Below are positions 1 through 64,000 of a DNA stretch of 64,000 nt, one piece after another; within the stretch, counting starts at the first letter, position 1; the number at the start of each line of letters is the position of its first letter. The position numbers were made by a program, and so were the translations under genes. The notes beneath the pieces were generated by a model, which had not been told where the DNA came from, did no database searches, and saw nothing but the letters and a program-made list of their open reading frames with translations. Source of the stretch: Nannocystis bainbridge (GTDB lineage Bacteria > Myxococcota_A > Polyangia > Nannocystales > Nannocystaceae); assembly GCF_028368995.1 (NCBI RefSeq), contig NZ_JAQNDL010000001.1, positions 960,001 through 1,024,000 of the forward strand, read 5' to 3'.

Positions 1-461
1 GTCTTGTCGCCCTCGCGGGCGTTGACCTCGTGCCAGCACATCGCGCCGTCCTCGTCGAACGCCTGCGCGCCGGTGTGCGCCGCCGGCTCCCACAGGCCGA
101 ACGCGGCGCCGCCGGCGTCGAACGCGAACGCCATGCGGCCCTGCGCGGGGATCTCCATCGGCGGCACCAGGATCTTGCCGCCGGCGTCCTCGATCCGGCG
201 CACCGTCGCGTCGGCGTCGGAGGTCTTGAGGTACACGCTCCACGCCGAGGGCATGTCCTGCTGGTCGGGCATCTTCGGCGCCATGCCGATCACGCTGCGA
301 CCGCCGAGCCGCGCCGTCGTGTAGTGGCCGAACTCGGCCACCGGCTCGTCGAAGCTCCAGCCGAACACCCCCGTGTAGAAGCGCCTGGCGCCGTCGAGGT
401 CGGGGGTGTTCAGGTCGGCCCAGCAAGGGGCCCCGTCGGGATATCCGGTCCGCTGTGTCAT
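1..461 (-). CDS. VOC/glyoxalase family protein (two-domain type), runs off window start
   Basis: Manual translation from ATG at 461: MTQRTGYPDGAPCWADLNTPDLDGARRFYTGVFGW...AWSVYLKTSDADATVRRIEDAGGKILVPPMEIPAQGRMAFAFDAGGAAFGLWE. Confidence 0.85.
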   Translation of the reverse strand, partial: MTQRTGYPDGAPCWADLNTPDLDGARRFYTGVFGWSFDEPVAEFGHYTTARLGGRSVIGMAPKMPDQQDMPSAWSVYLKTSDADATVRRIEDAGGKILVPPMEIPAQGRMAFAFDAGGAAFGLWEPAAHTGAQAFDEDGAMCWHEVNAREGDK

Positions 462-650
462 GGTCGTGCTCCGTGCGCGAGTTCGCTCCTGCGTACCGCC
501 CCGGCGCCAGCCCGTCAACCCCTCCCGCGCCCCCGCTCGCTGCACCACGGCCGCGCGACGCGGGTGTGACAGGCTGGCCTCAAGAACATGATCCATCACC
601 CCGACGAGCGAGCCGAGCCGCGGTCCGCGGCGAGCGATCGCCGTTCCTCG

Positions 651-673
651 TGACATGTCCCGAAAGACATGTG
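651..673. repeat. 14-bp palindromic unit TGTCC-N4-GGACA
   Basis: GACATGTCCCGAAAGACATGTG, CATG cores at 654 and 668. Confidence 0.7.
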
Positions 674-685
674 AACTCGCCTTCG

Positions 686-1831
686 TCAGGCCGCCCGCGC
701 GACCGGGGGCAGCAGGCCCGGCACGATCAGCGCCGCGTCGCCGAACTCGTGGGCCAGGTAGCCGGCCCCGATCGCGTGCTCGAACGCGGCCCGCAGCGCG
801 GCCTCGCCGGCGAACGCCTGCAGCAGGGCGAAGTGACTCTCGCCCGGCCCGTGCATCCCGGTGACGATGCCGTCGACCACGCGCGGGACGAAACCTGGCC
901 CGAGGACCAGGTCGGTCTCGCCGCTGCCGGCCTGCAGCCCGCCGAAGCGGCGCACGCTGCCCTCGAGCGCGCGCACCACCGTGGTCCCGACGGCGATCAC
1001 CCGCCCGCCGCCGGCGCGGACGCGAGCGATCGCGGCGACGGTGGCCGCCGGCACCTCGAAGCGCTCGGCCAGGGGCAGCGCCGCGTCGAGCTCGGGGTCG
1101 CCGGTCGACGACAGCCCGGCCGCGTGGGTCACCGCTGCGATCTCGACGCCCGCGCGGCGCAGCGCCAGCAGCGTGTCCCAGTCGAGCGGCCGGCCCGCCG
1201 ACGGCATCTCCGCCGCCCACGGCCGCGCCGCGAACACCGTCTGCACCGACCACAGCGCCAGCGGCTCGCGCACGTGGGCGTACTGGACCGGTCGACCCAG
1301 GCGGTACAGCGCGGCCCACAGCGCCGCGCCTTCGCGGTCGAAGCGGAGCTCGCACAGCCGCGGCGACACCGGCGACACGCCCACGACCGCGGCCGTCAGC
1401 GCCTCGCTGAACACCAGCCGATCGCCGACCCGCAGCGCAGGCGGCGGCGGGCGCCGCTCGGTCGGCGTGCGCCAGTCGCCGGCCCCGAGCAGCGCGGCCC
1501 GCCAGGTCGCCCCGCCGACGCCCGTCAAGCGCACCTCGAGGTCCGCCGACAACATGTCCTCCGAGACATGTCGTTTTGGCCACCCGCGAGAGCCCGCGCC
1601 GTCGTCGAGTTCCGCATTTGACATGTCCCCGGAGACATGTTCTTTTCGCCAGGCGCGGGCGCGCAGCGACGCCGGCAGCGTCGCCGCGTCGTTGACGATC
1701 AGCAGGTCGCCGGCCCCGAGCCAGCGCGGCAGGTCGCGCACGCGGGCGTCGACATGGGCGCCCGTGCGCGGGTCGAGCAGCAGCAGCCGGGCCCCGGCCC
1801 GGTCGTCGCGGGGAGCGGTCGCGGGGTTCAT
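686..1831 (-). CDS. queA: QueA-like S-adenosylmethionine:tRNA ribosyltransferase-isomerase family protein
   Basis: C-terminal part of ORF 686..2623 from MNPATAPRDD; motifs RLLLLD, GDLLIVNDAATLPA, QTVFA, AEMPSAGRP, VIAVGTTVVRALE, TGMH, HEFGDA; start overlaps the SDR stop. Confidence 0.8.
   Translation of the reverse strand: MNPATAPRDDRAGARLLLLDPRTGAHVDARVRDLPRWLGAGDLLIVNDAATLPASLRARAWRKEHVSGDMSNAELDDGAGSRGWPKRHVSEDMLSADLEVRLTGVGGATWRAALLGAGDWRTPTERRPPPPALRVGDRLVFSEALTAAVVGVSPVSPRLCELRFDREGAALWAALYRLGRPVQYAHVREPLALWSVQTVFAARPWAAEMPSAGRPLDWDTLLALRRAGVEIAAVTHAAGLSSTGDPELDAALPLAERFEVPAATVAAIARVRAGGGRVIAVGTTVVRALEGSVRRFGGLQAGSGETDLVLGPGFVPRVVDGIVTGMHGPGESHFALLQAFAGEAALRAAFEHAIGAGYLAHEFGDAALIVPGLLPPVARAA
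1550..1655. repeat. Two 14-bp-period palindrome triplets in frame within queA
   Basis: Cores at 1553/1567/1581 and 1622/1636/1650; encodes WRKEHVSGDMSNAELDDGAGSRGWPKRHVSEDML. Confidence 0.75.
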
Positions 1832-2568
1832 CGCCCGCCTCCTTGCCAGCCCTCGGCGCGCACGCGGTCGCCCGAGCCGACCGCGGCGTCCTTCACGATC
1901 GCCGCGATCGCCCGCGCGACCGCGGCCGGGTCGGCCAGGCTGGCGCGATCGGCCTCGGGGACCGCATCGGCATGCATCTGCGTGTCCATCTCGCCCGGGT
2001 CGACCGCCAGCACGCGCACGCCGGTGCCCGCGAGCTCGGCCGCCCAGGTCCGGCTCAGGTGATCGAGCGCCGCCTTGCTCGCCCCGTACGCGCCCCAGCG
2101 CGGGTAGGCCTCGACCGCCGCGTCCGACGACACGTGCACGATCGTGCCGCGTCCGCGCAGCGCCATCGCCCCGGCGATCGCCTTGCTCAGGCGGAACGGC
2201 CCGAGCAGGTTGACCTGCAGCGCGCGCTCGAATTCCTCGCACTCGGTGTCGAGCAGCAGCCGCAGCGGCGTCGGCCCGAGCGTGCTGGCGTTGTGGATCA
2301 GCAGATCGACGGGCCCGAGCAGCGCCGCCGCCTGGTGGGCGATCGGGTGGATCGCCCGCTTGTCGCCGACATCGCCGACGATCGCCTCGGCGACGACGCC
2401 GTCCGCCCGCAGCCCGGCGACCGCGGCCGTCAGCGCCGCCGCGTCGCGGGCCACCATCGCCACCCGGGCGCCCCGCCGGCCGAGTTCGCGCGCGAGGGCC
2501 AGGCCGAGGCCGCGGCTCGCCCCGGTGACGAGCGCCGCGGTGCCTGCAAAATCGAGGTTCATGGTCAT
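1828..2568 (-). CDS. SDR family oxidoreductase
   Basis: TGASRGLG, HNAS, YGASK motifs. Confidence 0.9.
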   Translation of the reverse strand: MTMNLDFAGTAALVTGASRGLGLALARELGRRGARVAMVARDAAALTAAVAGLRADGVVAEAIVGDVGDKRAIHPIAHQAAALLGPVDLLIHNASTLGPTPLRLLLDTECEEFERALQVNLLGPFRLSKAIAGAMALRGRGTIVHVSSDAAVEAYPRWGAYGASKAALDHLSRTWAAELAGTGVRVLAVDPGEMDTQMHADAVPEADRASLADPAAVARAIAAIVKDAAVGSGDRVRAEGWQGGGR

Positions 2569-2689
2569 GAGAACAGCTCCTTTGGGTTGTCCTCAGCCTG
2601 GCGTCGCCCGGACGATTTACCAACCCGGCTGCTATTTCCTTGTCACGAGGTTATTGCGCCGACCGGGCCGACCCGGTCACAGTCGCGGC

Positions 2690-3250
2690 ATGGACGACGA
2701 CACCGTCCCGATGCACCTCGGCAACAACGTCCGCCAGCTCCGCGAGGCTCGCGGGCTGACGCAGCAGCAGATCGCCAGGGTCGCCGGCCTGCCGCGGCCG
2801 ACCTGGGCCAACCTCGAGAGCGGCGCCGCCAACCCCACGCTCGCGGTCCTGATCAAGGTCGCCGCCGCGCTGCAGGTCTCGCTCGAGGAGCTGATCAGCC
2901 CCCCGCGCACGACCTCGAAGTTCTACGCCGCCGCGACCTTGCCGACCCGCCAGCGCGGCAAGGTGCGGGTGCGCCGGCTGCTGCCCGAGCCGATCGTCGG
3001 CCTCGAGCTCGAGCGCATGGAGCTGCCGGCCGGCGCCAGCATGTCCGGCATCCCGCACACCCCGGGCACGCGCGAGTACCTGACCTGCGAGCGCGGCGAG
3101 ATCGAGCTCAGCGAATCCGGGCGGGTGTGGAAGCTCGGGCCCGGCGACGTCGTGGTGTTCCGCGGCGACCAGCCCCACGGCTACCGCAACGCCGGCGGCG
3201 CGTCCGCGATCGCCTACAGCGTCATCACCCTCGCGCCGCCGGCCGGCTGA
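2690..3250 (+). CDS. XRE-family HTH plus cupin transcriptional regulator, divergent from SDR-queA
   Basis: LGNNVRQLREARGLTQQQIA...LESGAANPTL HTH_3; cupin HTPGTREYL, FRGDQPHGYRN. Confidence 0.9.
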   Translation: MDDDTVPMHLGNNVRQLREARGLTQQQIARVAGLPRPTWANLESGAANPTLAVLIKVAAALQVSLEELISPPRTTSKFYAAATLPTRQRGKVRVRRLLPEPIVGLELERMELPAGASMSGIPHTPGTREYLTCERGEIELSESGRVWKLGPGDVVVFRGDQPHGYRNAGGASAIAYSVITLAPPAG

Positions 3251-3272
3251 CGGCGACGGGGCGCGCGCCTCG

Positions 3273-3310
3273 CCACCTGTCCCCGAGGCCATGTCCCAAA
3301 TACCATCCGG
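3273..3310. repeat. 14-bp-period palindrome array
   Basis: CCTGTCCCCGAGGCCATGTCCCAAATACCATC, cores at 3276/3290/3304. Confidence 0.65.
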
Positions 3311-3398
3311 GCCGATGCACCGACATGTACGGCTCGCGGCTTGCCCGCCTTCGCGGATGCGTGCTTTCACCCCCGCGAACTCGGTATCCTGGCGCTCC

Positions 3399-4532
3399 AT
3401 GGACGAGCGCAGCAGCCGGGCCCCCCACGTCGTCATCGAGTTGGACGCGGCGCTCCGCGTCACCGGCTGGAACCGGCGCGCAGAGCAGCTGTTCGGGGCG
3501 TCCGCGGCCGAGGCCGAGGGCAAGTCGATCGCCGAGCTGCTGCCGGTCGCCGGCCAGTCCACGGCCTGGACCGCCGCGCTGACGCGCGACAGCGAGGCGA
3601 CCGAGGTGCGCACGATCGCCGTCGGCGGGCGCGAGCTCGCGTTCGAGACGTGGTGGCAGGTCGACCGCGACGGCGACGGCCCGGTCACCGGCGTCACCAT
3701 CTACGGCCACGACGTCACCGCCCGGGAGACCGACGCGCGCCGCGGCCAGCTCGAGCGGACCATCCTGGCCAACCTGCTCGACACCCTCGACATCAGCGGC
3801 TGGGCGCTCGACTCGCGCGGCGTGTTCCTGTTCCAGGACGGCAAGGCGATGCGGGCCACCGGGCTTACGCCGCACCAGTTCGTCGGCGCCAGCATCTTCG
3901 ACGTCTACGCCAGCGAGTCGGGCCTCGACGAGGTCCGGCAGGCGCTGGCCGGCCAACAGCACCTCGGCCTCCAGTCCGAGACCTACGGCATCCACTGGAT
4001 GCACTGGTACATCCCGGTCAAGGACGGCACGGAGGTGGCGGTGGTCGGCCTCTCGCTCGACGTCACCGACACCAAGCGCAACGAGATCGAGCTGCGGGCC
4101 AAGCTCGAGCTGATCGAGCGGCAACAGGAGGTCATCCGCGAGCTCTCGACCCCGATCATCGAGGTGTGGGACGGCGTGATCACCCTGCCGATCGTCGGCC
4201 TCATCGACAGCGTCCGCACCGCCGAGATCATGGACAACCTGCTGCAGCAGGTCGCGCGCACGCGGGCCCGCTTCGCCATCCTCGACCTCACCGGCGTCGA
4301 GGTCGTCGACACCGGCACCGCCAGCCACCTGATCGGCATGATCCAGGCGATCCGCCTGCTCGGCGCCGAAGGCATCCTGACCGGCATCCACCCGCTCATC
4401 GCCCAGACGATCGTCGCGCTCGGCGTCGACCTCACCCGCGTGACCGTGCACGCCAAGCTGCGCGACGCCCTGCAGTACTGCATCGGCCAGCTCAGCCGCA
4501 AGCGGGCGGCCGCGCAGGCCAAGGGCGTCTGA
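3399..4532 (+). CDS. rsbR: PAS-PAS-STAS protein (RsbR-like co-antagonist)
   Basis: WNRRAEQLFG PAS; IRELSTPIIEVWDGVITLPIVGLIDSVRT and ILDLTGVEVVDT RsbR STAS signature. Confidence 0.85.
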   Translation: MDERSSRAPHVVIELDAALRVTGWNRRAEQLFGASAAEAEGKSIAELLPVAGQSTAWTAALTRDSEATEVRTIAVGGRELAFETWWQVDRDGDGPVTGVTIYGHDVTARETDARRGQLERTILANLLDTLDISGWALDSRGVFLFQDGKAMRATGLTPHQFVGASIFDVYASESGLDEVRQALAGQQHLGLQSETYGIHWMHWYIPVKDGTEVAVVGLSLDVTDTKRNEIELRAKLELIERQQEVIRELSTPIIEVWDGVITLPIVGLIDSVRTAEIMDNLLQQVARTRARFAILDLTGVEVVDTGTASHLIGMIQAIRLLGAEGILTGIHPLIAQTIVALGVDLTRVTVHAKLRDALQYCIGQLSRKRAAAQAKGV

Positions 4533-4535
4533 TCG

Positions 4536-4593
4536 GCGCCTGTCCCTCCGGACATCTGCGTCACGCGGGCGCGTCTGTCCCTTCGGACAGCTC
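4536..4593. repeat. Two 14-bp palindromic units at a convergent junction
   Basis: TGTCCCTCCGGACA (4541) and TGTCCCTTCGGACA (4576). Confidence 0.75.
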
Positions 4594-4604
4594 GATCGGC
4601 CCGC

Positions 4605-5378
4605 TCACTCGCACGCCGGGAACTGCCCCGCGCCCGCGGCGTCGCCGGCCTCGACGAACGGGATGTCCATGTCCTCGAGGACATTGTTCTCAGTGTCGGT
4701 GACGCGAAACGCGTACGGCCCCGGGCCCATGCCCGCCTCAGCGACGAAATAGTTGTAGTCGAGCCGCGGCACCGCCTGCCACGCGCCCTCGCCGTCCTTG
4801 TATTCGAAGGCGGCGATCGGGTTTTTGTGCCCGCGGACCTGCACGGCCGTCCACCACTGGTTGCTGCCCTCCTTGAAGTGGTAGACGATCGGGCCGCTGG
4901 TCGCGCACGACACGAAGCCCCAGGAGATCGGCACACGGCCGAGCTCCTTGGCGGCGATCATGGGGAATGCAGCCTCGCTCAGATCGATGTCGCCCTGCGG
5001 ACATCCCGGACAACTGTCCACAATACGGACAATGATCGATCCGTCCGGTCCGTCGATCGCAACACACGCGCCGCACGCCGCCGAGTCCGCGTAATCGACG
5101 ATGTTCATCGCCGCCACCATCGGCTCGCCGGGGTCCGCGGCGAAGCTGCAATTGCCGCTGCCGTCCGCCGCATAATAGGTCGCCTCGCCGGTGTGGACCT
5201 CGCCCTCGCACACCTCGCCGCCCCCGCTCGCGGCGCCCGGATCGCTGTCTGCGTCCGTGCCCTCGCCGTCGCTGCTGGCGGCGCCCGGATCGCTGTCTGC
5301 GTCCGTGTCGGCGCGGTCGCTGCCGCCGCACGCCAGACACACCGACACCGCCACCCATATGCCGCGAGCTCCGCTCAT
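4605..5378 (-). CDS. Expansin-like lipoprotein (EXLX1/YoaJ family)
   Basis: Lipobox CLAC; GEATYY, GNCSF, ACGAC, IVDSCPGC, DIDLS DPBB domain; FKEGSNQWWTAVQV, DYNYF CBM63 domain; 30-bp duplication at 5230-5259 and 5278-5307 in the linker. Confidence 0.85.
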   Translation of the reverse strand: MSGARGIWVAVSVCLACGGSDRADTDADSDPGAASSDGEGTDADSDPGAASGGGEVCEGEVHTGEATYYAADGSGNCSFAADPGEPMVAAMNIVDYADSAACGACVAIDGPDGSIIVRIVDSCPGCPQGDIDLSEAAFPMIAAKELGRVPISWGFVSCATSGPIVYHFKEGSNQWWTAVQVRGHKNPIAAFEYKDGEGAWQAVPRLDYNYFVAEAGMGPGPYAFRVTDTENNVLEDMDIPFVEAGDAAGAGQFPACE

Positions 5379-5442
5379 GCCACCAGCAGGCCACGCGCCG
5401 ACCACCCTGTCAACGCTGGCGAACGGTGATACCATCGAGGCC

Positions 5443-5880
5443 GTGGGTCGTTACCGCGTGACTACCGAGGCCGATGTCGTCGGTGCCCGCGTGGCCGCCG
5501 AACGGCTCGCGCTGCAGGAGGGGTTCCCGCGGCTGGCGGCGCAGGAGGTCGCGCTCGTCACCTCGGAGCTGGCGTGGAACCTGGTGCGCCACGCAGGCGG
5601 CGGTGAGATCGATCTGGCGATGACGAACGGCCCGCACGGCCCGGCGATCGTCGTCGCCGCGATCGACGGCAGCCCGCCGATCGCCGACCTCGAGACCGCG
5701 ATGCTCGACGGCCACACCGCGAACGGGCCCATCCCGCCGGAGGAGCGGATGCGCCGGCGCGGCCTCGGCAGCGGCCTCGGAGCGGCGCTCCGCCTCAGCG
5801 ACCGCCTGGTCCAGGAGGCCTTGCCCCGGGGCAAACGCATCGTCGCCACCCGCTACCTGGTGCGCCCGGGCCGGCTGTGA
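5443..5880 (+). CDS. rsbT: RsbT-like anti-sigma Ser/Thr kinase (HATPase_c)
   Basis: EADVVGAR, VTSELAWNLVRHAGGG, IADLETAMLDG, GLGSGL; GTG start after GAGG (start inferred). Confidence 0.75.
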   Translation: MGRYRVTTEADVVGARVAAERLALQEGFPRLAAQEVALVTSELAWNLVRHAGGGEIDLAMTNGPHGPAIVVAAIDGSPPIADLETAMLDGHTANGPIPPEERMRRRGLGSGLGAALRLSDRLVQEALPRGKRIVATRYLVRPGRL

Positions 5881-5956
5881 GACATGTCCAAAGGGTCATG
5901 TCCTCGAGGACATGACCTCATCGACATGCCCTTCAGAGCATGTCCTGAAGTACACG
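5881..5956. repeat. 14-bp-period palindrome array (6 cores) at a convergent junction
   Basis: CATG at 5883, 5897, 5911, 5925, 5939; CACG at 5953. Confidence 0.85.
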
Positions 5957-6135
5957 ACGCGTCCGAATCACCACGCGCCCGGGCGAGCTCGCCGCGCGGC
6001 GAGGGACCGAGCGCCCGACCGAAGACCGCCGCGCATCCGTGACGACCAAGCGCGCCAACAGGGCGCCGCTTCAGAAAGCGACCGAGCGCGCGACGGAGGC
6101 CGTCGCGCGCTCGCCGGGGTCCGCCCGCGGGCGGC

Positions 6136-6996
6136 TCAGGACGCCGCGATCGCGGCGAGGTCGAGGACTTGCTCCTCGCGGGTGACGCGGAAGCCGAGGC
6201 GGCGCAGGCAGAAGCGCAGGCCCTCGCGCAGGCTGCGGAGCGTGACCACGCCCTGCAGCTCGAGCCCGAGGCCGACGATGATCTGGGCGACCGCGGGCTG
6301 GATGCCGGTGATGACGCAGCGGGCCCCGAGCAGGCGGACCGCCCGCATCACGCGGAGCAGGTGGTCGGCGGTGGCGGTGTCGACGGTGTCGACGCCGGTG
6401 AGGTCGACGATGGCGAAGCGCGCCCCGGTGCGGGACACCGCCTCGAGCAGGGTGTTCTTCATGTCGGCCGCGCGCACGCTGTCGACCAGGCCGACCACCG
6501 GCATGGTGACGATGTCGTCCCACACCTGAATGATGGGCGTCGAGGTCGCGGCCGTGATCGCCTCTTGTTGCAGGAACCGCCGCTGCAGCTCCTCCTCGAG
6601 CCGCAGGCCCTCGCTGAGGTCGCGGGCGACGATCGCCGCCGCGCTGACGCGACCGTCGTCGCGGATCGGGACGATCGTCAGCTGCACCGGCACCGAGGAG
6701 CCGTCGTTGCGCCGCAGCTCGCCCTCGCCCTCCCACTGGCCCTGGGCGATGGCGGTCGGGATCCACTCACCGATCAGCTGGGCCGCGTGCGGGCTCAGCT
6801 GGTCGATCCTGTGGCCCTGGAGCTCGTCGGACGCGCGGTCGACCAGGCGCAGCCCCGCGGCGTTGACGTGCAGCACCGCCCCGTTCGGATCGACCAGCGC
6901 CGCAAAATCCGCGAGGCCGGCGAACATCGCCTTGAAGGACGCAATGTTGGACTGTGGCTCGGCGCTCATCGGCTCAGCTCCTTGGACATTCGACAT
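6136..6996 (-). CDS. rsbR: PAS-STAS protein (RsbR-like)
   Basis: PAS (VNAAG, WEGEGELRRNDGS); STPIIQVWDDIVTMPVVGLVDSVRA, IVDLTGVDTVDT, TGIQPAVAQ. Confidence 0.85.
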   Translation of the reverse strand: MSNVQGAEPMSAEPQSNIASFKAMFAGLADFAALVDPNGAVLHVNAAGLRLVDRASDELQGHRIDQLSPHAAQLIGEWIPTAIAQGQWEGEGELRRNDGSSVPVQLTIVPIRDDGRVSAAAIVARDLSEGLRLEEELQRRFLQQEAITAATSTPIIQVWDDIVTMPVVGLVDSVRAADMKNTLLEAVSRTGARFAIVDLTGVDTVDTATADHLLRVMRAVRLLGARCVITGIQPAVAQIIVGLGLELQGVVTLRSLREGLRFCLRRLGFRVTREEQVLDLAAIAAS

Positions 6997-7148
6997 CGTC
7001 GCGGACGGCCCGCGAGGCGCGGCGCCCGGCGGCGCGGCGATAGAGGCCCGAAGGGCCCGGTTGAGAGACGCCCCGCGCGTGGCTGACGACGACGGAGTTG
7101 TGCGGGTAGCGGGCGGTCATGGCGAGGGCGAGAGGGATACGCCGCCGG

Positions 7149-7601
7149 TCAGTCGGCGGACTTGGCGAAAGACGCCGCGCTCGTGATGGTCTCGGGGGTC
7201 GCGTCGTCGTAGTCGTCGGGCTCGAGCTCGCTGACGACCGCGCTGACACCGAGGCGCTCGAGCGCGTCCTCGAGGGTCAGCGCCGTCTGGGCCAGGCGGA
7301 AGTCGGCGCCCATGGTCTGCAGCGTCATGGCGATCGGCGCACTCATGCCGCAGATGACCGTCGGCGTGCCCATCAACCGGGCCGCGGCGGCCAGGTTGGC
7401 GATCACGTGGCAGAGGTGGCTGTCCATCGTCCACATGCCCGTGACGTCGATGACGAGCCCGGCCGCCGAGGTGTCGCGGATCGTCCGCAGCACGTCGTCG
7501 ACCAGGAACGCGGCGGTCTCGTCGGTCACGTCGCCTTGCAAGGGGACGACGATGCGCTGCCAGAGCTGAATGACGGGGATGCGGTTCTCGAAGGTCTTCA
7601 T
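7149..7601 (-). CDS. rsbS: RsbS-like STAS antagonist
   Basis: RIPVIQL, LQGDVTD, GLVIDVTG..MDS (phosphoserine site), AARLMG, GMSAPIAMTL. Confidence 0.85.
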   Translation of the reverse strand: MKTFENRIPVIQLWQRIVVPLQGDVTDETAAFLVDDVLRTIRDTSAAGLVIDVTGMWTMDSHLCHVIANLAAAARLMGTPTVICGMSAPIAMTLQTMGADFRLAQTALTLEDALERLGVSAVVSELEPDDYDDATPETITSAASFAKSAD

Positions 7602-7605
7602 GGCC

Positions 7606-8193
7606 TCAAGCCTCGGTGTCGCAAACGAGCACGCTGGCGTCGTCGTCCGGTTTTCGGTGCTCGCGCATCAGGGTGTCGCACAAAGGTTCAGGGTCGAGGT
7701 GCCGCAGCGAGTCGAGCGGCGTCCGCTGCGAGATGCCGTCGGAGAACAGGACCAGCCGCGCGCCCGCCGGCAGCTCGCCGCGGCAGATCCGGAAGCTCTG
7801 CACGCGCGCGCCGAGCACCCCGGGGCTGAGCAAGATCGGCAGCTTGGCGCCGAAGCAGCGGATCTCGACGTTGCCGACCCCGCAGCCGACGAACGACACG
7901 GTGGCGGGGTTGGTCGTCGGGGTCACGCCGAGCTGGCACACCGCCGCCGCCGCGCCGCGGGTGCCGCGGAGCGCCTCGTGCACCGCCCGCATCGCCTCGT
8001 CGAGGTCGACGGTGACCGGCAGGCGGTTCAAGCAGTCGATCGCCGCGTGGGCCGCCAGCGCCGCCAGGCGCCCGTGACCGAGGCCGTCGATCACGGCCAG
8101 CATGATCGCCTCGGGGCCGCGACGGACGAGCACGGCGTCGCCGTTCTCGCGCTCGCCCGTCTTCGGGCTCGTCCGCTGGGCGGTCTTCCACAT
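7606..8193 (-). CDS. rsbX: RsbX-like PP2C/SpoIIE phosphatase
   Basis: GERENGD, AVIDGLGHG, GTRGAA, GVGNV, LFSDGI, DDASVL; TGATG coupling with upstream gene. Confidence 0.85.
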   Translation of the reverse strand: MWKTAQRTSPKTGERENGDAVLVRRGPEAIMLAVIDGLGHGRLAALAAHAAIDCLNRLPVTVDLDEAMRAVHEALRGTRGAAAAVCQLGVTPTTNPATVSFVGCGVGNVEIRCFGAKLPILLSPGVLGARVQSFRICRGELPAGARLVLFSDGISQRTPLDSLRHLDPEPLCDTLMREHRKPDDDASVLVCDTEA

Positions 8194-8833
8194 CAATAGT
8201 TCACCTCGACCTCGATCCGGGTGCCCGTAGGTCCGGTCTCGATCTCGAACTTGTCCGACAGCCGCTTGGTCCCGAGGATCCCGAGCCCGAGCCCGCTGCG
8301 GCTCTTGTATTTGCCGGACATGATCTCCGGCAGGTTCTTGATGCCGCCGCCCTTGTCGCTGCCGATCACGTGCATGCAGCGGCGGCCGCCCGGGCACGGC
8401 TTGATGACAAGCCTGCCGCCGCCGGCGTAGAGCACCTGGTTGCGCGCCAGCTCGCTGACCACGGTGGCCAGCTTCTGCAGGATCAACGCCGAGGTCCCGA
8501 GCGCCATGCAGATGTCGCGCGCGGCCAGGCGAGCGCGGGCGATGTCCGCCTCGATCTTCACTTCGATCTCGATCGCCTCGATCGTCTTGGGCGAGGCGGC
8601 CCGCGTCAGCTCGGCGAACGCTCTGCGCGACTCGTTCTCGCCGACGAACGAGCGCACGCCCTCGACCAGCCGCGCGATCAGCTGGCTGTCGGTCGCCGGC
8701 CGCCCGCGCAGCTCGGAGCGCGCGCGCAGCAGGATGCCCTGGGCCCGCGCCGTGCCGACGAAGCGCGCCAGCACCGACACCAGCGCGGCGTCGTCCAGGC
8801 CGGGAGCGCCTGGTGGTTTGCCTCGCAGATCGG

Positions 8834-8837
<4 letters not shown>
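8193..8837 (-). CDS. rsbT: RsbT-like kinase with N-terminal helical extension
   Basis: EADIARAR, LATVVSELARNQVLYAGGG, DKGGGI, GLGLGILGTKRLSDKFEIETGPTGT. Confidence 0.85.
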
Positions 8838-10849
<2,012 letters not shown>

Positions 10850-11037
10850 GAGGCTTGGATTGTAAGGGGGGACGCATCCCCCGTGTGGGATCCTTTTTCG
10901 CGCACGTTCTCCGACCCACCGGCGAGCGCAGCGCACATCGTCCTTCCTCGACCGCGGCTTCGGGACCTCCCCGGCTTCGCCGCGACCTCGCGGTCCGCGT
11001 CCGGGACGGCGCAGCGATTCCCCGCCCTGCTACCGTC

Positions 11038-11685
11038 ATGTGCGTGTGGCTCGCCCTGCTCACCCGCCTGCTCGCGGTCCCGGAGCTCGACGCCGCCGCG
11101 CTGCGTGACGGCGACATCCTGCTCCACACCTCGCGCAGCGCGCAGGCCGTCGCCGTCGCCGCCGCCACCGCCAGCCCCTACACCCACGTCGGCATCGTCG
11201 ACCGCATTGGCGACGACGCCTTCGTGATCGAGGCCGTCGGCCCGACCCGCCGGACCCCGCTGTCCGAGTGGCTGGCCCGGGGCGCCGGCGGCAAGGCCAC
11301 CGCGGTGCGCCACCCCGGGCTCGACGCGGCCGCGCGCGCCGCCGTGGTGGCCGCCGCCACCAGCTACCTCGGGCGCCCTTATGACCTGTCCTTTACGCCA
11401 GGTGACGACGCCCTCTACTGTAGCGAACTGGTGACGCTCGCCTACGCCGCCGTCGACGTCGCGGTGGGTACGTGGCGCCCTCTGGGGGATCTCGCACTCG
11501 ACGACCCGGCCACGCGCCGACTGCTGAAGCGTCGCTGGCGAGCGCACCCGGCCTGCCGCGGCGCGCCCTCGCTCGCCGCGTGTCGGCCGGCGCTCGCAGC
11601 AGTCCCGGTCGTCACGCCGGAAAGCCTGGCGGCCGACCCTCGCTTGCGGATCGTCGGCACCAGCTACCTTCTCCGACCTCGCTGA
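11038..11685 (+). CDS. YiiX/YebB-like permuted papain-like (NlpC/P60) amidase
   Basis: LRDGDILL, SPYTHVGI, VIEAV, YLGRPYD, LYCSELV. Confidence 0.85.
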   Translation: MCVWLALLTRLLAVPELDAAALRDGDILLHTSRSAQAVAVAAATASPYTHVGIVDRIGDDAFVIEAVGPTRRTPLSEWLARGAGGKATAVRHPGLDAAARAAVVAAATSYLGRPYDLSFTPGDDALYCSELVTLAYAAVDVAVGTWRPLGDLALDDPATRRLLKRRWRAHPACRGAPSLAACRPALAAVPVVTPESLAADPRLRIVGTSYLLRPR

Positions 11686-11865
11686 AGCATCACGAGAGAT
11701 CTCATCACCGCGGCGTGCGGCCGCGCGCCGCGCCGACGGCTGCCCCGCACGGCTCGGCGACGGCGGCGAAGCTCCGCCGCTCCGCGAACACCGCTCCGGC
11801 GACCCGCCGCACTCGCCCTCGGCCCGCGCGGCGCCGCATCACGGCCCGTGTGGCACCATCCGACG

Positions 11866-13521
11866 ATGTCCCGCCGCCTCGTCGACCTCGCCCGCGATCT
11901 CGGCATCGACCCCGAGAACCGCGCCTACGTCCCCTATGGCCACGACTTCGCCAAGATCGACACCGTCGCCGCCGGCGAGGGCTCGGCGCACGGCAACCTC
12001 GTGGTCGTCTCCGCCGTCACCCCGACGCCGCTCGGCGAGGGCAAGACCGTCACCTCGATCTCGCTCGGCATGGGCCTGTCGCGGATCGGCGAGCCCGCGC
12101 TCGCGTGCCTGCGTCAGCCCTCGCTCGGCCCGGTGTTCGGGGCCAAGGGCGGCGGCGCCGGCGGCGGCAAGGCGCAGGTCGTGCCCGCCGATCGCATCAA
12201 CCTCGGCGGCACCGGCGACGGCCAGGCCGTCGGCGCCGCGCACAACCTGCTCGCCGCCATGCTCGACGCGCATCTGCGCCACGGCAACCCGCTCAAGGTC
12301 GACCCGGCACGCATCGCCTTCTCGCGGGTCACTCCCGTCAACGACGGCAGCCTGCGCAAGGTCATCACCGGCCTGGGCGGCCCGCTCAACGGCGTCCCGC
12401 GCGAGTCCTTCTTCGAGATCAACGAGGCCAGCGAGGTCATGGCGATCCTCGCCCTCGCCCGCGATCGCGGCGACCTCCGCAAGCGCCTCGGCAACATCGT
12501 CCTCGGGCCCGACCAGGGCGGCGCGCCGGTGCGGGCCGAGCAGCTCGGCGCGGCCGGGGCCATGAGCGTGCTCCTGCGCGACGCCCTCTACCCCACCCTC
12601 GCGCGCACCAGCGAGGGCACGCCCGTGCTGCTGCACGCCGGCCCGTTCGCCAACATCGCCCACGGCAACAGCAGCCTGATCGCCACCCGCTGGGCCCTCA
12701 CGCGCTCGCCATGGGTCGTCACCGAGTGCGGCTTCGGCAGCGACCTCGGACTCGAGAAGTTCGTCCACATCAAAGCCCGCCTCGGCAACCTGCGGCCCGC
12801 CTGCGTCGTCGTCGTCTGCACCGTGCGCGCGCTCAAGGTCCACGCCGGCCTGGCCAAGGCCGTGCTCGGCAAGCCGCTCGACCAGGCCGTGCTCACCGAG
12901 GACGTGAGCGCCGTCGAGAAGGGCGCCGCCAACCTGCGGCATCACCTGCGGATCGCCACCAATTTCGGCCCGCCGGTGGTCGTCGCGCTCAACCGCTTCC
13001 CGACCGACACGGACGCCGAGATCGCGGTCGTCGAGGGCATCGCCCGCGAGTTCGGGGCCGGCTTCGCCGTGCACACCGGCTTCGCCGACGGCGGCGCCGG
13101 GGCCGAGGATCTGGCGCGCGCCGTCGTCAAGGCCGCCCGCCCCACCGACCTGCGCTACCAGTACGAAGGCACAGGTCCGCTCGCCGCCCGGCTCGAGAGC
13201 CTGGCCAAAAACGTCTACGGCGCCACCGGCATCGAGCTGGCCCCCGCCGCCCGCACGCGCCTGGCCCAGCTCGAGAAGTGGGGCCTCGGCGAGCTGCAGC
13301 TGTGCGTCGCCAAGACCCACCTCGCCACCACCCACGACCCGGCCGACGGCGGCCTGCCGAAGCCGTTCGTCCTGCCGGTGCGCGACATCCTGGTCCGCGC
13401 CGGCGCCGGCTTCGCCACCGTGCTGACCGGCGAGCTCACCACCTTGCCGGCCCTGGGCGCCCGCCCCAACGCCGTCGACATGGACCTCGACCCCGCCACC
13501 GGCGCCGCCATCGGACTCTAG
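11866..13521 (+). CDS. fhs: Formate--tetrahydrofolate ligase
   Basis: TPTPLGEGKT, LRQPSLGPVFGAKGG, HAGPFANIAHG, TECGFGSDLGLEKF, AGAGF. Confidence 0.92.
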   Translation: MSRRLVDLARDLGIDPENRAYVPYGHDFAKIDTVAAGEGSAHGNLVVVSAVTPTPLGEGKTVTSISLGMGLSRIGEPALACLRQPSLGPVFGAKGGGAGGGKAQVVPADRINLGGTGDGQAVGAAHNLLAAMLDAHLRHGNPLKVDPARIAFSRVTPVNDGSLRKVITGLGGPLNGVPRESFFEINEASEVMAILALARDRGDLRKRLGNIVLGPDQGGAPVRAEQLGAAGAMSVLLRDALYPTLARTSEGTPVLLHAGPFANIAHGNSSLIATRWALTRSPWVVTECGFGSDLGLEKFVHIKARLGNLRPACVVVVCTVRALKVHAGLAKAVLGKPLDQAVLTEDVSAVEKGAANLRHHLRIATNFGPPVVVALNRFPTDTDAEIAVVEGIAREFGAGFAVHTGFADGGAGAEDLARAVVKAARPTDLRYQYEGTGPLAARLESLAKNVYGATGIELAPAARTRLAQLEKWGLGELQLCVAKTHLATTHDPADGGLPKPFVLPVRDILVRAGAGFATVLTGELTTLPALGARPNAVDMDLDPATGAAIGL

Positions 13522-13598
13522 ACCTGTCCCTAAGGGCATGCTCTCCAGGGCATGCCCTCAGCGCCATGTTCGCGGGGACATGTCCCCGCGGACAGGCG
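13520..13598. repeat. 14-bp-period palindrome array (6 cores) at a convergent junction
   Basis: Cores at 13523, 13537, 13551, 13565, 13579, 13593. Confidence 0.85.
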
Positions 13599-13601
13599 GC
13601 T

Positions 13602-14624
13602 TCAGCCCTCGTGGATCGACAGCACGAACTTGCCGGCCTGCCCGCCGACCCCGTCGACCACCACGATCACCGGCTGGCCGCCGAGCAGGAACACCGCCGT
13701 CGCCGGCAGCAGCCCGTTGGAGTCGTCGTTGCAGGCCATCTCGCTGCCCTGGCACGACCCGTCGAGCAGGTACAGCACCGGGTCGAAGTCGGCGTCGATC
13801 ACCTCGAACACGAACACCCCGTCGAACGGCGCCGTCCACTGCGCCTCGATCTCCGGCGACTCGAAGCCGTTGCAGCTGCCGCCGCGCACGTTGGTCGCCC
13901 CGGCCGTCTGGCCGTCGATCGTCAGCGGCACGAACGGGTCGAACACCGTATCGGGGCACTCGTCGACCACCGGCACCTGGGTGATGTTGTAGACCACGTC
14001 GGCGCTGCTCTGGCCGAAGCTGTCGATCACCAGCGTCACCGTCTGGCCGACGACCAGGTCGACCTCGACCTTCGAGGTCAGGCTGCCGCCGCCGTCGTCG
14101 TCGCAGGCCAGCTCGTTGCCGAAGCAGACCCCGTCGAGCACGGCGATGAGCGAGTCGAAGCTCGAGCCCATGGTGTCGAACTGGAACCGACCCGTGACCG
14201 GCGCCGTCCACACCACCTCGAGATCGGTCCCGCCGACCCCGCCGCAGCTGAGCGAGAAGTCATCGCCCTTGGCCTGCAGCGAGTCGACCTGATGGATCGG
14301 CACCGTCGCCGGCAGGACGATGCTGCCGCACTCGTTCGGCCCCTCGGTCGTCACCGTGGCGGTGATCGTGGGATCGCTCGTGATCGTCGTCTCGGTGTCC
14401 GACGTGATCGTCGGCTGGACCGTCGTCGGGCTGACCGTCGTCGGGCTGACCGTCGTCGGGCTCAGCGTCGTCGGGCTCAGCGTCGGCCCGGCGGTCTCCG
14501 ATTCGGTCGACGGGTCGAACGTATCGCCGTCGCTCTCGGTGCCGGGGAAGAAGCCGAACCGGTGTTCGTTGCAACCCGCGAGCACGAGCCCGCAGGTCAG
14601 GACGGAACGGAGGCCGCGTCGCAT
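13602..14624 (-). CDS. Lipoprotein with PTT(L/V)S repeat linker and two PPC-like beta-sandwich repeats
   Basis: Lipobox VLAGC; 15-bp tandem repeats around 14417-14487; duplicated WTAP..G.F.F...FD....LDG.C.G.E.AC.DD module. Confidence 0.7.
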   Translation of the reverse strand: MRRGLRSVLTCGLVLAGCNEHRFGFFPGTESDGDTFDPSTESETAGPTLSPTTLSPTTVSPTTVSPTTVQPTITSDTETTITSDPTITATVTTEGPNECGSIVLPATVPIHQVDSLQAKGDDFSLSCGGVGGTDLEVVWTAPVTGRFQFDTMGSSFDSLIAVLDGVCFGNELACDDDGGGSLTSKVEVDLVVGQTVTLVIDSFGQSSADVVYNITQVPVVDECPDTVFDPFVPLTIDGQTAGATNVRGGSCNGFESPEIEAQWTAPFDGVFVFEVIDADFDPVLYLLDGSCQGSEMACNDDSNGLLPATAVFLLGGQPVIVVVDGVGGQAGKFVLSIHEG

Positions 14625-14682
14625 AAGCCAGGGATACGCCGACGATACCACAGCCGCCGGCGCGTCCCAAGCCAGCGGCCGG

Positions 14683-14994
14683 CTAGTTCGTCAGGATTCG
14701 ATTGAGCTTGTCGATGACCCGGCGGAACTCGTCGACTGCCTCGGTGTGGCCGTTGACCTCGTCGAGCGGGTAGGTCTTGAACTGCTTGGTGACGGCCGAG
14801 TAGCCGAAGTTGCCGATGCCCACGTCGGCGAACTTGGCCGACAGGTAGTTGATGTCCAGCGGCTTGTAGCCCGACCCGTACGCCCCGACGTGCAGGTGCG
14901 TGTTATTGCTCGAGTCACCGAAGTGATACAGGTACCCGTCGGTAGCCTTGACGAAGCCCAGCTCCTCCAGATCGCGCTTATTGACCTTTGGCAT
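14683..14994 (-). CDS. Hypothetical protein, 103 aa
   Basis: GGAGG RBS upstream, natural composition, GC3 bias in this frame. Confidence 0.65.
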   Translation of the reverse strand: MPKVNKRDLEELGFVKATDGYLYHFGDSSNNTHLHVGAYGSGYKPLDINYLSAKFADVGIGNFGYSAVTKQFKTYPLDEVNGHTEAVDEFRRVIDKLNRILTN

Positions 14995-15141
14995 CTACCA
15001 CCCTCCGTTGATTCGCCGGGCACCCTAGCCGATAGCTGCCGGCTTGTCGCCGGTCGAGAACGCACGTGCGCGGGCGAAACCGCCGGCTCTGGCGCCCGCT
15101 CCAAGCCGCATCGGGGTTACCCTCGACGACCAGGACCGCGC

Positions 15142-16038
15142 ATGCAGCTCCAGATCCGCAACCTCTCGAAGACCTATCCCAACGGTGTCCGTGCCTTGCG
15201 CGGAGTCGACCTCACGATCGGGCCCGGCATGTTCGGCCTGCTCGGGCCCAACGGCGCCGGCAAATCGAGCCTCATGCGCACAATTGCGACGTTGCAAGAT
15301 CCCGACGCCGGCAGCGTGCGCTTCGGCGACATCGACGTCCTCACTCAAAAAGATCGCCTGCGCAGCGTCCTCGGCTACCTCCCGCAGGAGTTCGGCCTCT
15401 ACCCCAACCTCAGCGCCGAGGCGATCCTCGATCACTTCGCGGTCCTCAAGGGCATCGTCGACACCAAGCAGCGCAAGGCCCAGTGCGCCGCTCTGCTCGA
15501 GCAGACCAACCTCACCGCCGCGCGCAAGAACGCCGTGGGCGGCTACTCCGGCGGCATGAAGCAGCGGCTCGGCATCGCCATCGCGTTGCTCGGCAAGCCG
15601 CAGCTCGTCATCGTCGACGAGCCGACCGCCGGCCTCGACCCGACCGAGCGCCACCGCTTCCTCAACCTGCTGGCCGACATCGGTGACGACGTCGTCGTCA
15701 TCCTCAGCACCCACATCGTCGAGGACGTGCGCGAGCTGTGCAGTCAGTTCGCCATCATCGCCGCCGGCGAGGTCAAGTTCAGCGGCGCGCCGGCGGCCGT
15801 GATCGAGGGCCTGCGCGGCAAGATCTGGCGCCGCGTCGTCGCCCGGGCCGAGCTCGAGGACATGCAGCGCAAGCTCCGCGTCATCTCGACCCGGCTCGTC
15901 ACCGGGCGCCCCGTCATTCACGTGTTCCACGACGGCTCGCCCGGGCCCGAGTTCGAGGCCGTCGAGCCCGACCTCGAGGACGTGTACTTCTACCACATCA
16001 CCGGCGCCGCCCAGGGCGCCGCCTCGGAGGCGGCATGA
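15142..16038 (+). CDS. ABC transporter ATP-binding protein
   Basis: GPNGAGKS, YSGGMKQR, IVDEPTAGLD, STH. Confidence 0.93.
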   Translation: MQLQIRNLSKTYPNGVRALRGVDLTIGPGMFGLLGPNGAGKSSLMRTIATLQDPDAGSVRFGDIDVLTQKDRLRSVLGYLPQEFGLYPNLSAEAILDHFAVLKGIVDTKQRKAQCAALLEQTNLTAARKNAVGGYSGGMKQRLGIAIALLGKPQLVIVDEPTAGLDPTERHRFLNLLADIGDDVVVILSTHIVEDVRELCSQFAIIAAGEVKFSGAPAAVIEGLRGKIWRRVVARAELEDMQRKLRVISTRLVTGRPVIHVFHDGSPGPEFEAVEPDLEDVYFYHITGAAQGAASEAA

Positions 16039-19000
16039 GCCAGCTGCTCAGCTTCGCCGGCTTCGAGGTCCGCTACCACCTGCGGCGGCCGGTCACCTAC
16101 GTGTTCGCGTTCGCCATGGCGCTGTTCGGCTTCCTCGCCATGACCACCGAGGTGGTCCGCTTCGGCGGCGCCGGCGGCAAGGTGTTGAACAACGCCCCGT
16201 GGCTGATCAGCACCGCCGTCATGGTCTTCACCCTGATCGGCACCATCTTCACCTCGGCGATCGCCGGCACCGCGGTGCTGCGCGACTTCGAGTTCAAGAC
16301 CCACGAGCTGCTGTTCACCACCCGCCTGCGCAAGCCGGCCTTCGTGTTCGGCCGCTTCCTCGGCTCCTACCTCGTCACCGTCCTCGTGCTCGCCTGCAGC
16401 GCTTTCGGCCTGTGGCTCGGCGCGCACATGCCCTGGCTCGACGCCGAAAAGATCGGCGCCGTCCCGCTCGGCACCTACGTCTGGCCGGTCCTCCTCTACG
16501 TCGTCCCGACCGGCCTGTTCGCCAGCGCCCTGTTCTTCGCCGTCGGCGTGCTGACCCGCAGCTTCGTCGCCGTCTACATCCAGGGCGTCGTCCTCTTCAT
16601 CGGCTACTCGATCGCCAACAACATCATCAGCGACATCGAGCAGGAGCGGCTGGCCGCGCTGCTCGACCCGTTCGGCTTCAACGCCACCAACCTCGTCAAC
16701 CGCTACTGGACCGTCGCCGAGAAGAACAGCCTGCTGCTGCCGCTCGACGGCGTGCTGCTGCTCAACCGCCTGCTGTGGGTCGGCCTCGGCGTCGTCATCC
16801 TGCTCGTCGCCTACCGCATGTTCCGCATGGAGGCCGCGACGCGCACGCGCAAGGCCGGCAAGGCGCGCGAGGTCGAGGCCGACATGCCTGCGGTGCGGGC
16901 TCCGGCCGTGCTCCCGCGCGTCACCCCGATCGCCGGCGCGCGCGCCGACCTCGCCCGCGTCGGCGCCCTCGTGCGGCTCCACTATCGCAGCATCGTCCGC
17001 GACCGCGCCTTCCTGGCCCTCGGCGTCATCGCCGTGTTGATGACCGTCATCAACGCCTTCTACGCCGACCTCATGTACGGCACCACCGTCTACCCGGTGA
17101 CCTACGCCATGGTCGAGGTCATCGCCGGCGCCGGCCTGTTCTTCGTCATCATCTCCGCGCTGTACGCCGGCGAGCTGGTGTGGCGCGAGCGCGGCCTCAA
17201 GTGCGACCAGCTGCTCGACGCCACGCCGACCAACAGCCCGCTGGTGTTCTTCAGCAAGGTCGGCGCGCTCCTGGCCGTCGAGGCGACCCTGTGCGGCGCG
17301 CTCATCCTCGCCGGCATCGCCGTGCAGGCGCTCAAGGGCTACGGCCACTTCGAGCTCGACGTCTACCTCGGCTTCATCTACGGCGTCGCCTTCCCCGGCA
17401 TCACCCTCCTCACCCTGCTCGCCTTCTTCATCCACGTCGTCGTCGACCAGAAGCTCGTCGCCAACGGCCTCATCATCGCCTACTACGTGGTGACGCTGGT
17501 CCTCAGCTACTGGGGCGTGCACGACAACCTGTTCCGCTACAGCCAGTTCCCCGACCCCGTCTACAGCGACATGAACCGCTACGGCCCGAGCATGGGCGCG
17601 TGGCTGTCGTTCATGGCCTACTACTTCGCCTTCGCCGGCCTCATGCTGGCGGTCGCCCGCCTGTTCCTCGTGCGCGGCCAGGTCCACGGCCTGCGGGCCC
17701 GCCTGCGCCTGGCTCGCGCGCGCATCAACCCGCGCTGGCTCGCGGTCACCGGCGGCCTGCTGGCCGTCTTCATCGGCCTGTTCGCCTTCATCCGCCACAA
17801 CACCCACGGCCTCAACCGCTTCCGTGACCAGGACGACGACGAGGAGCTGCAGGCGAGGTACGAGCGCGAGTACAAGCAATACGAGAAGCTGCCGCAGCCG
17901 CGCATCGTCGCCGCCGACGTGCGCGTCGACCTCGATCCCGCGCGCGGCCACGGCGTCTTCAAGGGCACCCTGCGCCTGGCCAACAAGTCAGGTGTGGCCA
18001 TTCCCACCGTCCACCTGACCCTGCGCGATCAGCTGACGATCCGCGAGCTCCGCTTCGATCGCCCGTCCGAGGTCGAGCGCGACGACGAGCACCTGCGCTA
18101 CATCATCCACCGCCTGGCCGAGCCGCTCGCGCCCGGCGCCGAGATGACCCTGCACTTCGAGTTCGCCGACCAGCGCGAGGGCTTCGGCAACCGCGGTCGT
18201 GACACCGCCATCGTCGCCAACGGCAGCTTCGTGTCGAGCGACGGCATCGCCCCGAGCATCGGCTACAACCGCGGCCTCGAGCTCGACAACGACGACGACC
18301 GCAAGCAGCACGACCTGCCCGAGCGCGAGCGCATGCCCTCGATCGACGACGAGGCCGCGCGGGTCAACACGTACATCGGCCACGACTCCGACTGGATCGA
18401 TTTCCGCGGGACCGTGTGCACCGACCCCGACCAGATCGCCATCGCCCCCGGCTACTTGCAGAAGGAGTGGACCGAGGACGGCCGGCGCTGCTTCGCCTAC
18501 GCGATGGACAGCAAGATCCTCAACTTCTACTCCTTCCTGTCCGCCCGCTACGAGGTCCGGCGCGACAAGTGGAAGGACGTCGACATCGAGATCTACTACC
18601 ACCCCGGCCACGAGTACAACCTCGACCGCATGGTCGACGCGATCAAGAAGTCGCTCGACTACTTCACCGCCAACTTCAGCCCGTACCAGCACCGTCAGGT
18701 CCGGATCCTCGAGTTCCCGCGCTACGCCAGCTTCGCCCAGTCGTTCCCCAACACGATCCCCTACTCCGAGGCGATCGGCTTCATCGCCCGCGTCCGCCCC
18801 GGCGACCCCGAGGACATCGACTACCCGTTCTACGTCACCGCCCACGAGGTCGCGCACCAGTGGTGGGCCCACCAGGTCATCGGCGCCAACGTCCAGGGCG
18901 CCACCATGCTGTCCGAGTCGCTGTCACAGTACTCGGCGCTGAAGGTCCTGGAGAAGGAGTACGGCAAGGACAAGATGCACAAGTTCCTCGCCTACGAGCT

Positions 19001-19619
19001 CAAGGGCTACCTGGCCGGCCGCAGCAACGAGCGGAAGAAAGAGCTGCCGCTGATGCGCAACGAGAACCAGCAGTACATCCACTACCAGAAGGGTTCGCTG
19101 GTGTGGTACGCGCTGGCCGACTACATCGGCGAGGACGTCCTGAACGCCGCCCTGGCCCGCTACGTCAAGCAGGTCGCGTTCCAGAGCGCGCCCTTCACCA
19201 CCACCAAGGAGCTGGTCGCCATCCTCAAGGAGGTCACCCCGCCGGACTATCAGTACGTGATCGAGGACATGTTCGAGACGATCACGCTCTACGACAACAA
19301 GGTCGTGTCCGCCGAGGTCACCCCCGAGGGCGCCAAGTACAAGGTCCGCTTCACTGTCTCCGCTCGCAAGCTGCGCGCCTCGGAGCTCGGCGAGGAGACC
19401 GAGGTGCCGGTGGCCGACTTCATCGACGTCGCCGTGTTCGCCGCCCCCGCCCCCGGCGACATCGACCTCGGCAAGCCGCTGTTCTTCGAGCGCCGCAAGC
19501 TGACCGGCGGCGACAACGTGATCGAGGTCGTCGTCGACGAGCTGCCCGCGCGCGTCGGCATCGATCCTTACAACAAGCTCATCGACCGCGCCCCGCGGGA
19601 CAACCGCATGGGCGTGTGA
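16035..19619 (+). CDS. ABC-2-type permease fused to an M1 aminopeptidase domain
   Basis: About 13 TM segments then VTAHEVAHQWW...SESLSQY (HEXXH-X18-E) and YQKG; ATGA overlap with ATPase. Confidence 0.88.
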   Translation: MSQLLSFAGFEVRYHLRRPVTYVFAFAMALFGFLAMTTEVVRFGGAGGKVLNNAPWLISTAVMVFTLIGTIFTSAIAGTAVLRDFEFKTHELLFTTRLRKPAFVFGRFLGSYLVTVLVLACSAFGLWLGAHMPWLDAEKIGAVPLGTYVWPVLLYVVPTGLFASALFFAVGVLTRSFVAVYIQGVVLFIGYSIANNIISDIEQERLAALLDPFGFNATNLVNRYWTVAEKNSLLLPLDGVLLLNRLLWVGLGVVILLVAYRMFRMEAATRTRKAGKAREVEADMPAVRAPAVLPRVTPIAGARADLARVGALVRLHYRSIVRDRAFLALGVIAVLMTVINAFYADLMYGTTVYPVTYAMVEVIAGAGLFFVIISALYAGELVWRERGLKCDQLLDATPTNSPLVFFSKVGALLAVEATLCGALILAGIAVQALKGYGHFELDVYLGFIYGVAFPGITLLTLLAFFIHVVVDQKLVANGLIIAYYVVTLVLSYWGVHDNLFRYSQFPDPVYSDMNRYGPSMGAWLSFMAYYFAFAGLMLAVARLFLVRGQVHGLRARLRLARARINPRWLAVTGGLLAVFIGLFAFIRHNTHGLNRFRDQDDDEELQARYEREYKQYEKLPQPRIVAADVRVDLDPARGHGVFKGTLRLANKSGVAIPTVHLTLRDQLTIRELRFDRPSEVERDDEHLRYIIHRLAEPLAPGAEMTLHFEFADQREGFGNRGRDTAIVANGSFVSSDGIAPSIGYNRGLELDNDDDRKQHDLPERERMPSIDDEAARVNTYIGHDSDWIDFRGTVCTDPDQIAIAPGYLQKEWTEDGRRCFAYAMDSKILNFYSFLSARYEVRRDKWKDVDIEIYYHPGHEYNLDRMVDAIKKSLDYFTANFSPYQHRQVRILEFPRYASFAQSFPNTIPYSEAIGFIARVRPGDPEDIDYPFYVTAHEVAHQWWAHQVIGANVQGATMLSESLSQYSALKVLEKEYGKDKMHKFLAYELKGYLAGRSNERKKELPLMRNENQQYIHYQKGSLVWYALADYIGEDVLNAALARYVKQVAFQSAPFTTTKELVAILKEVTPPDYQYVIEDMFETITLYDNKVVSAEVTPEGAKYKVRFTVSARKLRASELGEETEVPVADFIDVAVFAAPAPGDIDLGKPLFFERRKLTGGDNVIEVVVDELPARVGIDPYNKLIDRAPRDNRMGV

Positions 19620-19624
19620 ACCGC

Positions 19625-19666
19625 GAGCCCCGTTCGCGCCGGCACGGGCCGGCGCGCGCGGGGCTC
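19625..19666. terminator. GC-rich hairpin between convergent genes
   Basis: GAGCCCCG-TT-CGCGCCGGC-ACGG-GCCGGCGCG-CG-CGGGGCTC. Confidence 0.55.
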
Positions 19667-19697
19667 AGGACGTCGGGCTCCGCGGCGTCCGACGAAC

Positions 19698-21059
19698 TCA
19701 GCCCGACGTCGTGCGAGGCGTCAGCCGCATCTCGAGCCCCGAGCGCGGACGCGGCACCGGCACCTGCTTCATCGTCAGGTCTTGCCCCGGGACCAGCGTC
19801 AGCGCGCAGCGGCGCGCCAGCAGGGCCGCGAACGCCCGCATCTCCAGGCGCGCGAACTCCATGCCGAGGCAGATCCGCGCGCCCCCGCCGAACGGCAGGT
19901 AGCGGCCCTCGTGGGCGTGCGCGTGGACCCGTCCGTGAGGACATGTCTCTTCGAACACGGCGAAACGGTCGGGGTCGAAGCGAGCTGGCTCTGCGAACAG
20001 GGACGGATCGCGGTGGGTGTCGCGGATCCGGTAGCCCGTCAGCCAGCCCGCCGGCACCGTGAAGCCGGCGACCTCGAACGTGCGCGTGCACTTGCGGAAC
20101 GCCGCAGCCACCGGCGGCTCCAGCCGCAGCGTCTCGGCCAGCGCGCGCTCGGTCTCCGCCAGCCGGCCCAGCGCCTCGACCGTCAGCGGCCCGCGCGGCG
20201 TGACCCGATCGACCTCGGCGCACACGCGCGCGTAGGCCTCGGGGTGCTGCGCCATCAGCATGCAGAAGTTCGTCAACCCCGAGGTCAGCGTCTCGTGGCC
20301 GGCGAACAGCAGCACCAGCATCTGCTCGGCCAGCTCTTCGCGCCCGAGCTTCGAGCCGTCGTCGTCGCGGGCGGCGAGCAGCAGCCCGAGCACGTCCTGG
20401 CCGGTCTCGCCGCTGGCGATGCGCGCGTCGATGGCCGCGTGCAGGTGGGCGATGAGGCGCCGGCGAGCCCGCTTGGCCCGGCCGAACGCGGTGACGGGCA
20501 GGTCGGCGGGGATCGTGAACAGCCCGGCCGCGAAGGTCTCGAAGTCGTGTACGAGCGCCGCGTCGGTGCGCTCGTGCGCGCCCATCATCAACGCCGCCGC
20601 GACGTCGAACGTCAACGCGCGGATCTCCGGATACAGCGCCAGCTCGCCGCGTGCGAGCCAGCGATCGACCGCCGCCGCGATCCGCGACTCCATCGGCGGC
20701 AGGTAGCCGAGCAGCGCCCGCGGCCGGAACGCCTGGGCCAGCAGCCGCCGCCGGCGCATATGCAGCTCGCCCTCCTGCGTCGAGAGCGTGTTCGGCCCCA
20801 GCAGCTTGAGCGTGCTCGCCGGCCAGGTCGCCTCGACGAATTTATGCTCGCCGCGGAACAGCAGCAGGTTGTTCTCCGGCCCCGCCAGCAGCGCCATGTC
20901 CTTGCCGAACAGGCGCGTGCGCGACACCGGCCCGAACTCCGCCCGCCGGTCGGCGCCGAAGCGCGGGTTGAACAGAATCTGGAACCACTCGCCGACGAAC
21001 GGCAGGCCGGAGCGACCCGGCGGCAGACGAGGCGGCGAAGACACGGTCGGAGTCGTCAC
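19698..21059 (-). CDS. Cytochrome P450 (CYP120/CYP26-like)
   Basis: PPGRSGLPFVGE, FAGHETL, ETLR, FDPDRF, FGGGARICLG; 14-bp units at 19928/19942/19956 encode the extra FEETCPHGRVH loop. Confidence 0.92.
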   Translation of the reverse strand: MTTPTVSSPPRLPPGRSGLPFVGEWFQILFNPRFGADRRAEFGPVSRTRLFGKDMALLAGPENNLLLFRGEHKFVEATWPASTLKLLGPNTLSTQEGELHMRRRRLLAQAFRPRALLGYLPPMESRIAAAVDRWLARGELALYPEIRALTFDVAAALMMGAHERTDAALVHDFETFAAGLFTIPADLPVTAFGRAKRARRRLIAHLHAAIDARIASGETGQDVLGLLLAARDDDGSKLGREELAEQMLVLLFAGHETLTSGLTNFCMLMAQHPEAYARVCAEVDRVTPRGPLTVEALGRLAETERALAETLRLEPPVAAAFRKCTRTFEVAGFTVPAGWLTGYRIRDTHRDPSLFAEPARFDPDRFAVFEETCPHGRVHAHAHEGRYLPFGGGARICLGMEFARLEMRAFAALLARRCALTLVPGQDLTMKQVPVPRPRSGLEMRLTPRTTSG

Positions 21060-21306
21060 CTCCGCATGCTGCCCGGCGCGCGCGCCGACGGCAACCGGGA
21101 CCTCGCCCGCGACGCCGGGGCCCGCGCCGGCGAGCTCGGCCGAATTCGGCCTCCTGCGCGCGGTTCGGCGCCGGCCGCGGACCTGGTCGCTCGCCCCGCC
21201 GACGGCGCTCGCCGCCCGGCTCGTCGCCTCCACGTCCTCGCCCCGCCCTGCAAAGCCTGGCTTCAGCCCGGGGCCGAGGTATCGAGCGTCCAGGGAGGAT
21301 CCTCGC

Positions 21307-21483
21307 ATGATCCGCTGGGCGCTCGTGTTCCTCATCATCGCCGTCATCGCCGCCGTGTTCGGCTTCAGCGGCCGCTCCAGCGCCACTTCGGAGGGCGCGC
21401 AGGCGCTGTTTTTCATTTTCCTCGGCGTCTTCTCGCTGATGCTGCTCGCCGCCCTCATCGGCGGCGACCAGCTGCGGCGCTGA
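21307..21483 (+). CDS. DUF1328 (UPF0391) small membrane protein
   Basis: MIRWALVFLIIAVIAAVFGF; GGGAGG RBS. Confidence 0.85.
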   Translation: MIRWALVFLIIAVIAAVFGFSGRSSATSEGAQALFFIFLGVFSLMLLAALIGGDQLRR

Positions 21484-21489
21484 CCCGAG

Positions 21490-21570
21490 TCATATGCCCT
21501 CGAAGACATGTTTGATGGGAAATGTCCTCAAGAACATTTTCCATGAGACATGTCTTTAAATACATATCTC
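21490..21570. repeat. AT-rich 14-bp-period palindrome array (6 cores)
   Basis: TATG 21493, CATG 21507, AATG 21521, CATT 21535, CATG 21549, CATA 21563. Confidence 0.75.
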
Positions 21571-21792
21571 CCGCATAGCCCGACCCGGCCCCTCCGCGGC
21601 GACGAGATCTGGCCTCCGCGTCCCCCGGGCGATCGCCGACAGCGACTGCGCCCGTAGCCCCTCGGAGAGCCCTGCCCTGGCAGACGCGCGGCCTCTCGGT
21701 GCTCCGTCGCCTCCACGCCCCTCGCCGCCAGCCTTGACGGCGGGCCGGCGTTCGCGCTGTCATGACGGCCTTCGCCTGTCCGGAGGTCGCGC

Positions 21793-22926
21793 TTGTCTCG
21801 AATCCTTGCCTGCAGTCCTTTCTTGTTCCTCTTCACCGTCGCCTGCGGCGACCTCGAGAAGCTCTCGTCGACCGAGGGCGACGACCCCGGCAGCTCGTCC
21901 ACCACCGGCGCCAGCGACGGCTCCGCCACCACCGAGCCGGCCAGCCCCACCGGCGAAGCGACCGACAGCTCGACCACCGCCTCCACCCCCGATCCACTCA
22001 CCACGGGCGACCCCGTCACCACCGAGCCCGATCCGACCGACGGCCTCACCACCACCACCACCACCACCACCACCACCGATACCTCGACCACCACCGACAT
22101 CGGCACCTCGACCACCGACGACACCTCGACCACCGGCCTCGACCCGGTCGGTCCCGAGCTGCCCGTGCCGACCGCCGACTGTCCCGACATCGTCGACGGC
22201 GACGTCAGCTTCCACCCCGCCGGCCTCGACAGCCCGCGCGACGTGCGGATCTGGGTCGACCTCGACACCGCCCAGCAGGCCGACGGGCCGGTCGTGTTCT
22301 ACTGGCACGGCACGGGCGGCTCACCGCAGGAGGCGCTCACCGGCATCGGCGAGCTGGGCATCCAGGAGATCCTCGACCTCGGCGGCATCGTCATCGCGCC
22401 CACGCACGACCCGATGGCCGGCATCTTCCCGTGGTGGCTCGTGCTCAGCGAGACCGACGATGACCTGCAGCTCGCCGACGAGGTCCTCGCCTGCGCCCGC
22501 GAGCAGATCGGCGTCGACGCCAGCCGGATCTACGCCGCTGGTTTCAGCGCCGGCGGCCTCAACACCGCGCAGATGAGCATCCGTCGCTCGGGCTACATCG
22601 CCGCCGCCGCCCCCTACTCGGGCGGCCTCATCTTCGGCGCCAAGCCGCCATTCCAGGACCCCGACAACAAATTCTCCGCCATGATCTTCCACGGCGGCCC
22701 CGGCGACGTCGTCGTCGTCGGCTTCGAGCAGGCCAGCAAGGACTACGCCGCCTACCTCGACGACAACGACGAATTCAACTTCCTCTGCAACCACGGCGGC
22801 GGCCACTCGATCCCCGACGCCCAGGACAGCGTCATGCAGTTCTTCTTCGACCACCCCTACGGCGTCGGCGCCTCCCCGTACGCCCAGGGCCTGCCGGGCG
22901 ACTTCCCCGGCTACTGCGACCTCTGA
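21793..22926 (+). CDS. Lipoprotein with Thr-rich linker and alpha/beta hydrolase (LpqC/PHB depolymerase-like) domain
   Basis: TVAC lipobox; VFYWHGTGGS, GFSAGG nucleophile, FHGGPGD, HGGGH; (ACC)10 at 22048-22077. Confidence 0.75.
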   Translation: MSRILACSPFLFLFTVACGDLEKLSSTEGDDPGSSSTTGASDGSATTEPASPTGEATDSSTTASTPDPLTTGDPVTTEPDPTDGLTTTTTTTTTTDTSTTTDIGTSTTDDTSTTGLDPVGPELPVPTADCPDIVDGDVSFHPAGLDSPRDVRIWVDLDTAQQADGPVVFYWHGTGGSPQEALTGIGELGIQEILDLGGIVIAPTHDPMAGIFPWWLVLSETDDDLQLADEVLACAREQIGVDASRIYAAGFSAGGLNTAQMSIRRSGYIAAAAPYSGGLIFGAKPPFQDPDNKFSAMIFHGGPGDVVVVGFEQASKDYAAYLDDNDEFNFLCNHGGGHSIPDAQDSVMQFFFDHPYGVGASPYAQGLPGDFPGYCDL

Positions 22927-22932
22927 CCGAAG

Positions 22933-22985
22933 GGACACGTCCTCTCGGACATGGCCATGCGGCCATGTCCTCTCGGACATGTCCC
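22933..22985. repeat. 14-bp-period palindrome array at a convergent junction
   Basis: Cores at 22936, 22950, 22964, 22978; TGTCCTCTCGGACA. Confidence 0.85.
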
Positions 22986-22986
22986 A

Positions 22987-23796
22987 TCAATCGAGCTTGC
23001 TCGTCTTCGAGCGCGTGTCGCGTTGCAGCAAGCACATCAGCCCCGGGAAGTGCTGGCCGAGGAACGCCCCCAGCTTGCCGTGGGCCGTGAACGTGTACTC
23101 CCGCTTGCGCGCCGCGATCGCCTTGACCATCACCCGCGCCGCGTCGTCGGCCGTCCACATCAGCGCCGCCGGGCGCTTGTCGCGGCGGCTGGCCTCGAAC
23201 TGGCCCTGATTGTCGACCTGCCCGATCTCCGTGCTGACGAACCCCGGGTTCAGCAGCGTGCAGCTCACCCCCGAGCCGCGCAGCTCCATCGCCAGCGTCA
23301 GCCCCACCGCTCGCAGCGCGAACTTCGAGGCCGAGTAGGCGCCCACGCGCGGGCTGGCGAGGAGCCCCGACACGCTGCTGACCAGGCCCAGGCGGCCGCC
23401 CGTGCGGCGCAGCGCCGGCAGGCTGTGGCGGATCACCGCCATCGCCCCGAAGAAGTTGGTCTCGAACTGGCGCTGCCAGTCGTCGGCGGTCAGGTCCTCG
23501 ACGCGGCCGATCACCCCGAAGCCGGCGTTCGCCACCGCCACATCGAGGCGACCGAAGTGGGCCACGATCGACTGCACCGCCGCGGCGACCTCGTCGTCGC
23601 GGCGCACGTCGCAGGGGACCGCGAGGGCGCGGCGACCGAGGCCCTCGACCTCCGCGACCACCTCGGCGAGGCGCTCCTGGCGGCGCCCCGACACCGCCAC
23701 ATCGGCCCCGCGGCGGGCGAACTCGCGGGCCAGCGCCCGCCCGATCCCCGCCGTCGCGCCGGCGATCCACGCGACCTGTCCGTCGAACTGCGTCAT
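22987..23796 (-). CDS. SDR family oxidoreductase
   Basis: AGATAGIG, ANAG, YSASK. Confidence 0.9.
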   Translation of the reverse strand: MTQFDGQVAWIAGATAGIGRALAREFARRGADVAVSGRRQERLAEVVAEVEGLGRRALAVPCDVRRDDEVAAAVQSIVAHFGRLDVAVANAGFGVIGRVEDLTADDWQRQFETNFFGAMAVIRHSLPALRRTGGRLGLVSSVSGLLASPRVGAYSASKFALRAVGLTLAMELRGSGVSCTLLNPGFVSTEIGQVDNQGQFEASRRDKRPAALMWTADDAARVMVKAIAARKREYTFTAHGKLGAFLGQHFPGLMCLLQRDTRSKTSKLD

Positions 23797-23843
23797 GGCG
23801 CGCACCTTACCGCAAGCCGCGGCCGGTGCGCGCCGCTGACCGC

Positions 23844-24776
23844 TCAGAAGGCGTACAGGAGGTTCTGGTTCCAGCCGTCGAGGCCGATGGAGATCTGGCC
23901 GCTCTGCGTCTGGTACCCCGCCTGATACGACGCCTTGAGATCGGCCAGGCTGAACTCGAGCGACACGGTCGGCGCCGCGTCGCAGAGGTCGCCGTTGGCG
24001 TCGTGCGAGATCTCGAGGCCGACCTGGACCGGCTCCGACTCGGCGAACAGCCCGTCCCAGCACAGCGCGAAGTCGTGTTCAGCGCAGCCGCCGCCGTACT
24101 GGATCTCGACCTTCAGCGCATCGCCGACGATCGCCGCGTCCAGCACCTGGTACGGATCGGCCGGCGCCGGATCGGAGCACGCCAGCGCCCCCTCGATCGT
24201 GCACTCGCTGCTGCAGCCGTCGCCGCTCACCGTGTTGCTGTCGTCGCAGACCTCGTCGCCCTCGACCACCCCGTCGCCGCACACGCTCGCGCTGGTCGTC
24301 GACGACCCCTCGGTCTCGTTCGGCTCGCCGTCCGTGCCGGTGCCCTCGGTCTCCTCGCAACCGATCTCGGTGCAGGCCCAGTCCCCGCCATAGCACGTGC
24401 ACGTGTTGCAGCCGTCCTCGGCGGGCTTCGTCTCGCCCTCTTCGCACTCGAGGCCCTCGCACGCGATCTCGGTGCAGGCCCAGCCGCCCTCGGTGCACGT
24501 GCACGTGTTGCAGCCGTCTTGCGCCGGCTTCGTCTCGCCGTCTTCGCAGCCATCGTCGCAAGCCTTCAGCGTGCAGCTCCAGTCGCCGCCCTCGCACGTG
24601 CACGTGTTGCAGCCATCCTCGGACGGCTTGGTCTCGCCGTTCTGGCAGGTCAGGTTGCCGGACGTCTCGTCGCCGATCTGCTTGGGGTCGCAGGCCGCGG
24701 CCGAGGCGCCGAGCAGCGCCCCGACGAGCAGCAGGTTGCGGTGGATGTTCAGGGCATTAAGGAAAGTGAAGCGCAT
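23844..24776 (-). CDS. Lipoprotein with three pacifastin-like inhibitor repeats and a myxobacterial Cys-rich (DUF4215) repeat
   Basis: 3x C..GETKP.(E/Q)DGCNTCTC.GG.W.CT...C; CGDGVVEGDEVCDDSN..SGDGCS; C-terminal YGGGC domain. Confidence 0.8.
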   Translation of the reverse strand: MRFTFLNALNIHRNLLLVGALLGASAAACDPKQIGDETSGNLTCQNGETKPSEDGCNTCTCEGGDWSCTLKACDDGCEDGETKPAQDGCNTCTCTEGGWACTEIACEGLECEEGETKPAEDGCNTCTCYGGDWACTEIGCEETEGTGTDGEPNETEGSSTTSASVCGDGVVEGDEVCDDSNTVSGDGCSSECTIEGALACSDPAPADPYQVLDAAIVGDALKVEIQYGGGCAEHDFALCWDGLFAESEPVQVGLEISHDANGDLCDAAPTVSLEFSLADLKASYQAGYQTQSGQISIGLDGWNQNLLYAF

Positions 24777-24899
24777 GGTGGTCGTTCCTGAGATGGGTGC
24801 TTCGTAGTTGTCCGCCCTGCCGCCCATCTGTGTCCGCCCTCGCGATTTTTTTCGAAGCGTTCGCGGCGCCATGGCCCCGGCGCTTCCGCACCCCCTGCA

Positions 24900-25760
24900 T
24901 CACGGCTCGGCGCAGCCCAGGCGCACCCGCTCGGCCAGCGCCGACCCGCCGTGCGCGCGCAGGAACACCTGCGCCGCCGCCCGGCCCTCCGCCGCGCGAT
25001 CGCCCGCGCACAGCGCCAGCGCCCGCAGGGCGTCGTGCTCCTCACGCAGCGCCCCGCGCGGGAACTGCTGCGCGTATGCATGCAGCAGCGTCAGCGCCTC
25101 CGCGGCCCGCGAGCCCTGGATCGCCGCCTGCGCTCGCCCCAGCAGCTCCGCCTCCTGCGCCAGCGAGCTCGCCTCCACCGCGCTCGCCTCGCTCTCCGCC
25201 GCGCTCGCCTCATGCGAGCCCGTCGGCGAGCTCCGCCGCTCCGATGCGCGCGCCTCGCCGCTGCCGCGACCGACTCGCAGCGAATGATCTGTCCCCTTGA
25301 ACATGTCCCTCACGACATGCTCTCTGGCGCTATCATCATCCCTCGACGAAGTCGCGCTCGGTTGTTCCTCACGGTTCTCTGTCTCTCGGACCATGTCCCC
25401 CGAGACAGGCTCGCTCGCGCCCGCCCGCACCGGCTCGCTCGTCGCCGCCTGCCGCTCCGCGTACGCCGCCGCCTCGCCGCCCTGGCGGGACCCGACCAGC
25501 GGCCCCAGCACCCCTGCGCGCGAGGCCAGTAGCACCGCCGCCGCTGCCGCGACCACCACCCCGGCCCACACCCATTCCGACACGCCCCTTCGGACCTGCC
25601 CTTTCGGCCATGTCCCTTCGGCCCGGGTGCTCGCCGCCACGCGGGCCCACACCCGCGCCTCGGTCGCGGCCGGCAGCTCCTCCGCGACGCGGAACGCCCG
25701 CAACGCCGCTGCTGCCTGCGGATCGAGCTCCCCCTCGCGCCCCCGTGGTCCCGTCGTCAT
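24900..25760 (-). CDS. Putative anti-sigma factor (single TM, C-terminal TPR-like helices)
   Basis: Coupled to ECF sigma; TM WVWAGVVVAAAAAVLLA; LAQEAELLGRAQAA...FPRGALREE...ALC. Confidence 0.7.
   Translation of the reverse strand: MTTGPRGREGELDPQAAAALRAFRVAEELPAATEARVWARVAASTRAEGTWPKGQVRRGVSEWVWAGVVVAAAAAVLLASRAGVLGPLVGSRQGGEAAAYAERQAATSEPVRAGASEPVSGDMVRETENREEQPSATSSRDDDSAREHVVRDMFKGTDHSLRVGRGSGEARASERRSSPTGSHEASAAESEASAVEASSLAQEAELLGRAQAAIQGSRAAEALTLLHAYAQQFPRGALREEHDALRALALCAGDRAAEGRAAAQVFLRAHGGSALAERVRLGCAEP
25285..25620. repeat. Three 14-bp-period triplets inside the anti-sigma CDS
   Basis: Cores at 25288/25302/25316, 25378/25392/25406, 25581/25595/25609. Confidence 0.7.
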
Positions 25761-26299
25761 CCTGCCGCAGCCCTTCCGCGCAGCCCGTCTCGCTCGGCCA
25801 GCGCTCGTTGAAACAGCTCTCGCGTCGCCCGCAGCCGCGAGTACGCCGTATTGAGGTTCAGCCCCAGCGCCTCCGCGATCTCCGGCACCCGCATGCCCTC
25901 GATGTCGGCCAGCGCGAACAGCATCCGCCGCTCCTCGTCGAGCCCGTCGAGGAACCCGCGCACGAACGCCGCCGCCTGCTCCTGCGCCGCCCCGGTCTCC
26001 GGATCGGGCCCCGACCCCGGCACCGGCGCCACGCTCAGCCTTCGCTCCGCGCGCACGTTGCTGCGGCGGTGGTTGGCCGCCACGCCGCGGGCGATCCCGT
26101 ACAGCCAGCTGGTCAGCGCCGCCCGCCCGTCGTACTCGCGCAGCCGGCGATGCACCACCAGGAACACGTCGTGCACCACGTCCTCTTGCGCCGACTCGGC
26201 CACCCCGAGGCGCCGCACCACCCGCCACACGAACCCCGCGTGCGCGCGGTAGACTTCCGCGAGCGTCAGCGGGTCGGCAGAGGGGCTTTCGCCGGGCAT
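25757..26299 (-). CDS. ECF RNA polymerase sigma factor
   Basis: EDVVHDVFL, TSWLYGIA region 2; EIAEALGLNLNTAYSRL region 4. Confidence 0.92.
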   Translation of the reverse strand: MPGESPSADPLTLAEVYRAHAGFVWRVVRRLGVAESAQEDVVHDVFLVVHRRLREYDGRAALTSWLYGIARGVAANHRRSNVRAERRLSVAPVPGSGPDPETGAAQEQAAAFVRGFLDGLDEERRMLFALADIEGMRVPEIAEALGLNLNTAYSRLRATRELFQRALAERDGLRGRAAAG

Positions 26300-26391
26300 C
26301 CCGCGTGATTGTCCAGCTTCTCGGGTTTCTGTCACCCCACCCCTCGTGCGCGCTGGCGCACCCACCCGCCCCCGGGGCATCCTCCTCTTCG

Positions 26392-27828
26392 ATGCACCCC
26401 GCGCGCGTCCTCCCCGTGGTCGTCCTGCTCTCGGCCCACTGCGCCGACGAGCCCACCAGCGGCTTCTCGGCCACCGTCCCCGCGGACACCACCGCGCCGA
26501 TCACCAACCCCCAGAGCAGCTTCCCCGACGCCACCGACACCGCCGACGCCACGACCACCACGACCGGCAGCCCGACGACCACCACCGGCACCACCACCGA
26601 CGCGCTCACCACCACCGAAGCTGCGTCGACCTCCTCGACGACGACCACGACGACCTCGACCACCGGCGACCCCTCGACCACCACCGCCACCGGGATCTGC
26701 GGCGACGGCGTCGTCGACGACGGCGAGGTCTGCGACGACGGCGACGCCGACGACGACGCCTGCCTCGGCGACTGTACTTCGGGACAGGCGCTGCTCGTGC
26801 TCGCCGGCGCCGGCCCGACCCCCGCCCTGGCCGCCCGCTACGTGCCCGGCCCCGGCTGGACCGTCGCCGAGCTCGACGTCGACCTCGGCGAGACCGCCCT
26901 CGTCGCCACCCACCTCGGCGCGCTCGGCGTCGGTCGCCGCGCCGCCGCCGACGCCGACGCGGAGAACGAGCTGACCTTCACGACATGGTCCAAGGGACAG
27001 CCCGAGACCTGGACCTCCGCCCAGCCGGTCGGCGCGTTCGGCTTCGCCATCGACGGCCCCGGCCTGGCCGCGGTCGGCGAGACCGTCACGCTCGCCTTCC
27101 TCGGCACCGACTTCAAGCACTACACCGCCCTGTGGACCGACGGCACCTGGGCCACGTTCGGCCCGCTGCCGGCCGGCATGCCGCAGGTCCAGGCCTTCGG
27201 CCCCAGCGCCGCCGTGCTCGCCTCGGGCCCCGCCGAGACCTACGCCGCCTACGCCGGCGACAACGGCAAGATCTTCTACAACTTCAAGGCCTCGCCGGGC
27301 GGCGCCTGGCAGTCGTCGATGCAGGCCCCGCCGCCGCTCGTCGTCAGCGGCCTCACCCCTGCCGCCCTCGTCGACGCCGACGGCGACCTGCTGATCGCCT
27401 ACGTGCGCGCGACCGACGGCAAGATCGCCGTCGTCAAGCTGCTCACCCCGCAGAACGCCTGGACCGTCGAGGCCATCGTCGACGACCTCGCCATCACCGC
27501 CAGCGAGCTCGCCTTCGTCGCCGTTGACGACGGCGCCTATTACATCGCCTGGAAGGGCTACGACGACGACGGCGTGTACGCCGTGCGCGGCCTCGACCAC
27601 GACGACTGGGGCGCCCCCTTCACCGCCGCCGAACCTGCGACGACCACCCTCCCGCCGGCCCTCGCGCGCGGGGCCGCCGGCGCCGACGCCGAGCTCGTCT
27701 ACGTCACCGGCGGCGCGCTGCAGCACGTCCGCCTCGTCGGCGACAGCCCCAGCCAGCCCAGCGTCGTCCCGGGCGCCACCGGCCTCAAGGCCCGCCCCGC
27801 CGCCGTGCGCGTGCAGATCGGCGGCTGA
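26392..27828 (+). CDS. Lipoprotein with Thr-rich linker, Cys-rich repeat and probable beta-propeller
   Basis: LSAHC lipobox, CGDGVVDDGEVCDDGD, W-containing beta repeats. Confidence 0.7.
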   Translation: MHPARVLPVVVLLSAHCADEPTSGFSATVPADTTAPITNPQSSFPDATDTADATTTTTGSPTTTTGTTTDALTTTEAASTSSTTTTTTSTTGDPSTTTATGICGDGVVDDGEVCDDGDADDDACLGDCTSGQALLVLAGAGPTPALAARYVPGPGWTVAELDVDLGETALVATHLGALGVGRRAAADADAENELTFTTWSKGQPETWTSAQPVGAFGFAIDGPGLAAVGETVTLAFLGTDFKHYTALWTDGTWATFGPLPAGMPQVQAFGPSAAVLASGPAETYAAYAGDNGKIFYNFKASPGGAWQSSMQAPPPLVVSGLTPAALVDADGDLLIAYVRATDGKIAVVKLLTPQNAWTVEAIVDDLAITASELAFVAVDDGAYYIAWKGYDDDGVYAVRGLDHDDWGAPFTAAEPATTTLPPALARGAAGADAELVYVTGGALQHVRLVGDSPSQPSVVPGATGLKARPAAVRVQIGG

Positions 27829-27834
27829 CTCAAA

Positions 27835-27900
27835 GAGTATGTCCATTCGGACATGTTCTTCACAACATGTCGATGAAGCTATGTCTCCAAGGACATAGAA
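27835..27900. repeat. 14-bp-period palindrome array at a convergent junction
   Basis: Cores at 27838, 27852, 27866, 27880, 27894. Confidence 0.8.
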
Positions 27901-28112
27901 CATCGCCCCAGCAACACCCGATCTCGCCACCATTCCGATCGAACAGCCGCCGCGTCTATCGGTGAAGCACAGCGCAGACCCGCTGCGATGACCCTGCCGC
28001 TCCCTGGGTGCGCCTCATTCCAAATGCAGCGCGCCGCGCGGAAGTGCCGGAGCGTCCGCGCCGTTCGGTGCTCCTCATCCGCTCCACCAGCGGCCCGCGC
28101 CGCCCCCCGCCC

Positions 28113-29189
28113 CTACCGCAGCCGCACTTCCATGCCCGCCAGCACCTGCCCGCCGAGGCGCGCCGCCTCGTGCACCCTCACCCCACCGGCCGTCACGAAG
28201 CTCGGCCGCAGCAGCGCCACGACCGCGTCGGCGCCGGCCCACAGCCCCACGCGCCCGCGCGGGTGCCACACCACGGACGCCCCGAGCGTCGCTGCCAGCC
28301 ACGGCGAGCGCTCCGAGGTCGTCGTCATCAGCCCGCTGCCGCGGCCGCGGCCCTCCATCGCCCCGACCTGCAGCCCCAGACACAGCGGCACCGCCACCTG
28401 CCCGCGGCGCAGCACCGGGCACCCGCGCAGCTCGACCGCCCCCGCCTGAAACAGCCCCCCGATCGCCGCCGTCCCGCCCGCCACTGGCGGCGCGTAAAGC
28501 CCGCCGAGCTCCGCCCGCCAGCGCCGGCCGCCCACGCTCAGCGCCAGGCTCAGCGCCGCGCTCGGCCCGGGTAGCAGCCGCGCGAAGCTCACCCCCGCCG
28601 CCACCCGCACCCCGACCTGCACGCGCCGCCCGGGCCCTGCCGCCGGCTCCGCAATATCCGGCGCCACGGCCACCGGCGCCTCCATCTCGTCCGATACCGG
28701 CGGCTCACTTGGCCCTTCGGACATGTCCTTCACGACCGGTCCTTTCGGACCTTCCCTATGCGACATGTCCTCCACGACCTGTCCATTCGGGCCTGCCCCT
28801 TGCGCCACGTCGACCGGCGGCGCCGGGACCACGGTCTCGCCCGTCGCCGGGGCCGCCAGCGCCGCGCGTGGATCGACCGCGATCGCCACCACCAGCGCGG
28901 CAGCGTCGACCAGCTCCTCGCAGCGCGGCGCCGTCAGCTCGCGGCGACCGCCGCCGCTCGTCCCTGTCAGCTCGAGCGTCAGCGCCCAGCGGCCCGGGCT
29001 CGCCTCGCGGACCGTCGCCCGGGCCGTCAGGTTGGCCCGCTCGGCGGCCTCCTGCCCCGTCATCCGCACCACCCGCGCCCGCACCTCGGCCTCGCCCGGG
29101 CAGCCCTCCGGGGCCGTCCACGCCAGCACCAGCCCCGGGGGCGGCTCGGCGGCAGCGACGATCGTCGCCGCCATCAGCACGGCGAGCAT
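28113..29189 (-). CDS. Secreted/outer-membrane protein (WxAPxGCP N-domain, Pro linker, beta-strand-rich C-terminus)
   Basis: Signal peptide, WTAPEGCP, RELTAPRCEELVDAAALVVAIAVDP, amphipathic beta strands ending GMEVRLR. Confidence 0.65.
   Translation of the reverse strand: MLAVLMAATIVAAAEPPPGLVLAWTAPEGCPGEAEVRARVVRMTGQEAAERANLTARATVREASPGRWALTLELTGTSGGGRRELTAPRCEELVDAAALVVAIAVDPRAALAAPATGETVVPAPPVDVAQGAGPNGQVVEDMSHREGPKGPVVKDMSEGPSEPPVSDEMEAPVAVAPDIAEPAAGPGRRVQVGVRVAAGVSFARLLPGPSAALSLALSVGGRRWRAELGGLYAPPVAGGTAAIGGLFQAGAVELRGCPVLRRGQVAVPLCLGLQVGAMEGRGRGSGLMTTTSERSPWLAATLGASVVWHPRGRVGLWAGADAVVALLRPSFVTAGGVRVHEAARLGGQVLAGMEVRLR
28705..28812. repeat. Eight-core 14-bp-period array in frame within a CDS linker
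   Basis: Cores at 28708, 28722, 28736, 28750, 28764, 28778, 28792, 28806; peptide QGAGPNGQVVEDMSHREGPKGPVVKDMSEGPS. Confidence 0.75.
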
Positions 29190-29196
29190 CGTCGCG

Positions 29197-29820
29197 TCAG
29201 CCTAGCAGATCTGCGCTGCCCCGGACCACACCGCCGGCTGCACGCACCGCGTCCAGCGCGGCCGCCACGTCCCCCGGCTGCAGCTCGACCCCGCGGCAGC
29301 CGTCCTCGACCAGAGTGGTCGTGAGCCCCAGCGACAGGGCGTCGAGCGCCGTGAACTTCACGCAGTAATCGGTGGCGAGCCCGAGCACCACCGCCTCCAC
29401 GACCGCGCGCGCCCGCAGGAACTCGCCGAGCCCCGTCGAGCGCCGGCGGCCGTTGTCGAAGAACCCGCTGTACGAATCGACCGCCGGATCGACCCCCTTG
29501 ACGAACACGTGCGCCTCCGGCCCCAGCCGCAGCCCGTCCGCGAATTCGGCCCCCGGCGTGCCCTGCACGCAGTGCATCGGCCACAGCACCTGCTGCAGCC
29601 CCGCCAGCGTCACCACCTCGCCCGGCGTGCGGCCCGGGTGATTGGCGGCGAAGCTGCCGTGCTCCGGCGGGTGCCAGTCCTGCGTCGCCACCACCAGCGG
29701 GAACCTCGGCATCAGCGCGTTCGCCACCGCGATCACGCGATCGCCCTCCGGCACCGCCAGCGCCCCACCCGGCAAAAAATCGTTCTGGATGTCGACCAGG
29801 ATCAGCGCCCGCATCCTCAC
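29197..29820 (-). CDS. pncA: Nicotinamidase/pyrazinamidase
   Basis: VDIQNDF, TQDWHP, WPMHCVQGTPGA, DSYSGF, GLATDYCV. Confidence 0.93.
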   Translation of the reverse strand: MRMRALILVDIQNDFLPGGALAVPEGDRVIAVANALMPRFPLVVATQDWHPPEHGSFAANHPGRTPGEVVTLAGLQQVLWPMHCVQGTPGAEFADGLRLGPEAHVFVKGVDPAVDSYSGFFDNGRRRSTGLGEFLRARAVVEAVVLGLATDYCVKFTALDALSLGLTTTLVEDGCRGVELQPGDVAAALDAVRAAGGVVRGSADLLG

Positions 29821-31258
29821 CGCTCCCTCCGCGCCTCGGCCATCAACCTGGCCTTCAGGTCAGCCAGCGGTCGGTCGAGCGCGACCGGATAGCTCGCCGG
29901 CGCGTCGAACCGCCGCACCGCCGGATCGAGCCGCTGCAGCTGCGCCTGCGTCCGCGCCCGCACCTCGTCGAGCGGCGGCGGCAGGTAGACCGGCGCCCCG
30001 CCGCGCAGCACCGGCACCAGCAGGTCCTCGACGCTCGCCCCCGCCGGCGGCGCGAACTCCCCGGCCGCGTCGACCCGCGCGCCCGCGCCGTGCAGCCCGA
30101 GCCCCTCCTCGTAGATCAGATCGCCGAGCAGACGTCCCGCCGGATCGGCGTGGCGCCGCACCTGCTGCACGCCCGGGTTCGACACCTTGACTGGCTCTTC
30201 GGACAGCTTGATCCGGTACTCCCAGCCCGCCGGCCCGCGCAGCGCCGCCAGCTTGTACACCCCGCCCAGCGCCGGCTGGTCGTACGCCGTCACCAGGCGC
30301 GTGCCCACGCCCCACACGCCGATCGCCGCGCCCCTGGCCTTGAGCGCCGCGATCTCGCGCTCGTCGAGGTCGTTGCTGGCGACGATGGCGGCCTGCTCGA
30401 GCCCGGCGTCGTCGAGGATCTCGCGGGCCGCGCGCTGAGCGCCGCGAGGTCGCCGGAGTCGAGGCGCACCCCCGCCATCGCGTGCCCACGCGCCGCCAGC
30501 TGCTTACCGACCTCGGCCGCGCGCCGCACCCCCTCGATCGTGTCGTAGGTGTCGACCAGGAACGTGCAGTTGTTCGGCAGCGCCTCGGCGTAGCTGGCGA
30601 ACGCCTCGCGCTCGTCGGCGAACGACATCACCCAGCTGTGCGCGTGCGTGCCCCGGACCGGGATCCCGTAGCGCATGCCGGCGAGCACGTTCGAGGTCGC
30701 CGCGCACCCGCCGATGTACGCCGCGCGCGAGGCCGTCAGCGCCCCGTCGCTGCCCTGCGCCCGCCGCAGCCCGAACTCGACCACCGGATCGCCGCCCGCC
30801 GCCTCGCAGATGCGCGCCGATTTGGTGGCGATCAGCGTCGAGAAGTTGATGAAGTTGAGCAGCGGTGTCTCGAGCAACTGACACTGCGCCAGCGGCCCGC
30901 GCACCCGCAGCAGCGGCTCGTGGGGGAACACCGGCGTCCCCTCCGGCACCGCCTCGACGTCGAGCGTCAGCTTCAGCGCCCCCAGATATTCCAGGAACCC
31001 GGGCTCGAGCAGCCGCCGGCCGTCGTTGCCGCGCAGCGTCGCCAGGTAGGCCAGGTCCTCCGGCGTGAACCGGAACTCGGCCATGTACTGCAGCGCGTCC
31101 TGCAGCCCGGCCGCGATCGCATAGCCGCCGCGGAACGGCGACCGGCGAAAGAACAGGTTGAACACCGCCTCTTCGTCCGCGCGCCCCAGCTTCCAGTAGC
31201 CGCAGGCCATCGAGACTTGGTAGAGGTCCGTAAGCAGCGCCAGCGAGCCGCGCAACAC
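29817..31258 (-). pseudogene. pncB: Nicotinate phosphoribosyltransferase, frameshifted near 30435 (or sequencing error)
   Basis: [37 protein letters not shown]; continuation [35 protein letters not shown] is in another frame. Confidence 0.85.
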
Positions 31259-31365
31259 GTCGCTGGGGGTAGCGCGCCGGCCCTGCCCGCGTCAAGGCGC
31301 GCGCGCTGCCGATCGCTCGCGCGTCAATGCGCGCCTCGCATCACCGCGCGATCGCGCGGATGACG

Positions 31366-32067
31366 TCATCGCGCCTCGCCGAGCACCGCCGCGCGCGGAC
31401 GCAGGGGCGCGCGCGCGTCGAGCAGCGCCGTGCAGCCCGGCCCCGGTCCGCCCGTCGACGCGTCGGTGTTGTCGATCGAGCCCTCGGCGTCGAGCATCAC
31501 GCAGCGCGGCTCCTCGCAGTGATCGAGCCCGAGCACGTGCCCGACCTCGTGCACCGCCGTGTTCGTGACCCGCCACGCGACCAGCCGCGGATCCTTCGTC
31601 TTGCGCCACAGCCGATGCCCCGAGACCACCGCCGCGGTCCCGCCGAGCTCGCCGAGCCCGAACACGCCCCAGTCGACGATCTTGCCCTTGCTCGTCGAGA
31701 TGTCGACCGACGTGAGCCCGAGCACCCGCGTCCCGCGCGGCATCGCGGCCACCTGTTGGCCCAGGTGCTCCAACAACACATCGGCCCGGTAGCGCCGCCG
31801 CGGCGCGTACCAGGCCGACTTCGGCAGTGCGATCGGCGAGGCGCGCTGCACCTCCACCTGATACGTCGAGCGCAGCGCCGCCTCGATGCCGTCGACGAGC
31901 TCCGCCGGAAATTCTCCCAATACGACCAGCACCACCACCGCCCGGATCTGCGGCTGCTGCACGCTCGCAGCGACATCTCCAGGGATCTCTGCAGCGAGCG
32001 CGGGCACGGACCCCGAGGCCCGGGTCACCAGCGCCGCCGCCCACAGGGTCGCAAGCAAGGACGACAT
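31366..32067 (-). CDS. Archaemetzincin-like zinc metalloprotease (M54)
   Basis: HEVGHVLGLDHCEEPRCVM; RRRYRAD, GLTSVDI, VFGLG. Confidence 0.8.
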   Translation of the reverse strand: MSSLLATLWAAALVTRASGSVPALAAEIPGDVAASVQQPQIRAVVVLVVLGEFPAELVDGIEAALRSTYQVEVQRASPIALPKSAWYAPRRRYRADVLLEHLGQQVAAMPRGTRVLGLTSVDISTSKGKIVDWGVFGLGELGGTAAVVSGHRLWRKTKDPRLVAWRVTNTAVHEVGHVLGLDHCEEPRCVMLDAEGSIDNTDASTGGPGPGCTALLDARAPLRPRAAVLGEAR

Positions 32068-32266
32068 GCCGGCGCCAACGCAGGAGGGCCCGATCCTATT
32101 CAGCGCCGGCGACCGAGCCGCGGCCTGGTCGCCGCCCTGACCTGCAACCGTCACGCGAGCCGCCGCGCCTCGCCGTGAACCGGATCACGCGGCCCGTCTT
32201 CCTCGCCGCGCGCCCGCGCGCGCCTGCACGGACCCACGTTTGTACCGAAATTGTTACCCTGCGCGC

Positions 32267-33487
32267 ATGAAAGAACTTCCCATGAACCGCTCTGCGTGGG
32301 CTCTGGCCGTCCTGCTCGTCGGCTGCGGCGACAACGGCGGCGTCACCGGCGCGGTCACCGACGGCGCCACCGGCACCACCACCGACACCACGACCTCCAC
32401 CACCAACAACCCCAGCACGCCCGCCACCGACACCGATGAGCCGACCGTGGGGACCATGGGACAGACCGAGTCGCAGGGCACGAGCGAGGGCACGACGGTG
32501 ACCCCGCCCACCTCGACCACCACTGACGCGACGACTGACACCACGACGATGGGCGTCGACACGACCACCACCGAGCCCGGCACCACCACCTCGACGACCG
32601 ACACCACGGCCACCACCGACACCACCACGAGCACCTCGACCACCGAGGGCACCTCGACCACCGACGACACCACCTCGACCACCGGCGACTTGCCCGACCT
32701 GTGCGCCTGTCCCGACATCGAGGTCCCGCTCGACGACGGCATCTTCGTCCTCTCGGACGACGCGGAGCTGTGGAAGTACTACCCCGAGAGCAACACCTTC
32801 ACGATGCTGGGCAGTTTCAGCTGCGGCGGCATGACCAACACCTTCTCGATGGCCGTCGACCGCCTCGGCTTCGCGTGGGTCATGCTCAACAACCCCGCCG
32901 GCGACATCTGGAAGATCGACGTCACCGACCCCGGCAACTGCATCGACCCCGGCTACAACCCCAACCAGCAGGGCATCGGCTACTTCGGCATGGCGTTCGT
33001 GTCGAACAGCCAGTTCGACCAGTGTGACCGCATGTACGGCAACTCGTTCGACGGCTTCGGCGGCTTCAGCGAGGGCCCGAACTTCGGCGATTTCCTCAGC
33101 GTCGACCCCGACAGCCTGCTCATCGACATCATCTCGCCGACCGACTTCAACGGCGCCGAGATGACCGGCACCGGCGACGGCCGCGTGTTCTCGTTCGGCG
33201 GCGTGCCCTCGAAGCTGGTCGAGCGCGACAAGGACTCGGGCGCGGTGATCGACACCTTCCCGCTGCAGAACCTGCCGCTGACCAACGCCTTCGCCTTCGC
33301 CTTCTTCGGCGGCGATTTCTACTTCTTCACCGAGAGCGCCAACCCGCTGGTCAGCAAGGTCACCCACCTCGACTACGACGACAGCGACATGGATGGCCAG
33401 CAGCAGCTGACCACCATCAACATGGCCGCCCCGATCCGCATCGTCGGCGCCGGCGTCTCCACCTGCGCCCCGTTCGCGCCGATGTAG
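32267..33487 (+). CDS. Lipoprotein with Thr-rich linker and beta-propeller-like domain
   Basis: LVGC lipobox; FSMAVDR, EMTGTGDGR, FAFAFFGGDFYFF, IVGAGVSTCAP. Confidence 0.75.
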   Translation: MKELPMNRSAWALAVLLVGCGDNGGVTGAVTDGATGTTTDTTTSTTNNPSTPATDTDEPTVGTMGQTESQGTSEGTTVTPPTSTTTDATTDTTTMGVDTTTTEPGTTTSTTDTTATTDTTTSTSTTEGTSTTDDTTSTTGDLPDLCACPDIEVPLDDGIFVLSDDAELWKYYPESNTFTMLGSFSCGGMTNTFSMAVDRLGFAWVMLNNPAGDIWKIDVTDPGNCIDPGYNPNQQGIGYFGMAFVSNSQFDQCDRMYGNSFDGFGGFSEGPNFGDFLSVDPDSLLIDIISPTDFNGAEMTGTGDGRVFSFGGVPSKLVERDKDSGAVIDTFPLQNLPLTNAFAFAFFGGDFYFFTESANPLVSKVTHLDYDDSDMDGQQQLTTINMAAPIRIVGAGVSTCAPFAPM

Positions 33488-33581
33488 TCCGCGCGCCCCA
33501 GGCCCGCGTCCCTCCCCCGCGCGGCGGCCCCGTCGCGCGGGGGAGGGACGCCCGCCCGCGCCCGCGTGCTACACCGCGGGC
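33425..33581 (+). repeat. Direct repeat copy 1 (copy 2 at 34634-34790)
   Basis: 33425-33530 identical to 34634-34739; 33549-33581 identical to 34758-34790. Confidence 0.92.
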
Positions 33582-33828
33582 CGACGTGCACGCTCGCAAG
33601 CGGACCCACCGGCCCTTCCTTGAGGATCAGCCGAGCGTCGAGACGCATCGGCCACGAGCTGTCCCTTTGGACATGAGCCGCGAGGTCCACGCCAAGAGCG
33701 TCGCCAACCCGCTGATGTTCCGCAAGCTGCGGCGCGAGGACGAACCCAGAAGCAGCCGCGCGCCGCCGACCTCTCGTGGCTGCTGACCGCGGCTACAGCG
33801 ACGAGGCGGCGCTCAACCTGGTCGGCGG
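33578..33828 (+). pseudogene. Decayed duplicate of the Rieske 3' end and DUF434 5' end
   Basis: Matches 35587-35748, 35781-35800 and 35915-35978 with substitutions (ARKRTHRPFLEDQP..PRAVPLDMSREVHAKS). Confidence 0.85.
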
Positions 33829-33898
33829 ACGGTGGATACGAATTTGTTGGTGCGACACGGTCACGGGTTGAGTCCAGACCGGAGAGTATTCTTTCACC

Positions 33899-34696
33899 GT
33901 GCAAGGCACCCTCAAGATCGCCATCCTTTCCCTTCTCCTCGGGGGATGCAAAGGTGCGAGACCCATTCCCCCCGAGTCCGTTCCGACATGCGGTGCCCCC
34001 GGCGAGTCGTTCGCCCAGCTCCGATGGCTACCGAGTGAGCTCGACACTCTCGTATCTGTCAAACTCTACGACTCTCGGCTGCCGATTTCTCTCGCCAGCC
34101 TGCAGGCCTTTCAGAGCGGTCCCTTCCTGAAGGACGAGCCTTGGACCCGCTTCGCCGCCGAGCTCCCGGAGTTCCGTTCGCGTCTGGCGAAAGTCCCGCT
34201 CGAGCGGGACGAGGCCATCTGGTTTCTCGTCGCCGAACGAACGAGCGTCTGGGCGGTATCAGGGGTCTGCGACCGGAAGGATTTCGATCGCATCGTTGCC
34301 ATCCTCGGACTTCGAGCGCGTAACAACGAAGAGGGAGAACTCTGGGTGGCAGACGCTCCATCCAGCGGGGAGGAGCTCGCTGTCTTGCAATTTGGGGCAG
34401 GCGGTCCGTTATGGCTCGTCCAAGCTGGACGAATCGACTCCCTTCTCCTCTGGCTCAAGAATCTGAGCGGAACGCCTCACTCTTTTTTCATCGAACACTT
34501 GGAGGACGAGCATCCCGGCGCCACGCTACGAGTCCTCCGCCTGTTGAGAGATCAGGGATTTTCACAGTACAGCGTCACCGGCACGGAGATCTTCAAGTCC
34601 GGGTTTGTTTCACACGAGCCATCACGGATGAACGCCGCCCCGATCCGCATCGTCGGCGCCGGCGTCTCCACCTGCGCCCCGTTCGCGCCGATGTAG
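33899..34696 (+). CDS. Hypothetical lipoprotein, lower GC, with borrowed C-terminus
   Basis: LLGGC lipobox; many A/T-ending codons; last 20 aa identical to the upstream lipoprotein. Confidence 0.55.
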   Translation: MQGTLKIAILSLLLGGCKGARPIPPESVPTCGAPGESFAQLRWLPSELDTLVSVKLYDSRLPISLASLQAFQSGPFLKDEPWTRFAAELPEFRSRLAKVPLERDEAIWFLVAERTSVWAVSGVCDRKDFDRIVAILGLRARNNEEGELWVADAPSSGEELAVLQFGAGGPLWLVQAGRIDSLLLWLKNLSGTPHSFFIEHLEDEHPGATLRVLRLLRDQGFSQYSVTGTEIFKSGFVSHEPSRMNAAPIRIVGAGVSTCAPFAPM

Positions 34697-34790
34697 TCCG
34701 CGCGCCCCAGGCCCGCGTCCCTCCCCCGCGCGGCGGCCCGTCCGCCGCGCGGCGTGGCGCCCGCCCGCGCCCGCGTGCTACACCGCGGGC
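34634..34790 (+). repeat. Direct repeat copy 2
   Basis: Offset 1209 bp from copy 1. Confidence 0.92.
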
Positions 34791-35831
34791 GTGCTGCAGA
34801 ACTTCTGGTACGCCTGTCACCGCGCGTCCGAGATCGGCACCCAACCGGTCCGCTTGCGCGCGCTCGGCCACGAATTCGTGCTGTGGCGCGACGGCGACGG
34901 CCGGGTCGTCGCCCTCGACGACCGCTGCCCGCACCGCGGCGGCTCCCTGTCTCAAGGGACATGCTCGAACGGACACGTCGTATGCCCGTACCACGGCTGG
35001 GCCTTCGCCGCCGACGGCGCCTGCGTGCACATCCCGGCCAACACCGGCGACGCCCGCATCCCTCGCAAGGCCCAGGTCCGCAGCTACCCGACCGAAGAGC
35101 GCCACGGCTGGGTGTGGCTGTTCGTCGGCGACCTGCCCGAGGCCGAGCGCCCGCCGATCCCGCCGCTGCCCGAGTACGGCCAGCCGGGCTGGAAGGCCAT
35201 CCACGGCGAGTTCCTCTGGCACGCGCACTACACCCGCGTGGTCGAGAACGGCATGGACATCGCCCACGCCCCGTTCGTCCACTCGCGCTCGTTCGGCAAC
35301 CCCGCGCACCCCGAGGTCGCCGACTACACCGTCGAGCCGCACCCGTGGGGCGCCAGCGCCTCCGTCGAGTTGGTCGCCCCGCCGCCGAGCGGCCTGTGGT
35401 CGCTGGTGCTGCCGAAGCAGCGCCCGCCGGTCAAGACCCGCGTCGCCTTTTACATGCCCTGCTACACCCGCCTCGACCTCGACCTCGGCGGCATGAAGAT
35501 GATCGTCTTCAACAGCAACATCCCGGTCGACGACGAGCACACCCTGACCCGCTGGATCATGCTGCGCGACTTCTTCACCGGCGCCTGGGCCGACGGCAAC
35601 GCCCGCAAGCGGACCCACCGGATCTTCCTCGAGGACCAGCCGATCGTCGAGGCGCAGCGGCCACGAGCTGTCCCTTTGGACATGAGCCGCGAGGTCCACG
35701 CCAAGAGCGACGCCATCCCGCTGGTGTTCCGCAAGCTGCGGCGCGAGTGCCTGGTCGAGCGCGGCTGGGGCCTGCGCTGGGACGAACCCGAAGCCGCCGC
35801 GCCCGCGCCCCTGGTCGCCCTCCGCACATGA
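34791..35831 (+). CDS. Rieske non-heme iron oxygenase (VanA-like)
   Basis: CPHRG...CPYHGW Rieske; ENGMDIAHAPFVH mononuclear iron site; EDQPIVEAQ. Confidence 0.9.
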   Translation: MLQNFWYACHRASEIGTQPVRLRALGHEFVLWRDGDGRVVALDDRCPHRGGSLSQGTCSNGHVVCPYHGWAFAADGACVHIPANTGDARIPRKAQVRSYPTEERHGWVWLFVGDLPEAERPPIPPLPEYGQPGWKAIHGEFLWHAHYTRVVENGMDIAHAPFVHSRSFGNPAHPEVADYTVEPHPWGASASVELVAPPPSGLWSLVLPKQRPPVKTRVAFYMPCYTRLDLDLGGMKMIVFNSNIPVDDEHTLTRWIMLRDFFTGAWADGNARKRTHRIFLEDQPIVEAQRPRAVPLDMSREVHAKSDAIPLVFRKLRRECLVERGWGLRWDEPEAAAPAPLVALRT

Positions 35832-36613
35832 CCGAGCTCCACCGCCGCGCCCGCGCCACCGGCGACGATCGCCTGTTCGGCGAACCCGCCCGCCCGGCCC
35901 TGCGCGCCGCCGTCGCCGACCTCTCGTGGCTGCTGACCCGCGGCTACAGCGGCGACGCGGCGCTCAAGCTGGTCGGCGACAGACATGTCCTTTCAGCCAG
36001 GCAGCGCATGGCGGTGCTGCGCTCGGCCTGCAGCGACGAGGCGCAGGCGCGGCGCCGCGCCGCCCGCATCGACCTGGCCGATCTCGCCGGCACCCACCTC
36101 GCCATCGACGGCCTCAACGCGCTCATCACCGTCGAGTCGGCGCTGTCGCACGGCGTCGTGCTGCGCGGGCGTGACGGAGCGCTGCGCGACCTCGCCGCCG
36201 TCCACGGCGCCTACGAGCAGGTGCTCGAGACCCGCTTCGCCGTCGATGCGATCGCTCGCCTCCTGCACGGCGACGGCGCGCCTGCGCCCGCGCAGGTCGT
36301 GTGGTACCTGGACCGACCTGTCGCCGGCAGCGGTCGTCTCCGCGCGTTGTTGGAGGCGCGCGCCGAAGAGCGTCGGCTGCCGTGGACCGTCCAGTTGGTG
36401 CTCCACCCCGATCCTCTGCTGGCGCAGCACGACGGCGTCGTCGCCACCAGCGACGCCTGGATCCTCGATCGCTGCGCGCGCTGGATCGACCTCCTCGGCG
36501 CGCTCCTTCGGGGACCCACCGAATCCACGCACGCGTCGTCGCGCGAGGGCCCGGTGCTCGCCGCGAGGCCCGACCTGTGGCTGCTCGACCTCTCCGATAC
36601 CGCCGCGCCGTGA
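35828..36613 (+). CDS. DUF434 domain protein with PIN-like C-domain
   Basis: DLSWLLTRGY..ALKLVGDRH, IDGLN, GRDGALRDLA, LDRPV, ATSDAWILD. Confidence 0.75.
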   Translation: MTELHRRARATGDDRLFGEPARPALRAAVADLSWLLTRGYSGDAALKLVGDRHVLSARQRMAVLRSACSDEAQARRRAARIDLADLAGTHLAIDGLNALITVESALSHGVVLRGRDGALRDLAAVHGAYEQVLETRFAVDAIARLLHGDGAPAPAQVVWYLDRPVAGSGRLRALLEARAEERRLPWTVQLVLHPDPLLAQHDGVVATSDAWILDRCARWIDLLGALLRGPTESTHASSREGPVLAARPDLWLLDLSDTAAP

Positions 36614-36669
36614 CCGACCTCTGCCGACCTTCTGAAGCGACTGCACTTCGGGTATACCGATCGTTCGTG

Positions 36670-37914
36670 ATGGTCGCTTCTCTTCGGCTCCCCCTCGTCC
36701 GCTCGTTCTTCCTCGCCGCGGCCGTGCTCGTGCCTGGCTGTCAGGACACGTCCGCCGTCTACGCCCTGATCGGGCCCGAAGGCGGCGAGCTGGCGATGGA
36801 AGAGGGCCCCACGATCAAGTTCCCCGCCGGCGCGCTGGTCACGACCCGCCAGATCGTCATCCGCCCGGTCGACGACGACCTCTCGCGCGGCGACTTCAAG
36901 CAGTCCGGCGGCGCCTATCGCCTCGAGCCGACCGACCTCGATCTGCGGATCCCCGCCGAGGTCACCTTCGCCGGCGACGCGCCCAAGCAGCCCTCGATCC
37001 TGTGGCAGCGCGGCGAGGGCCGCGTCGTCTCGCACGCCGCCTCCGACGAGCGCGCCCTCGCGTACATCGGCGCGCTCGGCGTCATCGCCCTCGCGACCGG
37101 CGGCGAGATCAAGGCCGCCGTCGACGAGCCGACGCTCGCGCGGGCGCCCGGCGACGTCGACTACGCCAAGCCGCTCATCGACATCGCCACCGTCAAGGTC
37201 TCGCCGAAGGGCACCTCGATGCTCGACATCGGCTTCACCGTGTACGACCCGATGGGCATGTCCAACCGGCCGCTCAACGGCGACGGCAGCCGCTACTGCG
37301 GCCTCAAGTTCGCCGGTGTGCAGGGCGGCAGCATCAGCGCTGGCTGTTCGGGCGGCCTCGCCACCGGCTCGGTGATCGTCAGCAGCGCCCAGGTGACGGT
37401 CAACGCGGTGCCGTTCCTGCTCGGCAAGGTCCAGGGCGCGACGCTGGTCGAGGTCCAGGTCGGCGGCGGAGATCTCGCGCACAGCGTCGGCTACCTGCCG
37501 TTCGTCACCGGCTCGTGTTACCTCGAGAGCTGTTCGGGCCACGGCGCGTGCGACAGCTCGAGCGGCGCGCCCGTGTGCATGTGCGACGACGGCTACGCCT
37601 CGCCGATGGAAGACGCCCTGGCCTGCGAATGCGTGCCGAACTGCGACGGCCGGGCGTGCGGCGACGACGGCTGCGGCGGCTCGTGCGGCGGCTGCGGCGA
37701 GGGTCAGAACTGCAACGAGGGCCAGTGCCAGGGCGAGCCGCCGCCGGACACGACCGGCCCCGACACGACCAGCACCACGGGTCCGGACACCACGACCAGC
37801 ACCACGGGTCCCGACACCACGACCGACGATTCGACGACGACGTCCTCGACCACCGACGACTCGTCGACCACCGACGACACTTCGTCGTCGTCGACGACCA
37901 CGTCCACCACATAG
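36670..37914 (+). CDS. Lipoprotein with ZU5-like N-domain, EGF-like/Cys-rich region and Thr-rich tail
   Basis: VPGC lipobox; IGPEGGEL..FPAGAL; CSGHGAC..CMCDDGY; CDGRACGDDGCGGSCG. Confidence 0.7.
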   Translation: MVASLRLPLVRSFFLAAAVLVPGCQDTSAVYALIGPEGGELAMEEGPTIKFPAGALVTTRQIVIRPVDDDLSRGDFKQSGGAYRLEPTDLDLRIPAEVTFAGDAPKQPSILWQRGEGRVVSHAASDERALAYIGALGVIALATGGEIKAAVDEPTLARAPGDVDYAKPLIDIATVKVSPKGTSMLDIGFTVYDPMGMSNRPLNGDGSRYCGLKFAGVQGGSISAGCSGGLATGSVIVSSAQVTVNAVPFLLGKVQGATLVEVQVGGGDLAHSVGYLPFVTGSCYLESCSGHGACDSSSGAPVCMCDDGYASPMEDALACECVPNCDGRACGDDGCGGSCGGCGEGQNCNEGQCQGEPPPDTTGPDTTSTTGPDTTTSTTGPDTTTDDSTTTSSTTDDSSTTDDTSSSSTTTSTT

Positions 37915-38233
37915 CGCGACGATCTCCACGGCGGTGAGCTCCACCGTCGTCGCCAGCCCGCAGCGCATCGTGGGCGAGCCTTCGACCGTCATGGTCGCGC
38001 AACCCCAAGCGCGCGTGACGGTCGCTTCGCGCCCGAATCACGGGCTTTCAGTTGACATGTCTTTTCGGTCAGCTCGCAATTCTCGTCCGCGAGCGCCCCC
38101 GCCGGCCCCTAGGCCGGCGCCCCTGGATCGGATTCGCCCGCCTGCAGCGCTTGCAGCGGCTGCGCAAACGCCTTTACGATGGCCACGTGGCGAGCATGCG
38201 TCTCGCCTCCCCCTTAGCACGAGGAGTCGCACG

Positions 38234-40528
38234 ATGACCCGTTCACACCCGAAACGAACCAGCGAGCTGGTCACCCGCGCGGCGCTCATCGCCGTGACCG
38301 GCGTCGGCTCTGGCCTCGGAATGTCCGCCTGTTCCGAAGTCACCGACGGCGAGTGCGTCCCCACCGACGTGTTCTTCCGCGAGAAGGTCTGGGCACCGAC
38401 CCTGGCTGCCACCTGCAGCTCGTGTCACAGCTCGGCCGGCGCCGCCAAGCACACCAAGTTCGTGCTGACCCCCAAGGAGGTGCCCGGCTACCTCGAGGCC
38501 AACATGAAGTTGGTCCAGGACCTGGCCCGCTACGAGGTCGACGGCCTGCCGCTCATCCTGGCCAAGCCTTCGATGCGCGTCGAGCACGAGGGCGGCCTCC
38601 AGCTCAAGCCCGACAGCCAGGAGTACAACGACCTCCAGGCGCTGCTGAAGCGCTTCAACAACCCGGTCGAGTGCGAGGGCGCGGTCAACCTCGGCAACTA
38701 CTTCGACGACGTCGAGCTGCTCGACGAGGTCGACACCCTGCGCAAGGCCACCCTCGCCCTGACCGGCCGCCTGCCGACGCCCGAGGAGTACGAGGCCGTC
38801 CGCGGCTTCGGCATCGACCAGCTCGATCCGGTCCTCGACGCGGTGATGAAGGAGGACAAGTTCGTCGACCGCGTCGTCGAGATCTTCAACGACGTGTTCC
38901 TGACCGACCGCTACATCGGCGGCAACCGGGCGGTCGAGCTGCTCAACGGCGAGAAGTACCCGAACGCCTACTGGTTCGAGGGCCAGCCGGAGGACGTGCG
39001 CGAGCAGTACCGCTGGTACACCAACACCGGCGTCGCCCGCGAGGCGCTCAACCTGGTCGCGTGGATCGTCAAGAACGACCTCTCGTACAAGGACATCGTC
39101 GAGGCCGACTACATGGTCTTCACGCCGTTCTCGGCCAAGGCCTACGGTGTCGACGTCACCTTCAAGGATCCCAACGACTGGAAGGAGCTCGCCGTCGGCA
39201 AGCTCCCCGGCATCCCGCACGCCGGCGTGCTGACCTCGGTGATGTGGCTGAACCGCTTCCCGACCACGCCGACCAACCGCAACCGTCACCGCTCGCGGAT
39301 GGCCTACAAGCTGTTCCTCGCCACCGACGTGCTGCGGCTCGGCGAGCGTCCGATCGACCCGACCGCGATCAAGACGCCGAACGCGACGCTGAACAACCCC
39401 AACTGCAACGTCTGCCACAACGTCATCGACCCGGTCGCCGGCGCCTTCCAGAACTTCAACGAGCGCGGCGACTACGAGCCGTGGGCCGGCAAGGAGGCGA
39501 TGGTCTGGTACCAGGAGATGTTGCTGCCCGGGTTCGGCGAGACCAAGATGCCCGAGGGCGACACCGCCACTGCGGAGCAGTGGCTGGCCAAGCAGCTGAC
39601 CGCCGACGACCGCTTCGCCCAGTCGGCCGTCAACGTCATCTGGCGCGGCCTGACCGGCAACGAGCCGCTCAGCGAGCCGTTCGACGCCGCCATGCCCGGC
39701 TTCGAGGAGGCGCTCAAGGAGTTCGAGGTCCAGGACCGCGTCATCAAGGGCATCGCCAAGAAGTTCAAGGAGAGCAACTTCAACCTCAAGGTCGTGTTCC
39801 GCGAGATCATCAAGACCGACTTCTTCCGCGCCAAGAACGTGCGCGGTGAGGTCGACGAGTCCCGCGCCCGCGAGCTGTCCGAGCTCGGCACGGCGCAGTA
39901 CCTGTCGCCCGAGCAGCTGTCGCGCAAGATCGAGGCGGTCACCGGCTACCCGTGGCGCTACGGCGTCAACGACTCCGACCTGCTGCTCAACTCCAACGAG
40001 TACAAGATCTTCTACGGCGGCATCGACTCCGACTCGATCGTCAACCGGATCACCGAGCCGAACGGCATCATGGCCAACATCGGCCTGCGCATGTCGAACG
40101 AGATGTCCTGCCGGGCCACCTCGCGCGACTTCGCCAAGGACCCGTCGGACCGCCTGCTGTTCCCGTACGTCGAGACCAGCTTCGTCCCCCAGGACGACAA
40201 CGGCTTCGCCGTCCCGGCCGTCAACGACGCCATCCGGGCCAACATCCAGCACCTGTACGACCACGTGCTGGGCGAGCACTACGACATCGGCGACCCCGAG
40301 GTCGACGCCGCGTACAACCTGTTCTTCGAGATCTGGCAGGACGGCAAGGCGGGCCTCGCCGCCGGCACGTACTCGGCCGACCCGCCGTGCCGCGTCGAGA
40401 ACGACTGGTGGACCGGCAACCCGCTGCCGGAAGAGAACCGGATCACCCAGGATCACGACTACACCATTCGCGCGTGGATGGGCGTCCTCGCCTACATGCT
40501 GTCGGATTACCGCTTCCTGCACGAATAG
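38234..40528 (+). CDS. Lipoprotein with two CxxCH heme motifs (DUF1549/DUF1588-like, partner of DUF1501)
   Basis: GAGGAG RBS; CSSCH, CNVCH; LRKATLALTGRLPT; HAGVLTS; NRNRHR. Confidence 0.75.
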   Translation: MTRSHPKRTSELVTRAALIAVTGVGSGLGMSACSEVTDGECVPTDVFFREKVWAPTLAATCSSCHSSAGAAKHTKFVLTPKEVPGYLEANMKLVQDLARYEVDGLPLILAKPSMRVEHEGGLQLKPDSQEYNDLQALLKRFNNPVECEGAVNLGNYFDDVELLDEVDTLRKATLALTGRLPTPEEYEAVRGFGIDQLDPVLDAVMKEDKFVDRVVEIFNDVFLTDRYIGGNRAVELLNGEKYPNAYWFEGQPEDVREQYRWYTNTGVAREALNLVAWIVKNDLSYKDIVEADYMVFTPFSAKAYGVDVTFKDPNDWKELAVGKLPGIPHAGVLTSVMWLNRFPTTPTNRNRHRSRMAYKLFLATDVLRLGERPIDPTAIKTPNATLNNPNCNVCHNVIDPVAGAFQNFNERGDYEPWAGKEAMVWYQEMLLPGFGETKMPEGDTATAEQWLAKQLTADDRFAQSAVNVIWRGLTGNEPLSEPFDAAMPGFEEALKEFEVQDRVIKGIAKKFKESNFNLKVVFREIIKTDFFRAKNVRGEVDESRARELSELGTAQYLSPEQLSRKIEAVTGYPWRYGVNDSDLLLNSNEYKIFYGGIDSDSIVNRITEPNGIMANIGLRMSNEMSCRATSRDFAKDPSDRLLFPYVETSFVPQDDNGFAVPAVNDAIRANIQHLYDHVLGEHYDIGDPEVDAAYNLFFEIWQDGKAGLAAGTYSADPPCRVENDWWTGNPLPEENRITQDHDYTIRAWMGVLAYMLSDYRFLHE

Positions 40529-40545
40529 GCCCGAAGGAGGACATC

Positions 40546-41865
40546 ATGGACCGTCGTAATTTCTTCAAGCTCATGTCCCTCGCGGGCCTCGCGGCCGTGT
40601 CCCCGACCGTGTTCGCGGGCCGGCGCCCGGACACCCTCAAGAACCCCAACCTGCCGCCGCTCGCCGAGACCTACGGCGGCCCGCTGTGGGTGTTCCTCAA
40701 CGCCGGCGGCGGCTGGGACCCGACCTCGCTGTGCGATCCGAAGGGCGGCAAGGGCCCCGAGGACCCGGAGGCGATGAACCGGGCCTTCACCACCGACCAG
40801 ATCGAAGCCGCGGGCAACATCCGTTACCCGAACATCGGCACGATGGACAGCCCGACCGCGTACCAGGACTTCTTCCAGAAGCACTACAAGCGGCTGCGCG
40901 TGATCAACGGCCTCGACATGCAGTCGAACGGCCACGACAGCGGCTCGCGCCACTGCTGGTCGGGTCGCCTCGCCGAGGGCTACCCCAGCCTCGCCGCGCT
41001 GGTCGCCGCCGTGCACGGCCACGCCCTGCCGATGAGCTACCTCAGCTTCGGCGGCTACGACGACACGCAGGGCCAGGTCGCCCGCACGCGCTCGGGCAAC
41101 ACCGCCGCGCTGGCTCGCATCGCCTACCCCGACCGCGCCAACCCCGAGGACGAGACCAGCCTGTTCCACTCCCCGGTCGCCGGCGACCTGATCAAGAAGG
41201 CCCAGGAGGCGCGCAAGGAGCGGCTCCTCGCCACCGAGCAGCTGCCGCGCGTGCAGAACGCGATCGGCAACCTCTACGCCTCGCGCACCGGCAGCAACGA
41301 GCTGAAGAAGCTGCAGCAGTACCTGCCGGACATGCTCGACAACGGCCCGAACCCGCTGCGGCGCCAGATCCAGGTCGCGCTGGCCGCCTTCCGCGCCGGC
41401 ATCTCGATCTCCGTCAACCTCGACATCGGCGGCTTCGACACCCACGGCAACCACGACGACAGCCACATCCCGCGGCTGGCCCAGATCCTCGACGGCCTCG
41501 ATTTCCTGTGGAGCGAGTCCGAGGTGCAGGGCATCGGCGACAACTTCGTCGTCCTGTGCGGCTCCGACTTCGGCCGCACGCCCGGCTACAACGACACCAA
41601 CGGCAAGGACCACTGGGCCATCACCAGCCTCATGATGATGGGCAAGGGCATCAAGGGCGACAAGGTCATCGGCGCCTCCGACGACCGCCACAACGCCTTC
41701 AACTGGGACCCCAAGTCGCTCAAGCAGAGCGAGTCGGGCATCCACATCGAACCGCGCCACGTCCACGCCAACCTGCGGCGCCTGGCCGGCATCGACGGCC
41801 ACGACCTCATGAAGCAGTACCCGATCGCCATCGAAAAGGGCGACGAGATGGACCTCCTGGCCTGA
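40546..41865 (+). CDS. Tat-exported DUF1501 protein
   Basis: MDRRNFFK twin-Arg; GGWD, GGFDTH, SDFGRTP, GKDHW; AAGGAGG RBS. Confidence 0.85.
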   Translation: MDRRNFFKLMSLAGLAAVSPTVFAGRRPDTLKNPNLPPLAETYGGPLWVFLNAGGGWDPTSLCDPKGGKGPEDPEAMNRAFTTDQIEAAGNIRYPNIGTMDSPTAYQDFFQKHYKRLRVINGLDMQSNGHDSGSRHCWSGRLAEGYPSLAALVAAVHGHALPMSYLSFGGYDDTQGQVARTRSGNTAALARIAYPDRANPEDETSLFHSPVAGDLIKKAQEARKERLLATEQLPRVQNAIGNLYASRTGSNELKKLQQYLPDMLDNGPNPLRRQIQVALAAFRAGISISVNLDIGGFDTHGNHDDSHIPRLAQILDGLDFLWSESEVQGIGDNFVVLCGSDFGRTPGYNDTNGKDHWAITSLMMMGKGIKGDKVIGASDDRHNAFNWDPKSLKQSESGIHIEPRHVHANLRRLAGIDGHDLMKQYPIAIEKGDEMDLLA

Positions 41866-41890
41866 TCCTCCGGGCCCCGGCCCCCCCAGG

Positions 41891-41946
41891 CGCGAGCGGC
41901 GTCCAGCGAGCCTAGCGGGCTCCTGGAGCCGCTCGCGGCGCTTTTG
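41891..41946 (+). terminator. Probable intrinsic terminator
   Basis: CGCGAGCGGC..TCCAG..GAGCC / GGCTC CTGGA GCCGCTCGCG stem followed by CTTTT. Confidence 0.5.
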
Positions 41947-42001
41947 TGGGCCTGCCCGCGGCGCGGTGCGGCTGTGATAAGGTGACCGCTTACGGGAACC
42001 C

Positions 42002-43870
42002 ATGGCCACGCCGCAGCCGACCGCCTGCCTCCTCGTCCTCGCCCTCGCCGCGTGCCCTGGCGGTGACTCGCCCGGCGACTCTGCCACCGAGCCCGGGACC
42101 ACCGGCGGCGACGGCCCCACCACGACCTCGCCCGGCACCGACACCGACGCGCCGACCACCACCGGCGTCGACGGCTTCGGCCCCGAGCGGGAGTTCGTCC
42201 TCCGGCTCAACGACGACCCCGCGCCGCCGCTCAAGCTCAGCCTGAACAAGGCCGACGCCGCCGCGCTGTTCGGCGCCACCGCCGGCGAGATCAAGCTGCT
42301 CGACATCGAGTCGGGCACGCTGCTGAAGAACACCCTCGACACCATCAAGAGCGCCTGCGGCACCGGCTGGAAGGCCGACGACGCCGACCCGAAGCACGAC
42401 TGCTCGGGCACCGACTTCAAGGGCCCCGACAACACCTGGAAGACCAGCGCCGAGTACTCGCTGATCCGGATCCTCACCATGACCCCGGCCAACGCCAGGG
42501 TCGCCGGCACCTCGATCGCCGGCATGCAGGGCCTCGCCGACGGCCTCGGGATCGGCGGCGGCTTCAGCCAGATGCTCTCCGAGACCCTCGGCATCCAGCG
42601 CACCGAGGAGTTCATCACCACCCCGGAGCTGGTGGTCGCGCTCCAGCGCAACCTGCTCGCCACCCACCCGCACATCGGCGGCGACGGCAAGTCGCTGCCG
42701 CTCTACCTCGACGACGCGCTGCAGGACCTCACCACCCTCGCCACCAAGCTCGGGCCCACGGGCGACCACCCCGGCATCGTCGACCCCAGCTTCCCGATCA
42801 CCAGCGAGTGCCTCACCCCCGAGTTCGCCATGAACATCGAGGCCGAGAGCAACCTCCGCCTGCTCGACGGCATCGACCTGTCCGAAGGGAAAGATTACAT
42901 GTCGACCGTCGTCGACGTGGCCGGCCCGACCTTCGGCGACCCGCTCGAGTTCGACTTCAACGACCCGGCCAAGTTCTCGATCGTCGGCGTCGCCGACGCG
43001 CCGCGCGTCGACCTGCGCTTCGCCATCTCCGAGCACGACGACTTCATCAACTCGTGCGCCGGCGACCCCGCCTGCAAGCAGAACCTGCCGGAGAACGTCG
43101 ACCTGGTGAAGGCGACCTGGCCCGGCTCGGCGTGGGCCATCGACCCGTGGCTGCTCGAGAGCGTGATCGTGGCCGGCGGGCGCGAGAAGTACAAAAACCG
43201 CATCTTCGACAAGTGCTACGAGGTGCTGTTCTCCTGCAACCTCGGCGCCCACGTCTACGTCGGCCCCGACCCGCCCGGCTGGGCCCTGTTCGACATCTTC
43301 CTCAACCTCGGCAACCCGCCCAAGGACCAGTACGTCTGGGAGCTGATCAACGAGGTCGCCCAGATCGCCCTGCACACCCCGCCGAACATCGCCATCCCCG
43401 AGGGCTCGGCCGACGTCGCCTTTACCCTGCGCGACATCGACATCGGCGTCACCGGCCCGCAGATCGCCGAGTCGGTGCGGCCCTACTTGCAGGCGCAGGC
43501 GCCCAAGATCGCCGACCTGCTGCTCGGCGACTACTGGAAGAACAACGGCCCCGTCGACTTCTACTACCGCCGCGGCGGCGACGGCCTGCCCTACCTGTTC
43601 TACGTCGCGCCCGACGACCTGCCGCCGAACGCCGAGTACAAGCACCCCAACCCCGGCTTCTTCACCTGTCCCGAAGTACAGCCGAGCTGCAAGGCCTCGG
43701 CGACCGAGCTCGCCGGCGCCGGCGACGACATCCGCGAGAAGGTGCGCCTCGACGCCGGCGAGACCGTCCTCTACGTCCAGGACGACGCCGGCGTCCTTTA
43801 CCGCGCCCGCTTCCTCGTGCCCGAGGGCGACGCCAAGGAGATCACCGTGCGCGTCGCCGCCTTCGAGTGA
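42002..43870 (+). CDS. Hypothetical lipoprotein, 622 aa
   Basis: LAAC lipobox, strong GC3 bias, globular composition. Confidence 0.75.
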   Translation: MATPQPTACLLVLALAACPGGDSPGDSATEPGTTGGDGPTTTSPGTDTDAPTTTGVDGFGPEREFVLRLNDDPAPPLKLSLNKADAAALFGATAGEIKLLDIESGTLLKNTLDTIKSACGTGWKADDADPKHDCSGTDFKGPDNTWKTSAEYSLIRILTMTPANARVAGTSIAGMQGLADGLGIGGGFSQMLSETLGIQRTEEFITTPELVVALQRNLLATHPHIGGDGKSLPLYLDDALQDLTTLATKLGPTGDHPGIVDPSFPITSECLTPEFAMNIEAESNLRLLDGIDLSEGKDYMSTVVDVAGPTFGDPLEFDFNDPAKFSIVGVADAPRVDLRFAISEHDDFINSCAGDPACKQNLPENVDLVKATWPGSAWAIDPWLLESVIVAGGREKYKNRIFDKCYEVLFSCNLGAHVYVGPDPPGWALFDIFLNLGNPPKDQYVWELINEVAQIALHTPPNIAIPEGSADVAFTLRDIDIGVTGPQIAESVRPYLQAQAPKIADLLLGDYWKNNGPVDFYYRRGGDGLPYLFYVAPDDLPPNAEYKHPNPGFFTCPEVQPSCKASATELAGAGDDIREKVRLDAGETVLYVQDDAGVLYRARFLVPEGDAKEITVRVAAFE

Positions 43871-43891
43871 GCCCGGCGCGCCCCGGCCGGC

Positions 43892-44500
43892 TCACGCGCC
43901 GATGCGCGCCATCCGGTCGTACGCCTTCTGGCCGTCGTAGTGTGAGACCAGCCGGCGCAGCGCGTCCTCGAACAGCGTCTGCAGGGCCGGCTGCGTCGAG
44001 TTGGTGGCCGCGATCGGCACCGTGCTCTCGGCCGTGCCCTGGTAGATGAACGCGTCGGCCGGGGCCCCGTAGGCGCGGATGCGGAAGCTCCATTGCATGC
44101 GCACGTACACCCCCGAGGGCGTGCCCGGGCCGCGCGTGCCCACGAAGCTCGACAGCGAGTTCACCAGCACCTCGCCGGTGAGGAAGATCCCGCTCGGCGC
44201 CGGCAGCGACGGCGGCCCCACGGTCACCGTCGAGAACAGCTGCGTCATCGTGCGCTGCAGGTCGCGCTCGACGAACGTGTGAAGCCCGTCGACCTCGATC
44301 GGCTTCACCCCCGGCCCCAGCGCCGTCATCGTGTCGGGCAGCTTGGCCGGGTCGAGGATGATGAACAGCGGGTGCTCGATCCGCCGCAGCTCGCCGGGCT
44401 GGGGGATCTTCGTCTCCATCTCGGCGACGTGCACCGGCTGCATCGAACAGCCGGCCAGGGCCAGGGCCAGAGCCAACAGGGTCGGTCGGAGCGGACGCAT
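43892..44500 (-). CDS. Hypothetical lipoprotein
   Basis: MRPLRPTLLALALALAGC signal and lipobox. Confidence 0.7.
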   Translation of the reverse strand: MRPLRPTLLALALALAGCSMQPVHVAEMETKIPQPGELRRIEHPLFIILDPAKLPDTMTALGPGVKPIEVDGLHTFVERDLQRTMTQLFSTVTVGPPSLPAPSGIFLTGEVLVNSLSSFVGTRGPGTPSGVYVRMQWSFRIRAYGAPADAFIYQGTAESTVPIAATNSTQPALQTLFEDALRRLVSHYDGQKAYDRMARIGA

Positions 44501-44575
44501 GACCGGAGAGGCTAACAGATCCTGCCCGCGCGGTCGCATTCGCCGCCGGCCCTCCGGCGCGGCGCGACCAAAACA

Positions 44576-44610
44576 AGAAGGCCAGGGGTCTTTTGGACCT
44601 CTGGCCTTCT
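44576..44610 (-). terminator. Intrinsic terminator of tRNA-Lys
   Basis: AGAAGGCCAGGGGTC-TTTTG-GACCTCTGGCCTTCT stem-loop; TGTTTTG follows on the minus strand. Confidence 0.8.
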
Positions 44611-44619
44611 ATTTTCCTG

Positions 44620-44692
44620 TGAGCCCGGTAGGAATCGAACCTACAACCCAGGGATTAAGAGTCCCTTGCTCTACCAATTGAGCTACGAGCCC
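44620..44692 (-). tRNA. tRNA-Lys (anticodon CTT), CCA not encoded
   Basis: GGGCTCGTAGCTCAATTGGTAGAGCAAGGGACTCTTAATCCCTGGGTTGTAGGTTCGATTCCTACCGGGCTCA cloverleaf. Confidence 0.95.
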
Positions 44693-44890
44693 GAACGGGC
44701 CCCCCTTCTACACGATCCCCATGGGGACGCAAGAGGTATTTTCGCCGCGAGCGAGGCCTGTTCCCCCCTACGGCGCGCGGAATAGCGACGAACCGGCCCC
44801 TGTTCATGCTTCTGGAGCCTTTCTCCGAGGAACCGACCGAAAAACCGTGCGCTGACGCATGGACCGCGGCCGCCCATCTGACCCTTCGCC

Positions 44891-45700
44891 ATGCGCCAAC
44901 CCCGACCTTTCTTCGCCCTCCTATCCCTCATTTTGGCCTGCGGCCCCGACAATTCCGGCGGCTCCGACACCGAGCCCCTCCCTGAAACCGGGGGCGACGC
45001 CACCGGCACCGCCCCCGCCGAATGTCCGGCGGACCTCGAGCCTTTCGCCAGCCCCGACGCGTACGCCGAGACACTCGCGCAGGCCACCTGCGCCAAGCTC
45101 GCGGCCTGCGACTGCACCGAAGTGCCGGACACCTGCGTCGCCGACCACACCGAGGTCAACCGCGGCCGCAACGCCGTCTACCTCGCGGCCGGCAGCGTGT
45201 TCGACCCGCTATGCGCCCGCAAGCTGGTCCTGCGCCACGAGTGGACCGCCTGCGGCCTCGACTCGGCCGACCCGTGCGGCTTCTGCGAAGACTTCGTCGG
45301 CACCCGCGCCGAGGGCGACGCATGCCAGCTCATCGCCGGCACCGTCGACCCGTGCGGCCCCCGCCTGTTCTGCAACGGCGGCACCTGCACGGGCCCCGTG
45401 CCCTGGCTCGGCGAGGACGCCCCCTGCCGCGACGGCGACGTGGCGCTCGGCGCCTGCGAGGCCGACCTGCTCTGCGACTTCGACCAGGACATCTGCGTGC
45501 CCGTGCCGAAGCTCGGCGAACCCTGCCGCGACCTGATCTGCGGCCCAGGCGCGTGGTGCAGCACCAGCGACAGCCCCACCGGCGTGTGCCTGGCGACCCG
45601 CCCCGGCGGCGGCCCCTGCAGCCACCCGATCCAGTGCGAGAGCCGCGTCTGCGAGCAGAGCGTCTGCAGCGACGAGCCCCTGTACTGCCTGTACCGCTGA
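44891..45700 (+). CDS. Cys-rich lipoprotein
   Basis: ILAC lipobox; repeated G..C...C...L.C modules. Confidence 0.7.
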   Translation: MRQPRPFFALLSLILACGPDNSGGSDTEPLPETGGDATGTAPAECPADLEPFASPDAYAETLAQATCAKLAACDCTEVPDTCVADHTEVNRGRNAVYLAAGSVFDPLCARKLVLRHEWTACGLDSADPCGFCEDFVGTRAEGDACQLIAGTVDPCGPRLFCNGGTCTGPVPWLGEDAPCRDGDVALGACEADLLCDFDQDICVPVPKLGEPCRDLICGPGAWCSTSDSPTGVCLATRPGGGPCSHPIQCESRVCEQSVCSDEPLYCLYR

Positions 45701-45793
45701 ACGAGGCCGCTCCGCGCCCGCTCCCGAGCGCGGAGCGTCCCCGCCTCCGCGTCGGCCCACGACCCTGGCCGGCGCATCGCGTACCATCGCCGC

Positions 45794-46009
45794 ATGTCGC
45801 CCGTGGCGCATCAGCGGCTGTTCGCCGTCCTCACGGCCGCGCTGATCGTCCTCCACATCGACCCCTGGAACGCCGGCCCCGGCCCGCTCCTGTTCGGCTG
45901 GTTGCCGTGGGACCTCGCCTACCACCTGGCGTGGATGGCCGCAGGCACCCTCCTGGTGCTCTACATGACCTCGCGCGCGATCTGGCCCGACGACCCGGAC
46001 GACCCATGA
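45794..46009 (+). CDS. Small membrane protein (DUF3311-like) preceding a symporter
   Basis: Two TM segments, PLLFGWLP; typical SSS partner position. Confidence 0.7.
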   Translation: MSPVAHQRLFAVLTAALIVLHIDPWNAGPGPLLFGWLPWDLAYHLAWMAAGTLLVLYMTSRAIWPDDPDDP

Positions 46010-46013
46010 CCGC

Positions 46014-46056
46014 GCACATGTCCCCAAGGACATATAACATGTCCGAAAGACCATCC
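46014..46056. repeat. 14-bp palindromic units
   Basis: CATGTCCCCAAGGACATATAACATGTCCGAAAGAC. Confidence 0.7.
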
Positions 46057-46094
46057 CCGTTCGCTCCCGGGACGCCGCGCCCGCAGGACCGTCC

Positions 46095-47558
46095 ATGAGC
46101 TCGCTCGCCGCGATCGGCCTGGTCGTCGCCGTCTACCTCGCGATCACCCTCGTGATCGGCGTCGTCGCCTATCGCCGCACCGCCGGCACCCCCGAGGACT
46201 ATTTCCTCGGCGGTCGGGCTGCTCGCACCTTCGTCCTCTTCATGGCCCTGTTCGGCACCAACGTCACCCCGTTCGTGCTGCTCGGCATCCCCGGCCTCGC
46301 CTATCACCAGGGCGTCGCCGTGTTCGGCCTCAACGCCGCGATCGTCGGCCTCGGCATCCCGCTCACCTTCTACTTGATCGGTGAACCTGCCCGGCGCGCC
46401 GCCCGTCGCCTCGGCGCCATCACCCCGGCCGAGCTCTACGCCGAGCGGCTCGCCTCGCCCGCGGTCGGCCTGGCCCTGTTCGCCGCCTTCTTCCTCTACA
46501 CCCTCCCGTACATGGTCACCGCGGTGATCGGCGCCGGCCTCACCGCCGAGGTCCTGACCGACGGCCACCTGTCCTTTGGAGCAGCCGCCGCCCTCATCCT
46601 CGCCATCACGATCGCCTACACCGCGCTCGGCGGCATGCGGGCCACCATGTGGACCAACGTGTTTCAGGGCGCGACCTTCCTCGGCTTCATCGTCGCCGCC
46701 TTCTTCCTGATCGCCGACCGCCTCGGGGGCTTCGCCGCCGCCACCACCGCCGTACAGGCACGCGCCCCGCACCTGCTCGAGAAGACCACCGCCGGCGCCT
46801 TCGCCCCCGGTCCGTGGGCCTCGTGGGCGCTGGCCATCTCGCTGACCGTGATCGCCTTCCCGCACATGCTCGTGCGGGTGTTCGCCGCCCGCGACGCGAC
46901 CGCGCTCAAGAACGTGTGCCGCCTCTACCCCGTCGTGCTGGTGGTTCTGTGGCTGCCCGCGGTCCTGTTCGGCGTGTGGGGTGCCGCCGAGATCGGCGGC
47001 CTCCAGGGCAAGGCCAGCGACGCCATCTTCCCGCTGCTGGTCGCGCGTCACCTCGGACCTGTCCTTCAGGGCATGGCGCTCGCCGGCGTGCTCGCGGCCG
47101 TGATGTCGACCCTCGACGCCCAGCTGCTCACCCTCTCCTCGATGCTCACCCGCGACGTCCTGCGCCGCCTCCTGCCCGGCCTCGCCCCCGCGCGCGAGGT
47201 CGTGGCCGCGCGGCTGTTCACGCTCGCGCTCTCGGCGGCCGTGTTCGTCCTCGTGCTCGCGCGCCCGGCCTCGCTGTTCGACATCGCCGCCTTCAGCTTC
47301 TCCGGCTACGTCACCCTCACCCCCACCCTGCTGCTCGGCGTCCGCTGGCGCCGCTTCACCGCCGCCGGCGCCATCGCCTCGATCGCCGCCGGCAACCTCG
47401 CCCTCGCCCTCGCCTTCGCCGGCATCCTGCCCGCGCCCTTCGGCGTCCTCCCGGTCGCCTGGGGTCTGGTCGCGGCCATCGCCGGCGCCCTCGTCGGCTC
47501 CGCGCTGTCCCGGCCTCCGCCCGCGCACGTGATCACCCGCGCCCTCGGCCCCGCGTGA
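46095..47558 (+). CDS. Sodium:solute symporter family protein
   Basis: EDYFLGGR, YTALGGMRATMWTNVFQG, AAVMSTLDAQLL; about 13 TM. Confidence 0.9.
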   Translation: MSSLAAIGLVVAVYLAITLVIGVVAYRRTAGTPEDYFLGGRAARTFVLFMALFGTNVTPFVLLGIPGLAYHQGVAVFGLNAAIVGLGIPLTFYLIGEPARRAARRLGAITPAELYAERLASPAVGLALFAAFFLYTLPYMVTAVIGAGLTAEVLTDGHLSFGAAAALILAITIAYTALGGMRATMWTNVFQGATFLGFIVAAFFLIADRLGGFAAATTAVQARAPHLLEKTTAGAFAPGPWASWALAISLTVIAFPHMLVRVFAARDATALKNVCRLYPVVLVVLWLPAVLFGVWGAAEIGGLQGKASDAIFPLLVARHLGPVLQGMALAGVLAAVMSTLDAQLLTLSSMLTRDVLRRLLPGLAPAREVVAARLFTLALSAAVFVLVLARPASLFDIAAFSFSGYVTLTPTLLLGVRWRRFTAAGAIASIAAGNLALALAFAGILPAPFGVLPVAWGLVAAIAGALVGSALSRPPPAHVITRALGPA

Positions 47559-47732
47559 GGCCCTCGAGGACCGCGCTTGCCCTTCCGCCTCGTCCTCGCG
47601 GCCTGTCGCGCACACGATCGCCCGCGCTCTCGACCGCCGCTCGGGCCCCTCGCGCCGCACCACGCTCCTGTCAACCGCCGGTCCCAGGGACGTCAGACGG
47701 CCAGCCGCGCCCGCCCGGCGTATGCTGCCCTG

Positions 47733-49004
47733 GTGAAGCCGCGCGTCCTCGTCGCCCTCCTCGTCGGCTGCACCCCGACCGCGCCCGCCGGCAGCGACGG
47801 CGCGCCTGACAGCGCCGGCACCACGAGCACTTCGGGACATGTCCCCGGGACCAGCTCCGGATCGCCGACCTCGACGACGACCACCACCAGCACCGCCGAG
47901 CCGACCACCAGCACCACCGGCACCACCGGTCCCGTCGCCATGTGCGGCGACGGCCTGCGTCAACCCGGCGAGTTCTGCTTCGCCCCTGGCGTCCGCCTGT
48001 CGACCGGCCCGCGCCCCGTCGCCGTGGCGATCGCCGACCTCGATCACGACGGCGACCTCGACCTCCTGCTCGCCGACTTCGAGGCCGGCGAGCTGACCCT
48101 TCAGACAGGTGACGGCAGCGGCCAGTTCGTCGCTGGCCCGTCCCTCCCGACCTTCCTCCGCCCGCGCGACGCCCTCGCCGGCGACTTCGACGGTGACGGC
48201 CGCCTCGACCTCGCATTCGCCGACCCGGGCCTCGGCCTCGTCGGCGTCTACCGCCACGTCGGCCCCGGCCTCGCCTACGCCCCGCCGCAGCCGGTCAAGG
48301 CCGGCATACAGCCGCGGGCCCTCGCCGCCGCCGACCTCGACGACGACGGCTTGCTCGACCTCGCCGTCGCCGACGAGGCCGGCGACGCCGTGCTCGTCCT
48401 GCTCGGCGCCGGCGGCGGCGAGTTCGCGGACGCCGTCGTCTACCCTGTCGGCGACGAGCCCTACGACGTCGTCATCGCCGATGTCGATCACAACGGCCGC
48501 CTCGACCTCGTCAGCGCCGACCAGAACCAGGCCCGCGTCACCATCCTCCTGGCCGATGGGACAGGTGCCTTCGTCGACGCCGGGCAGCAGTTCGTCAACC
48601 CCGAGCCGCGCCGCCTCGTCGCCGCCGACCTCAACCTCGACGGCCTGCTCGACCTCGCGACCGCCAGCTTCACCGCCGATCACCTGTCGATCCTGCCCGG
48701 CCAGGGCGACGGCGAGTTCGGCGAGTACATCCCGATCGCCCTCGGCGAGGGCCTCTACGCGGTGATCGGCGCCGACCTCGACGGCGACGGCCCGCCCGAG
48801 CTCGTCGCAGTCGACCACACCCGGGGCGAGCTCGTCGTCATCGCCGGCCTCGGCCTGCAGGACATCATCACGATCGCGCGCTTCGAGATCGGCGCCGGGC
48901 CGATGGACCTCGCCGCTGCCGACCTCGACGGTGACGGTGCGCTCGACATCGTCACCGCGGACGCCTTCGGCGCCGGCGCGACCGTGCTCCTCGCCGATCC
49001 GTGA
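47733..49004 (+). CDS. FG-GAP/VCBS repeat lipoprotein
   Basis: LVGC lipobox; seven ADLD.DG.LDL-type repeats. Confidence 0.85.
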   Translation: MKPRVLVALLVGCTPTAPAGSDGAPDSAGTTSTSGHVPGTSSGSPTSTTTTTSTAEPTTSTTGTTGPVAMCGDGLRQPGEFCFAPGVRLSTGPRPVAVAIADLDHDGDLDLLLADFEAGELTLQTGDGSGQFVAGPSLPTFLRPRDALAGDFDGDGRLDLAFADPGLGLVGVYRHVGPGLAYAPPQPVKAGIQPRALAAADLDDDGLLDLAVADEAGDAVLVLLGAGGGEFADAVVYPVGDEPYDVVIADVDHNGRLDLVSADQNQARVTILLADGTGAFVDAGQQFVNPEPRRLVAADLNLDGLLDLATASFTADHLSILPGQGDGEFGEYIPIALGEGLYAVIGADLDGDGPPELVAVDHTRGELVVIAGLGLQDIITIARFEIGAGPMDLAAADLDGDGALDIVTADAFGAGATVLLADP

Positions 49005-49168
49005 TCGGCCGGCCGCGGGCCGACAACCGACCTCGAAGCAGGTTCCCGGGCGCTCCGCAGGTCGTCGCCGACACCTGCTTCCCCGCACTTCCACGCGAAG
49101 TTTTTTTGCCGCGAGGAACCGGGGGCCATCGCCCCTGTCTCGGCCCCCGTCGATTTCGGAGAGCCGTC

Positions 49169-51169
49169 ATGCTTCGCACCTCGCCCGTCCGTCCCGTCGC
49201 CCCGTCCTACTTCGTCCTCCCCCAGCGCGCCCGCCTCGCGCGCTTGCTGCCCGCCGCGGTGGCCCTCCTGGGCGCGCTCCTCCCCGCCTGCGCCCCCGAG
49301 CCGACCATCGACGAGATCGTCAGCGACGGCGGCTACGCCAACAACCGCTTCCTCCGCGCGATCGCCAAGCCCGACGCGATCGAAGAGGAAGCCCCGCCCC
49401 AGGACCTCGAGAACAGCGGCGACGAGGCCGCCGGCACCGGCCAGCGGCACAAGGGCGAGGAGGGCAAGATGGGCAGGCCCACCTCGAAGAACAAGTCGGG
49501 CCTCTACGCGATGAAGGGCCCGAAGGACGCGATCCCGCAGATGGACGCCTGGGGCGGCCTGACGGGCACCGAGATCGGTGAAGCGTACGGCGTCGGCGGC
49601 CTCGGCCTGGTCGGCACCGGCCGCGGCGGCGGCGGCACCGGCGAGGGCACGATCGGCAGCGCCTACGCCGTCGGCAAAGACGACGACGCCGTGTGGGGCG
49701 GCCTCGTCGCCCACGACACCGCCGGCGCTCCGGGCGGCGATCGCTACGCGAAGGTGCAAGAGGCCGCGTGGACGCTGACCCACGCCGCGCCGCTTTCGAC
49801 CTTCTCGATCGACGTCGACACCGCCAGCTACAGCAACGTCCGCCGGTTCCTGAGCGACAACTACTTGCCGCCGCCCGACGCGGTCCGTGTCGAGGAGATG
49901 ATCAACTACTTCGACTACGCCTACCCCGCGCCCGACGGCGATCATCCGCTCGGCGTCGGCGCCGAGGTCGCTCCGTGTCCGTGGAAGAAGGGCCACCAGC
50001 TGGTGCGCGTGCACCTGCAGGCCAAGAAGATCGAGACCACCCAGGTGCCCGCGCGCAACCTCGTGTTCCTGGTCGACACCTCGGGCTCGATGAGCGACGA
50101 CGACAAGCTCGGCCTGGTCCGCAAGGGCCTGTCGCTGCTCACCGAGCAGCTGCGTCCCGAAGATCGCATCTCGCTCGTCACCTACGCCGGCGACACCCGC
50201 GTGGTCCTGCCGACCACTTCCGGCAGCGACAAGGCGACGATCTTGCGCGCCATCGATCGCCTCGGCGCCAACGGCGGGACCAACGGCGGCGCCGGCATCG
50301 CCCTCGCCTACGCCGAGGCTCACAAGCACTTCGTGAAGGGCGGCATCAACCGGATCCTGCTCGCCACCGACGGCGACTTCAACCTCGGCCTCACCGATCA
50401 CGACGACCTGATCAAGCTGATCGAGAAGGAGCGGCAGACCGGCGTGTTCCTGACCGTGCTGGGGGTCGGCCGCGGCAACTACAACGACCGGACGATGGAG
50501 CAGATCGCCGACCACGGCAACGGCAACTACGCCTACCTCGACTCCGAGAAGGAGGCGCGCAAGGTCCTGGTCGCCGAGGCGAGCGGCACGCTCGTCACCG
50601 TCGCCAAGGACGTCAAGCTGCAGGTCGAGTGGAACCCCAACCGCGTGGCCGGCTACCGCCTGATCGGCTACGAGAACCGCACCCTGACCGCCGAGCAGTT
50701 CAACGACGACAAGAAGGACGCCGGCGAGCTCGGCGCGGGCGACAGCGTCACCGCGCTGTACGAGGTCGTGCCCGCCGGCCGTCCGGTGCCCGGGGTCGCG
50801 GTCGACAACCTCAAGTACCAGCGCCCCGCCGGCCCCGCCGACGCCGAGCTGCTGACGATCAAGGTCCGCTACAAGCAGCCCGAGGGCGACAAGAGCACCA
50901 AGTTCGAGTCCCCCGTCCAGGACGCCCGCACCGAGTGGGCCGAGGCCTCGCCGCAGCTGCGCCTCGCCGCCGCCGTCGCCGCCTTCGGCCTCAAGCTGCG
51001 CGGCTCGCCGAGCCTCGACAACTTCGACCTCGCCGCCGCCCGCGCCTGGGCCCACTCGGCCGAGCTGCCCGACCCCGAGGGTCACCGCCGCGAGTTCGTC
51101 GCGCTGGTCGACAAGGCCCGCCAGCTGATGGACCGCGAGACCGTGCACAGCCGCAGCGCCCTGCCCTGA
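49169..51169 (+). CDS. YfbK-like VWA domain lipoprotein (vWF_A, VWA, DUF3520)
   Basis: PLSTFSIDVDTASY, VRVEEMINYF, FLVDTSGSM MIDAS, ATDGDFN, YRLIGYENR, DAGELGAG. Confidence 0.88.
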   Translation: MLRTSPVRPVAPSYFVLPQRARLARLLPAAVALLGALLPACAPEPTIDEIVSDGGYANNRFLRAIAKPDAIEEEAPPQDLENSGDEAAGTGQRHKGEEGKMGRPTSKNKSGLYAMKGPKDAIPQMDAWGGLTGTEIGEAYGVGGLGLVGTGRGGGGTGEGTIGSAYAVGKDDDAVWGGLVAHDTAGAPGGDRYAKVQEAAWTLTHAAPLSTFSIDVDTASYSNVRRFLSDNYLPPPDAVRVEEMINYFDYAYPAPDGDHPLGVGAEVAPCPWKKGHQLVRVHLQAKKIETTQVPARNLVFLVDTSGSMSDDDKLGLVRKGLSLLTEQLRPEDRISLVTYAGDTRVVLPTTSGSDKATILRAIDRLGANGGTNGGAGIALAYAEAHKHFVKGGINRILLATDGDFNLGLTDHDDLIKLIEKERQTGVFLTVLGVGRGNYNDRTMEQIADHGNGNYAYLDSEKEARKVLVAEASGTLVTVAKDVKLQVEWNPNRVAGYRLIGYENRTLTAEQFNDDKKDAGELGAGDSVTALYEVVPAGRPVPGVAVDNLKYQRPAGPADAELLTIKVRYKQPEGDKSTKFESPVQDARTEWAEASPQLRLAAAVAAFGLKLRGSPSLDNFDLAAARAWAHSAELPDPEGHRREFVALVDKARQLMDRETVHSRSALP

Positions 51170-51170
51170 A

Positions 51171-51223
51171 GGACATGCCGCCAGAGACATGAGCCTCGGG
51201 ACAGGCCCTTCGGGGCATGTCCC
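51171..51223. repeat. 14-bp-period palindrome array at a convergent junction
   Basis: Cores at 51174, 51188, 51202, 51216. Confidence 0.8.
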
Positions 51224-51232
51224 GAGGTTCAG

Positions 51233-52348
<1,116 letters not shown>

Positions 52349-52560
52349 TCAGCGCAGGTGCCGGTGGCGACGCAAGCCCTCGCGCGTCGCTCCGCCCCGC
52401 GGGTTGATTTCGAGCCTCGCTAATGCTCGCGCGCGGAGGCCCGTTTGCCGCGTCGAACCCCGTTCCTCGATGGCGCGCTCAAAACCCGCGAAGCGCCGGC
52501 GGAGGCTCCGTCGGGGATCGCGCAAGCCTGCGGCGCCTGCGCAGCGCGCCGGGCTGGCCC

Positions 52561-54006
52561 TCATCCCCCGACCTCCGCAAGTCCCGCCCGGATGTCCGCG
52601 AGCGCGAGGTCGATGCGGTCCCGGTGGGTGCGAAACGAGAGCACGCAGATCCGCAGCACGAAGCCGCCGCGCACCATCGTGCCCGTCAAGTACACGCGGC
52701 CGCGACGGTTGATCGCCGCCAACCACCGGCGGTTGTGCGCGTCGAGCTCGGGCCCCTCGCCGGCGCCCGCGGGCACGTGGCGAAACGCGAGCAGCGACAG
52801 CTGCGGCGGCGCGACCATCTCGACGCCCGGCAGCTCGCGCAGAGCCGCGGCGCACACCTCGGCGAGGTCGAGCTTCTCGTCGAGCGCCCGCGCGAACACC
52901 CGCGCCCCGAGCAGCTTGAGCGGTAGCCACACCCGCAGCCCGCGAAAGTCCCGCGACAGCTCGGGCGACAACTCGCAGTAGTCGACGAATTCGGGGTCTT
53001 CCTGCATCGGCGGCAAGTACTCGGCGGGCGAGCCGTGGGCCCGCCGCAGCGCCGCGGGGTCGCGGGCGAGCAGACAACCTGTCCCATAGGGCAGGAACAT
53101 TCCCTTGTGCGGATCGAGCGTGACCGAGTCGGCGCGCTCGATGCCGGCCAGCGCCGCCCGCCCGCGCCCGGTGAGGCAGAAGAACCCGCCGTACGCGGCG
53201 TCGACGTGCAACCACAGGCGCTCACGCGCGGCCAGCTCCGCCAGCGCGTCGAGGTCGTCGACCGCCCCGGTGTTGGTGGTGCCGGCGTGACCGACGATCA
53301 GGCACGGCCGCAAGCCTCGGGCCCGATCGGCGGCGATCGCCGCGGCCATCGCCGCCACGTCGACGCGAAACTGTCCGTCGACGCCGATCTCCCGCACCTG
53401 ATCGCGACGAAACCCGGCCAGCCGCGCGGCCCGCTGGACCGAGTGATGCGCCTGCTCCGAGGTGTAGATCACACCGTCGTCGAAGCGCTCGCCGAGCCGC
53501 TCGCTGCGGGCCGTCACCACCGCGGAGAAGGTCGCCAGCGATCCACCCGTGGTCAGAAACCCGCCGCTGCCCGCCGGCAAGCCGACGATCTCCGCCAGCC
53601 AGCGGACCGCGTTGGTCTCGAGCTGCACCAGCCCCGGCGCCGCCTGCCACACCCCGACGTAGCGGTTGGTCGCGTCGGCGATCAAGTCGGCCACGGCCGC
53701 CAGGAACAGCCCGCCGCCGGGGACATAGGCCAGGTAGCCCGGGCCCGCGGTGTTGAAGCTGCACGGGACTGCCCGATCGAACAGGACCCCGAGGACATGT
53801 TCAAAAGGGCTGCCGCTCTCCGGCAGCCCCTCGCGCAGCTCGCGGGCCAGCGCCGCCCCGCCCTCGACGTCGCAGGCGAGCATGCCGGGCAACGCCTCGA
53901 TGTGCGCCCCGATCCGCGCCATCGCGGCGGCCACCAGCGCCTGCATCGCCGCCGCGTCGGGTTCGAGCTCGGGCGTCGGAGAGTCGGGCGGGGGCGTCGC
54001 GCGCAC
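52561..54006 (-). CDS. Group II PLP-dependent (aromatic amino acid) decarboxylase
   Basis: TGGSLA, AHHSV, AGTTNTGAVD, HVDAAYGG, DPHK (PLP Lys), ELSRDFRGL; 14-bp cores at 53768/53782/53796. Confidence 0.9.
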   Translation of the reverse strand: MRATPPPDSPTPELEPDAAAMQALVAAAMARIGAHIEALPGMLACDVEGGAALARELREGLPESGSPFEHVLGVLFDRAVPCSFNTAGPGYLAYVPGGGLFLAAVADLIADATNRYVGVWQAAPGLVQLETNAVRWLAEIVGLPAGSGGFLTTGGSLATFSAVVTARSERLGERFDDGVIYTSEQAHHSVQRAARLAGFRRDQVREIGVDGQFRVDVAAMAAAIAADRARGLRPCLIVGHAGTTNTGAVDDLDALAELAARERLWLHVDAAYGGFFCLTGRGRAALAGIERADSVTLDPHKGMFLPYGTGCLLARDPAALRRAHGSPAEYLPPMQEDPEFVDYCELSPELSRDFRGLRVWLPLKLLGARVFARALDEKLDLAEVCAAALRELPGVEMVAPPQLSLLAFRHVPAGAGEGPELDAHNRRWLAAINRRGRVYLTGTMVRGGFVLRICVLSFRTHRDRIDLALADIRAGLAEVGG

Positions 54007-54207
54007 GCCACGGACGTACGCCAAGCGCCGCCAAAACACCAGCGCCGCCGGCGACGCCACGAGCCGAGCCCGCCGCCTGCCTGTCCCTTCGGCCATGCTC
54101 ACCGGCCGCCGTCGCCGCCCGGGCCGCGGGCCCCGTCGTCGTGACGCGCCGCGTCGCCCGTGAGATCGCGTAGCCCGGCCGCCGCCGTCTTCCTCTATCC
54201 TTCGCCC

Positions 54208-54876
54208 GTGTCCGAACCTCCTCCGCGGCGCGAAGTCGTGCACGGCGACGCTGTCGCCTGGCTCGCCGAACGACCTGACCAAAAAGACAGCTCGGTGCTC
54301 GCCACCATCCCGGACGTGAGCGAGATCGGCGTCAGCATGGAGCGCTGGCGCGAGTTCTTCCTCGGCGCCGCGCGGGCGGCCCTGCTGGCCACCCCCGCCG
54401 ACGGGCTCACCGTGTTCATGCAGACCGACATCAAGCACGAGGGCCGGTGGGTCTCGAAGGCCGGCATGGTCCTGCGGGTCGCCGACGAGCTCGAGGTCCC
54501 GCTGTTGTTCCACAAGATCGTCTGCCGCCGCCCGCCCGGCAGCCTCATGCACGGCCGGCCCGGCTACTCGCACATCCTCGCGTTCTCTCGCCTGGCCCGC
54601 GACGACAGGGCCTACCCGACGCCCGACGTCCTGCCCGACCTCGGGGTGATGCCGTGGAGTCACAGCATCGGCACGCGCGCCGCCGAGACCGCCGTCACCG
54701 CGGTGCGCCGGCTGGCCCCCGCCTCCACCCGCATCGTCGTCCCGTTCTGCGGCATCGGCACGATCCTCGCCGTCGCCAACGCTCACGGCTTCACCGTCGT
54801 CGGCATCGAGCGCAACCGCAAGCGCGCCGAGGCGGCCCGCACCTTCGAGCTCGATCCGACCCCCGCGGCGACGTGA
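54208..54876 (+). CDS. SAM-dependent methyltransferase with DNA amino-MTase-like layout and atypical catalytic motif
   Basis: N-terminal HGDA..WL; TIPD in place of (D/S)PPY; C-terminal PFCGIGT..GIE. Confidence 0.7.
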   Translation: MSEPPPRREVVHGDAVAWLAERPDQKDSSVLATIPDVSEIGVSMERWREFFLGAARAALLATPADGLTVFMQTDIKHEGRWVSKAGMVLRVADELEVPLLFHKIVCRRPPGSLMHGRPGYSHILAFSRLARDDRAYPTPDVLPDLGVMPWSHSIGTRAAETAVTAVRRLAPASTRIVVPFCGIGTILAVANAHGFTVVGIERNRKRAEAARTFELDPTPAAT

Positions 54877-54888
54877 ACGCGCTCTCGG

Positions 54889-54955
54889 GGACATGTCCCC
54901 GTGGACATGTCCCTGTGGACATGCCCCGGTGGGCATGTCCGAAGAAACATCTCCT
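54889..54955. repeat. Best-conserved 14-bp tandem palindrome array, at a convergent junction
   Basis: GGACA TGTCCCCGTGGACA TGTCCCTGTGGACA TGCCCCGGTGGGCA TGTCCGAAGAAACA; cores 54892-54948. Confidence 0.9.
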
Positions 54956-54965
54956 CGAACCGCCG

Positions 54966-55769
54966 CTACTCGGGGTCGCGGAACACCGCGGCGCGCCGGC
55001 CGAGCACCGCCTGCACGGCCTCCAGCTGGTTCGCGCTGCCGAGCAGCGGCAGCTGCAGCTCGGTCTCACGGCGGAACGCGGCGGCCGTGTCGAGCTCGGG
55101 GGCCTCGTTGCACAGCGCCTTGGCGGCGCGCACGGCCTCCGGCGACTGCCCCGCGATCGTGCGCGCCAGCTCGCGGGCAGCGGCCAGCGGGTCGACCTCG
55201 ACGCGGGTGACGAGCCCGAGCCGGCCGGCCTCCTCGCCGGAAACGCTGCGGGCGGTGTAGATCAGCTCGCGCGCGATGTCGGGGCGGACCAGCCGCAGCA
55301 GCGTCTTCGACGCGCTCATGTCGGGGATGAGGCCGTAGCGCAGCTCCATCACCGCCAGTTGGGCGTCGGGCGCGGCGATCCGGAGGTCGCAGGCGAGCGC
55401 GAGCTGCAGGCCGCCGCCGACCGCGGCGCCGTGGATCGCGGCGATCACCGGCACGGGCACCTCGGACCAGATCCAGCACGCGAGCTGGGCCAGGTTGGCG
55501 GGCGAGCCGGCGTCGCGCGCGAGCAGTTTTTGCCCGATCTCCGGCGCCGCCAAAAAGGCCCCCCAGTCGAGCCCGGCGCAGAACGCCTTGCCCTCGCCGT
55601 GCAGCACCACCGCGCGCACGCGCCGATCGGCGGCGACCTGTCGTCCCGCGGCGATCAGCGCCTCGAACATCGCCAGGTCGAGGCCGTTGCGCTTGTCGGC
55701 GCGATTGAGGCGGACTTCGGCGACTCCGGCGTCGACGGACACGATCACGCGCGGCGGGCTCTCGCTCAT
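54966..55769 (-). CDS. Enoyl-CoA hydratase/isomerase
   Basis: LNRADKRNG, FCAGLD, GGGLQLALACD, YGLIPDM. Confidence 0.92.
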   Translation of the reverse strand: MSESPPRVIVSVDAGVAEVRLNRADKRNGLDLAMFEALIAAGRQVAADRRVRAVVLHGEGKAFCAGLDWGAFLAAPEIGQKLLARDAGSPANLAQLACWIWSEVPVPVIAAIHGAAVGGGLQLALACDLRIAAPDAQLAVMELRYGLIPDMSASKTLLRLVRPDIARELIYTARSVSGEEAGRLGLVTRVEVDPLAAARELARTIAGQSPEAVRAAKALCNEAPELDTAAAFRRETELQLPLLGSANQLEAVQAVLGRRAAVFRDPE

Positions 55770-56566
55770 GCGCGCGAGTGTAGCCGATCGCGCGCGAGCC
55801 AGCGGAACACGATCACGTGGCCGGCGAGCGCCGCCCCGACGCAGAACGGCGCGATCCACCCGTACGGAAAGTGGAACACCAGCAGCACCGCCGGCTCGTC
55901 GGTGAACACGCGGAACGGCACCGGCGACGACAGCACCGCGATCGCGCCGACGTTGACGAGCAACGCGGTGCCGAGCAGGTTGAAGGCCCACACCAGCGGG
56001 CGCGAGGGCCCGCGCCGCCACAGCCACAGCCCCGCGAGCACCGCGGCCACGCCGGTGACGATGTCGAGGTTGCAGGCCTCGTAGGTCATCTGGATCGGCA
56101 CGGTGCCCTGGCGGTACCAGCTGTGCAGCACCAGCTCGAGCGGCAGGCGAAACGCCTGAAACCCGACCAGCGCGGCGATCGGCAGCCCGTCCGCGAGGCG
56201 GGCCCCGGGCCGCGTCAGCGCGAACCCGAGAGCGACCCCCAGCGAGCCGGCGAAGAAGAACAGCGCCCGCGGCGGCAGAGTGTCGGCCGCGAGCACCCCC
56301 GACGCCGACACCAGCCCCGTGATCACCAGCCATGCGATCGCCCCGAGCGCAGTGCCGAGGGTCCACCGCCGCACCCGCGCCGGCGACTCGCCCAGCCGCT
56401 GCCCGGCCCGCGCGGTGGCGACGACCAGCGCGCCGACGACGGCGGCGACGATGACGACGAAGGCCGCGGTGCTGACCGCGCTGGGGATGTGCATCGACGG
56501 GACCGGCACGGCGTCGCCGAGCGTAGCAAGGAATCCTCTGAAATCGGGGCGATCGGGCATGTCCAT
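55766..56566 (-). CDS. Integral membrane protein
   Basis: About 7 TM; FQAFRLPLE, NLDIVTG, FPYGWI; start uncertain. Confidence 0.75.
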   Translation of the reverse strand: MDMPDRPDFRGFLATLGDAVPVPSMHIPSAVSTAAFVVIVAAVVGALVVATARAGQRLGESPARVRRWTLGTALGAIAWLVITGLVSASGVLAADTLPPRALFFFAGSLGVALGFALTRPGARLADGLPIAALVGFQAFRLPLELVLHSWYRQGTVPIQMTYEACNLDIVTGVAAVLAGLWLWRRGPSRPLVWAFNLLGTALLVNVGAIAVLSSPVPFRVFTDEPAVLLVFHFPYGWIAPFCVGAALAGHVIVFRWLARDRLHSRA

Positions 56567-56672
56567 GATGTCTCGTCACGCATGTCCCGCTCGCCATACG
56601 CCCTCGATCCGCCCAGGCCGCGACATGTCCATTCGGACATGTCCTGATCGCCATGCGCCCCGCGAGCCATGC
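56555..56672. repeat. 14-bp-period palindrome array in a divergent promoter region
   Basis: Cores at 56567/56581/56595 and 56624/56638/56652. Confidence 0.7.
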
Positions 56673-56831
56673 ACCGCCTCGGCTCGCTCTCGCAGCTGTT
56701 CCCGCCCACCGGCGAGCGGCCCGCGCCGCCTGCGCGAACCCGCCCCCGCGCCCTCTTGAACGCCCTTCCCGTCCCTCTCGGCTCCGCGCGCTCGCCCCTG
56801 CGTCCGGGCCGGTCTATCGTCTCCTGGGAGC

Positions 56832-59045
56832 ATGCCGGCCGTCCGAGTCCACGACGCCTCGCCCGACGACGACCTGTTCGCCTACCTCGCGCGCACCGGC
56901 GGCGACGACGTTCGCCGGGCCCAGCTGATCGGCGCTGCCAACGCCTTCAAGGAGGGTGACGCCGCGCTCGGCCTCGCCGCGGCCGACATGTCCTCGCGGA
57001 CAGCCGCGCGCCGGCTCCTCGCCGCCACCGCCGTCGGCCGGCTCGCCGCCGCCCCGCTGTTCCGCGACGGGCTCCACGACGCCCTCGCCGCCGCCCTCGA
57101 CCCACGCGCCGCGGCCCACGTCTCGACCTGGTCTTTGGGCCAGCTCAAGACCTTCGTGCTGACCGCCGACGAGGCCGAGGTCAACCAGCTGCTGCCCGGC
57201 CTCGCCAGCGACGTCGTCGCCTGCCTGGTCAAGATCATGAGCGACGCCGAGCTCGTCGCTCTCGGCGCGCGGCTGTTCCACCCGCTGCCCGGCAGCCGGC
57301 TCGGCGCGCGCGGCTACCTCGGCGCACGGATCCAGCCCAACAGCCCGACCGACCACCCCGACGACATCCGCTGGCAAGTGCTGGCCGGCTGGTCCTACGC
57401 CGTCGGCGACGTCGTGCTCGGCACCAACCCCGTGTCGTCCGACCCGCGCTCGGTGGCCGCGGTCGAGGCTGTCCTTTGGGACATCCTGGTCGATTTCGGC
57501 CTGCAGGACACCCTGCCCCACTGCGTGCTCGCCCACATCGAGGTCCAGGCCGCGGTCGAGCGCGCCGCCCCCGGCACCACCGGGATCTGGTTCCAGAGCA
57601 TCGCCGGCTCCGACGCCGCCAACGCCACCTTCGGCCTCGACCTCGAGGGTCTGCGCCGCCACGCTCGCGGCCGCACCGGTCGCTGGGGCCTGTACTTCGA
57701 GACAGGTCAGGGCGCCGACTTCACCAACGGCCACGGCCGCGGCGTCGACATGGTCGTCCACGAGGCCCGCAAGTACGGCCTCGCCCGCCTGCTGCGGGCC
57801 GACGTCGCCGACGCTCGCCGCCGCCTCGGCCTCTACCCGGAGCCGTGGGTCCACGTCAACGACGTCGCCGGCTTCATCGGCCCCGAGGTGTTCCGCACCC
57901 GCGACCAGCTGGTGCGCTGCTGCCTCGAGGACATCGCCATGGCCAAGCTGCACGGCCTGATGATCGGCCTCGACGTGTGCGCCACCCTGCACATGGACAT
58001 CGGCCTCGACGACCTCGACTGGTGCCTCGAGCGGATCGCCCCGGCCTGCCCGGGCTACCTCATGGCCCTGCCGACCAAGAGCGACCCGATGCTCGGCTAC
58101 CTCACCACCGCCTTTCAGGACCACGTGCGCCTGCGCGAGCGGTTCGGCACCCGCGTCGACGATCGCATGTGGGAGTTCTTCCGCGACCGCCTCGGCGTCG
58201 TCGATGCGCGCGGCCGGCCGACCGCGCGCTTCGGCGATCCGGTGTGGGTCCACCTCCAGCTGTGCCGCGCCCGCGGCGACGTCCGCCCGGACGACGTCAT
58301 CGCCGGCGAGGGTCGGGCCGCGCTCGCGGCCGTGCGCGCCCGCGGCGTGGCGATCGGCGAGGGCCACGGCGACCGCCCCTGGGACCTCCCGCCTGCCCTC
58401 GACGCCGAAGTCCGCGGCCTCTGCGACGACGCCAAGCACAGCCTGCGCGCCGAGTGGCGCGCCGAGTTCGTCAGCAAGATCCCCGGCGCCCGGCGCCTCG
58501 CCACCTGCGCCGGCGACCGCGACGAATACATCCTCCACCCGCCCACCGGCGAGGCGCTGAGCCCCGCCGCGCTCACCGAATTACATGTCCTTAAGGACAG
58601 CTACGCCGGCCGCTTCGACACCGTCCTGGTCGTGTCCGACGGCCTCAACGCCCGCGCGCTGATGGACGACGAGCACCTGTTCCCGTTCCTCGATGTCCTG
58701 GTCCCCGAGCTGCGCGCCGCCGGCTTCGCGCCCGCGCCCGACGTGTTCGTGCTCGCCGGCGGCCGCGTCCGCGCCGGCTACGCCCTCGGCGCGGCCCTGT
58801 TCGCCGATCTGCCCGGCCCGCGGCGCCTCGTCCACGTCATCGGCGAGCGCCCCGGCACCATGCACCACGCCTTCTCCGTCTACCTCAGCGCCGCCGACGG
58901 CCTGGCCTGGGCCCGGCCGCGCGGCGTCGACCACCACCTCACCCGCGTGATCTCCGGCGTCGCCGACACCGCCTATCTACCGGCCCGGGCCGCGCGCGAG
59001 GCCGTCGCCATCCTCCAGGACATGCCCTCGAGGACATGCCCCTGA
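56832..59045 (+). CDS. eutB: Ethanolamine ammonia-lyase, EutB-EutC fusion
   Basis: ANAFKEGD, RIQPNSPTD, GTNPV, CVLAH, FQSIAG, YFETGQG, GFIGPE, CLED (EutB); then YILHP..GE.L, VSDGL, GRV, IGERPG (EutC). Confidence 0.85.
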   Translation: MPAVRVHDASPDDDLFAYLARTGGDDVRRAQLIGAANAFKEGDAALGLAAADMSSRTAARRLLAATAVGRLAAAPLFRDGLHDALAAALDPRAAAHVSTWSLGQLKTFVLTADEAEVNQLLPGLASDVVACLVKIMSDAELVALGARLFHPLPGSRLGARGYLGARIQPNSPTDHPDDIRWQVLAGWSYAVGDVVLGTNPVSSDPRSVAAVEAVLWDILVDFGLQDTLPHCVLAHIEVQAAVERAAPGTTGIWFQSIAGSDAANATFGLDLEGLRRHARGRTGRWGLYFETGQGADFTNGHGRGVDMVVHEARKYGLARLLRADVADARRRLGLYPEPWVHVNDVAGFIGPEVFRTRDQLVRCCLEDIAMAKLHGLMIGLDVCATLHMDIGLDDLDWCLERIAPACPGYLMALPTKSDPMLGYLTTAFQDHVRLRERFGTRVDDRMWEFFRDRLGVVDARGRPTARFGDPVWVHLQLCRARGDVRPDDVIAGEGRAALAAVRARGVAIGEGHGDRPWDLPPALDAEVRGLCDDAKHSLRAEWRAEFVSKIPGARRLATCAGDRDEYILHPPTGEALSPAALTELHVLKDSYAGRFDTVLVVSDGLNARALMDDEHLFPFLDVLVPELRAAGFAPAPDVFVLAGGRVRAGYALGAALFADLPGPRRLVHVIGERPGTMHHAFSVYLSAADGLAWARPRGVDHHLTRVISGVADTAYLPARAAREAVAILQDMPSRTCP

Positions 59046-59082
59046 GACCATGCCCCCGGGGACATGTCCCCCGGGCCATCAC
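59018..59082. repeat. 14-bp-period palindrome array overlapping the eutBC stop, at a convergent junction
   Basis: Cores at 59021, 59035, 59049, 59063, 59077. Confidence 0.85.
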
Positions 59083-59462
59083 CGGCCGAACATCGGCAAG
59101 CCGAGCAGCACGAACGCCATCGACGCGGTCAGCAGCAGCAGCAGCACCGCCTTGATGACGAACACCAGGCACAGCGCCCGCAGCCCGCGGACCAGCGCGG
59201 CGACGGTGCCGGCGCGCGCGACCTGGAAGAACACGACGCCGCCGACGAGCAAGCCGAGGCCGAGCGCGACCTCGACGGCGGCGAACACGGCCGCGCCGAC
59301 CAGCGGCCACGCCTGCACCACCGCCAGGATCGGCAGCAGATCGAGCAGCGCGGCCACGCCGCTCCACAGCTCGAGCAGGCCGATCGGCAGCATCAGGAGG
59401 CCGCAGCCGCGGATCGTCGCCCGCTGAGGGTCCGTGAAGGGGATCGTTCGCGCGTCGCTCAT
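59079..59462 (-). CDS. Small membrane protein
   Basis: GGAGG RBS; three hydrophobic helices. Confidence 0.65.
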   Translation of the reverse strand: MSDARTIPFTDPQRATIRGCGLLMLPIGLLELWSGVAALLDLLPILAVVQAWPLVGAAVFAAVEVALGLGLLVGGVVFFQVARAGTVAALVRGLRALCLVFVIKAVLLLLLTASMAFVLLGLPMFGR

Positions 59463-59472
59463 ACAACCTCCG

Positions 59473-59865
59473 TCACAGCAGCTTCCGCACCACCGGCCAC
59501 AGCGCCAGGATCAGCTCGACGATGAACACCACGCGCAGGCGACGAAACGCCGACGCGAGGTACTCCTGGTCGTCCTCGTCGGAGCCCGCGACCTTGCCGA
59601 TCGCCTCGCCCGCCTCGCGCAGCAGCATCCCCTGCCACACCGGCAGCGCGACGTAGATCACCCCCAACAACGCGACGAGCAGCAGGATCGGATGGGCCCC
59701 GCTCTGCACGACGAGGAGGAGCGCGAGCACCACGCCGATCCCGCCCAGCAACATCTGCAGCAGCCCGACGAGCCCCATCGCCGTGGCCAGCCGCTCCAGG
59801 CCGCGCTCCTCGGCCTCGTCGAACTCGACGCGCGCCACCCCGATCGGCTCGTCGGCATCATCCAT
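59473..59865 (-). CDS. Small membrane protein, probable paralogue of its neighbour
   Basis: EFDEAEERGLERLATAMGLVG...; three TM; same layout as downstream gene. Confidence 0.65.
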   Translation of the reverse strand: MDDADEPIGVARVEFDEAEERGLERLATAMGLVGLLQMLLGGIGVVLALLLVVQSGAHPILLLVALLGVIYVALPVWQGMLLREAGEAIGKVAGSDEDDQEYLASAFRRLRVVFIVELILALWPVVRKLL

Positions 59866-59917
59866 CCCGCCGAGGCTAGCGGACCGCCGGGCGGCCGACA
59901 ACGCTCGCCCACGCGCG

Positions 59918-59952
59918 CTACATGTCCTTCAAAACATGTCCTGCGGACATCC
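59918..59952. repeat. 14-bp palindromic units
   Basis: ACATGTCCTTCAAAACATGTCCTGCGGACAT. Confidence 0.7.
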
Positions 59953-60017
59953 ATTCGCGGCGCCTGCCCGCGACGCCGCGGCCTACGCTGTTCAACGCCG
60001 GTTCGCGCGGGACCGGC

Positions 60018-61265
60018 TCACCGCCGCCGCTTGACCGGCTCGCTCGGGCGCGAATGGGTGATCGCCCCCGTGTCGCCGAGCCGGCGCTGGCTCCCGGCCT
60101 CGGCGGGGAACAGCGCCTGGTGGCCGTGACGCTCGCGCACGGCCGAGAGCACCGCCTGCAGGGCCGCGCTGCGCGGCGGTGGCTCGCTGACCGCCGCCGC
60201 CGCCAGCAGGTCGAGCTGGACCTCGCGCTCGGGCGCCTCGAATTGGCTCACGCTGACGCCGGTCAGGCGGAAGCCGCGGCCGTCGGTGTCGACCGCCTCG
60301 AGCAGGCGACAGGCGGCGCCGTGGATCTCGCGATAATCGTCGGTGCCCCGCGGCAGGGTCGTCTGGCGGGTCTCGGTGACAAAATCACCGTCGCGGATCT
60401 TGAGGCACACGCAGCGCGCCTTCAGGCCCTGGGCGACCAGCCGATCGGCCACGCGGGTCGCCTGCGACAGCAGGCTGCGGCGCAGCGCCGGCACACCGAC
60501 GATGTCGTCGGCGTAGGTGTCTTCGTGCCCGAGCGACTTGGCCGCGCGGTCGGGCACCACCGCGCGGTCGTCGAGCCCGAGGCTGAGCCGGTGCATGTGC
60601 AGCCCGTGCGCCCCGAACATCTCGACCAGCCGCGCCTCGCCGAGCCGCCGCAGATCGCCGACGGTCGCCACCCCGAGCCGGTGCAGCTTCTCCTGCGTGC
60701 GCGGCCCGACACCCCACAGCTCGCCGATCGGCAGCGGCGTCAGGAACTCGAGCTCGGTGCCCGCCGGGATCTCCGTCAACCCGTCGGGCTTGTTGGCCCC
60801 GCTGGCGATCTTGGCCAAAAACTTCACGCTCGCCAGCCCGACCGAGCACGTCAGCCCGACCTCCTCGTGGACCGCGACCCGCAGCGCCTCGGCCACCCCG
60901 CGCGGCGGCCCCCACAGCCGCTCGGTACCGGCCAGGTCGATGAACGCCTCGTCGATCGACAGCCCCTCGACCAGCGGCGAGAACCGCTCGAACACCGCGA
61001 ACACCGCCCGCGACACCTCGCTGTACAGCGCGTGCCGCGGCGGCACCACCACCGCCTGCGGGCACATCCGCAGCGCCACCGCCATCGGCTGGGCCGAGCG
61101 GCAGCCGAACTTGCGCGCCTCGTAGCTGGCCGCCGCCACCACCCCGCGCCGCCCGGCCCCGCCCACCAGCACCGGCTGCCCGCGCAGCCGCGGGTCCTCG
61201 CGCACCTCGACCGAGGCGAAGAACGCGTCCATGTCGACGTGCAGGATGGCCCGGTCGCCGCTCAC
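60018..61265 (-). CDS. dinB: DNA polymerase IV
   Basis: ILHVDMDAFFASVE, AASYEAR, LSIDEAF, AKIASGANKPDG, LWGVG. Confidence 0.95.
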   Translation of the reverse strand: MSGDRAILHVDMDAFFASVEVREDPRLRGQPVLVGGAGRRGVVAAASYEARKFGCRSAQPMAVALRMCPQAVVVPPRHALYSEVSRAVFAVFERFSPLVEGLSIDEAFIDLAGTERLWGPPRGVAEALRVAVHEEVGLTCSVGLASVKFLAKIASGANKPDGLTEIPAGTELEFLTPLPIGELWGVGPRTQEKLHRLGVATVGDLRRLGEARLVEMFGAHGLHMHRLSLGLDDRAVVPDRAAKSLGHEDTYADDIVGVPALRRSLLSQATRVADRLVAQGLKARCVCLKIRDGDFVTETRQTTLPRGTDDYREIHGAACRLLEAVDTDGRGFRLTGVSVSQFEAPEREVQLDLLAAAAVSEPPPRSAALQAVLSAVRERHGHQALFPAEAGSQRRLGDTGAITHSRPSEPVKRRR

Positions 61266-61343
61266 GCGACCTCAGCCTAGCGCGCCCGCGCCCCTGCGTC
61301 ACGGCGCGCGAACGCGCGCATCGGCGCCTTCGCCGCCGCAATT

Positions 61344-61507
61344 CTGCATGACCTTACGGACATGCTCCAATCGCCATGCCTCGATGGACATGACCTCAAG
61401 GGCATGTCCGGGCGACCATGTTCGCCCGCCACGGATCAGCTCGGCTCGCCGTCGAGCCCTGATACTGGTGACATGCTCCCGAGGACATGGCCGATCGGCC
61501 ATGTCCC
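61344..61507. repeat. 14-bp-period palindrome arrays (6 plus 3 cores) upstream of dinB
   Basis: CATG at 61347, 61361, 61375, 61389, 61403, 61417, then 61472, 61486, 61500. Confidence 0.88.
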
Positions 61508-61524
61508 GGGCGCCGCCGAACGGC

Positions 61525-62487
61525 TCAGTCCGGCTTCGGCTCGACCTCGAGCTCCGGCAGCCCCTCGAGCTTGCGCTCGTCGCAGCTGCCCGACGGCGGC
61601 GGCGCGGGCACCAGCACCCGCAGGCTGCGGGGCACGCACTCAACGGTCACGGGCGTCTCGCCGACGTCTTCGCCGTCGACGAGCACCGGCTGCGGTGGGT
61701 CGGCGCGGATCGTCACGCGCTTGACCGGCAGGTAGCCGATGTCGTCGCGCGTCGCGGCGTTCTGGCTGAGCCCGGAGCGGTACAGGTGCAGCGCCGTGCC
61801 GATGCCGGACACCAGGCCGTCGAATGCGACCAGCGTGACGTCGAGCTGGCCGTCGTCGCCGCACACCGCCGTCGGCCCCTGCGCGAACAGGGTGTGCAGC
61901 GGCGCGAGGTTGGCCACCGCCACGTTGGTGAGCTTGCAGCGGATGACCTCGCTCTCCGTCTCGAGCTCGACCGCGAACGGCTCGAGCTCGGAGATCCGCT
62001 GCAGACCGGTGGCGATGTACGCCAGCAGGCCCCAGCGGTTCTTGGCCTCGCGCGTGGTCTCGCCGATCGCCGCGGCGTGGAAGCCCACCGAGGCGAACAG
62101 CAGCACCGCACGGCCCGCCGCGCGGGCGGTGTCGATCGCGTGCGGCTGACCCTTGCAGGCGTTCTCGAGCGCGCCCTCGAGGTCGAGCGGGATCGCCAGC
62201 GCGCGGGCGAAGCTGTTGGCAGTACCGCGCGGCAGCACGGCCAGCGGAATTTCGCCGCCGATCAGCCGCGACGCCACCAGCGAGACCGTACCGTCGCCGC
62301 CGGCCGCGATCACGACGCTCGGCTCGCTGGCCAGCGCCGCCGCGGCGCAGGCGTCCGCGTCGCGCTCGGGGCTGGTCTCGAACACCGTGAGCTCGTACGT
62401 CTGCTCCAGCGCGGCGACGACCTCGGGCAGCTCGTCGCGGGCCACGCCAGACACGGGATTCCACACCAGGGCGGCGCGCGGCTTCAC
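61525..62487 (-). CDS. YegS/DAGK family lipid kinase
   Basis: NPVSG, AGGDGT, PRGTANSFAR, DDGQLD, VDGE. Confidence 0.9.
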   Translation of the reverse strand: MKPRAALVWNPVSGVARDELPEVVAALEQTYELTVFETSPERDADACAAAALASEPSVVIAAGGDGTVSLVASRLIGGEIPLAVLPRGTANSFARALAIPLDLEGALENACKGQPHAIDTARAAGRAVLLFASVGFHAAAIGETTREAKNRWGLLAYIATGLQRISELEPFAVELETESEVIRCKLTNVAVANLAPLHTLFAQGPTAVCGDDGQLDVTLVAFDGLVSGIGTALHLYRSGLSQNAATRDDIGYLPVKRVTIRADPPQPVLVDGEDVGETPVTVECVPRSLRVLVPAPPPSGSCDERKLEGLPELEVEPKPD

Positions 62488-62629
62488 GAACTCCTCCCGC
62501 GCGCGACGACACGAGCGTCCTGCGCACGCCGCTCGCCCGGTGAATCATGGAGGTCGAGGCGAGGGAGCACGGGCCGCGTCGTCCGCGGCGTAGCGGTGTT
62601 CATCCCCGGAGTGTGCCACGCTTCCCCGC

Positions 62630-63253
62630 GTGAGCGGCGACCTCGACATCGACGCGCTCCTGGCCGAACACGGGCTGCGTAGCGGCGAAGCGCGCGAACT
62701 GGGCCGCGCCGCGCTCGAGGGCGCCGGGCTCACCCGCCCCGGCAAGCGCAACCTGGCCGCCGGCAAACGCCCGCGGGTCGAGGAGGTCATCGCCGCCCAG
62801 TTCGTCCGCACATGCGCGCGACCTCACTGTCGCGAGGCCGCCGCGGGCGACGGCCGGATCGTCGTCGACCTCGACGCGCCCGCGGCCCGCCTGTGCGAGT
62901 TCTGCGGCGGCTCGACCAACCGCAGCGCGTGGGAGCGAGCCCTCGTCGCCATGGCCCGGCGCGACTGGCATCGCCTCGTCGTCGTCGGCGGCTCGCCCCC
63001 GCTCCACCACGAGCTGCGGGCGCTCGTCGGCGGCCGCATCGATCTCCGGCTCGTCGACGGCACCGCCCGCCGCACCGCCCACGACGCCGCGCACGACCTC
63101 GCCTGGGCCGATCGCATCGTCGTCTGGGGCGCCACCCTGCTCGACCACAAGGTCTCGCAGCTCTACACCGATCGCCGCTCGCCCAAGGTCGTCACCGTCG
63201 CCAAGCGCGGGCTCACGGCGCTGGCCGAGACGATCATCAAGACCGCCGAGTGA
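62630..63253 (+). CDS. Hypothetical protein with putative Zn ribbon and DUF2325-like domain
   Basis: C-X4-C...CEFC; LVVVGG...ADRIVVW...LDHK. Confidence 0.6.
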   Translation: MSGDLDIDALLAEHGLRSGEARELGRAALEGAGLTRPGKRNLAAGKRPRVEEVIAAQFVRTCARPHCREAAAGDGRIVVDLDAPAARLCEFCGGSTNRSAWERALVAMARRDWHRLVVVGGSPPLHHELRALVGGRIDLRLVDGTARRTAHDAAHDLAWADRIVVWGATLLDHKVSQLYTDRRSPKVVTVAKRGLTALAETIIKTAE

Positions 63254-63369
63254 GCCGGCCCGGCGTGGGCCCGCACTTGTTGCCCCATACAGAGCCCGGA
63301 CCGCTCAGGTCGACGAAGCGCCCCTCCGATGTCGCACGCCCTCGGCGTGATGGGCCGTCCCGAGCGGCA

Positions 63370-63447
63370 CGGCATGACCATCACGACATGTCCGAAAGAA
63401 CATGCTCATTCGAACATCATCTTTATGACATGTTCGTGCGGCCAGCG
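63370..63447. repeat. 14-bp-period palindrome array at a convergent junction
   Basis: Cores at 63373, 63387, 63401, 63415, 63429, 63443. Confidence 0.85.
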
Positions 63448-63476
63448 ACCGGGCTCCGGCCGATCCTTCGCCGCGG

Positions 63477-64000
63477 CTACGGCGAGAACACGGCCAGCCA
63501 CAGATCGCTGACCTGCGTCTCCGAAGCCATGCTGCCGCCGGCGACGATCCGGTCGCCGGCGCCGATCGCCACCGCGTAGCCGATGTCGGTCCCGAAGCCG
63601 CCGTCGATGTCCTTGCCCCACCGCAGCTCGCCCTCCGGCGAGAACTTGCAAAGGCGAATGTTAAGGCCGGTCGCGCCGGGGCCGTCGCCGATGGCGACCA
63701 CGTCGCCCTGGCTGTCGACCGCGATGTCGCGGCCGTACGTGCCCGTGCACGCGTCGCTCGACCACACCCCGGCGCCCGTGCTCGTCACCCGGCGCACCGT
63801 CATCGCCTCGCCGACCCTGCCGGCGAGCGCCAGGTCGCCTCCCGGTTCACGCGCGAGCGCCTGGATCACCGCGTTCTCGCCGGCGTACTCGAGCGTCCAG
63901 CTCGGGTCGCCACCGCCGCCGACCGGGAACGCGACGAGCAACCCCGGGCTCGTCCCGTCGAGGGGCCGCGACCAGCCGAGCACCGCGTGCTCCGGCGTCA
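63477..64000 (-). CDS. Beta-propeller (SBBP-like) repeat protein, 3' part
   Basis: GRDIAVDSQGDVVAIG, KFSPEGELRW, DIGYAVAI..DLWLAVFSP. Confidence 0.65.
   Translation of the reverse strand, partial: TPEHAVLGWSRPLDGTSPGLLVAFPVGGGGDPSWTLEYAGENAVIQALAREPGGDLALAGRVGEAMTVRRVTSTGAGVWSSDACTGTYGRDIAVDSQGDVVAIGDGPGATGLNIRLCKFSPEGELRWGKDIDGGFGTDIGYAVAIGAGDRIVAGGSMASETQVSDLWLAVFSP

Follow-up and report, generated by a model that had tools for sequence, protein, structure and literature searches.

Phased palindromic arrays at the 3' ends of genes form a genus-restricted repeat family in Nannocystis

A window of 64,000 nucleotides from Nannocystis bainbridge (contig NZ_JAQNDL010000001.1, positions 960,001 to 1,024,000) carries a palindrome whose CATG centres recur every 14 bp, which raises the question of what this element is and what it could do for the cell. 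An initial annotation of the window had proposed a pervasive and undescribed family of phased sites for a DNA-binding protein. The family is indeed present far beyond chance, and no description of it was found in the literature searched. Our preferred reading, held with moderate confidence, is that the arrays are a REP-like hairpin element of gene 3' ends that terminates transcription in both directions and/or stabilises mRNA, and that is read by a sequence-specific partner.

Unit anatomy and periodicity

Motif analysis of the Nannocystis genome resolved the repeat unit into a self-complementary 10-mer core, GGRCATGYCC, and a 4-nt AT-richer spacer, the units being joined head-to-tail with a period of exactly 14 bp. 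Within the window, 33 CATG-CATG pairs were found at a distance of 14, 19 at 28 and 15 at 42, with 0-2 pairs at each neighbouring distance. The pattern CATG-N10-CATG-N10-CATG matched 17 times, compared with 0 matches in 100 dinucleotide shuffles. Across the genome (11.05 Mb, 5 contigs), 3,736 pairs were counted at 14, 2,073 at 28, 1,586 at 42 and 751 at 56, while distances of 13 (72 pairs) and 15 (262 pairs) stayed at background. The autocorrelation peaks that had been predicted at 14, 28 and 42 were therefore found in window and genome, together with a further one at 56.

Arrays of at least two units number 3,005 and make up 1.17% of the genome (8,898 units, about 0.8 units/kb). Chains of 2, 3, 4, 5, 6, 7 and 8 units occur 1709, 487, 331, 258, 169, 36 and 10 times, with 5 longer ones. 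Arrays of 3 to 6 units occur at roughly similar frequencies, odd unit counts are as common as even ones, and numbers drop steeply beyond 6 units (84 bp). A three-unit (42 bp) module had also been suggested, however no preference for multiples of three was seen among the genome array sizes. On contig C3 (2.0 Mb), 338 two-unit and 309 longer chains were found, compared with 22 and 0 in an order-3 Markov copy of this contig, making two-unit chains about 15 times commoner than in the null.

Conservation within the unit is uneven. In unbiased middle units CATG reaches 93-95% identity, versus 50-75% for the remaining core positions. Terminal units retain the full palindrome, even though their outer half lacks a partner to pair with, and the longest arrays have kept nothing but CATG and the period. 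The spacer had been thought to vary freely; instead, it is AT-enriched despite a genome GC content of 71.5% and rich in TTC/GAA words (most often CTTC/GAAG, TTCG/CGAA and GAAA/TTTC), and no strand orientation relative to the gene was seen. Spacers of one array are nearly unrelated (identity 0.31, expected 0.27), which argues against recent slippage as their source. We agree with the earlier judgement that the element is neither a CRISPR nor a minisatellite of identical units.

Much of this anatomy would suit the idea put forward initially, namely that a Nannocystis-specific protein binds each palindromic core on double-stranded DNA and polymerises along the 14-bp register. Such a protein might terminate transcription at gene ends by forming a roadblock, set a supercoil or topological barrier there or organise the nucleoid, and the RNA hairpins would be a by-product. 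It would account for spacing that is as rigid in linkers as in loops, for the excess conservation of CATG, for whole palindromes in terminal units, for AT-rich spacers that lack orientation, for the persistence of CATG and period in the longest arrays and for the drop past 84 bp. It would not account for the absence of a preference for three-unit multiples, and no candidate protein was found. The spacer-centred dyad ATGTCC-N4-GGACAT corresponds to ATGT-N8-ACAT, and PadR is the only family whose canonical operator, given as ATGT-N8-10-ACAT in the available text of PMC3506622, fits it; however, a search that matched 14 of 14 control genomes gave no PadR match in this genome. As an account of the arrays we consider protein binding to double-stranded DNA less likely but a serious rival, and it can coexist with the hairpin reading.

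The exact 10-mer occurs 956 times in the genome, where about 17 copies are expected, and 215 of these are solitary, 130 of them inside predicted ORFs. Together with the unit density and the genus-specific motif, these figures could fit a self-recognition tag (DNA-uptake sequence) or a CATG methylation/restriction motif for which placement in terminators is secondary, as in the DUS pairs of Neisseria, which are frequently located there. This is very improbable, since 67% of the exact cores have a neighbour at exactly 14 bp, many "solitary" cores are flanked by decayed neighbour units, and neither the phased tandem layout nor the co-variation across spacers reported below is needed by such a tag.

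Arrays in the window and their placement relative to genes

A PWM scan of the window returned 26 chains of at least two units, 14 of which have at least three. The seven clusters cited initially are all present at their given positions; the overall number had been put at about 20. Convergent gaps are filled by 5 units at 13518..13587, between a formate-tetrahydrofolate ligase gene (11848-13521, +) and ORF 13602-14651 (-), by 4 units at 22931..22986, between ORF 22165-22926 (+) and a short-chain dehydrogenase gene (22987-24063, -), and by 4 units at 51169..51224, between a VWA/YfbK-like gene (49001-51169, +) and an adenosine deaminase gene (51233-52258, -). The first unit at 13518 contains the TAG stop, and this array is in register with that of genome G010. 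The array at 51169 is 84% identical to its G010 ortholog, and ortholog lengths are 56 nt in G005, G007 and G010, 58 in G001 and 72 in G003. Four units at 59016..59071 overlap the last ~10 codons and the TGA of an EutB-EutC fusion gene (56832-59045, +) that is convergent with ORF 59079-59462 (-); this array also measures 56 nt in G005 and G007.

Some further arrays follow stop codons closely. Five units at 5878..5947 start at a TGA, with an array at the same place in G010, and 3 units at 27833..27874 begin 5 nt past the stop of ORF 26305-27828 (+). Downstream of a diacylglycerol-kinase-like gene (61525-62487, -) lie 3 units at 61467..61508, 17 nt past the stop, and 6 units at 61342..61425. The former are out of phase with the adjoining array and absent at this site in G010; the latter are present there with unit gain or loss. 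An AT-richer array of 5 units (63368..63437) comes after ORF 62630-63253 (+). The best-preserved array in the window, 5 units at 54887..54956, has a G010 counterpart in register, and 3 units at 25576..25617 have one of equal length and register (76% identity). Three units at 56619..56660 are located between ORF 55766-56566 (-) and the ethanolamine ammonia-lyase gene. An AT-rich degenerate array of 5 units (21502..21571) occupies a divergent intergenic region, an atypical context; the G010 gap is ~1.5 kb longer here and gives no usable ortholog alignment. Two-unit arrays are found at 649..676, 1548-1575, 1617-1644, 4663-4690, 25297-25324, 46012-46060 and 59916-59943, and two-unit chains inside ORFs at 2555, 34955, 47053 and 53777 may be chance.

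Genome-wide placement was assessed with a GC3-based ORF filter (6,500 ORFs, 77% of the genome), whose calls are crude and whose start codons are unreliable. Array starts cluster about -5 to +20 nt from the stop codon, the median gap to the first unit being 26 nt. At least two units are present in 53% of the intergenic regions between convergent genes, in 22-23% of those between tandem genes and in 15% of those between divergent genes, on a background of 1,144 convergent versus 1,043 divergent regions. The 1,296 arrays of at least three units comprise 512 convergent, 417 tandem and 56 divergent cases and 310 that overlap a predicted ORF. Such an array stands at the 3' end of 1,001 of the 6,500 ORFs, compared with 206 at the 5' end. 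Among the tandem arrays, 304 of 417 leave at least 100 nt before the next predicted start, and in tandem regions of at least 300 nt, 103 of 276 lie in the first tenth after the stop. This placement after stops and in convergent gaps had been missed by the initial annotation and speaks against double-stranded DNA binding as the full explanation.

Some arrays lie within genes. About 6 units at 28716..28800 are in frame inside ORF 28113-29189 (-), where they are read in three alternating frames and translated as a linker containing ...DMS... twice, 14 residues apart. In G010 and G005 this ORF carries the insert as well and is full length (358-359 aa); no Pfam family match was found for it. In addition to this verified case, about 119-149 arrays were placed inside coding sequence; a terminator would be harmful there, which argues against a terminator role. 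In-frame, translated copies are also described for Rickettsia palindromic elements and intragenic REPs in the available text of PMC3733652. They would be consistent with selfish or neutral palindromic DNA that spreads by hairpins or slippage and survives past stops, where it is least harmful, without a function for the cell. However, where tandem genes are far apart, the arrays stay close to the stop and do not spread over the tolerated space.

Pairing, co-variation and conservation

Because the unit consists of a self-complementary 10-mer and 4 nt, any two neighbouring cores could form a 10-bp stem closed by a tetraloop. Seven window stretches, one of them on both strands, were folded and compared with 200 shuffles each. 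The 8 predicted folds ranged from -28.5 to -56.3 kcal/mol (z -1.76 to -7.14), and 6 of them had no equally stable shuffle. The array at 13518 folds whichever strand is used (z -7.14 and -5.34), that at 22931 as a nested hairpin with a compensating GGCC/GGCC centre pair (z -6.25) and that at 54887 as two 10-13-bp hairpins (-46.9 kcal/mol, z -4.76). RNA of the array at 5878 gave -37.6 kcal/mol (z -4.46), the 6 units at 61342 gave z -3.51, and the fold at 59016 is weak (z -1.76).

Where a base departs from the consensus, the core on the other side of the spacer tends to carry its complement (pooled OR 1.66); the ratio exceeds 1 in 22 of 24 strata, and slid controls gave 0.90 and 0.93. The within-core dyad, which a dimer on DNA would read, is in contrast anti-correlated (OR 0.80; ratio above 1 in 4 of 24 strata). 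The co-variation is modest in size, about +0.2 paired bases out of 10, and could originate by inverted duplication. Successive units share bases slightly more often than expected (OR 1.30), as selfish spread would predict.

A strand signal was also detected. Sense-strand mismatches amount to 1,193 G.U versus 940 A.C when unstratified, a comparison confounded by strong replication skew. Among the G.U and A.C stem mismatches scored on the leading strand, G.U makes up a fraction of 0.72 where the sense strand is leading (188 arrays) and 0.596 where it is lagging (229), a replication-stratified difference (Fisher OR 1.74, p 1.7e-9); spacers and 40-nt flanks showed no comparable sense effect. The folding energy of leading- minus lagging-strand RNA is -5.94 kcal/mol for sense-leading versus -3.09 kcal/mol for sense-lagging arrays (p 2e-4), the unstratified comparison of sense and antisense folding being not significant (p 0.12). 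Both effects speak against a protein on double-stranded DNA, and the wobble effect left after stratification could reflect a transcription-linked mutation bias confined to stems. Placement at stops and in convergent gaps, co-variation across the spacer and the sense-strand bias in wobble and stability together suggest that the arrays are transcribed into hairpins at 3' ends. No U-tract was found downstream of the arrays (13.6% T over 40 nt), and canonical intrinsic termination is therefore not expected.

A motif scan of related genomes, as the initial annotation had recommended, was positive in 11 of 11 same-genus genomes and in 0 of 400 other Myxococcota. In 10 orthologous arrays of G000 and G010, identity was 0.89 for CATG, 0.62 for core flanks and 0.43 for spacers, compared with 0.58 for other intergenic sequence, and 26 gaps fell in array columns versus 114 in other intergenic columns. 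Retention of CATG while spacers fall below other intergenic sequence indicates purifying selection on specific positions, not decay; the contrast between CATG and core flanks would also suit a DNA-binding protein. Array lengths differ between species by whole units, and both unit gain or loss and array presence or absence vary. Such variation, along with genus restriction and high copy number, fits selfish DNA. We nevertheless regard that origin as improbable, since orthologous arrays keep their place, register and CATG, within-array spacers are nearly unrelated, and the genome yielded neither a RAYT/Y1 transposase nor GTAG or CGTC tags.

Proposed role and comparison with known systems

The arrays are most likely a genus-specific non-coding family marking the 3' ends of transcription units, the Nannocystis counterpart of REP/BIME palindromes. 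When transcribed from either strand, an array of 2-6 units would form a stack or nest of hairpins. Lying within ~20 nt of the stop and often filling convergent gaps, these suggest two roles: they could reduce read-through from either side in spite of having no U-tract, probably with the help of a factor, and block 3'-exonucleases, stabilising the upstream mRNA. Pairing alone leaves unexplained the 4-nt linkers that are as rigid as loops, the genome-wide fixation of CATG and the equal frequency of odd and even unit numbers. As the rigid 14-bp register and the CATG conservation exceed the needs of pairing, we infer that the units are recognised by a sequence-specific partner, a protein that acts either on DNA or on the RNA duplex. 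The arrays most likely mark transcript ends and protect them, a mode for which no earlier description in this group was found.

In the 3' UTRs of E. coli, REPs are reported to terminate transcription partially and to stabilise the mRNA (bioRxiv 10.64898/2026.03.23.713779, available part), a role that was proposed for these elements and has been shown for REP325 (PMC3733652; bioRxiv 10.64898/2026.03.23.713779, available parts). As far as these sources go, the REP/BIME elements of Enterobacteria and Pseudomonas resemble the arrays in being short GC-rich palindromes in hundreds to thousands of copies, located in 3' UTRs and between convergent genes, often reiterated and forming RNA hairpins, which here are predicted. 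The Nannocystis unit is shorter, 14 bp versus 20-40 bp, and two units give a hairpin of 24 nt. Its 10-mer cores are perfectly self-complementary, follow one another head-to-tail in strict phase and have a centre tetramer conserved far more than the stem ends; unlike REPs, they come without the GTAG/CGTC tag and the transposase.

The U-less ("I-shaped") or tandem hairpin terminators of high-GC bacteria are likewise stable GC-rich hairpins after stops, without a T-run and sometimes several in tandem; however, they evolved individually, whereas Nannocystis uses one genus-specific consensus unit with one fixed period genome-wide. The met-boxes bound by MetJ are 8-bp palindromes, 2-5 of them in tandem, at a handful of promoters. 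They share the head-to-tail palindromes and rigid spacing of the arrays (2-6 units), which imply cooperative binding of dimers. In contrast to met-boxes, the ~3,000 Nannocystis arrays are at gene 3' ends and co-vary like hairpins. PadR operators resemble the spacer-centred dyad, yet the copy number and placement of the arrays are unlike those of a regulator's operator. Finally, the in-frame units at 28716-28800 recall Rickettsia palindromic elements, but while those are single insertions of about 100-150 bp, the Nannocystis insert is a run of 14-bp units in three alternating frames.

Anatomy, abundance and distribution of the arrays

According to the initial annotation, CATG-like cores recur in the window at exact 14-bp spacing. 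The cited clusters proved to be real and the phasing was confirmed: CATG-CATG distances in the window number 33 at 14 bp, 19 at 28 bp and 15 at 42 bp, with 0-2 at the neighboring distances, and the pattern CATG-N10-CATG-N10-CATG occurs 17 times versus 0 in 100 shuffles. The anticipated peaks were also found throughout the source genome (11.05 Mb, 71.5% GC, 5 contigs), in which the window spans C1:960001-1024000: 3,736 CATG pairs lie at 14 bp, 2,073 at 28 bp, 1,586 at 42 bp and 751 at 56 bp, with background levels at both 13 bp (72 pairs) and 15 bp (262 pairs). The array unit consists of the core GGRCATGYCC and four bases that are far AT-richer than the genome. These four central bases had been thought to vary freely, a view that did not hold, as the spacers are AT-rich and words with TTC/GAA top the list.

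A PWM chain scan of the genome yielded 3,005 arrays of at least two units, which comprise 8,898 units and cover 1.17% of the genome; at least three units are present in 1,296 of these arrays. In a 2-Mb contig copied by an order-3 Markov model, the scan returned 22 two-unit chains and none longer. Sizes of three to six units are about equally frequent and numbers fall steeply beyond; the three-unit (42-bp) module proposed earlier found no counterpart, since array sizes reveal no preference for three units. Arrays occur on all contigs, and no confinement to one region was seen. The longest array (18-20 units) lies on contig C3 (1237910-1238190; positions 3400-3700 of the extracted region L106), flanked by a small ORF whose end is at L106 3388 and by a PLP-dependent enzyme gene. 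Along this array the sequence turns gradually AT-rich, until only CATG and the 14-bp register are still recognizable. Its neighbors (a GTPase, the small ORF, the PLP-dependent enzyme and an ORF without family) gave no DNA-binding gene as a lead. In another genome of the genus, G007, the intergenic region that corresponds by orthology to window 59916-59943 (L020) has grown to ~450 nt through a higher-order tandem repeat with copies of ~57-80 nt, each holding a two-unit array and a GC-rich segment, the final three being identical.

With at most two mismatches, the two-core pattern was detected in all 11 same-genus genomes (7-848 hits per strand; these genomes are kin and their counts non-independent). 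Of the family's 14 other genera a single one had matches (2 hits), and none of 16 genomes from other families did. At most one mismatch gave 200 hits per strand in the source genome and none in 400 other genomes of the phylum covering 254 other genera. A blind tetramer-periodicity scan picks up the signal in 200 kb of the source genome; in the small sample formed by 200 kb of a sister-genus genome (G024) and 41 kb of G013, none of the 256 tetramers gave a periodic peak. Judged by these sequence searches, the array family is specific to Nannocystis, and the arrays may serve as a simple genus marker.

The window also contains other repeats. A tandem repeat of period 102 (24353-24638, 2.9 copies, 78% matches) overlaps a predicted ORF at 24397-24807 (+). 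Coding low-complexity repeats with periods of 9-45, rich in CAC/CGA/ACC, are located at 14408-14485, 22047-22135, 26524-26758, 32325-32689 and 37764-37904, the first being a 15-bp repeat (5.2 copies, 93% matches) within ORF 13602-14651 (-).

Arrays at gene ends

Genes were modeled with a GC3-based ORF filter without annotation (6,500 ORFs, 77% of the genome), a crude model in which stops are exact, starts unreliable and some genes missed. Among the 1,296 arrays of at least three units, 512 are convergent, 232 and 185 tandem and 56 divergent, and 310 overlap a predicted ORF. Background intergenic regions are about equally often convergent (1,144) and divergent (1,043). Arrays of at least two units were found in 53% of the convergent intergenic regions, in 22-23% of the tandem ones and in 15% of the divergent ones. 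Correspondingly, 1,001 of the 6,500 ORFs carry an array of at least three units at the 3' end versus 206 at the 5' end. In this one genus, ~15-23% of predicted genes have their 3' end marked by a single code, a 10-bp palindrome every 14 bp, which is also found at about half of all convergent gene pairs.

The start of the first unit mostly falls between -5 and +20 nt relative to the stop codon (median distance 26 nt). Often the stop codon is situated within the first unit, the TGA being drawn from CATGA, which leads to phase peaks at +4, -10 and -24. In tandem intergenic regions of at least 300 nt, 103 of 276 arrays fall in the first tenth after the stop, and 304 of the 417 tandem arrays are separated from the next predicted start by at least 100 nt. 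Convergent gaps of the window are wholly filled by arrays and flanked by ordinary housekeeping genes, namely formate-tetrahydrofolate ligase and an ORF, an ORF and a short-chain dehydrogenase, a VWA protein and adenosine deaminase, and an EutB-EutC fusion and an ORF. In the fusion, ORF 56832-59045 (+), the large and small subunits of ethanolamine ammonia-lyase (EutB, EutC) are joined, and the last ~10 codons together with the TGA are supplied by the array at 59016-59071. The array at 21502-21571, AT-rich and degenerate with five units, occupies a divergent promoter-side region, a rare context; the orthologous gap in the same-genus genome G010 is ~1.5 kb longer.

Within the in-ORF class of 310 arrays, 149 have a same-frame coding signal on both sides, a count that depends on the crude gene model and includes one ortholog-verified case. 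A unit number that is a multiple of three, as an in-frame rule would have it, was not seen among in-ORF arrays. ORF 28113-29189 (-), a conserved protein of 358 aa without Pfam family, contains ~6 in-frame units at 28716-28800, translated as a linker between its N- and C-terminal parts with ...DMS... repeated 14 residues apart. Both the ORF and its array insert are intact in G010 and in G005, another genome of the genus. Gene callers should be used with caution here, as arrays overlap stops, extend proteins by C-terminal tails and in some cases are situated in frame within genes.

Selection on the arrays and a proposed function

Synteny with G010 extends over the whole window (76-93% identity); coding DNA of the species compared differs by ~10%, and the alignment of their intergenic regions is poor. 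In ten orthologous arrays of this one species pair, identity reached 0.89 (132/148) for CATG, 0.62 (138/224) for the core flanks and 0.43 (64/148) for the spacers, with 0.58 (276/475) for other intergenic DNA. The alignment placed 26 gaps in array columns and 114 in other intergenic columns. The arrays at 51169 and 59016 measure 56 nt in most of five species, differences being whole units. Within the genome, a bias-free comparison of units located between two strong units revealed C, A, T and G of the center at 93-95% each and the other core positions at 50-75%, the complete palindrome being retained in terminal units. On sequence grounds, these data show that the CATG center and the register are under purifying selection, which base pairing alone would not predict. 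Some arrays are species-specific, such as 61467-61508, and clean pairs of empty and filled insertion sites were not found among the species compared. A function-less selfish repeat, the explanation that we rank third, is disfavored by the position-specific conservation.

Since the core is self-complementary, any two neighboring cores can pair as a 10-bp stem around a 4-nt loop. Eight folds, from seven window stretches with one folded on both strands, gave -28.5 to -56.3 kcal/mol (z -1.76 to -7.14), and for six of them none of 200 shuffles was equally stable. Compensated variants are visible in some folds (GGTCATGTCC with GGACATGACC; GGACATGGCC with GGCCATGTCC). Across 5,597 junctions, a non-consensus base tends to be complemented in the neighboring core across the spacer (pooled OR 1.66, 22/24 strata above 1). 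Slid controls gave OR 0.90 and 0.93, the dyad centered on CATG within one core OR 0.80 (4/24 strata above 1), and direct identity of successive units OR 1.30. The gain from cross-spacer co-variation is small in absolute terms, ~0.2 pairs in 10. A preference for even unit numbers, as predicted for paired hairpins, was not seen.

Strand effects were analyzed with regard to the strong GC skew of the genome (about ±0.07-0.1), which biases any strand-asymmetry test. The skew is uniform, at ~-0.07 on contigs C1, C2 and C5 and at ~+0.08 on C4 and the first ~1.5 Mb of C3; the sign flip at this point of C3 is an origin or a terminus. Raw strand tests are confounded by this replication skew and were therefore replaced by stratified tests. 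Dropped in this way were the raw excess of G.U-type over A.C-type mismatches on the upstream gene's sense strand (1,193 vs 940) and the raw sense/antisense folding energies, which were not significant (p 0.12) and whose convergent control was itself skewed. Mismatch asymmetry tracks the leading strand also in convergent (0.61) and divergent (0.64) arrays. On the leading strand, G.U accounted for 0.72 of the G.U plus A.C mismatches in the 188 arrays whose sense strand is leading and for 0.596 in the 229 whose sense strand is lagging (Fisher OR 1.74, p 1.7e-9). In spacers and in 40-nt flanks the replication effect is visible but not the sense effect. Leading-strand RNA was predicted to be the more stable one, by 5.94 kcal/mol for sense leading versus 3.09 kcal/mol for sense lagging (p 2e-4). 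The stratified sense-strand effect is modest evidence that selection may act on the transcript. Among public sequencing runs matched to window 54001-64000, four soil metagenome libraries, probably DNA, shared 7-8% of its words, and no RNA run was listed. Spacers had no strand orientation relative to the upstream gene, and no clear sense-strand tetraloop preference was observed.

Taken together, the placement of the arrays, their hairpin potential, the co-variation across spacers and the sense-strand effect fit a REP-like 3'-UTR element whose transcript would fold into stacked hairpins. REPs of E. coli limit read-through and protect upstream mRNA, as described in bioRxiv 10.64898/2026.03.23.713779; stacked array hairpins may likewise restrict read-through from either side and protect the mRNA upstream of them. 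The rigid register and the fixed CATG center call for more than hairpins. Most economically, they would be explained by a putative partner that reads sequence and phase, recognizing the CATG center and the register on DNA or RNA. Scrambled spacers, rigid register and fixed CATG form an unusually clean selection signature for a non-coding repeat, suggesting a sequence-specific partner worth finding.

The initial annotation had proposed phased sites bound cooperatively by a dimeric protein. As a pure protein-array model, with the partner acting on DNA, this proposal could draw on the same register and CATG center, and we rank it second to the REP-like element, which also fits the co-variation and the sense-strand effect. 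A more specific version appears possible but rather doubtful to us: the arrays would be phased landing pads for a putative Nannocystis-specific protein that reads the CATG-centered palindrome and polymerizes at gene ends in the 14-bp register (~120 degrees per unit), acting as a protein-assisted bidirectional terminator or as a topological barrier that insulates convergent units. If so, bacterial gene ends would be marked by a dedicated DNA code and not by individually evolved hairpins, in a very GC-rich genome largely without U-tract terminators. Transcription-unit ends are poorly understood in very GC-rich bacteria with few such terminators, and operon boundaries matter for the engineering of myxobacteria, which are important natural-product producers. 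The REP-like arrays are a candidate ready-made terminator or insulator part, probably bidirectional, for Nannocystis and perhaps for other myxobacteria.

Comparison with known systems

CRISPR repeats are 24-48 bp long with unique spacers of similar or larger size, whereas the arrays have a 14-bp period, 4-nt spacers and two to six units; period and spacer size rule CRISPR out, as the initial annotation had held. Its distinction from minisatellites of identical units was likewise borne out. Successive spacers agree at 0.31-0.33 per position versus 0.27-0.28 expected and are scrambled between species, so that a slippage minisatellite or VNTR with near-identical units was excluded. DNA uptake sequences (DUS/USS-like), which imply a sequence-specific uptake preference and a cognate receptor, are resembled only in density and genus-specificity.

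At gathering score, the only Rfam 15 match of the window is the tRNA at 44620-44692, with none on arrays, and no description of the element was found in the openly accessible literature covered. To this extent the earlier suggestion of an undescribed element stands. The canonical form of the PadR operator is given in PMC3506622 as the inverted motif ATGT-N8-10-ACAT. The spacer-centered dyad of the array consensus reads ATGT-N8-ACAT. Although the motif fits, a PadR operator was rejected, as the PadR family (PF03551) has no match in the source genome (11 Mb, 90.5% complete), the same search being positive in 14/14 control genomes.

Like canonical intrinsic (Rho-independent) terminators, the arrays place a GC-rich hairpin soon after the stop codon. 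A T-run is absent after tandem-context arrays (T makes up 13.6% of the next 40 nt), and the lack of a U-tract rules out a canonical terminator. A terminator consensus scan of 44001-64000 returned nine terminator-like hits, none on an array. The sole convincing canonical terminator-like hairpin in these 20 kb, at 44576-44610 with a 16-bp stem and a T-rich tail, adjoins the window's only tRNA gene (44620-44692). Thus, U-tract terminators exist in this genome but look rare.

The closest comparison is with REP/BIME elements, from which the initial annotation had set the arrays apart. As defined in PMC3733652, the REP family combines a stem-loop palindrome, a GTAG/CGTC tag and an association with Y1/RAYT. 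REPs carry this tag unpaired at the palindrome end, whereas the arrays are without it: GTAG, CTAC, CGTC or GACG make up 21 of 3,957 spacers, and array-end flanks are no richer in them than control windows. The Y1 transposase (IS200/IS605-like, RAYT; PF01797) had no match in the source genome (90.5% complete), the search being positive in 6/14 control genomes. Membership among RAYT-associated REPs was therefore rejected and in this respect the earlier distinction stands; in placement and hairpin potential the arrays are REP-like, and REP was kept as a functional analogue. Both are high-copy stem-loop palindromes, here with a 10-bp stem and a tetraloop in 8,898 units and 3,005 arrays, and both are extragenic at 3' ends and in convergent gaps (53% convergent versus 15% divergent for the arrays).

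Follow-up and report, generated by a model that had tools for sequence, protein, structure and literature searches.

Inside ordinary genes with a GC3 of 94.4%, the soil bacterium Nannocystis bainbridge carries single copies of a short dyad that are spelled in part by rare A/T-ending codons, which raises the question of whether this word is imposed on the genes at the level of the DNA. An earlier note on the window (the whole stretch analyzed here, 64,000 nucleotides) had proposed as much from nine sites, with selection acting through synonymous changes as for Chi, KOPS, matS or uptake sequences. Our analysis indicates that the intragenic copies are probably true members of a single dyad-word family, spread across a small clade, that operates at the DNA level and is read in the manner of uptake sequences or HIP1. 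The wider interest lies in a DNA word that overrides codon and amino-acid choice in ordinary genes, akin to those systems.

The core word is TGTCC-N4-GGACA, the center of a mirror-image (dyad) consensus GGACATGTCC-N4-GGACATGTCC, and mismatches were scored on its ten arm bases. The spacer is strict at a length of 4 and free in sequence: 1987 perfect copies are present in the whole genome, whereas other spacer lengths give 0-16 copies and the 11 control palindromes 0-83, a many-fold excess in coding and non-coding DNA alike. Because the 4-base spacer is free, the consensus TGTCCTTAAGGACA of the earlier note over-specifies the motif. Among the arm bases, G2 and C13 are nearly invariant and T3 is tolerant, and the commonest arm variants are C-to-T changes at arm cytosines (407 and 111), which are not depleted. 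Conservation ends beyond approximately 24 bp around the word. One-mismatch neighbors of the word are abundant.

Perfect copies lie wholly within called genes in 754 of 1987 cases (38%) and are intergenic in 1219, and non-coding DNA is approximately 7x denser in the word than coding DNA. All CDS statistics are based on our own crude gene caller (7891 genes, 82% coding). No full 250-kb bin on any of the five contigs lacks the word (10-79 copies per bin). The spacing of site clusters is clumped, not even (CV of gaps 1.32), and the number of copies per gene is over-dispersed: 36 genes carry at least 3 copies, where about 3 such genes are expected. The taxonomic range of the word is narrow. Copies number 333-2090 in genus g1 (10/10 genomes), 87-169 in genus g2 (4/4) and 67-295 in genus g4 (5/5), compared with 0-20 in the 40 genomes that represent 11 other genera. 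We found no earlier report of the word in the literature searched.

The intragenic sites in the window, together with the copy at 33660 in a partial duplicate, are listed below, with gene and domain assignments from Pfam where marked.

1555-1637: two one-mismatch copies (1555, 1624) in a queA-like gene, 686-1831, minus strand (Pfam)
4670-4683: perfect copy in a DPBB_1 (expansin-like) gene, 4605-5354, minus strand (Pfam)
11387-11400: 'amidase' site of the earlier note, two arm mismatches, chance-level
33660-33673: perfect copy in a partial Rieske-locus duplicate specific to the window, a copy of the site at 35669
34948-34961: one-mismatch copy in the Rieske oxygenase gene, 34791-35831, plus strand
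35669-35682: perfect copy in the VanA_C domain of the same Rieske oxygenase gene (Pfam)
42879: second one-mismatch copy in the ORF at 42002-43870, plus strand
43667-43680: one-mismatch copy (GTACA arm) in the same ORF
46570-46583: second symporter site of the earlier note, two arm mismatches, chance-level
47060-47073: one-mismatch copy (GGGCA arm) in an SSF symporter gene, 46095-47558, plus strand (Pfam)
53080-53093: one-mismatch copy in a PLP decarboxylase gene, 52561-54060, minus strand (Pfam)
56832-59045, plus strand: eutBC fusion gene (EutB-EutC, Pfam)
56989-57002: perfect copy in the EutB domain, codons ATG TCC TCG CGG ACA
57470-57483: perfect copy in the EutB domain, codons GCT GTC CTT TGG GAC (Pfam)
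58586-58599: perfect copy TGTCCTTAAGGACA in the EutC part of eutBC, codons TTA CAT GTC CTT AAG GAC
59023-59036: one-mismatch copy TGCCCTCGAGGACA at the 3' end of eutBC

All nine strings named in the earlier note are found where it placed them, and seven of them are copies of the motif, with perfect arms at 4670, 35669, 57470 and 58586 and a single mismatch at 43667, 47060 and 53080. The other two, at 11387 and 46570, carry two mismatches and are indistinguishable from chance, as the two-mismatch class in CDS is not above expectation (3922 observed, 4564 in codon-shuffled genes). The perfect eutBC copy at 56989 and the one-mismatch copy at 59023 are absent from that list. The host genes are real by Pfam (DPBB_1/expansin-like, C92 amidase, Rieske + VanA_C, SSF symporter, PLP decarboxylase and the EutB-EutC fusion); for the 'lipoprotein' (622 aa, 42002-43870) a Pfam search of the product gave no family.

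The excess in coding DNA is large. Genome-wide, 745 perfect intragenic copies were counted, compared with 22.4 +/- 4.1 after synonymous shuffling and 55.9 +/- 5.8 after a stricter shuffle (maxima 32 and 68), i.e., 13-33 fold above the codon-shuffled expectation, which is evidence of a pressure on the DNA itself. For the window, 53 complete called genes were put through 300 synonymous shuffles. They contain 5 perfect copies, with a shuffled mean of 0.19 (maximum 2), and 13 with one mismatch, with a shuffled mean of 3.22 (maximum 8); 0/300 shuffles reached the observed counts. Codon shuffling had been suggested in the earlier note, with counts equal to expectation as the outcome against its proposal; the motif is in excess both genome-wide and in the window. 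The one-mismatch class is likewise raised (1688 observed, 404 expected), and the ratio of perfect to one-mismatch copies in CDS is 1:2.3, compared with 1:18.5 in shuffles. All three reading frames are enriched (426/257/62 copies, compared with 19.8/1.8/0.85 shuffled).

Point substitution, acting on the DNA itself, both creates the word and maintains it; insertion, codon usage and a peptide motif do not account for it. In a comparison of 969 kb aligned to the relative G010 (83 CDS and 49 intergenic sites), gaps were found at 2/83 CDS sites (controls 2.8%) and 12/49 intergenic sites (controls 31%), which for the intragenic copies supports the origin without indels raised in the earlier note. The arms are identical at 50/83 CDS sites, compared with 41% of frame-matched controls (p = 4e-4), and divergence per site is approximately 0.065 in the arms, 0.18 in the immediate flanks and 0.10 in frame-matched controls within 2 kb. 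The rare A/T codons to which the earlier note drew attention are strongly conserved: third bases of this kind are identical in a relative at 84/90 positions in arms and at 4440/13690 elsewhere (p = 8e-34).

The eutBC gene illustrates how such copies arise. All three sites (3/3) can be aligned codon by codon, both with 4 Nannocystis orthologues and with 7 distant ones. At 58586 the alignment with 5 same-genus relatives is gapless, with a perfect arm pair in 2/5 and TGGCC in 3/5 (a Gly/Val difference). At 57470, again gapless, 5/5 same-genus relatives have TGCCC or TGCTC, so that a C-to-T change in this lineage, which replaced Ala with Val, completed the copy. The site at 56989 is perfect in 2/5 same-genus relatives and has one mismatch (TGGCC) in 3/5, with the rare ACA codon in 5/5; more distant orthologues encode other residues there, without gaps. 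Elsewhere in the window, the arms at 35669 are identical in 4/4 alignable relatives, and the site at 4670 is identical in 3/3 with differing flanks.

These substitutions are mostly not silent, and in this respect the mechanism proposed in the earlier note is not supported: 35/50 arm differences between this genome and G010 change the amino acid. Synonymous choice gives way to the word, and amino-acid choice does so more often. Peptides compatible with the motif are in excess in the three frames (1149/569/142, compared with 747/278/11 in amino-acid-shuffled proteomes), indicating that protein sequence has been rewritten by the word; in the two commoner frames the peptide excess is about the number of realized copies. 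Perfect copies contain 266 of the 3341 ACA codons (8%).

Word density is inverse to constraint: it peaks behind stop codons, is lower in spacers on the promoter side and reaches its minimum inside genes. There, copies sit at poorly conserved positions (local paralogue identity 0.336 at sites, compared with 0.411, with immediate flanks that diverge more than the frame-matched controls) and are rarest where codon bias is strongest: over the codon-score quartiles, density drops from 0.126 per kb to 0.036 per kb, and the strongest-bias quartile still exceeds the approximately 0.0024 per kb of shuffles. In the G010 sample, density was 0.070 per kb in shared genes and 0.024 in unshared coding DNA (68 and 8 copies). 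Intergenic copies concentrate 0-20 bp after stop codons (6.8-7.7 per kb), with 1.43 copies per kb in convergent and 0.19 per kb in divergent spacers, and 58% of 1299 convergent spacers hold a copy with at most one mismatch, compared with 1.3% for the control. Intergenic arrays have a 14-bp phase. Those in the window are as follows.

4541-4589: two perfect copies (4541, 4576) between genes 3399-4532 (plus strand) and 4605-5354 (minus strand)
5885-5954: array with perfect core 5899, nested hairpins
13525-13594: cluster with perfect core 13581 and one-mismatch units 13525 and 13567
22924-22979: array behind gene 21823-22926, perfect core 22966
27840-27895: pair behind gene 26392-27828, perfect at 27840, one mismatch at 27882
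46019-46032: perfect copy upstream of the symporter gene
54888-54950: five-unit array in 14-bp phase (GGACATGTCC-N4 repeated) between convergent genes, perfect cores 54894 and 54908
56626-56657: pair upstream of eutBC, perfect core 56626 and degenerate unit 56640
59051-59078: two adjacent one-mismatch units right after the eutBC stop codon
61349-61505: two arrays of degenerate units (61349-61418 and 61474-61505)

The peak at stop codons exceeds what uniform pressure with a constraint filter would predict, and points to a job at the transcript 3' end. This bears on the reading that selection acts on a hairpin of RNA or single-strand DNA, serving as a bidirectional terminator or as a stabilizer of 3' ends, in which case the intragenic copies would be weak internal versions or spill-over. 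The preference for convergent spacers agrees with it, as does folding: the array at 54888-54950 forms two hairpins at -43.9 kcal/mol (z -7.2) and that at 5885-5954 folds at -33.2 kcal/mol (z -4.7). Symmetric double variants are 1.5-2.5 fold enriched at 5/10 stem pairs, a mild excess of compensating changes that suggests some hairpin constraint or subfamily structure. What is conserved, however, is the arm sequence and not the pairing, as for most arm variants 55-98% of copies are uncompensated. A single intragenic core gives only a 5-bp stem (-8.5 kcal/mol, z -2.2), yet its rare A/T third bases are 93% conserved. Moreover, the spacer shows no asymmetry relative to transcription, there is no T-tract next to the word (at least 4 T in the next 8 nt in 18%), and an Rfam search gave no family. 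We therefore regard the hairpin reading as improbable.

For a word read as DNA, the putative reader would be a sequence-specific, probably dimeric protein; duplex DNA is the likely substrate in view of the strict spacing, the specificity of the arm bases and the fact that most variants are uncompensated. Near-matches that mutate toward the word would be favored, either by selection or by drive, and protein function would then filter where copies persist. At gene ends, copies may stack in the phased arrays, which would also give strong bidirectional hairpins.

How does this compare with known systems? Chi, KOPS and matS are over-represented words, also found within genes and read by proteins; Chi and KOPS have an orientation and a strand skew, and the few dozen matS sites lie in the terminus region only. 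The word described here is its own reverse complement, so that strand skew is impossible and the analogy with Chi and KOPS is poor; its presence in every full bin sets it apart from matS. Of the parallels drawn in the earlier note, uptake sequences fit much better.

The uptake sequences known so far are oriented, with a non-palindromic core, and are not dyads; their non-coding copies act as inverted-repeat terminators. They have been described as short and specific to small clades, with thousands of copies that spread through genes by way of point mutations, 34.5-65% of copies in ORFs, encoded peptides that are more frequent, a preference for poorly conserved positions and a scarcity in genes without homologues in relatives (PMC2817400). 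Like the USS of Pasteurellaceae and the DUS of Neisseriaceae, the present word is clade-limited, numbers thousands of copies, originates by substitution, has 38% of copies in ORFs, raises peptide frequency, prefers poorly conserved positions and is scarce in unshared genes. In contrast to them, it has dyad symmetry, a free spacer of 4 bases and 14-bp-phased arrays, and its sites are clumped, not evenly spread. A self-DNA tag of the uptake-sequence type is our tentative first choice of function. A site for a nucleoid or topology protein comes second and is more doubtful, and a protein-assisted terminator, ranked third, seems unlikely. ComEC and DprA homologues are present, but the same searches were positive in 10-11/14 control genomes and carry little weight.

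HIP1 of cyanobacteria (GCGATCGC), which the earlier note did not name, is also a much better fit than Chi, KOPS or matS. It is described as a hyper-abundant palindrome in and between ORFs, whose orthologous sites and codons are conserved above controls, which was read as selection (PMC5861425). The word here resembles HIP1 and the alternate HIPs in its abundance, in lying both in and between ORFs and in the conservation of its orthologous sites and codons above controls. HIP1 is, however, a contiguous 8-mer, whereas the present word is bipartite, 7x denser in non-coding DNA and anchored behind stop codons. HIP1 has been tied to methyltransferases that modify it, and under Elhai's model a repair-type drive creates it (PMC4390886).

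Such a drive, in which methylation-linked very-short-patch correction generates functionless sites, would suit a palindromic word of substitution origin with many one-mismatch neighbors, and this genome does hold N6/N4 methyltransferase genes (12 matches). These are present in 59/59 genomes of the order, so that as a class they do not appear to track the word. In a further difference from HIP1, searches of this genome for a C5 methylase and for Vsr gave 0 matches; the former is present in 3/9 other genomes of the genus and the latter in 1/10 other same-genus genomes searched. C-to-T variants at arm cytosines are the commonest rather than depleted, and the peak behind stop codons is not predicted. 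We give this non-adaptive explanation little credence.

REP, BIME and REPIN elements, which go with RAYT transposases and lie outside genes, are lineage-specific palindromic hairpins found at gene 3' ends in clustered arrays and thousands of copies, and the word here shares these last features, lineage specificity included. If such hairpins were mobile and spread by a transposase, the gene copies would be in-frame insertions, as with the Rickettsia palindromic elements. Paralogue alignments lend this some support, as 64/245 sites (26%) lie opposite a gap, compared with 13.5% of controls, and some copies may sit in, or have arrived with, small insertions. Against it, orthologous gaps are no commoner than in controls, 754/1987 perfect copies are intragenic, also inside Pfam domains, conservation does not extend past approximately 24 bp, and 14 bp is not divisible by three. 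A search for the Y1/RAYT transposase (PF01797) gave 0 matches in this genome (completeness 90.5%) and was positive in 6/14 control genomes. A mobile origin is thus very unlikely.

Chance, codon-usage bias, a peptide motif or a gene-calling artefact, for which the crude gene caller and the two chance-level sites among the nine might be cited, has a negligible probability and was rejected on the genome and window shuffles and the A/T third-base conservation, with all three frames enriched, the word commoner still in non-coding DNA, the strongest-codon-bias genes also in excess and sites lying inside the Pfam domains EutB, EutC and VanA_C.

The 14-base consensus described in the earlier note is matched 37 times in the window (contig C1, 960001-1024000) with up to three mismatches, against 0.33 expected, in DNA of 66.5-76% G+C (2-kb bins). 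Its core is a dyad of two 5-base arms and a 4-base spacer, TGTCC-N4-GGACA, of which the genome of Nannocystis bainbridge (11.05 Mb, 5 contigs, 71.5% G+C) holds 1987 perfect copies, with all ten arm bases matching. As spacers of 0-3 and 5-11 bases give only 0-16 copies, the length of the spacer is strict and its sequence free; 11 control palindromes of similar composition occur 0-83 times genome-wide. The TTAA spacer of the earlier consensus is just one among many. The flanks extend the dyad to TGTCC-YNNR-GGACA preceded by RCA and followed by TGY, no conservation being seen beyond them among the genome-wide copies, and the sequence logo reads GGACATGTCC-N4-GGACATGTCC. Sites matching CATGTCC-N4-GGACATG with 0, 1, 2 and 3 mismatches number 369, 1659, 3227 and 4200, compared with 2, 6, 62 and 761 for a 5-base spacer, and on this scoring approximately 8,600 copies lie above background. 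Neighbouring sites are 14, 28, 42 and 56 bp apart in 485, 274, 165 and 58 pairs, respectively, indicating that 14-bp units are arrayed head to tail.

The word characterises a clade. In a set of 59 genomes from the order, each at least 80% complete, all ten of the genus carry 333-2090 copies (N. bainbridge included), and two further genera carry 87-169 (4/4 genomes) and 67-295 (5/5), whereas 11 other genera, represented by 40 genomes, have 0-20; a reversed-pattern control gives 0-10 copies in the same count. The possibility that sister genera use "dialects" of the word was set aside: in 400 kb from one of them (G011, loci L214-L233, 61% G+C) the top dyad is a weak and different one, TGCAC-N5-GTGCA (24 copies against 0.5 expected), and the sample from another (G013) comprises 64 kb only.

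The excess inside genes is genuine and well above chance. The genes, 7891 in number with 82% of the genome coding, were predicted with a simple codon model, which limits all coding statistics. Perfect copies fall wholly within genes in 754 cases, between genes in 1219 and across a gene end in 14, at a density of 0.083 per kb in coding and 0.61 per kb in non-coding DNA, and the intragenic ones are distributed over the entire gene length. The earlier note had proposed codon shuffling to test for an excess of the motif in genes, and the outcome was against chance: shuffling synonymous codons per gene leaves 22.4 +/- 4.1 copies (maximum 32 in 40 shuffles), and a stricter version, in which the first base and that of the following codon are retained, leaves 55.9 +/- 5.8 (maximum 68), against 745 observed. 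Each of the three reading frames is enriched (426, 257 and 62 observed; 19.8, 1.8 and 0.85 shuffled). One-mismatch copies are also in excess (1688 against 404 expected), while two-mismatch copies are not (3922 observed, 4564 expected), and perfect copies stand to one-mismatch copies as 1:2.3 in genes but as 1:18.5 in shuffled genes. The 53 complete genes of the window hold 5 perfect and 13 one-mismatch copies, where 300 synonymous shuffles average 0.19 and 3.22 and never attain the observed counts.

Nine gene sites had been singled out from the sequence; four are perfect and three have one mismatch, whereas the two-mismatch sites at 11387 and 46570 are at chance level. Pfam confirms the host genes, with the exception of the "lipoprotein", and places the copies in the Rieske gene and in eutBC within the VanA_C, EutB and EutC domains. 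The host genes discussed here are:

34791-35831 (+), Rieske gene with a VanA_C domain
42002-43870 (+), open reading frame called a lipoprotein, without any Pfam family
56832-59045 (+), eutBC, an EutB-EutC fusion gene

Orthologue alignments bear on how the copies arise. In a codon alignment of eutBC from four Nannocystis and seven distant orthologues, none of the three perfect sites faces a gap. At 57470 the relatives have GCT GCC CTC/CTT TGG GAC, which indicates that the word was completed in the N. bainbridge lineage by an Ala-to-Val replacement. The copy at 58586-58599 (codons GAA TTA CAT GTC CTT AAG GAC) shows a Gly/Val difference among species, and at 56989 a rare ACA codon is retained in all Nannocystis, with other residues in distant orthologues. 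The five intragenic copies of the window are ungapped in each of five same-genus genomes that aligns, where they are perfect or one or two substitutions off. Against G010, a same-genus genome aligned one-to-one over 969 kb, gaps occur at 2/83 intragenic sites (control 2.8%) and 12/49 intergenic sites (control 31%), so that neither set carries an insertion signature; the claim of a DNA-level force acting within conserved genes without insertion holds. Paralogue alignments speak in the opposite sense: 26% of the sites covered (64 of 245) lie opposite a gap, compared with 13.5% of the 2468 positions used as controls, and local identity is lower (0.336 against 0.411). Copies thus sit in variable, indel-prone segments, and small insertions may have brought in a minority of them.

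Once present, the arms are conserved. They are identical in G010 at 50/83 intragenic sites (60%), compared with 41% in controls matched for frame and neighbourhood (p = 4e-4). Divergence per site within genes is approximately 0.065 in the arms, 0.18 in the 15 bases on each side and 0.12-0.27 in the spacer; between genes the values are approximately 0.19 in the arms, 0.30 in the surrounding non-coding DNA and 0.41-0.59 in the 4-base spacers. Inversion of the spacer by hairpin flipping was rejected, with no reverse-complement flip at 69 coding and 25 intergenic comparable sites. In a genome with a GC3 of 94.4%, G010 has the same base at 84 of the 90 A/T third positions in the arms of perfect copies (93%), against 4440/13690 (32%) for all other A/T-ending codons (p = 8e-34), which bears out the earlier proposal that these rare codons are under DNA-level pressure. 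Perfect copies contain 266 of the 3341 ACA codons.

The route proposed for this pressure, through synonymous changes, turned out to be a minor one: the arms of ungapped intragenic sites differ from G010 at 50 bases, and 35 of these differences replace an amino acid while 15 are silent. In the three frames, 1149, 569 and 142 peptides could encode the word, whereas shuffling residues within proteins leaves 747, 278 and 11; for the first two frames, the commoner ones, the surplus is close to the number of realised copies (426 and 257; 62 in the third). The word thus imposes amino acids, beyond exploiting synonymous freedom.

Not all genes tolerate the word equally. Density falls from 0.126 per kb in the lowest to 0.036 per kb in the highest quartile of codon-model score. 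It rises with gene length, from 0.037 per kb below 600 nt to 0.142 per kb at 3.2-5 kb. At 100-500 bp from an intergenic site it is about half that at 1-3 kb. Of the coding DNA sampled from G010, the part that N. bainbridge shares has 68 copies in 974 kb and the unshared part 8 in 337 kb, with no such contrast in non-coding DNA. At least three perfect copies are present in 36 genes, where approximately 3 would be expected; eutBC, with three perfect copies and one with a single mismatch, is among them. This gene is a single 737-aa open reading frame with EutB and EutC fused; its nearest named relatives are Nannocystis species (90% protein identity), and all 80 loci among the matches listed, from other Myxococcota, Planctomycetota and other phyla, match it in one stretch over nearly the full query length. 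Separately, some tandem-repeat coding segments (contig C2, 2066962-2067347, 1217435-1217700 and 2616756-2616985) carry one word copy per repeat unit, with as many as 10 copies in 386 bp.

Between genes, the word is concentrated behind stop codons. Convergent spacers are the richest, with 1.43 copies per kb, followed by tandem ones with 0.59 and divergent ones with 0.19. Of 1299 convergent, 3754 tandem and 1449 divergent spacers, 58%, 27% and 16%, respectively, contain the word with no more than one mismatch, against approximately 1% for the 5-base-spacer control. Normalised to the bases available, 6.8-7.7 copies per kb lie in the first 20 bp past stop codons; the figure drops to about 1 per kb at 200-300 bp and stays low, at 0.6-0.9 per kb, within 40 bp ahead of start codons. 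Arrays at 54885-54950 (-43.9 kcal/mol, z -7.2) and 5880-5960 (-33.2 kcal/mol, z -4.7) fold into strong hairpins, whereas single intragenic cores form 5-bp stems only. Spacers show no bias with respect to transcription direction, no T-tract follows the word, arm variants mostly lack a compensating change (only 5 of 10 pairs show an excess of symmetric doubles, of 1.5-2.5 fold), and G2/C13 are near-invariant whereas T3/A12 are tolerant. On these grounds the word appears to be recognised base-specifically as duplex DNA, hairpins being a secondary property of the arrays. No Rfam family corresponds to it; the sole Rfam match in the window is a tRNA gene at 44620-44692 (-).

Among candidate functions we rank an uptake-sequence-like self tag first, a site for a chromosome protein second and a protein-assisted gene-end signal third. 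For uptake sequences, Findlay and Redfield (PMC2817400) describe a surplus of the peptides they encode, a location at weakly conserved positions and rarity in genes that are not shared, and the word behaves in the same way; likewise, Xu et al. (PMC5861425) show that orthologous sites and codons of the cyanobacterial palindrome HIP1 are conserved above controls, as they are here. Unlike both, the word is a bipartite dyad, forms 14-bp arrays and is anchored behind stop codons. Homologues of ComEC and DprA are present in N. bainbridge, both families being near-universal. N6/N4 methylases are uninformative, since they occur in 59/59 genomes of the order and their presence does not track the word. 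The word does not show the properties that define Chi, KOPS and matS. Vsr-type repair has no match in N. bainbridge (present in one of ten other same-genus genomes searched), nor has a C5 methylase. The word also lacks the defining properties of REP/RAYT elements, and mobilisation by such a system finds no Y1/RAYT transposase (PF01797) in the genome.

Tentatively, and with considerable doubt, we propose that in Nannocystis and two sister genera a putative dedicated protein reads a palindromic self-DNA tag, which would be the first uptake-sequence-like system in Myxococcota, or else that the word is a sequence-coded, protein-assisted bidirectional gene-end signal, written in either case into some 750-1300 intragenic places, with rare codons and replaced amino acids as the price. 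At the level of titles and the beginnings of abstracts, with most subscription journals outside the search, we found no account of a word of this kind from Nannocystis or any other myxobacterium. It offers a clean example of a DNA word constraining protein evolution, and adds, from a large-genome myxobacterial clade, a member to the small group of words that spread through genomes by substitution (USS and DUS, the uptake sequences of Pasteurellaceae and Neisseriaceae, and HIP1); new among such words are its bipartite form, its 14-bp-phased arrays and its anchoring behind stop codons. As its range is graded (one genus strong, two weak, eleven at background), the putative reader protein should be findable by phyletic profiling. 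The word distinguishes native from foreign DNA in these natural-product producers, is to be considered in gene recoding, and may matter for rendering these poorly tractable strains transformable.

Other features were observed in the window and genome. The segment 33425-34635 is absent from five same-genus relatives and is a patchwork partial duplicate of the adjoining Rieske/VanA oxygenase locus; it carries, at 33660, a copy of the word site at 35669. Its pieces are:

33425-33581, matching 34634-34790 (93.8%)
33578-33738, matching 35587-35747 (91.3%)
33755-33827, matching 35906-35978 (91.9%)

The segment 49382-49657 consists of adjoining pieces of 163 and 115 bp that recur with 82-94% identity in approximately 2-6 other places in each of five relatives, and may be a dispersed repeat or a conserved module. 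An element of approximately 1.34 kb, found at three places in the genome (contig C1, 4041578-4042916; contig C2, 850193-851530 and 92308-93107), is 97% identical to G010, where syntenic DNA is approximately 88% identical, and is probably an insertion sequence common to the species.
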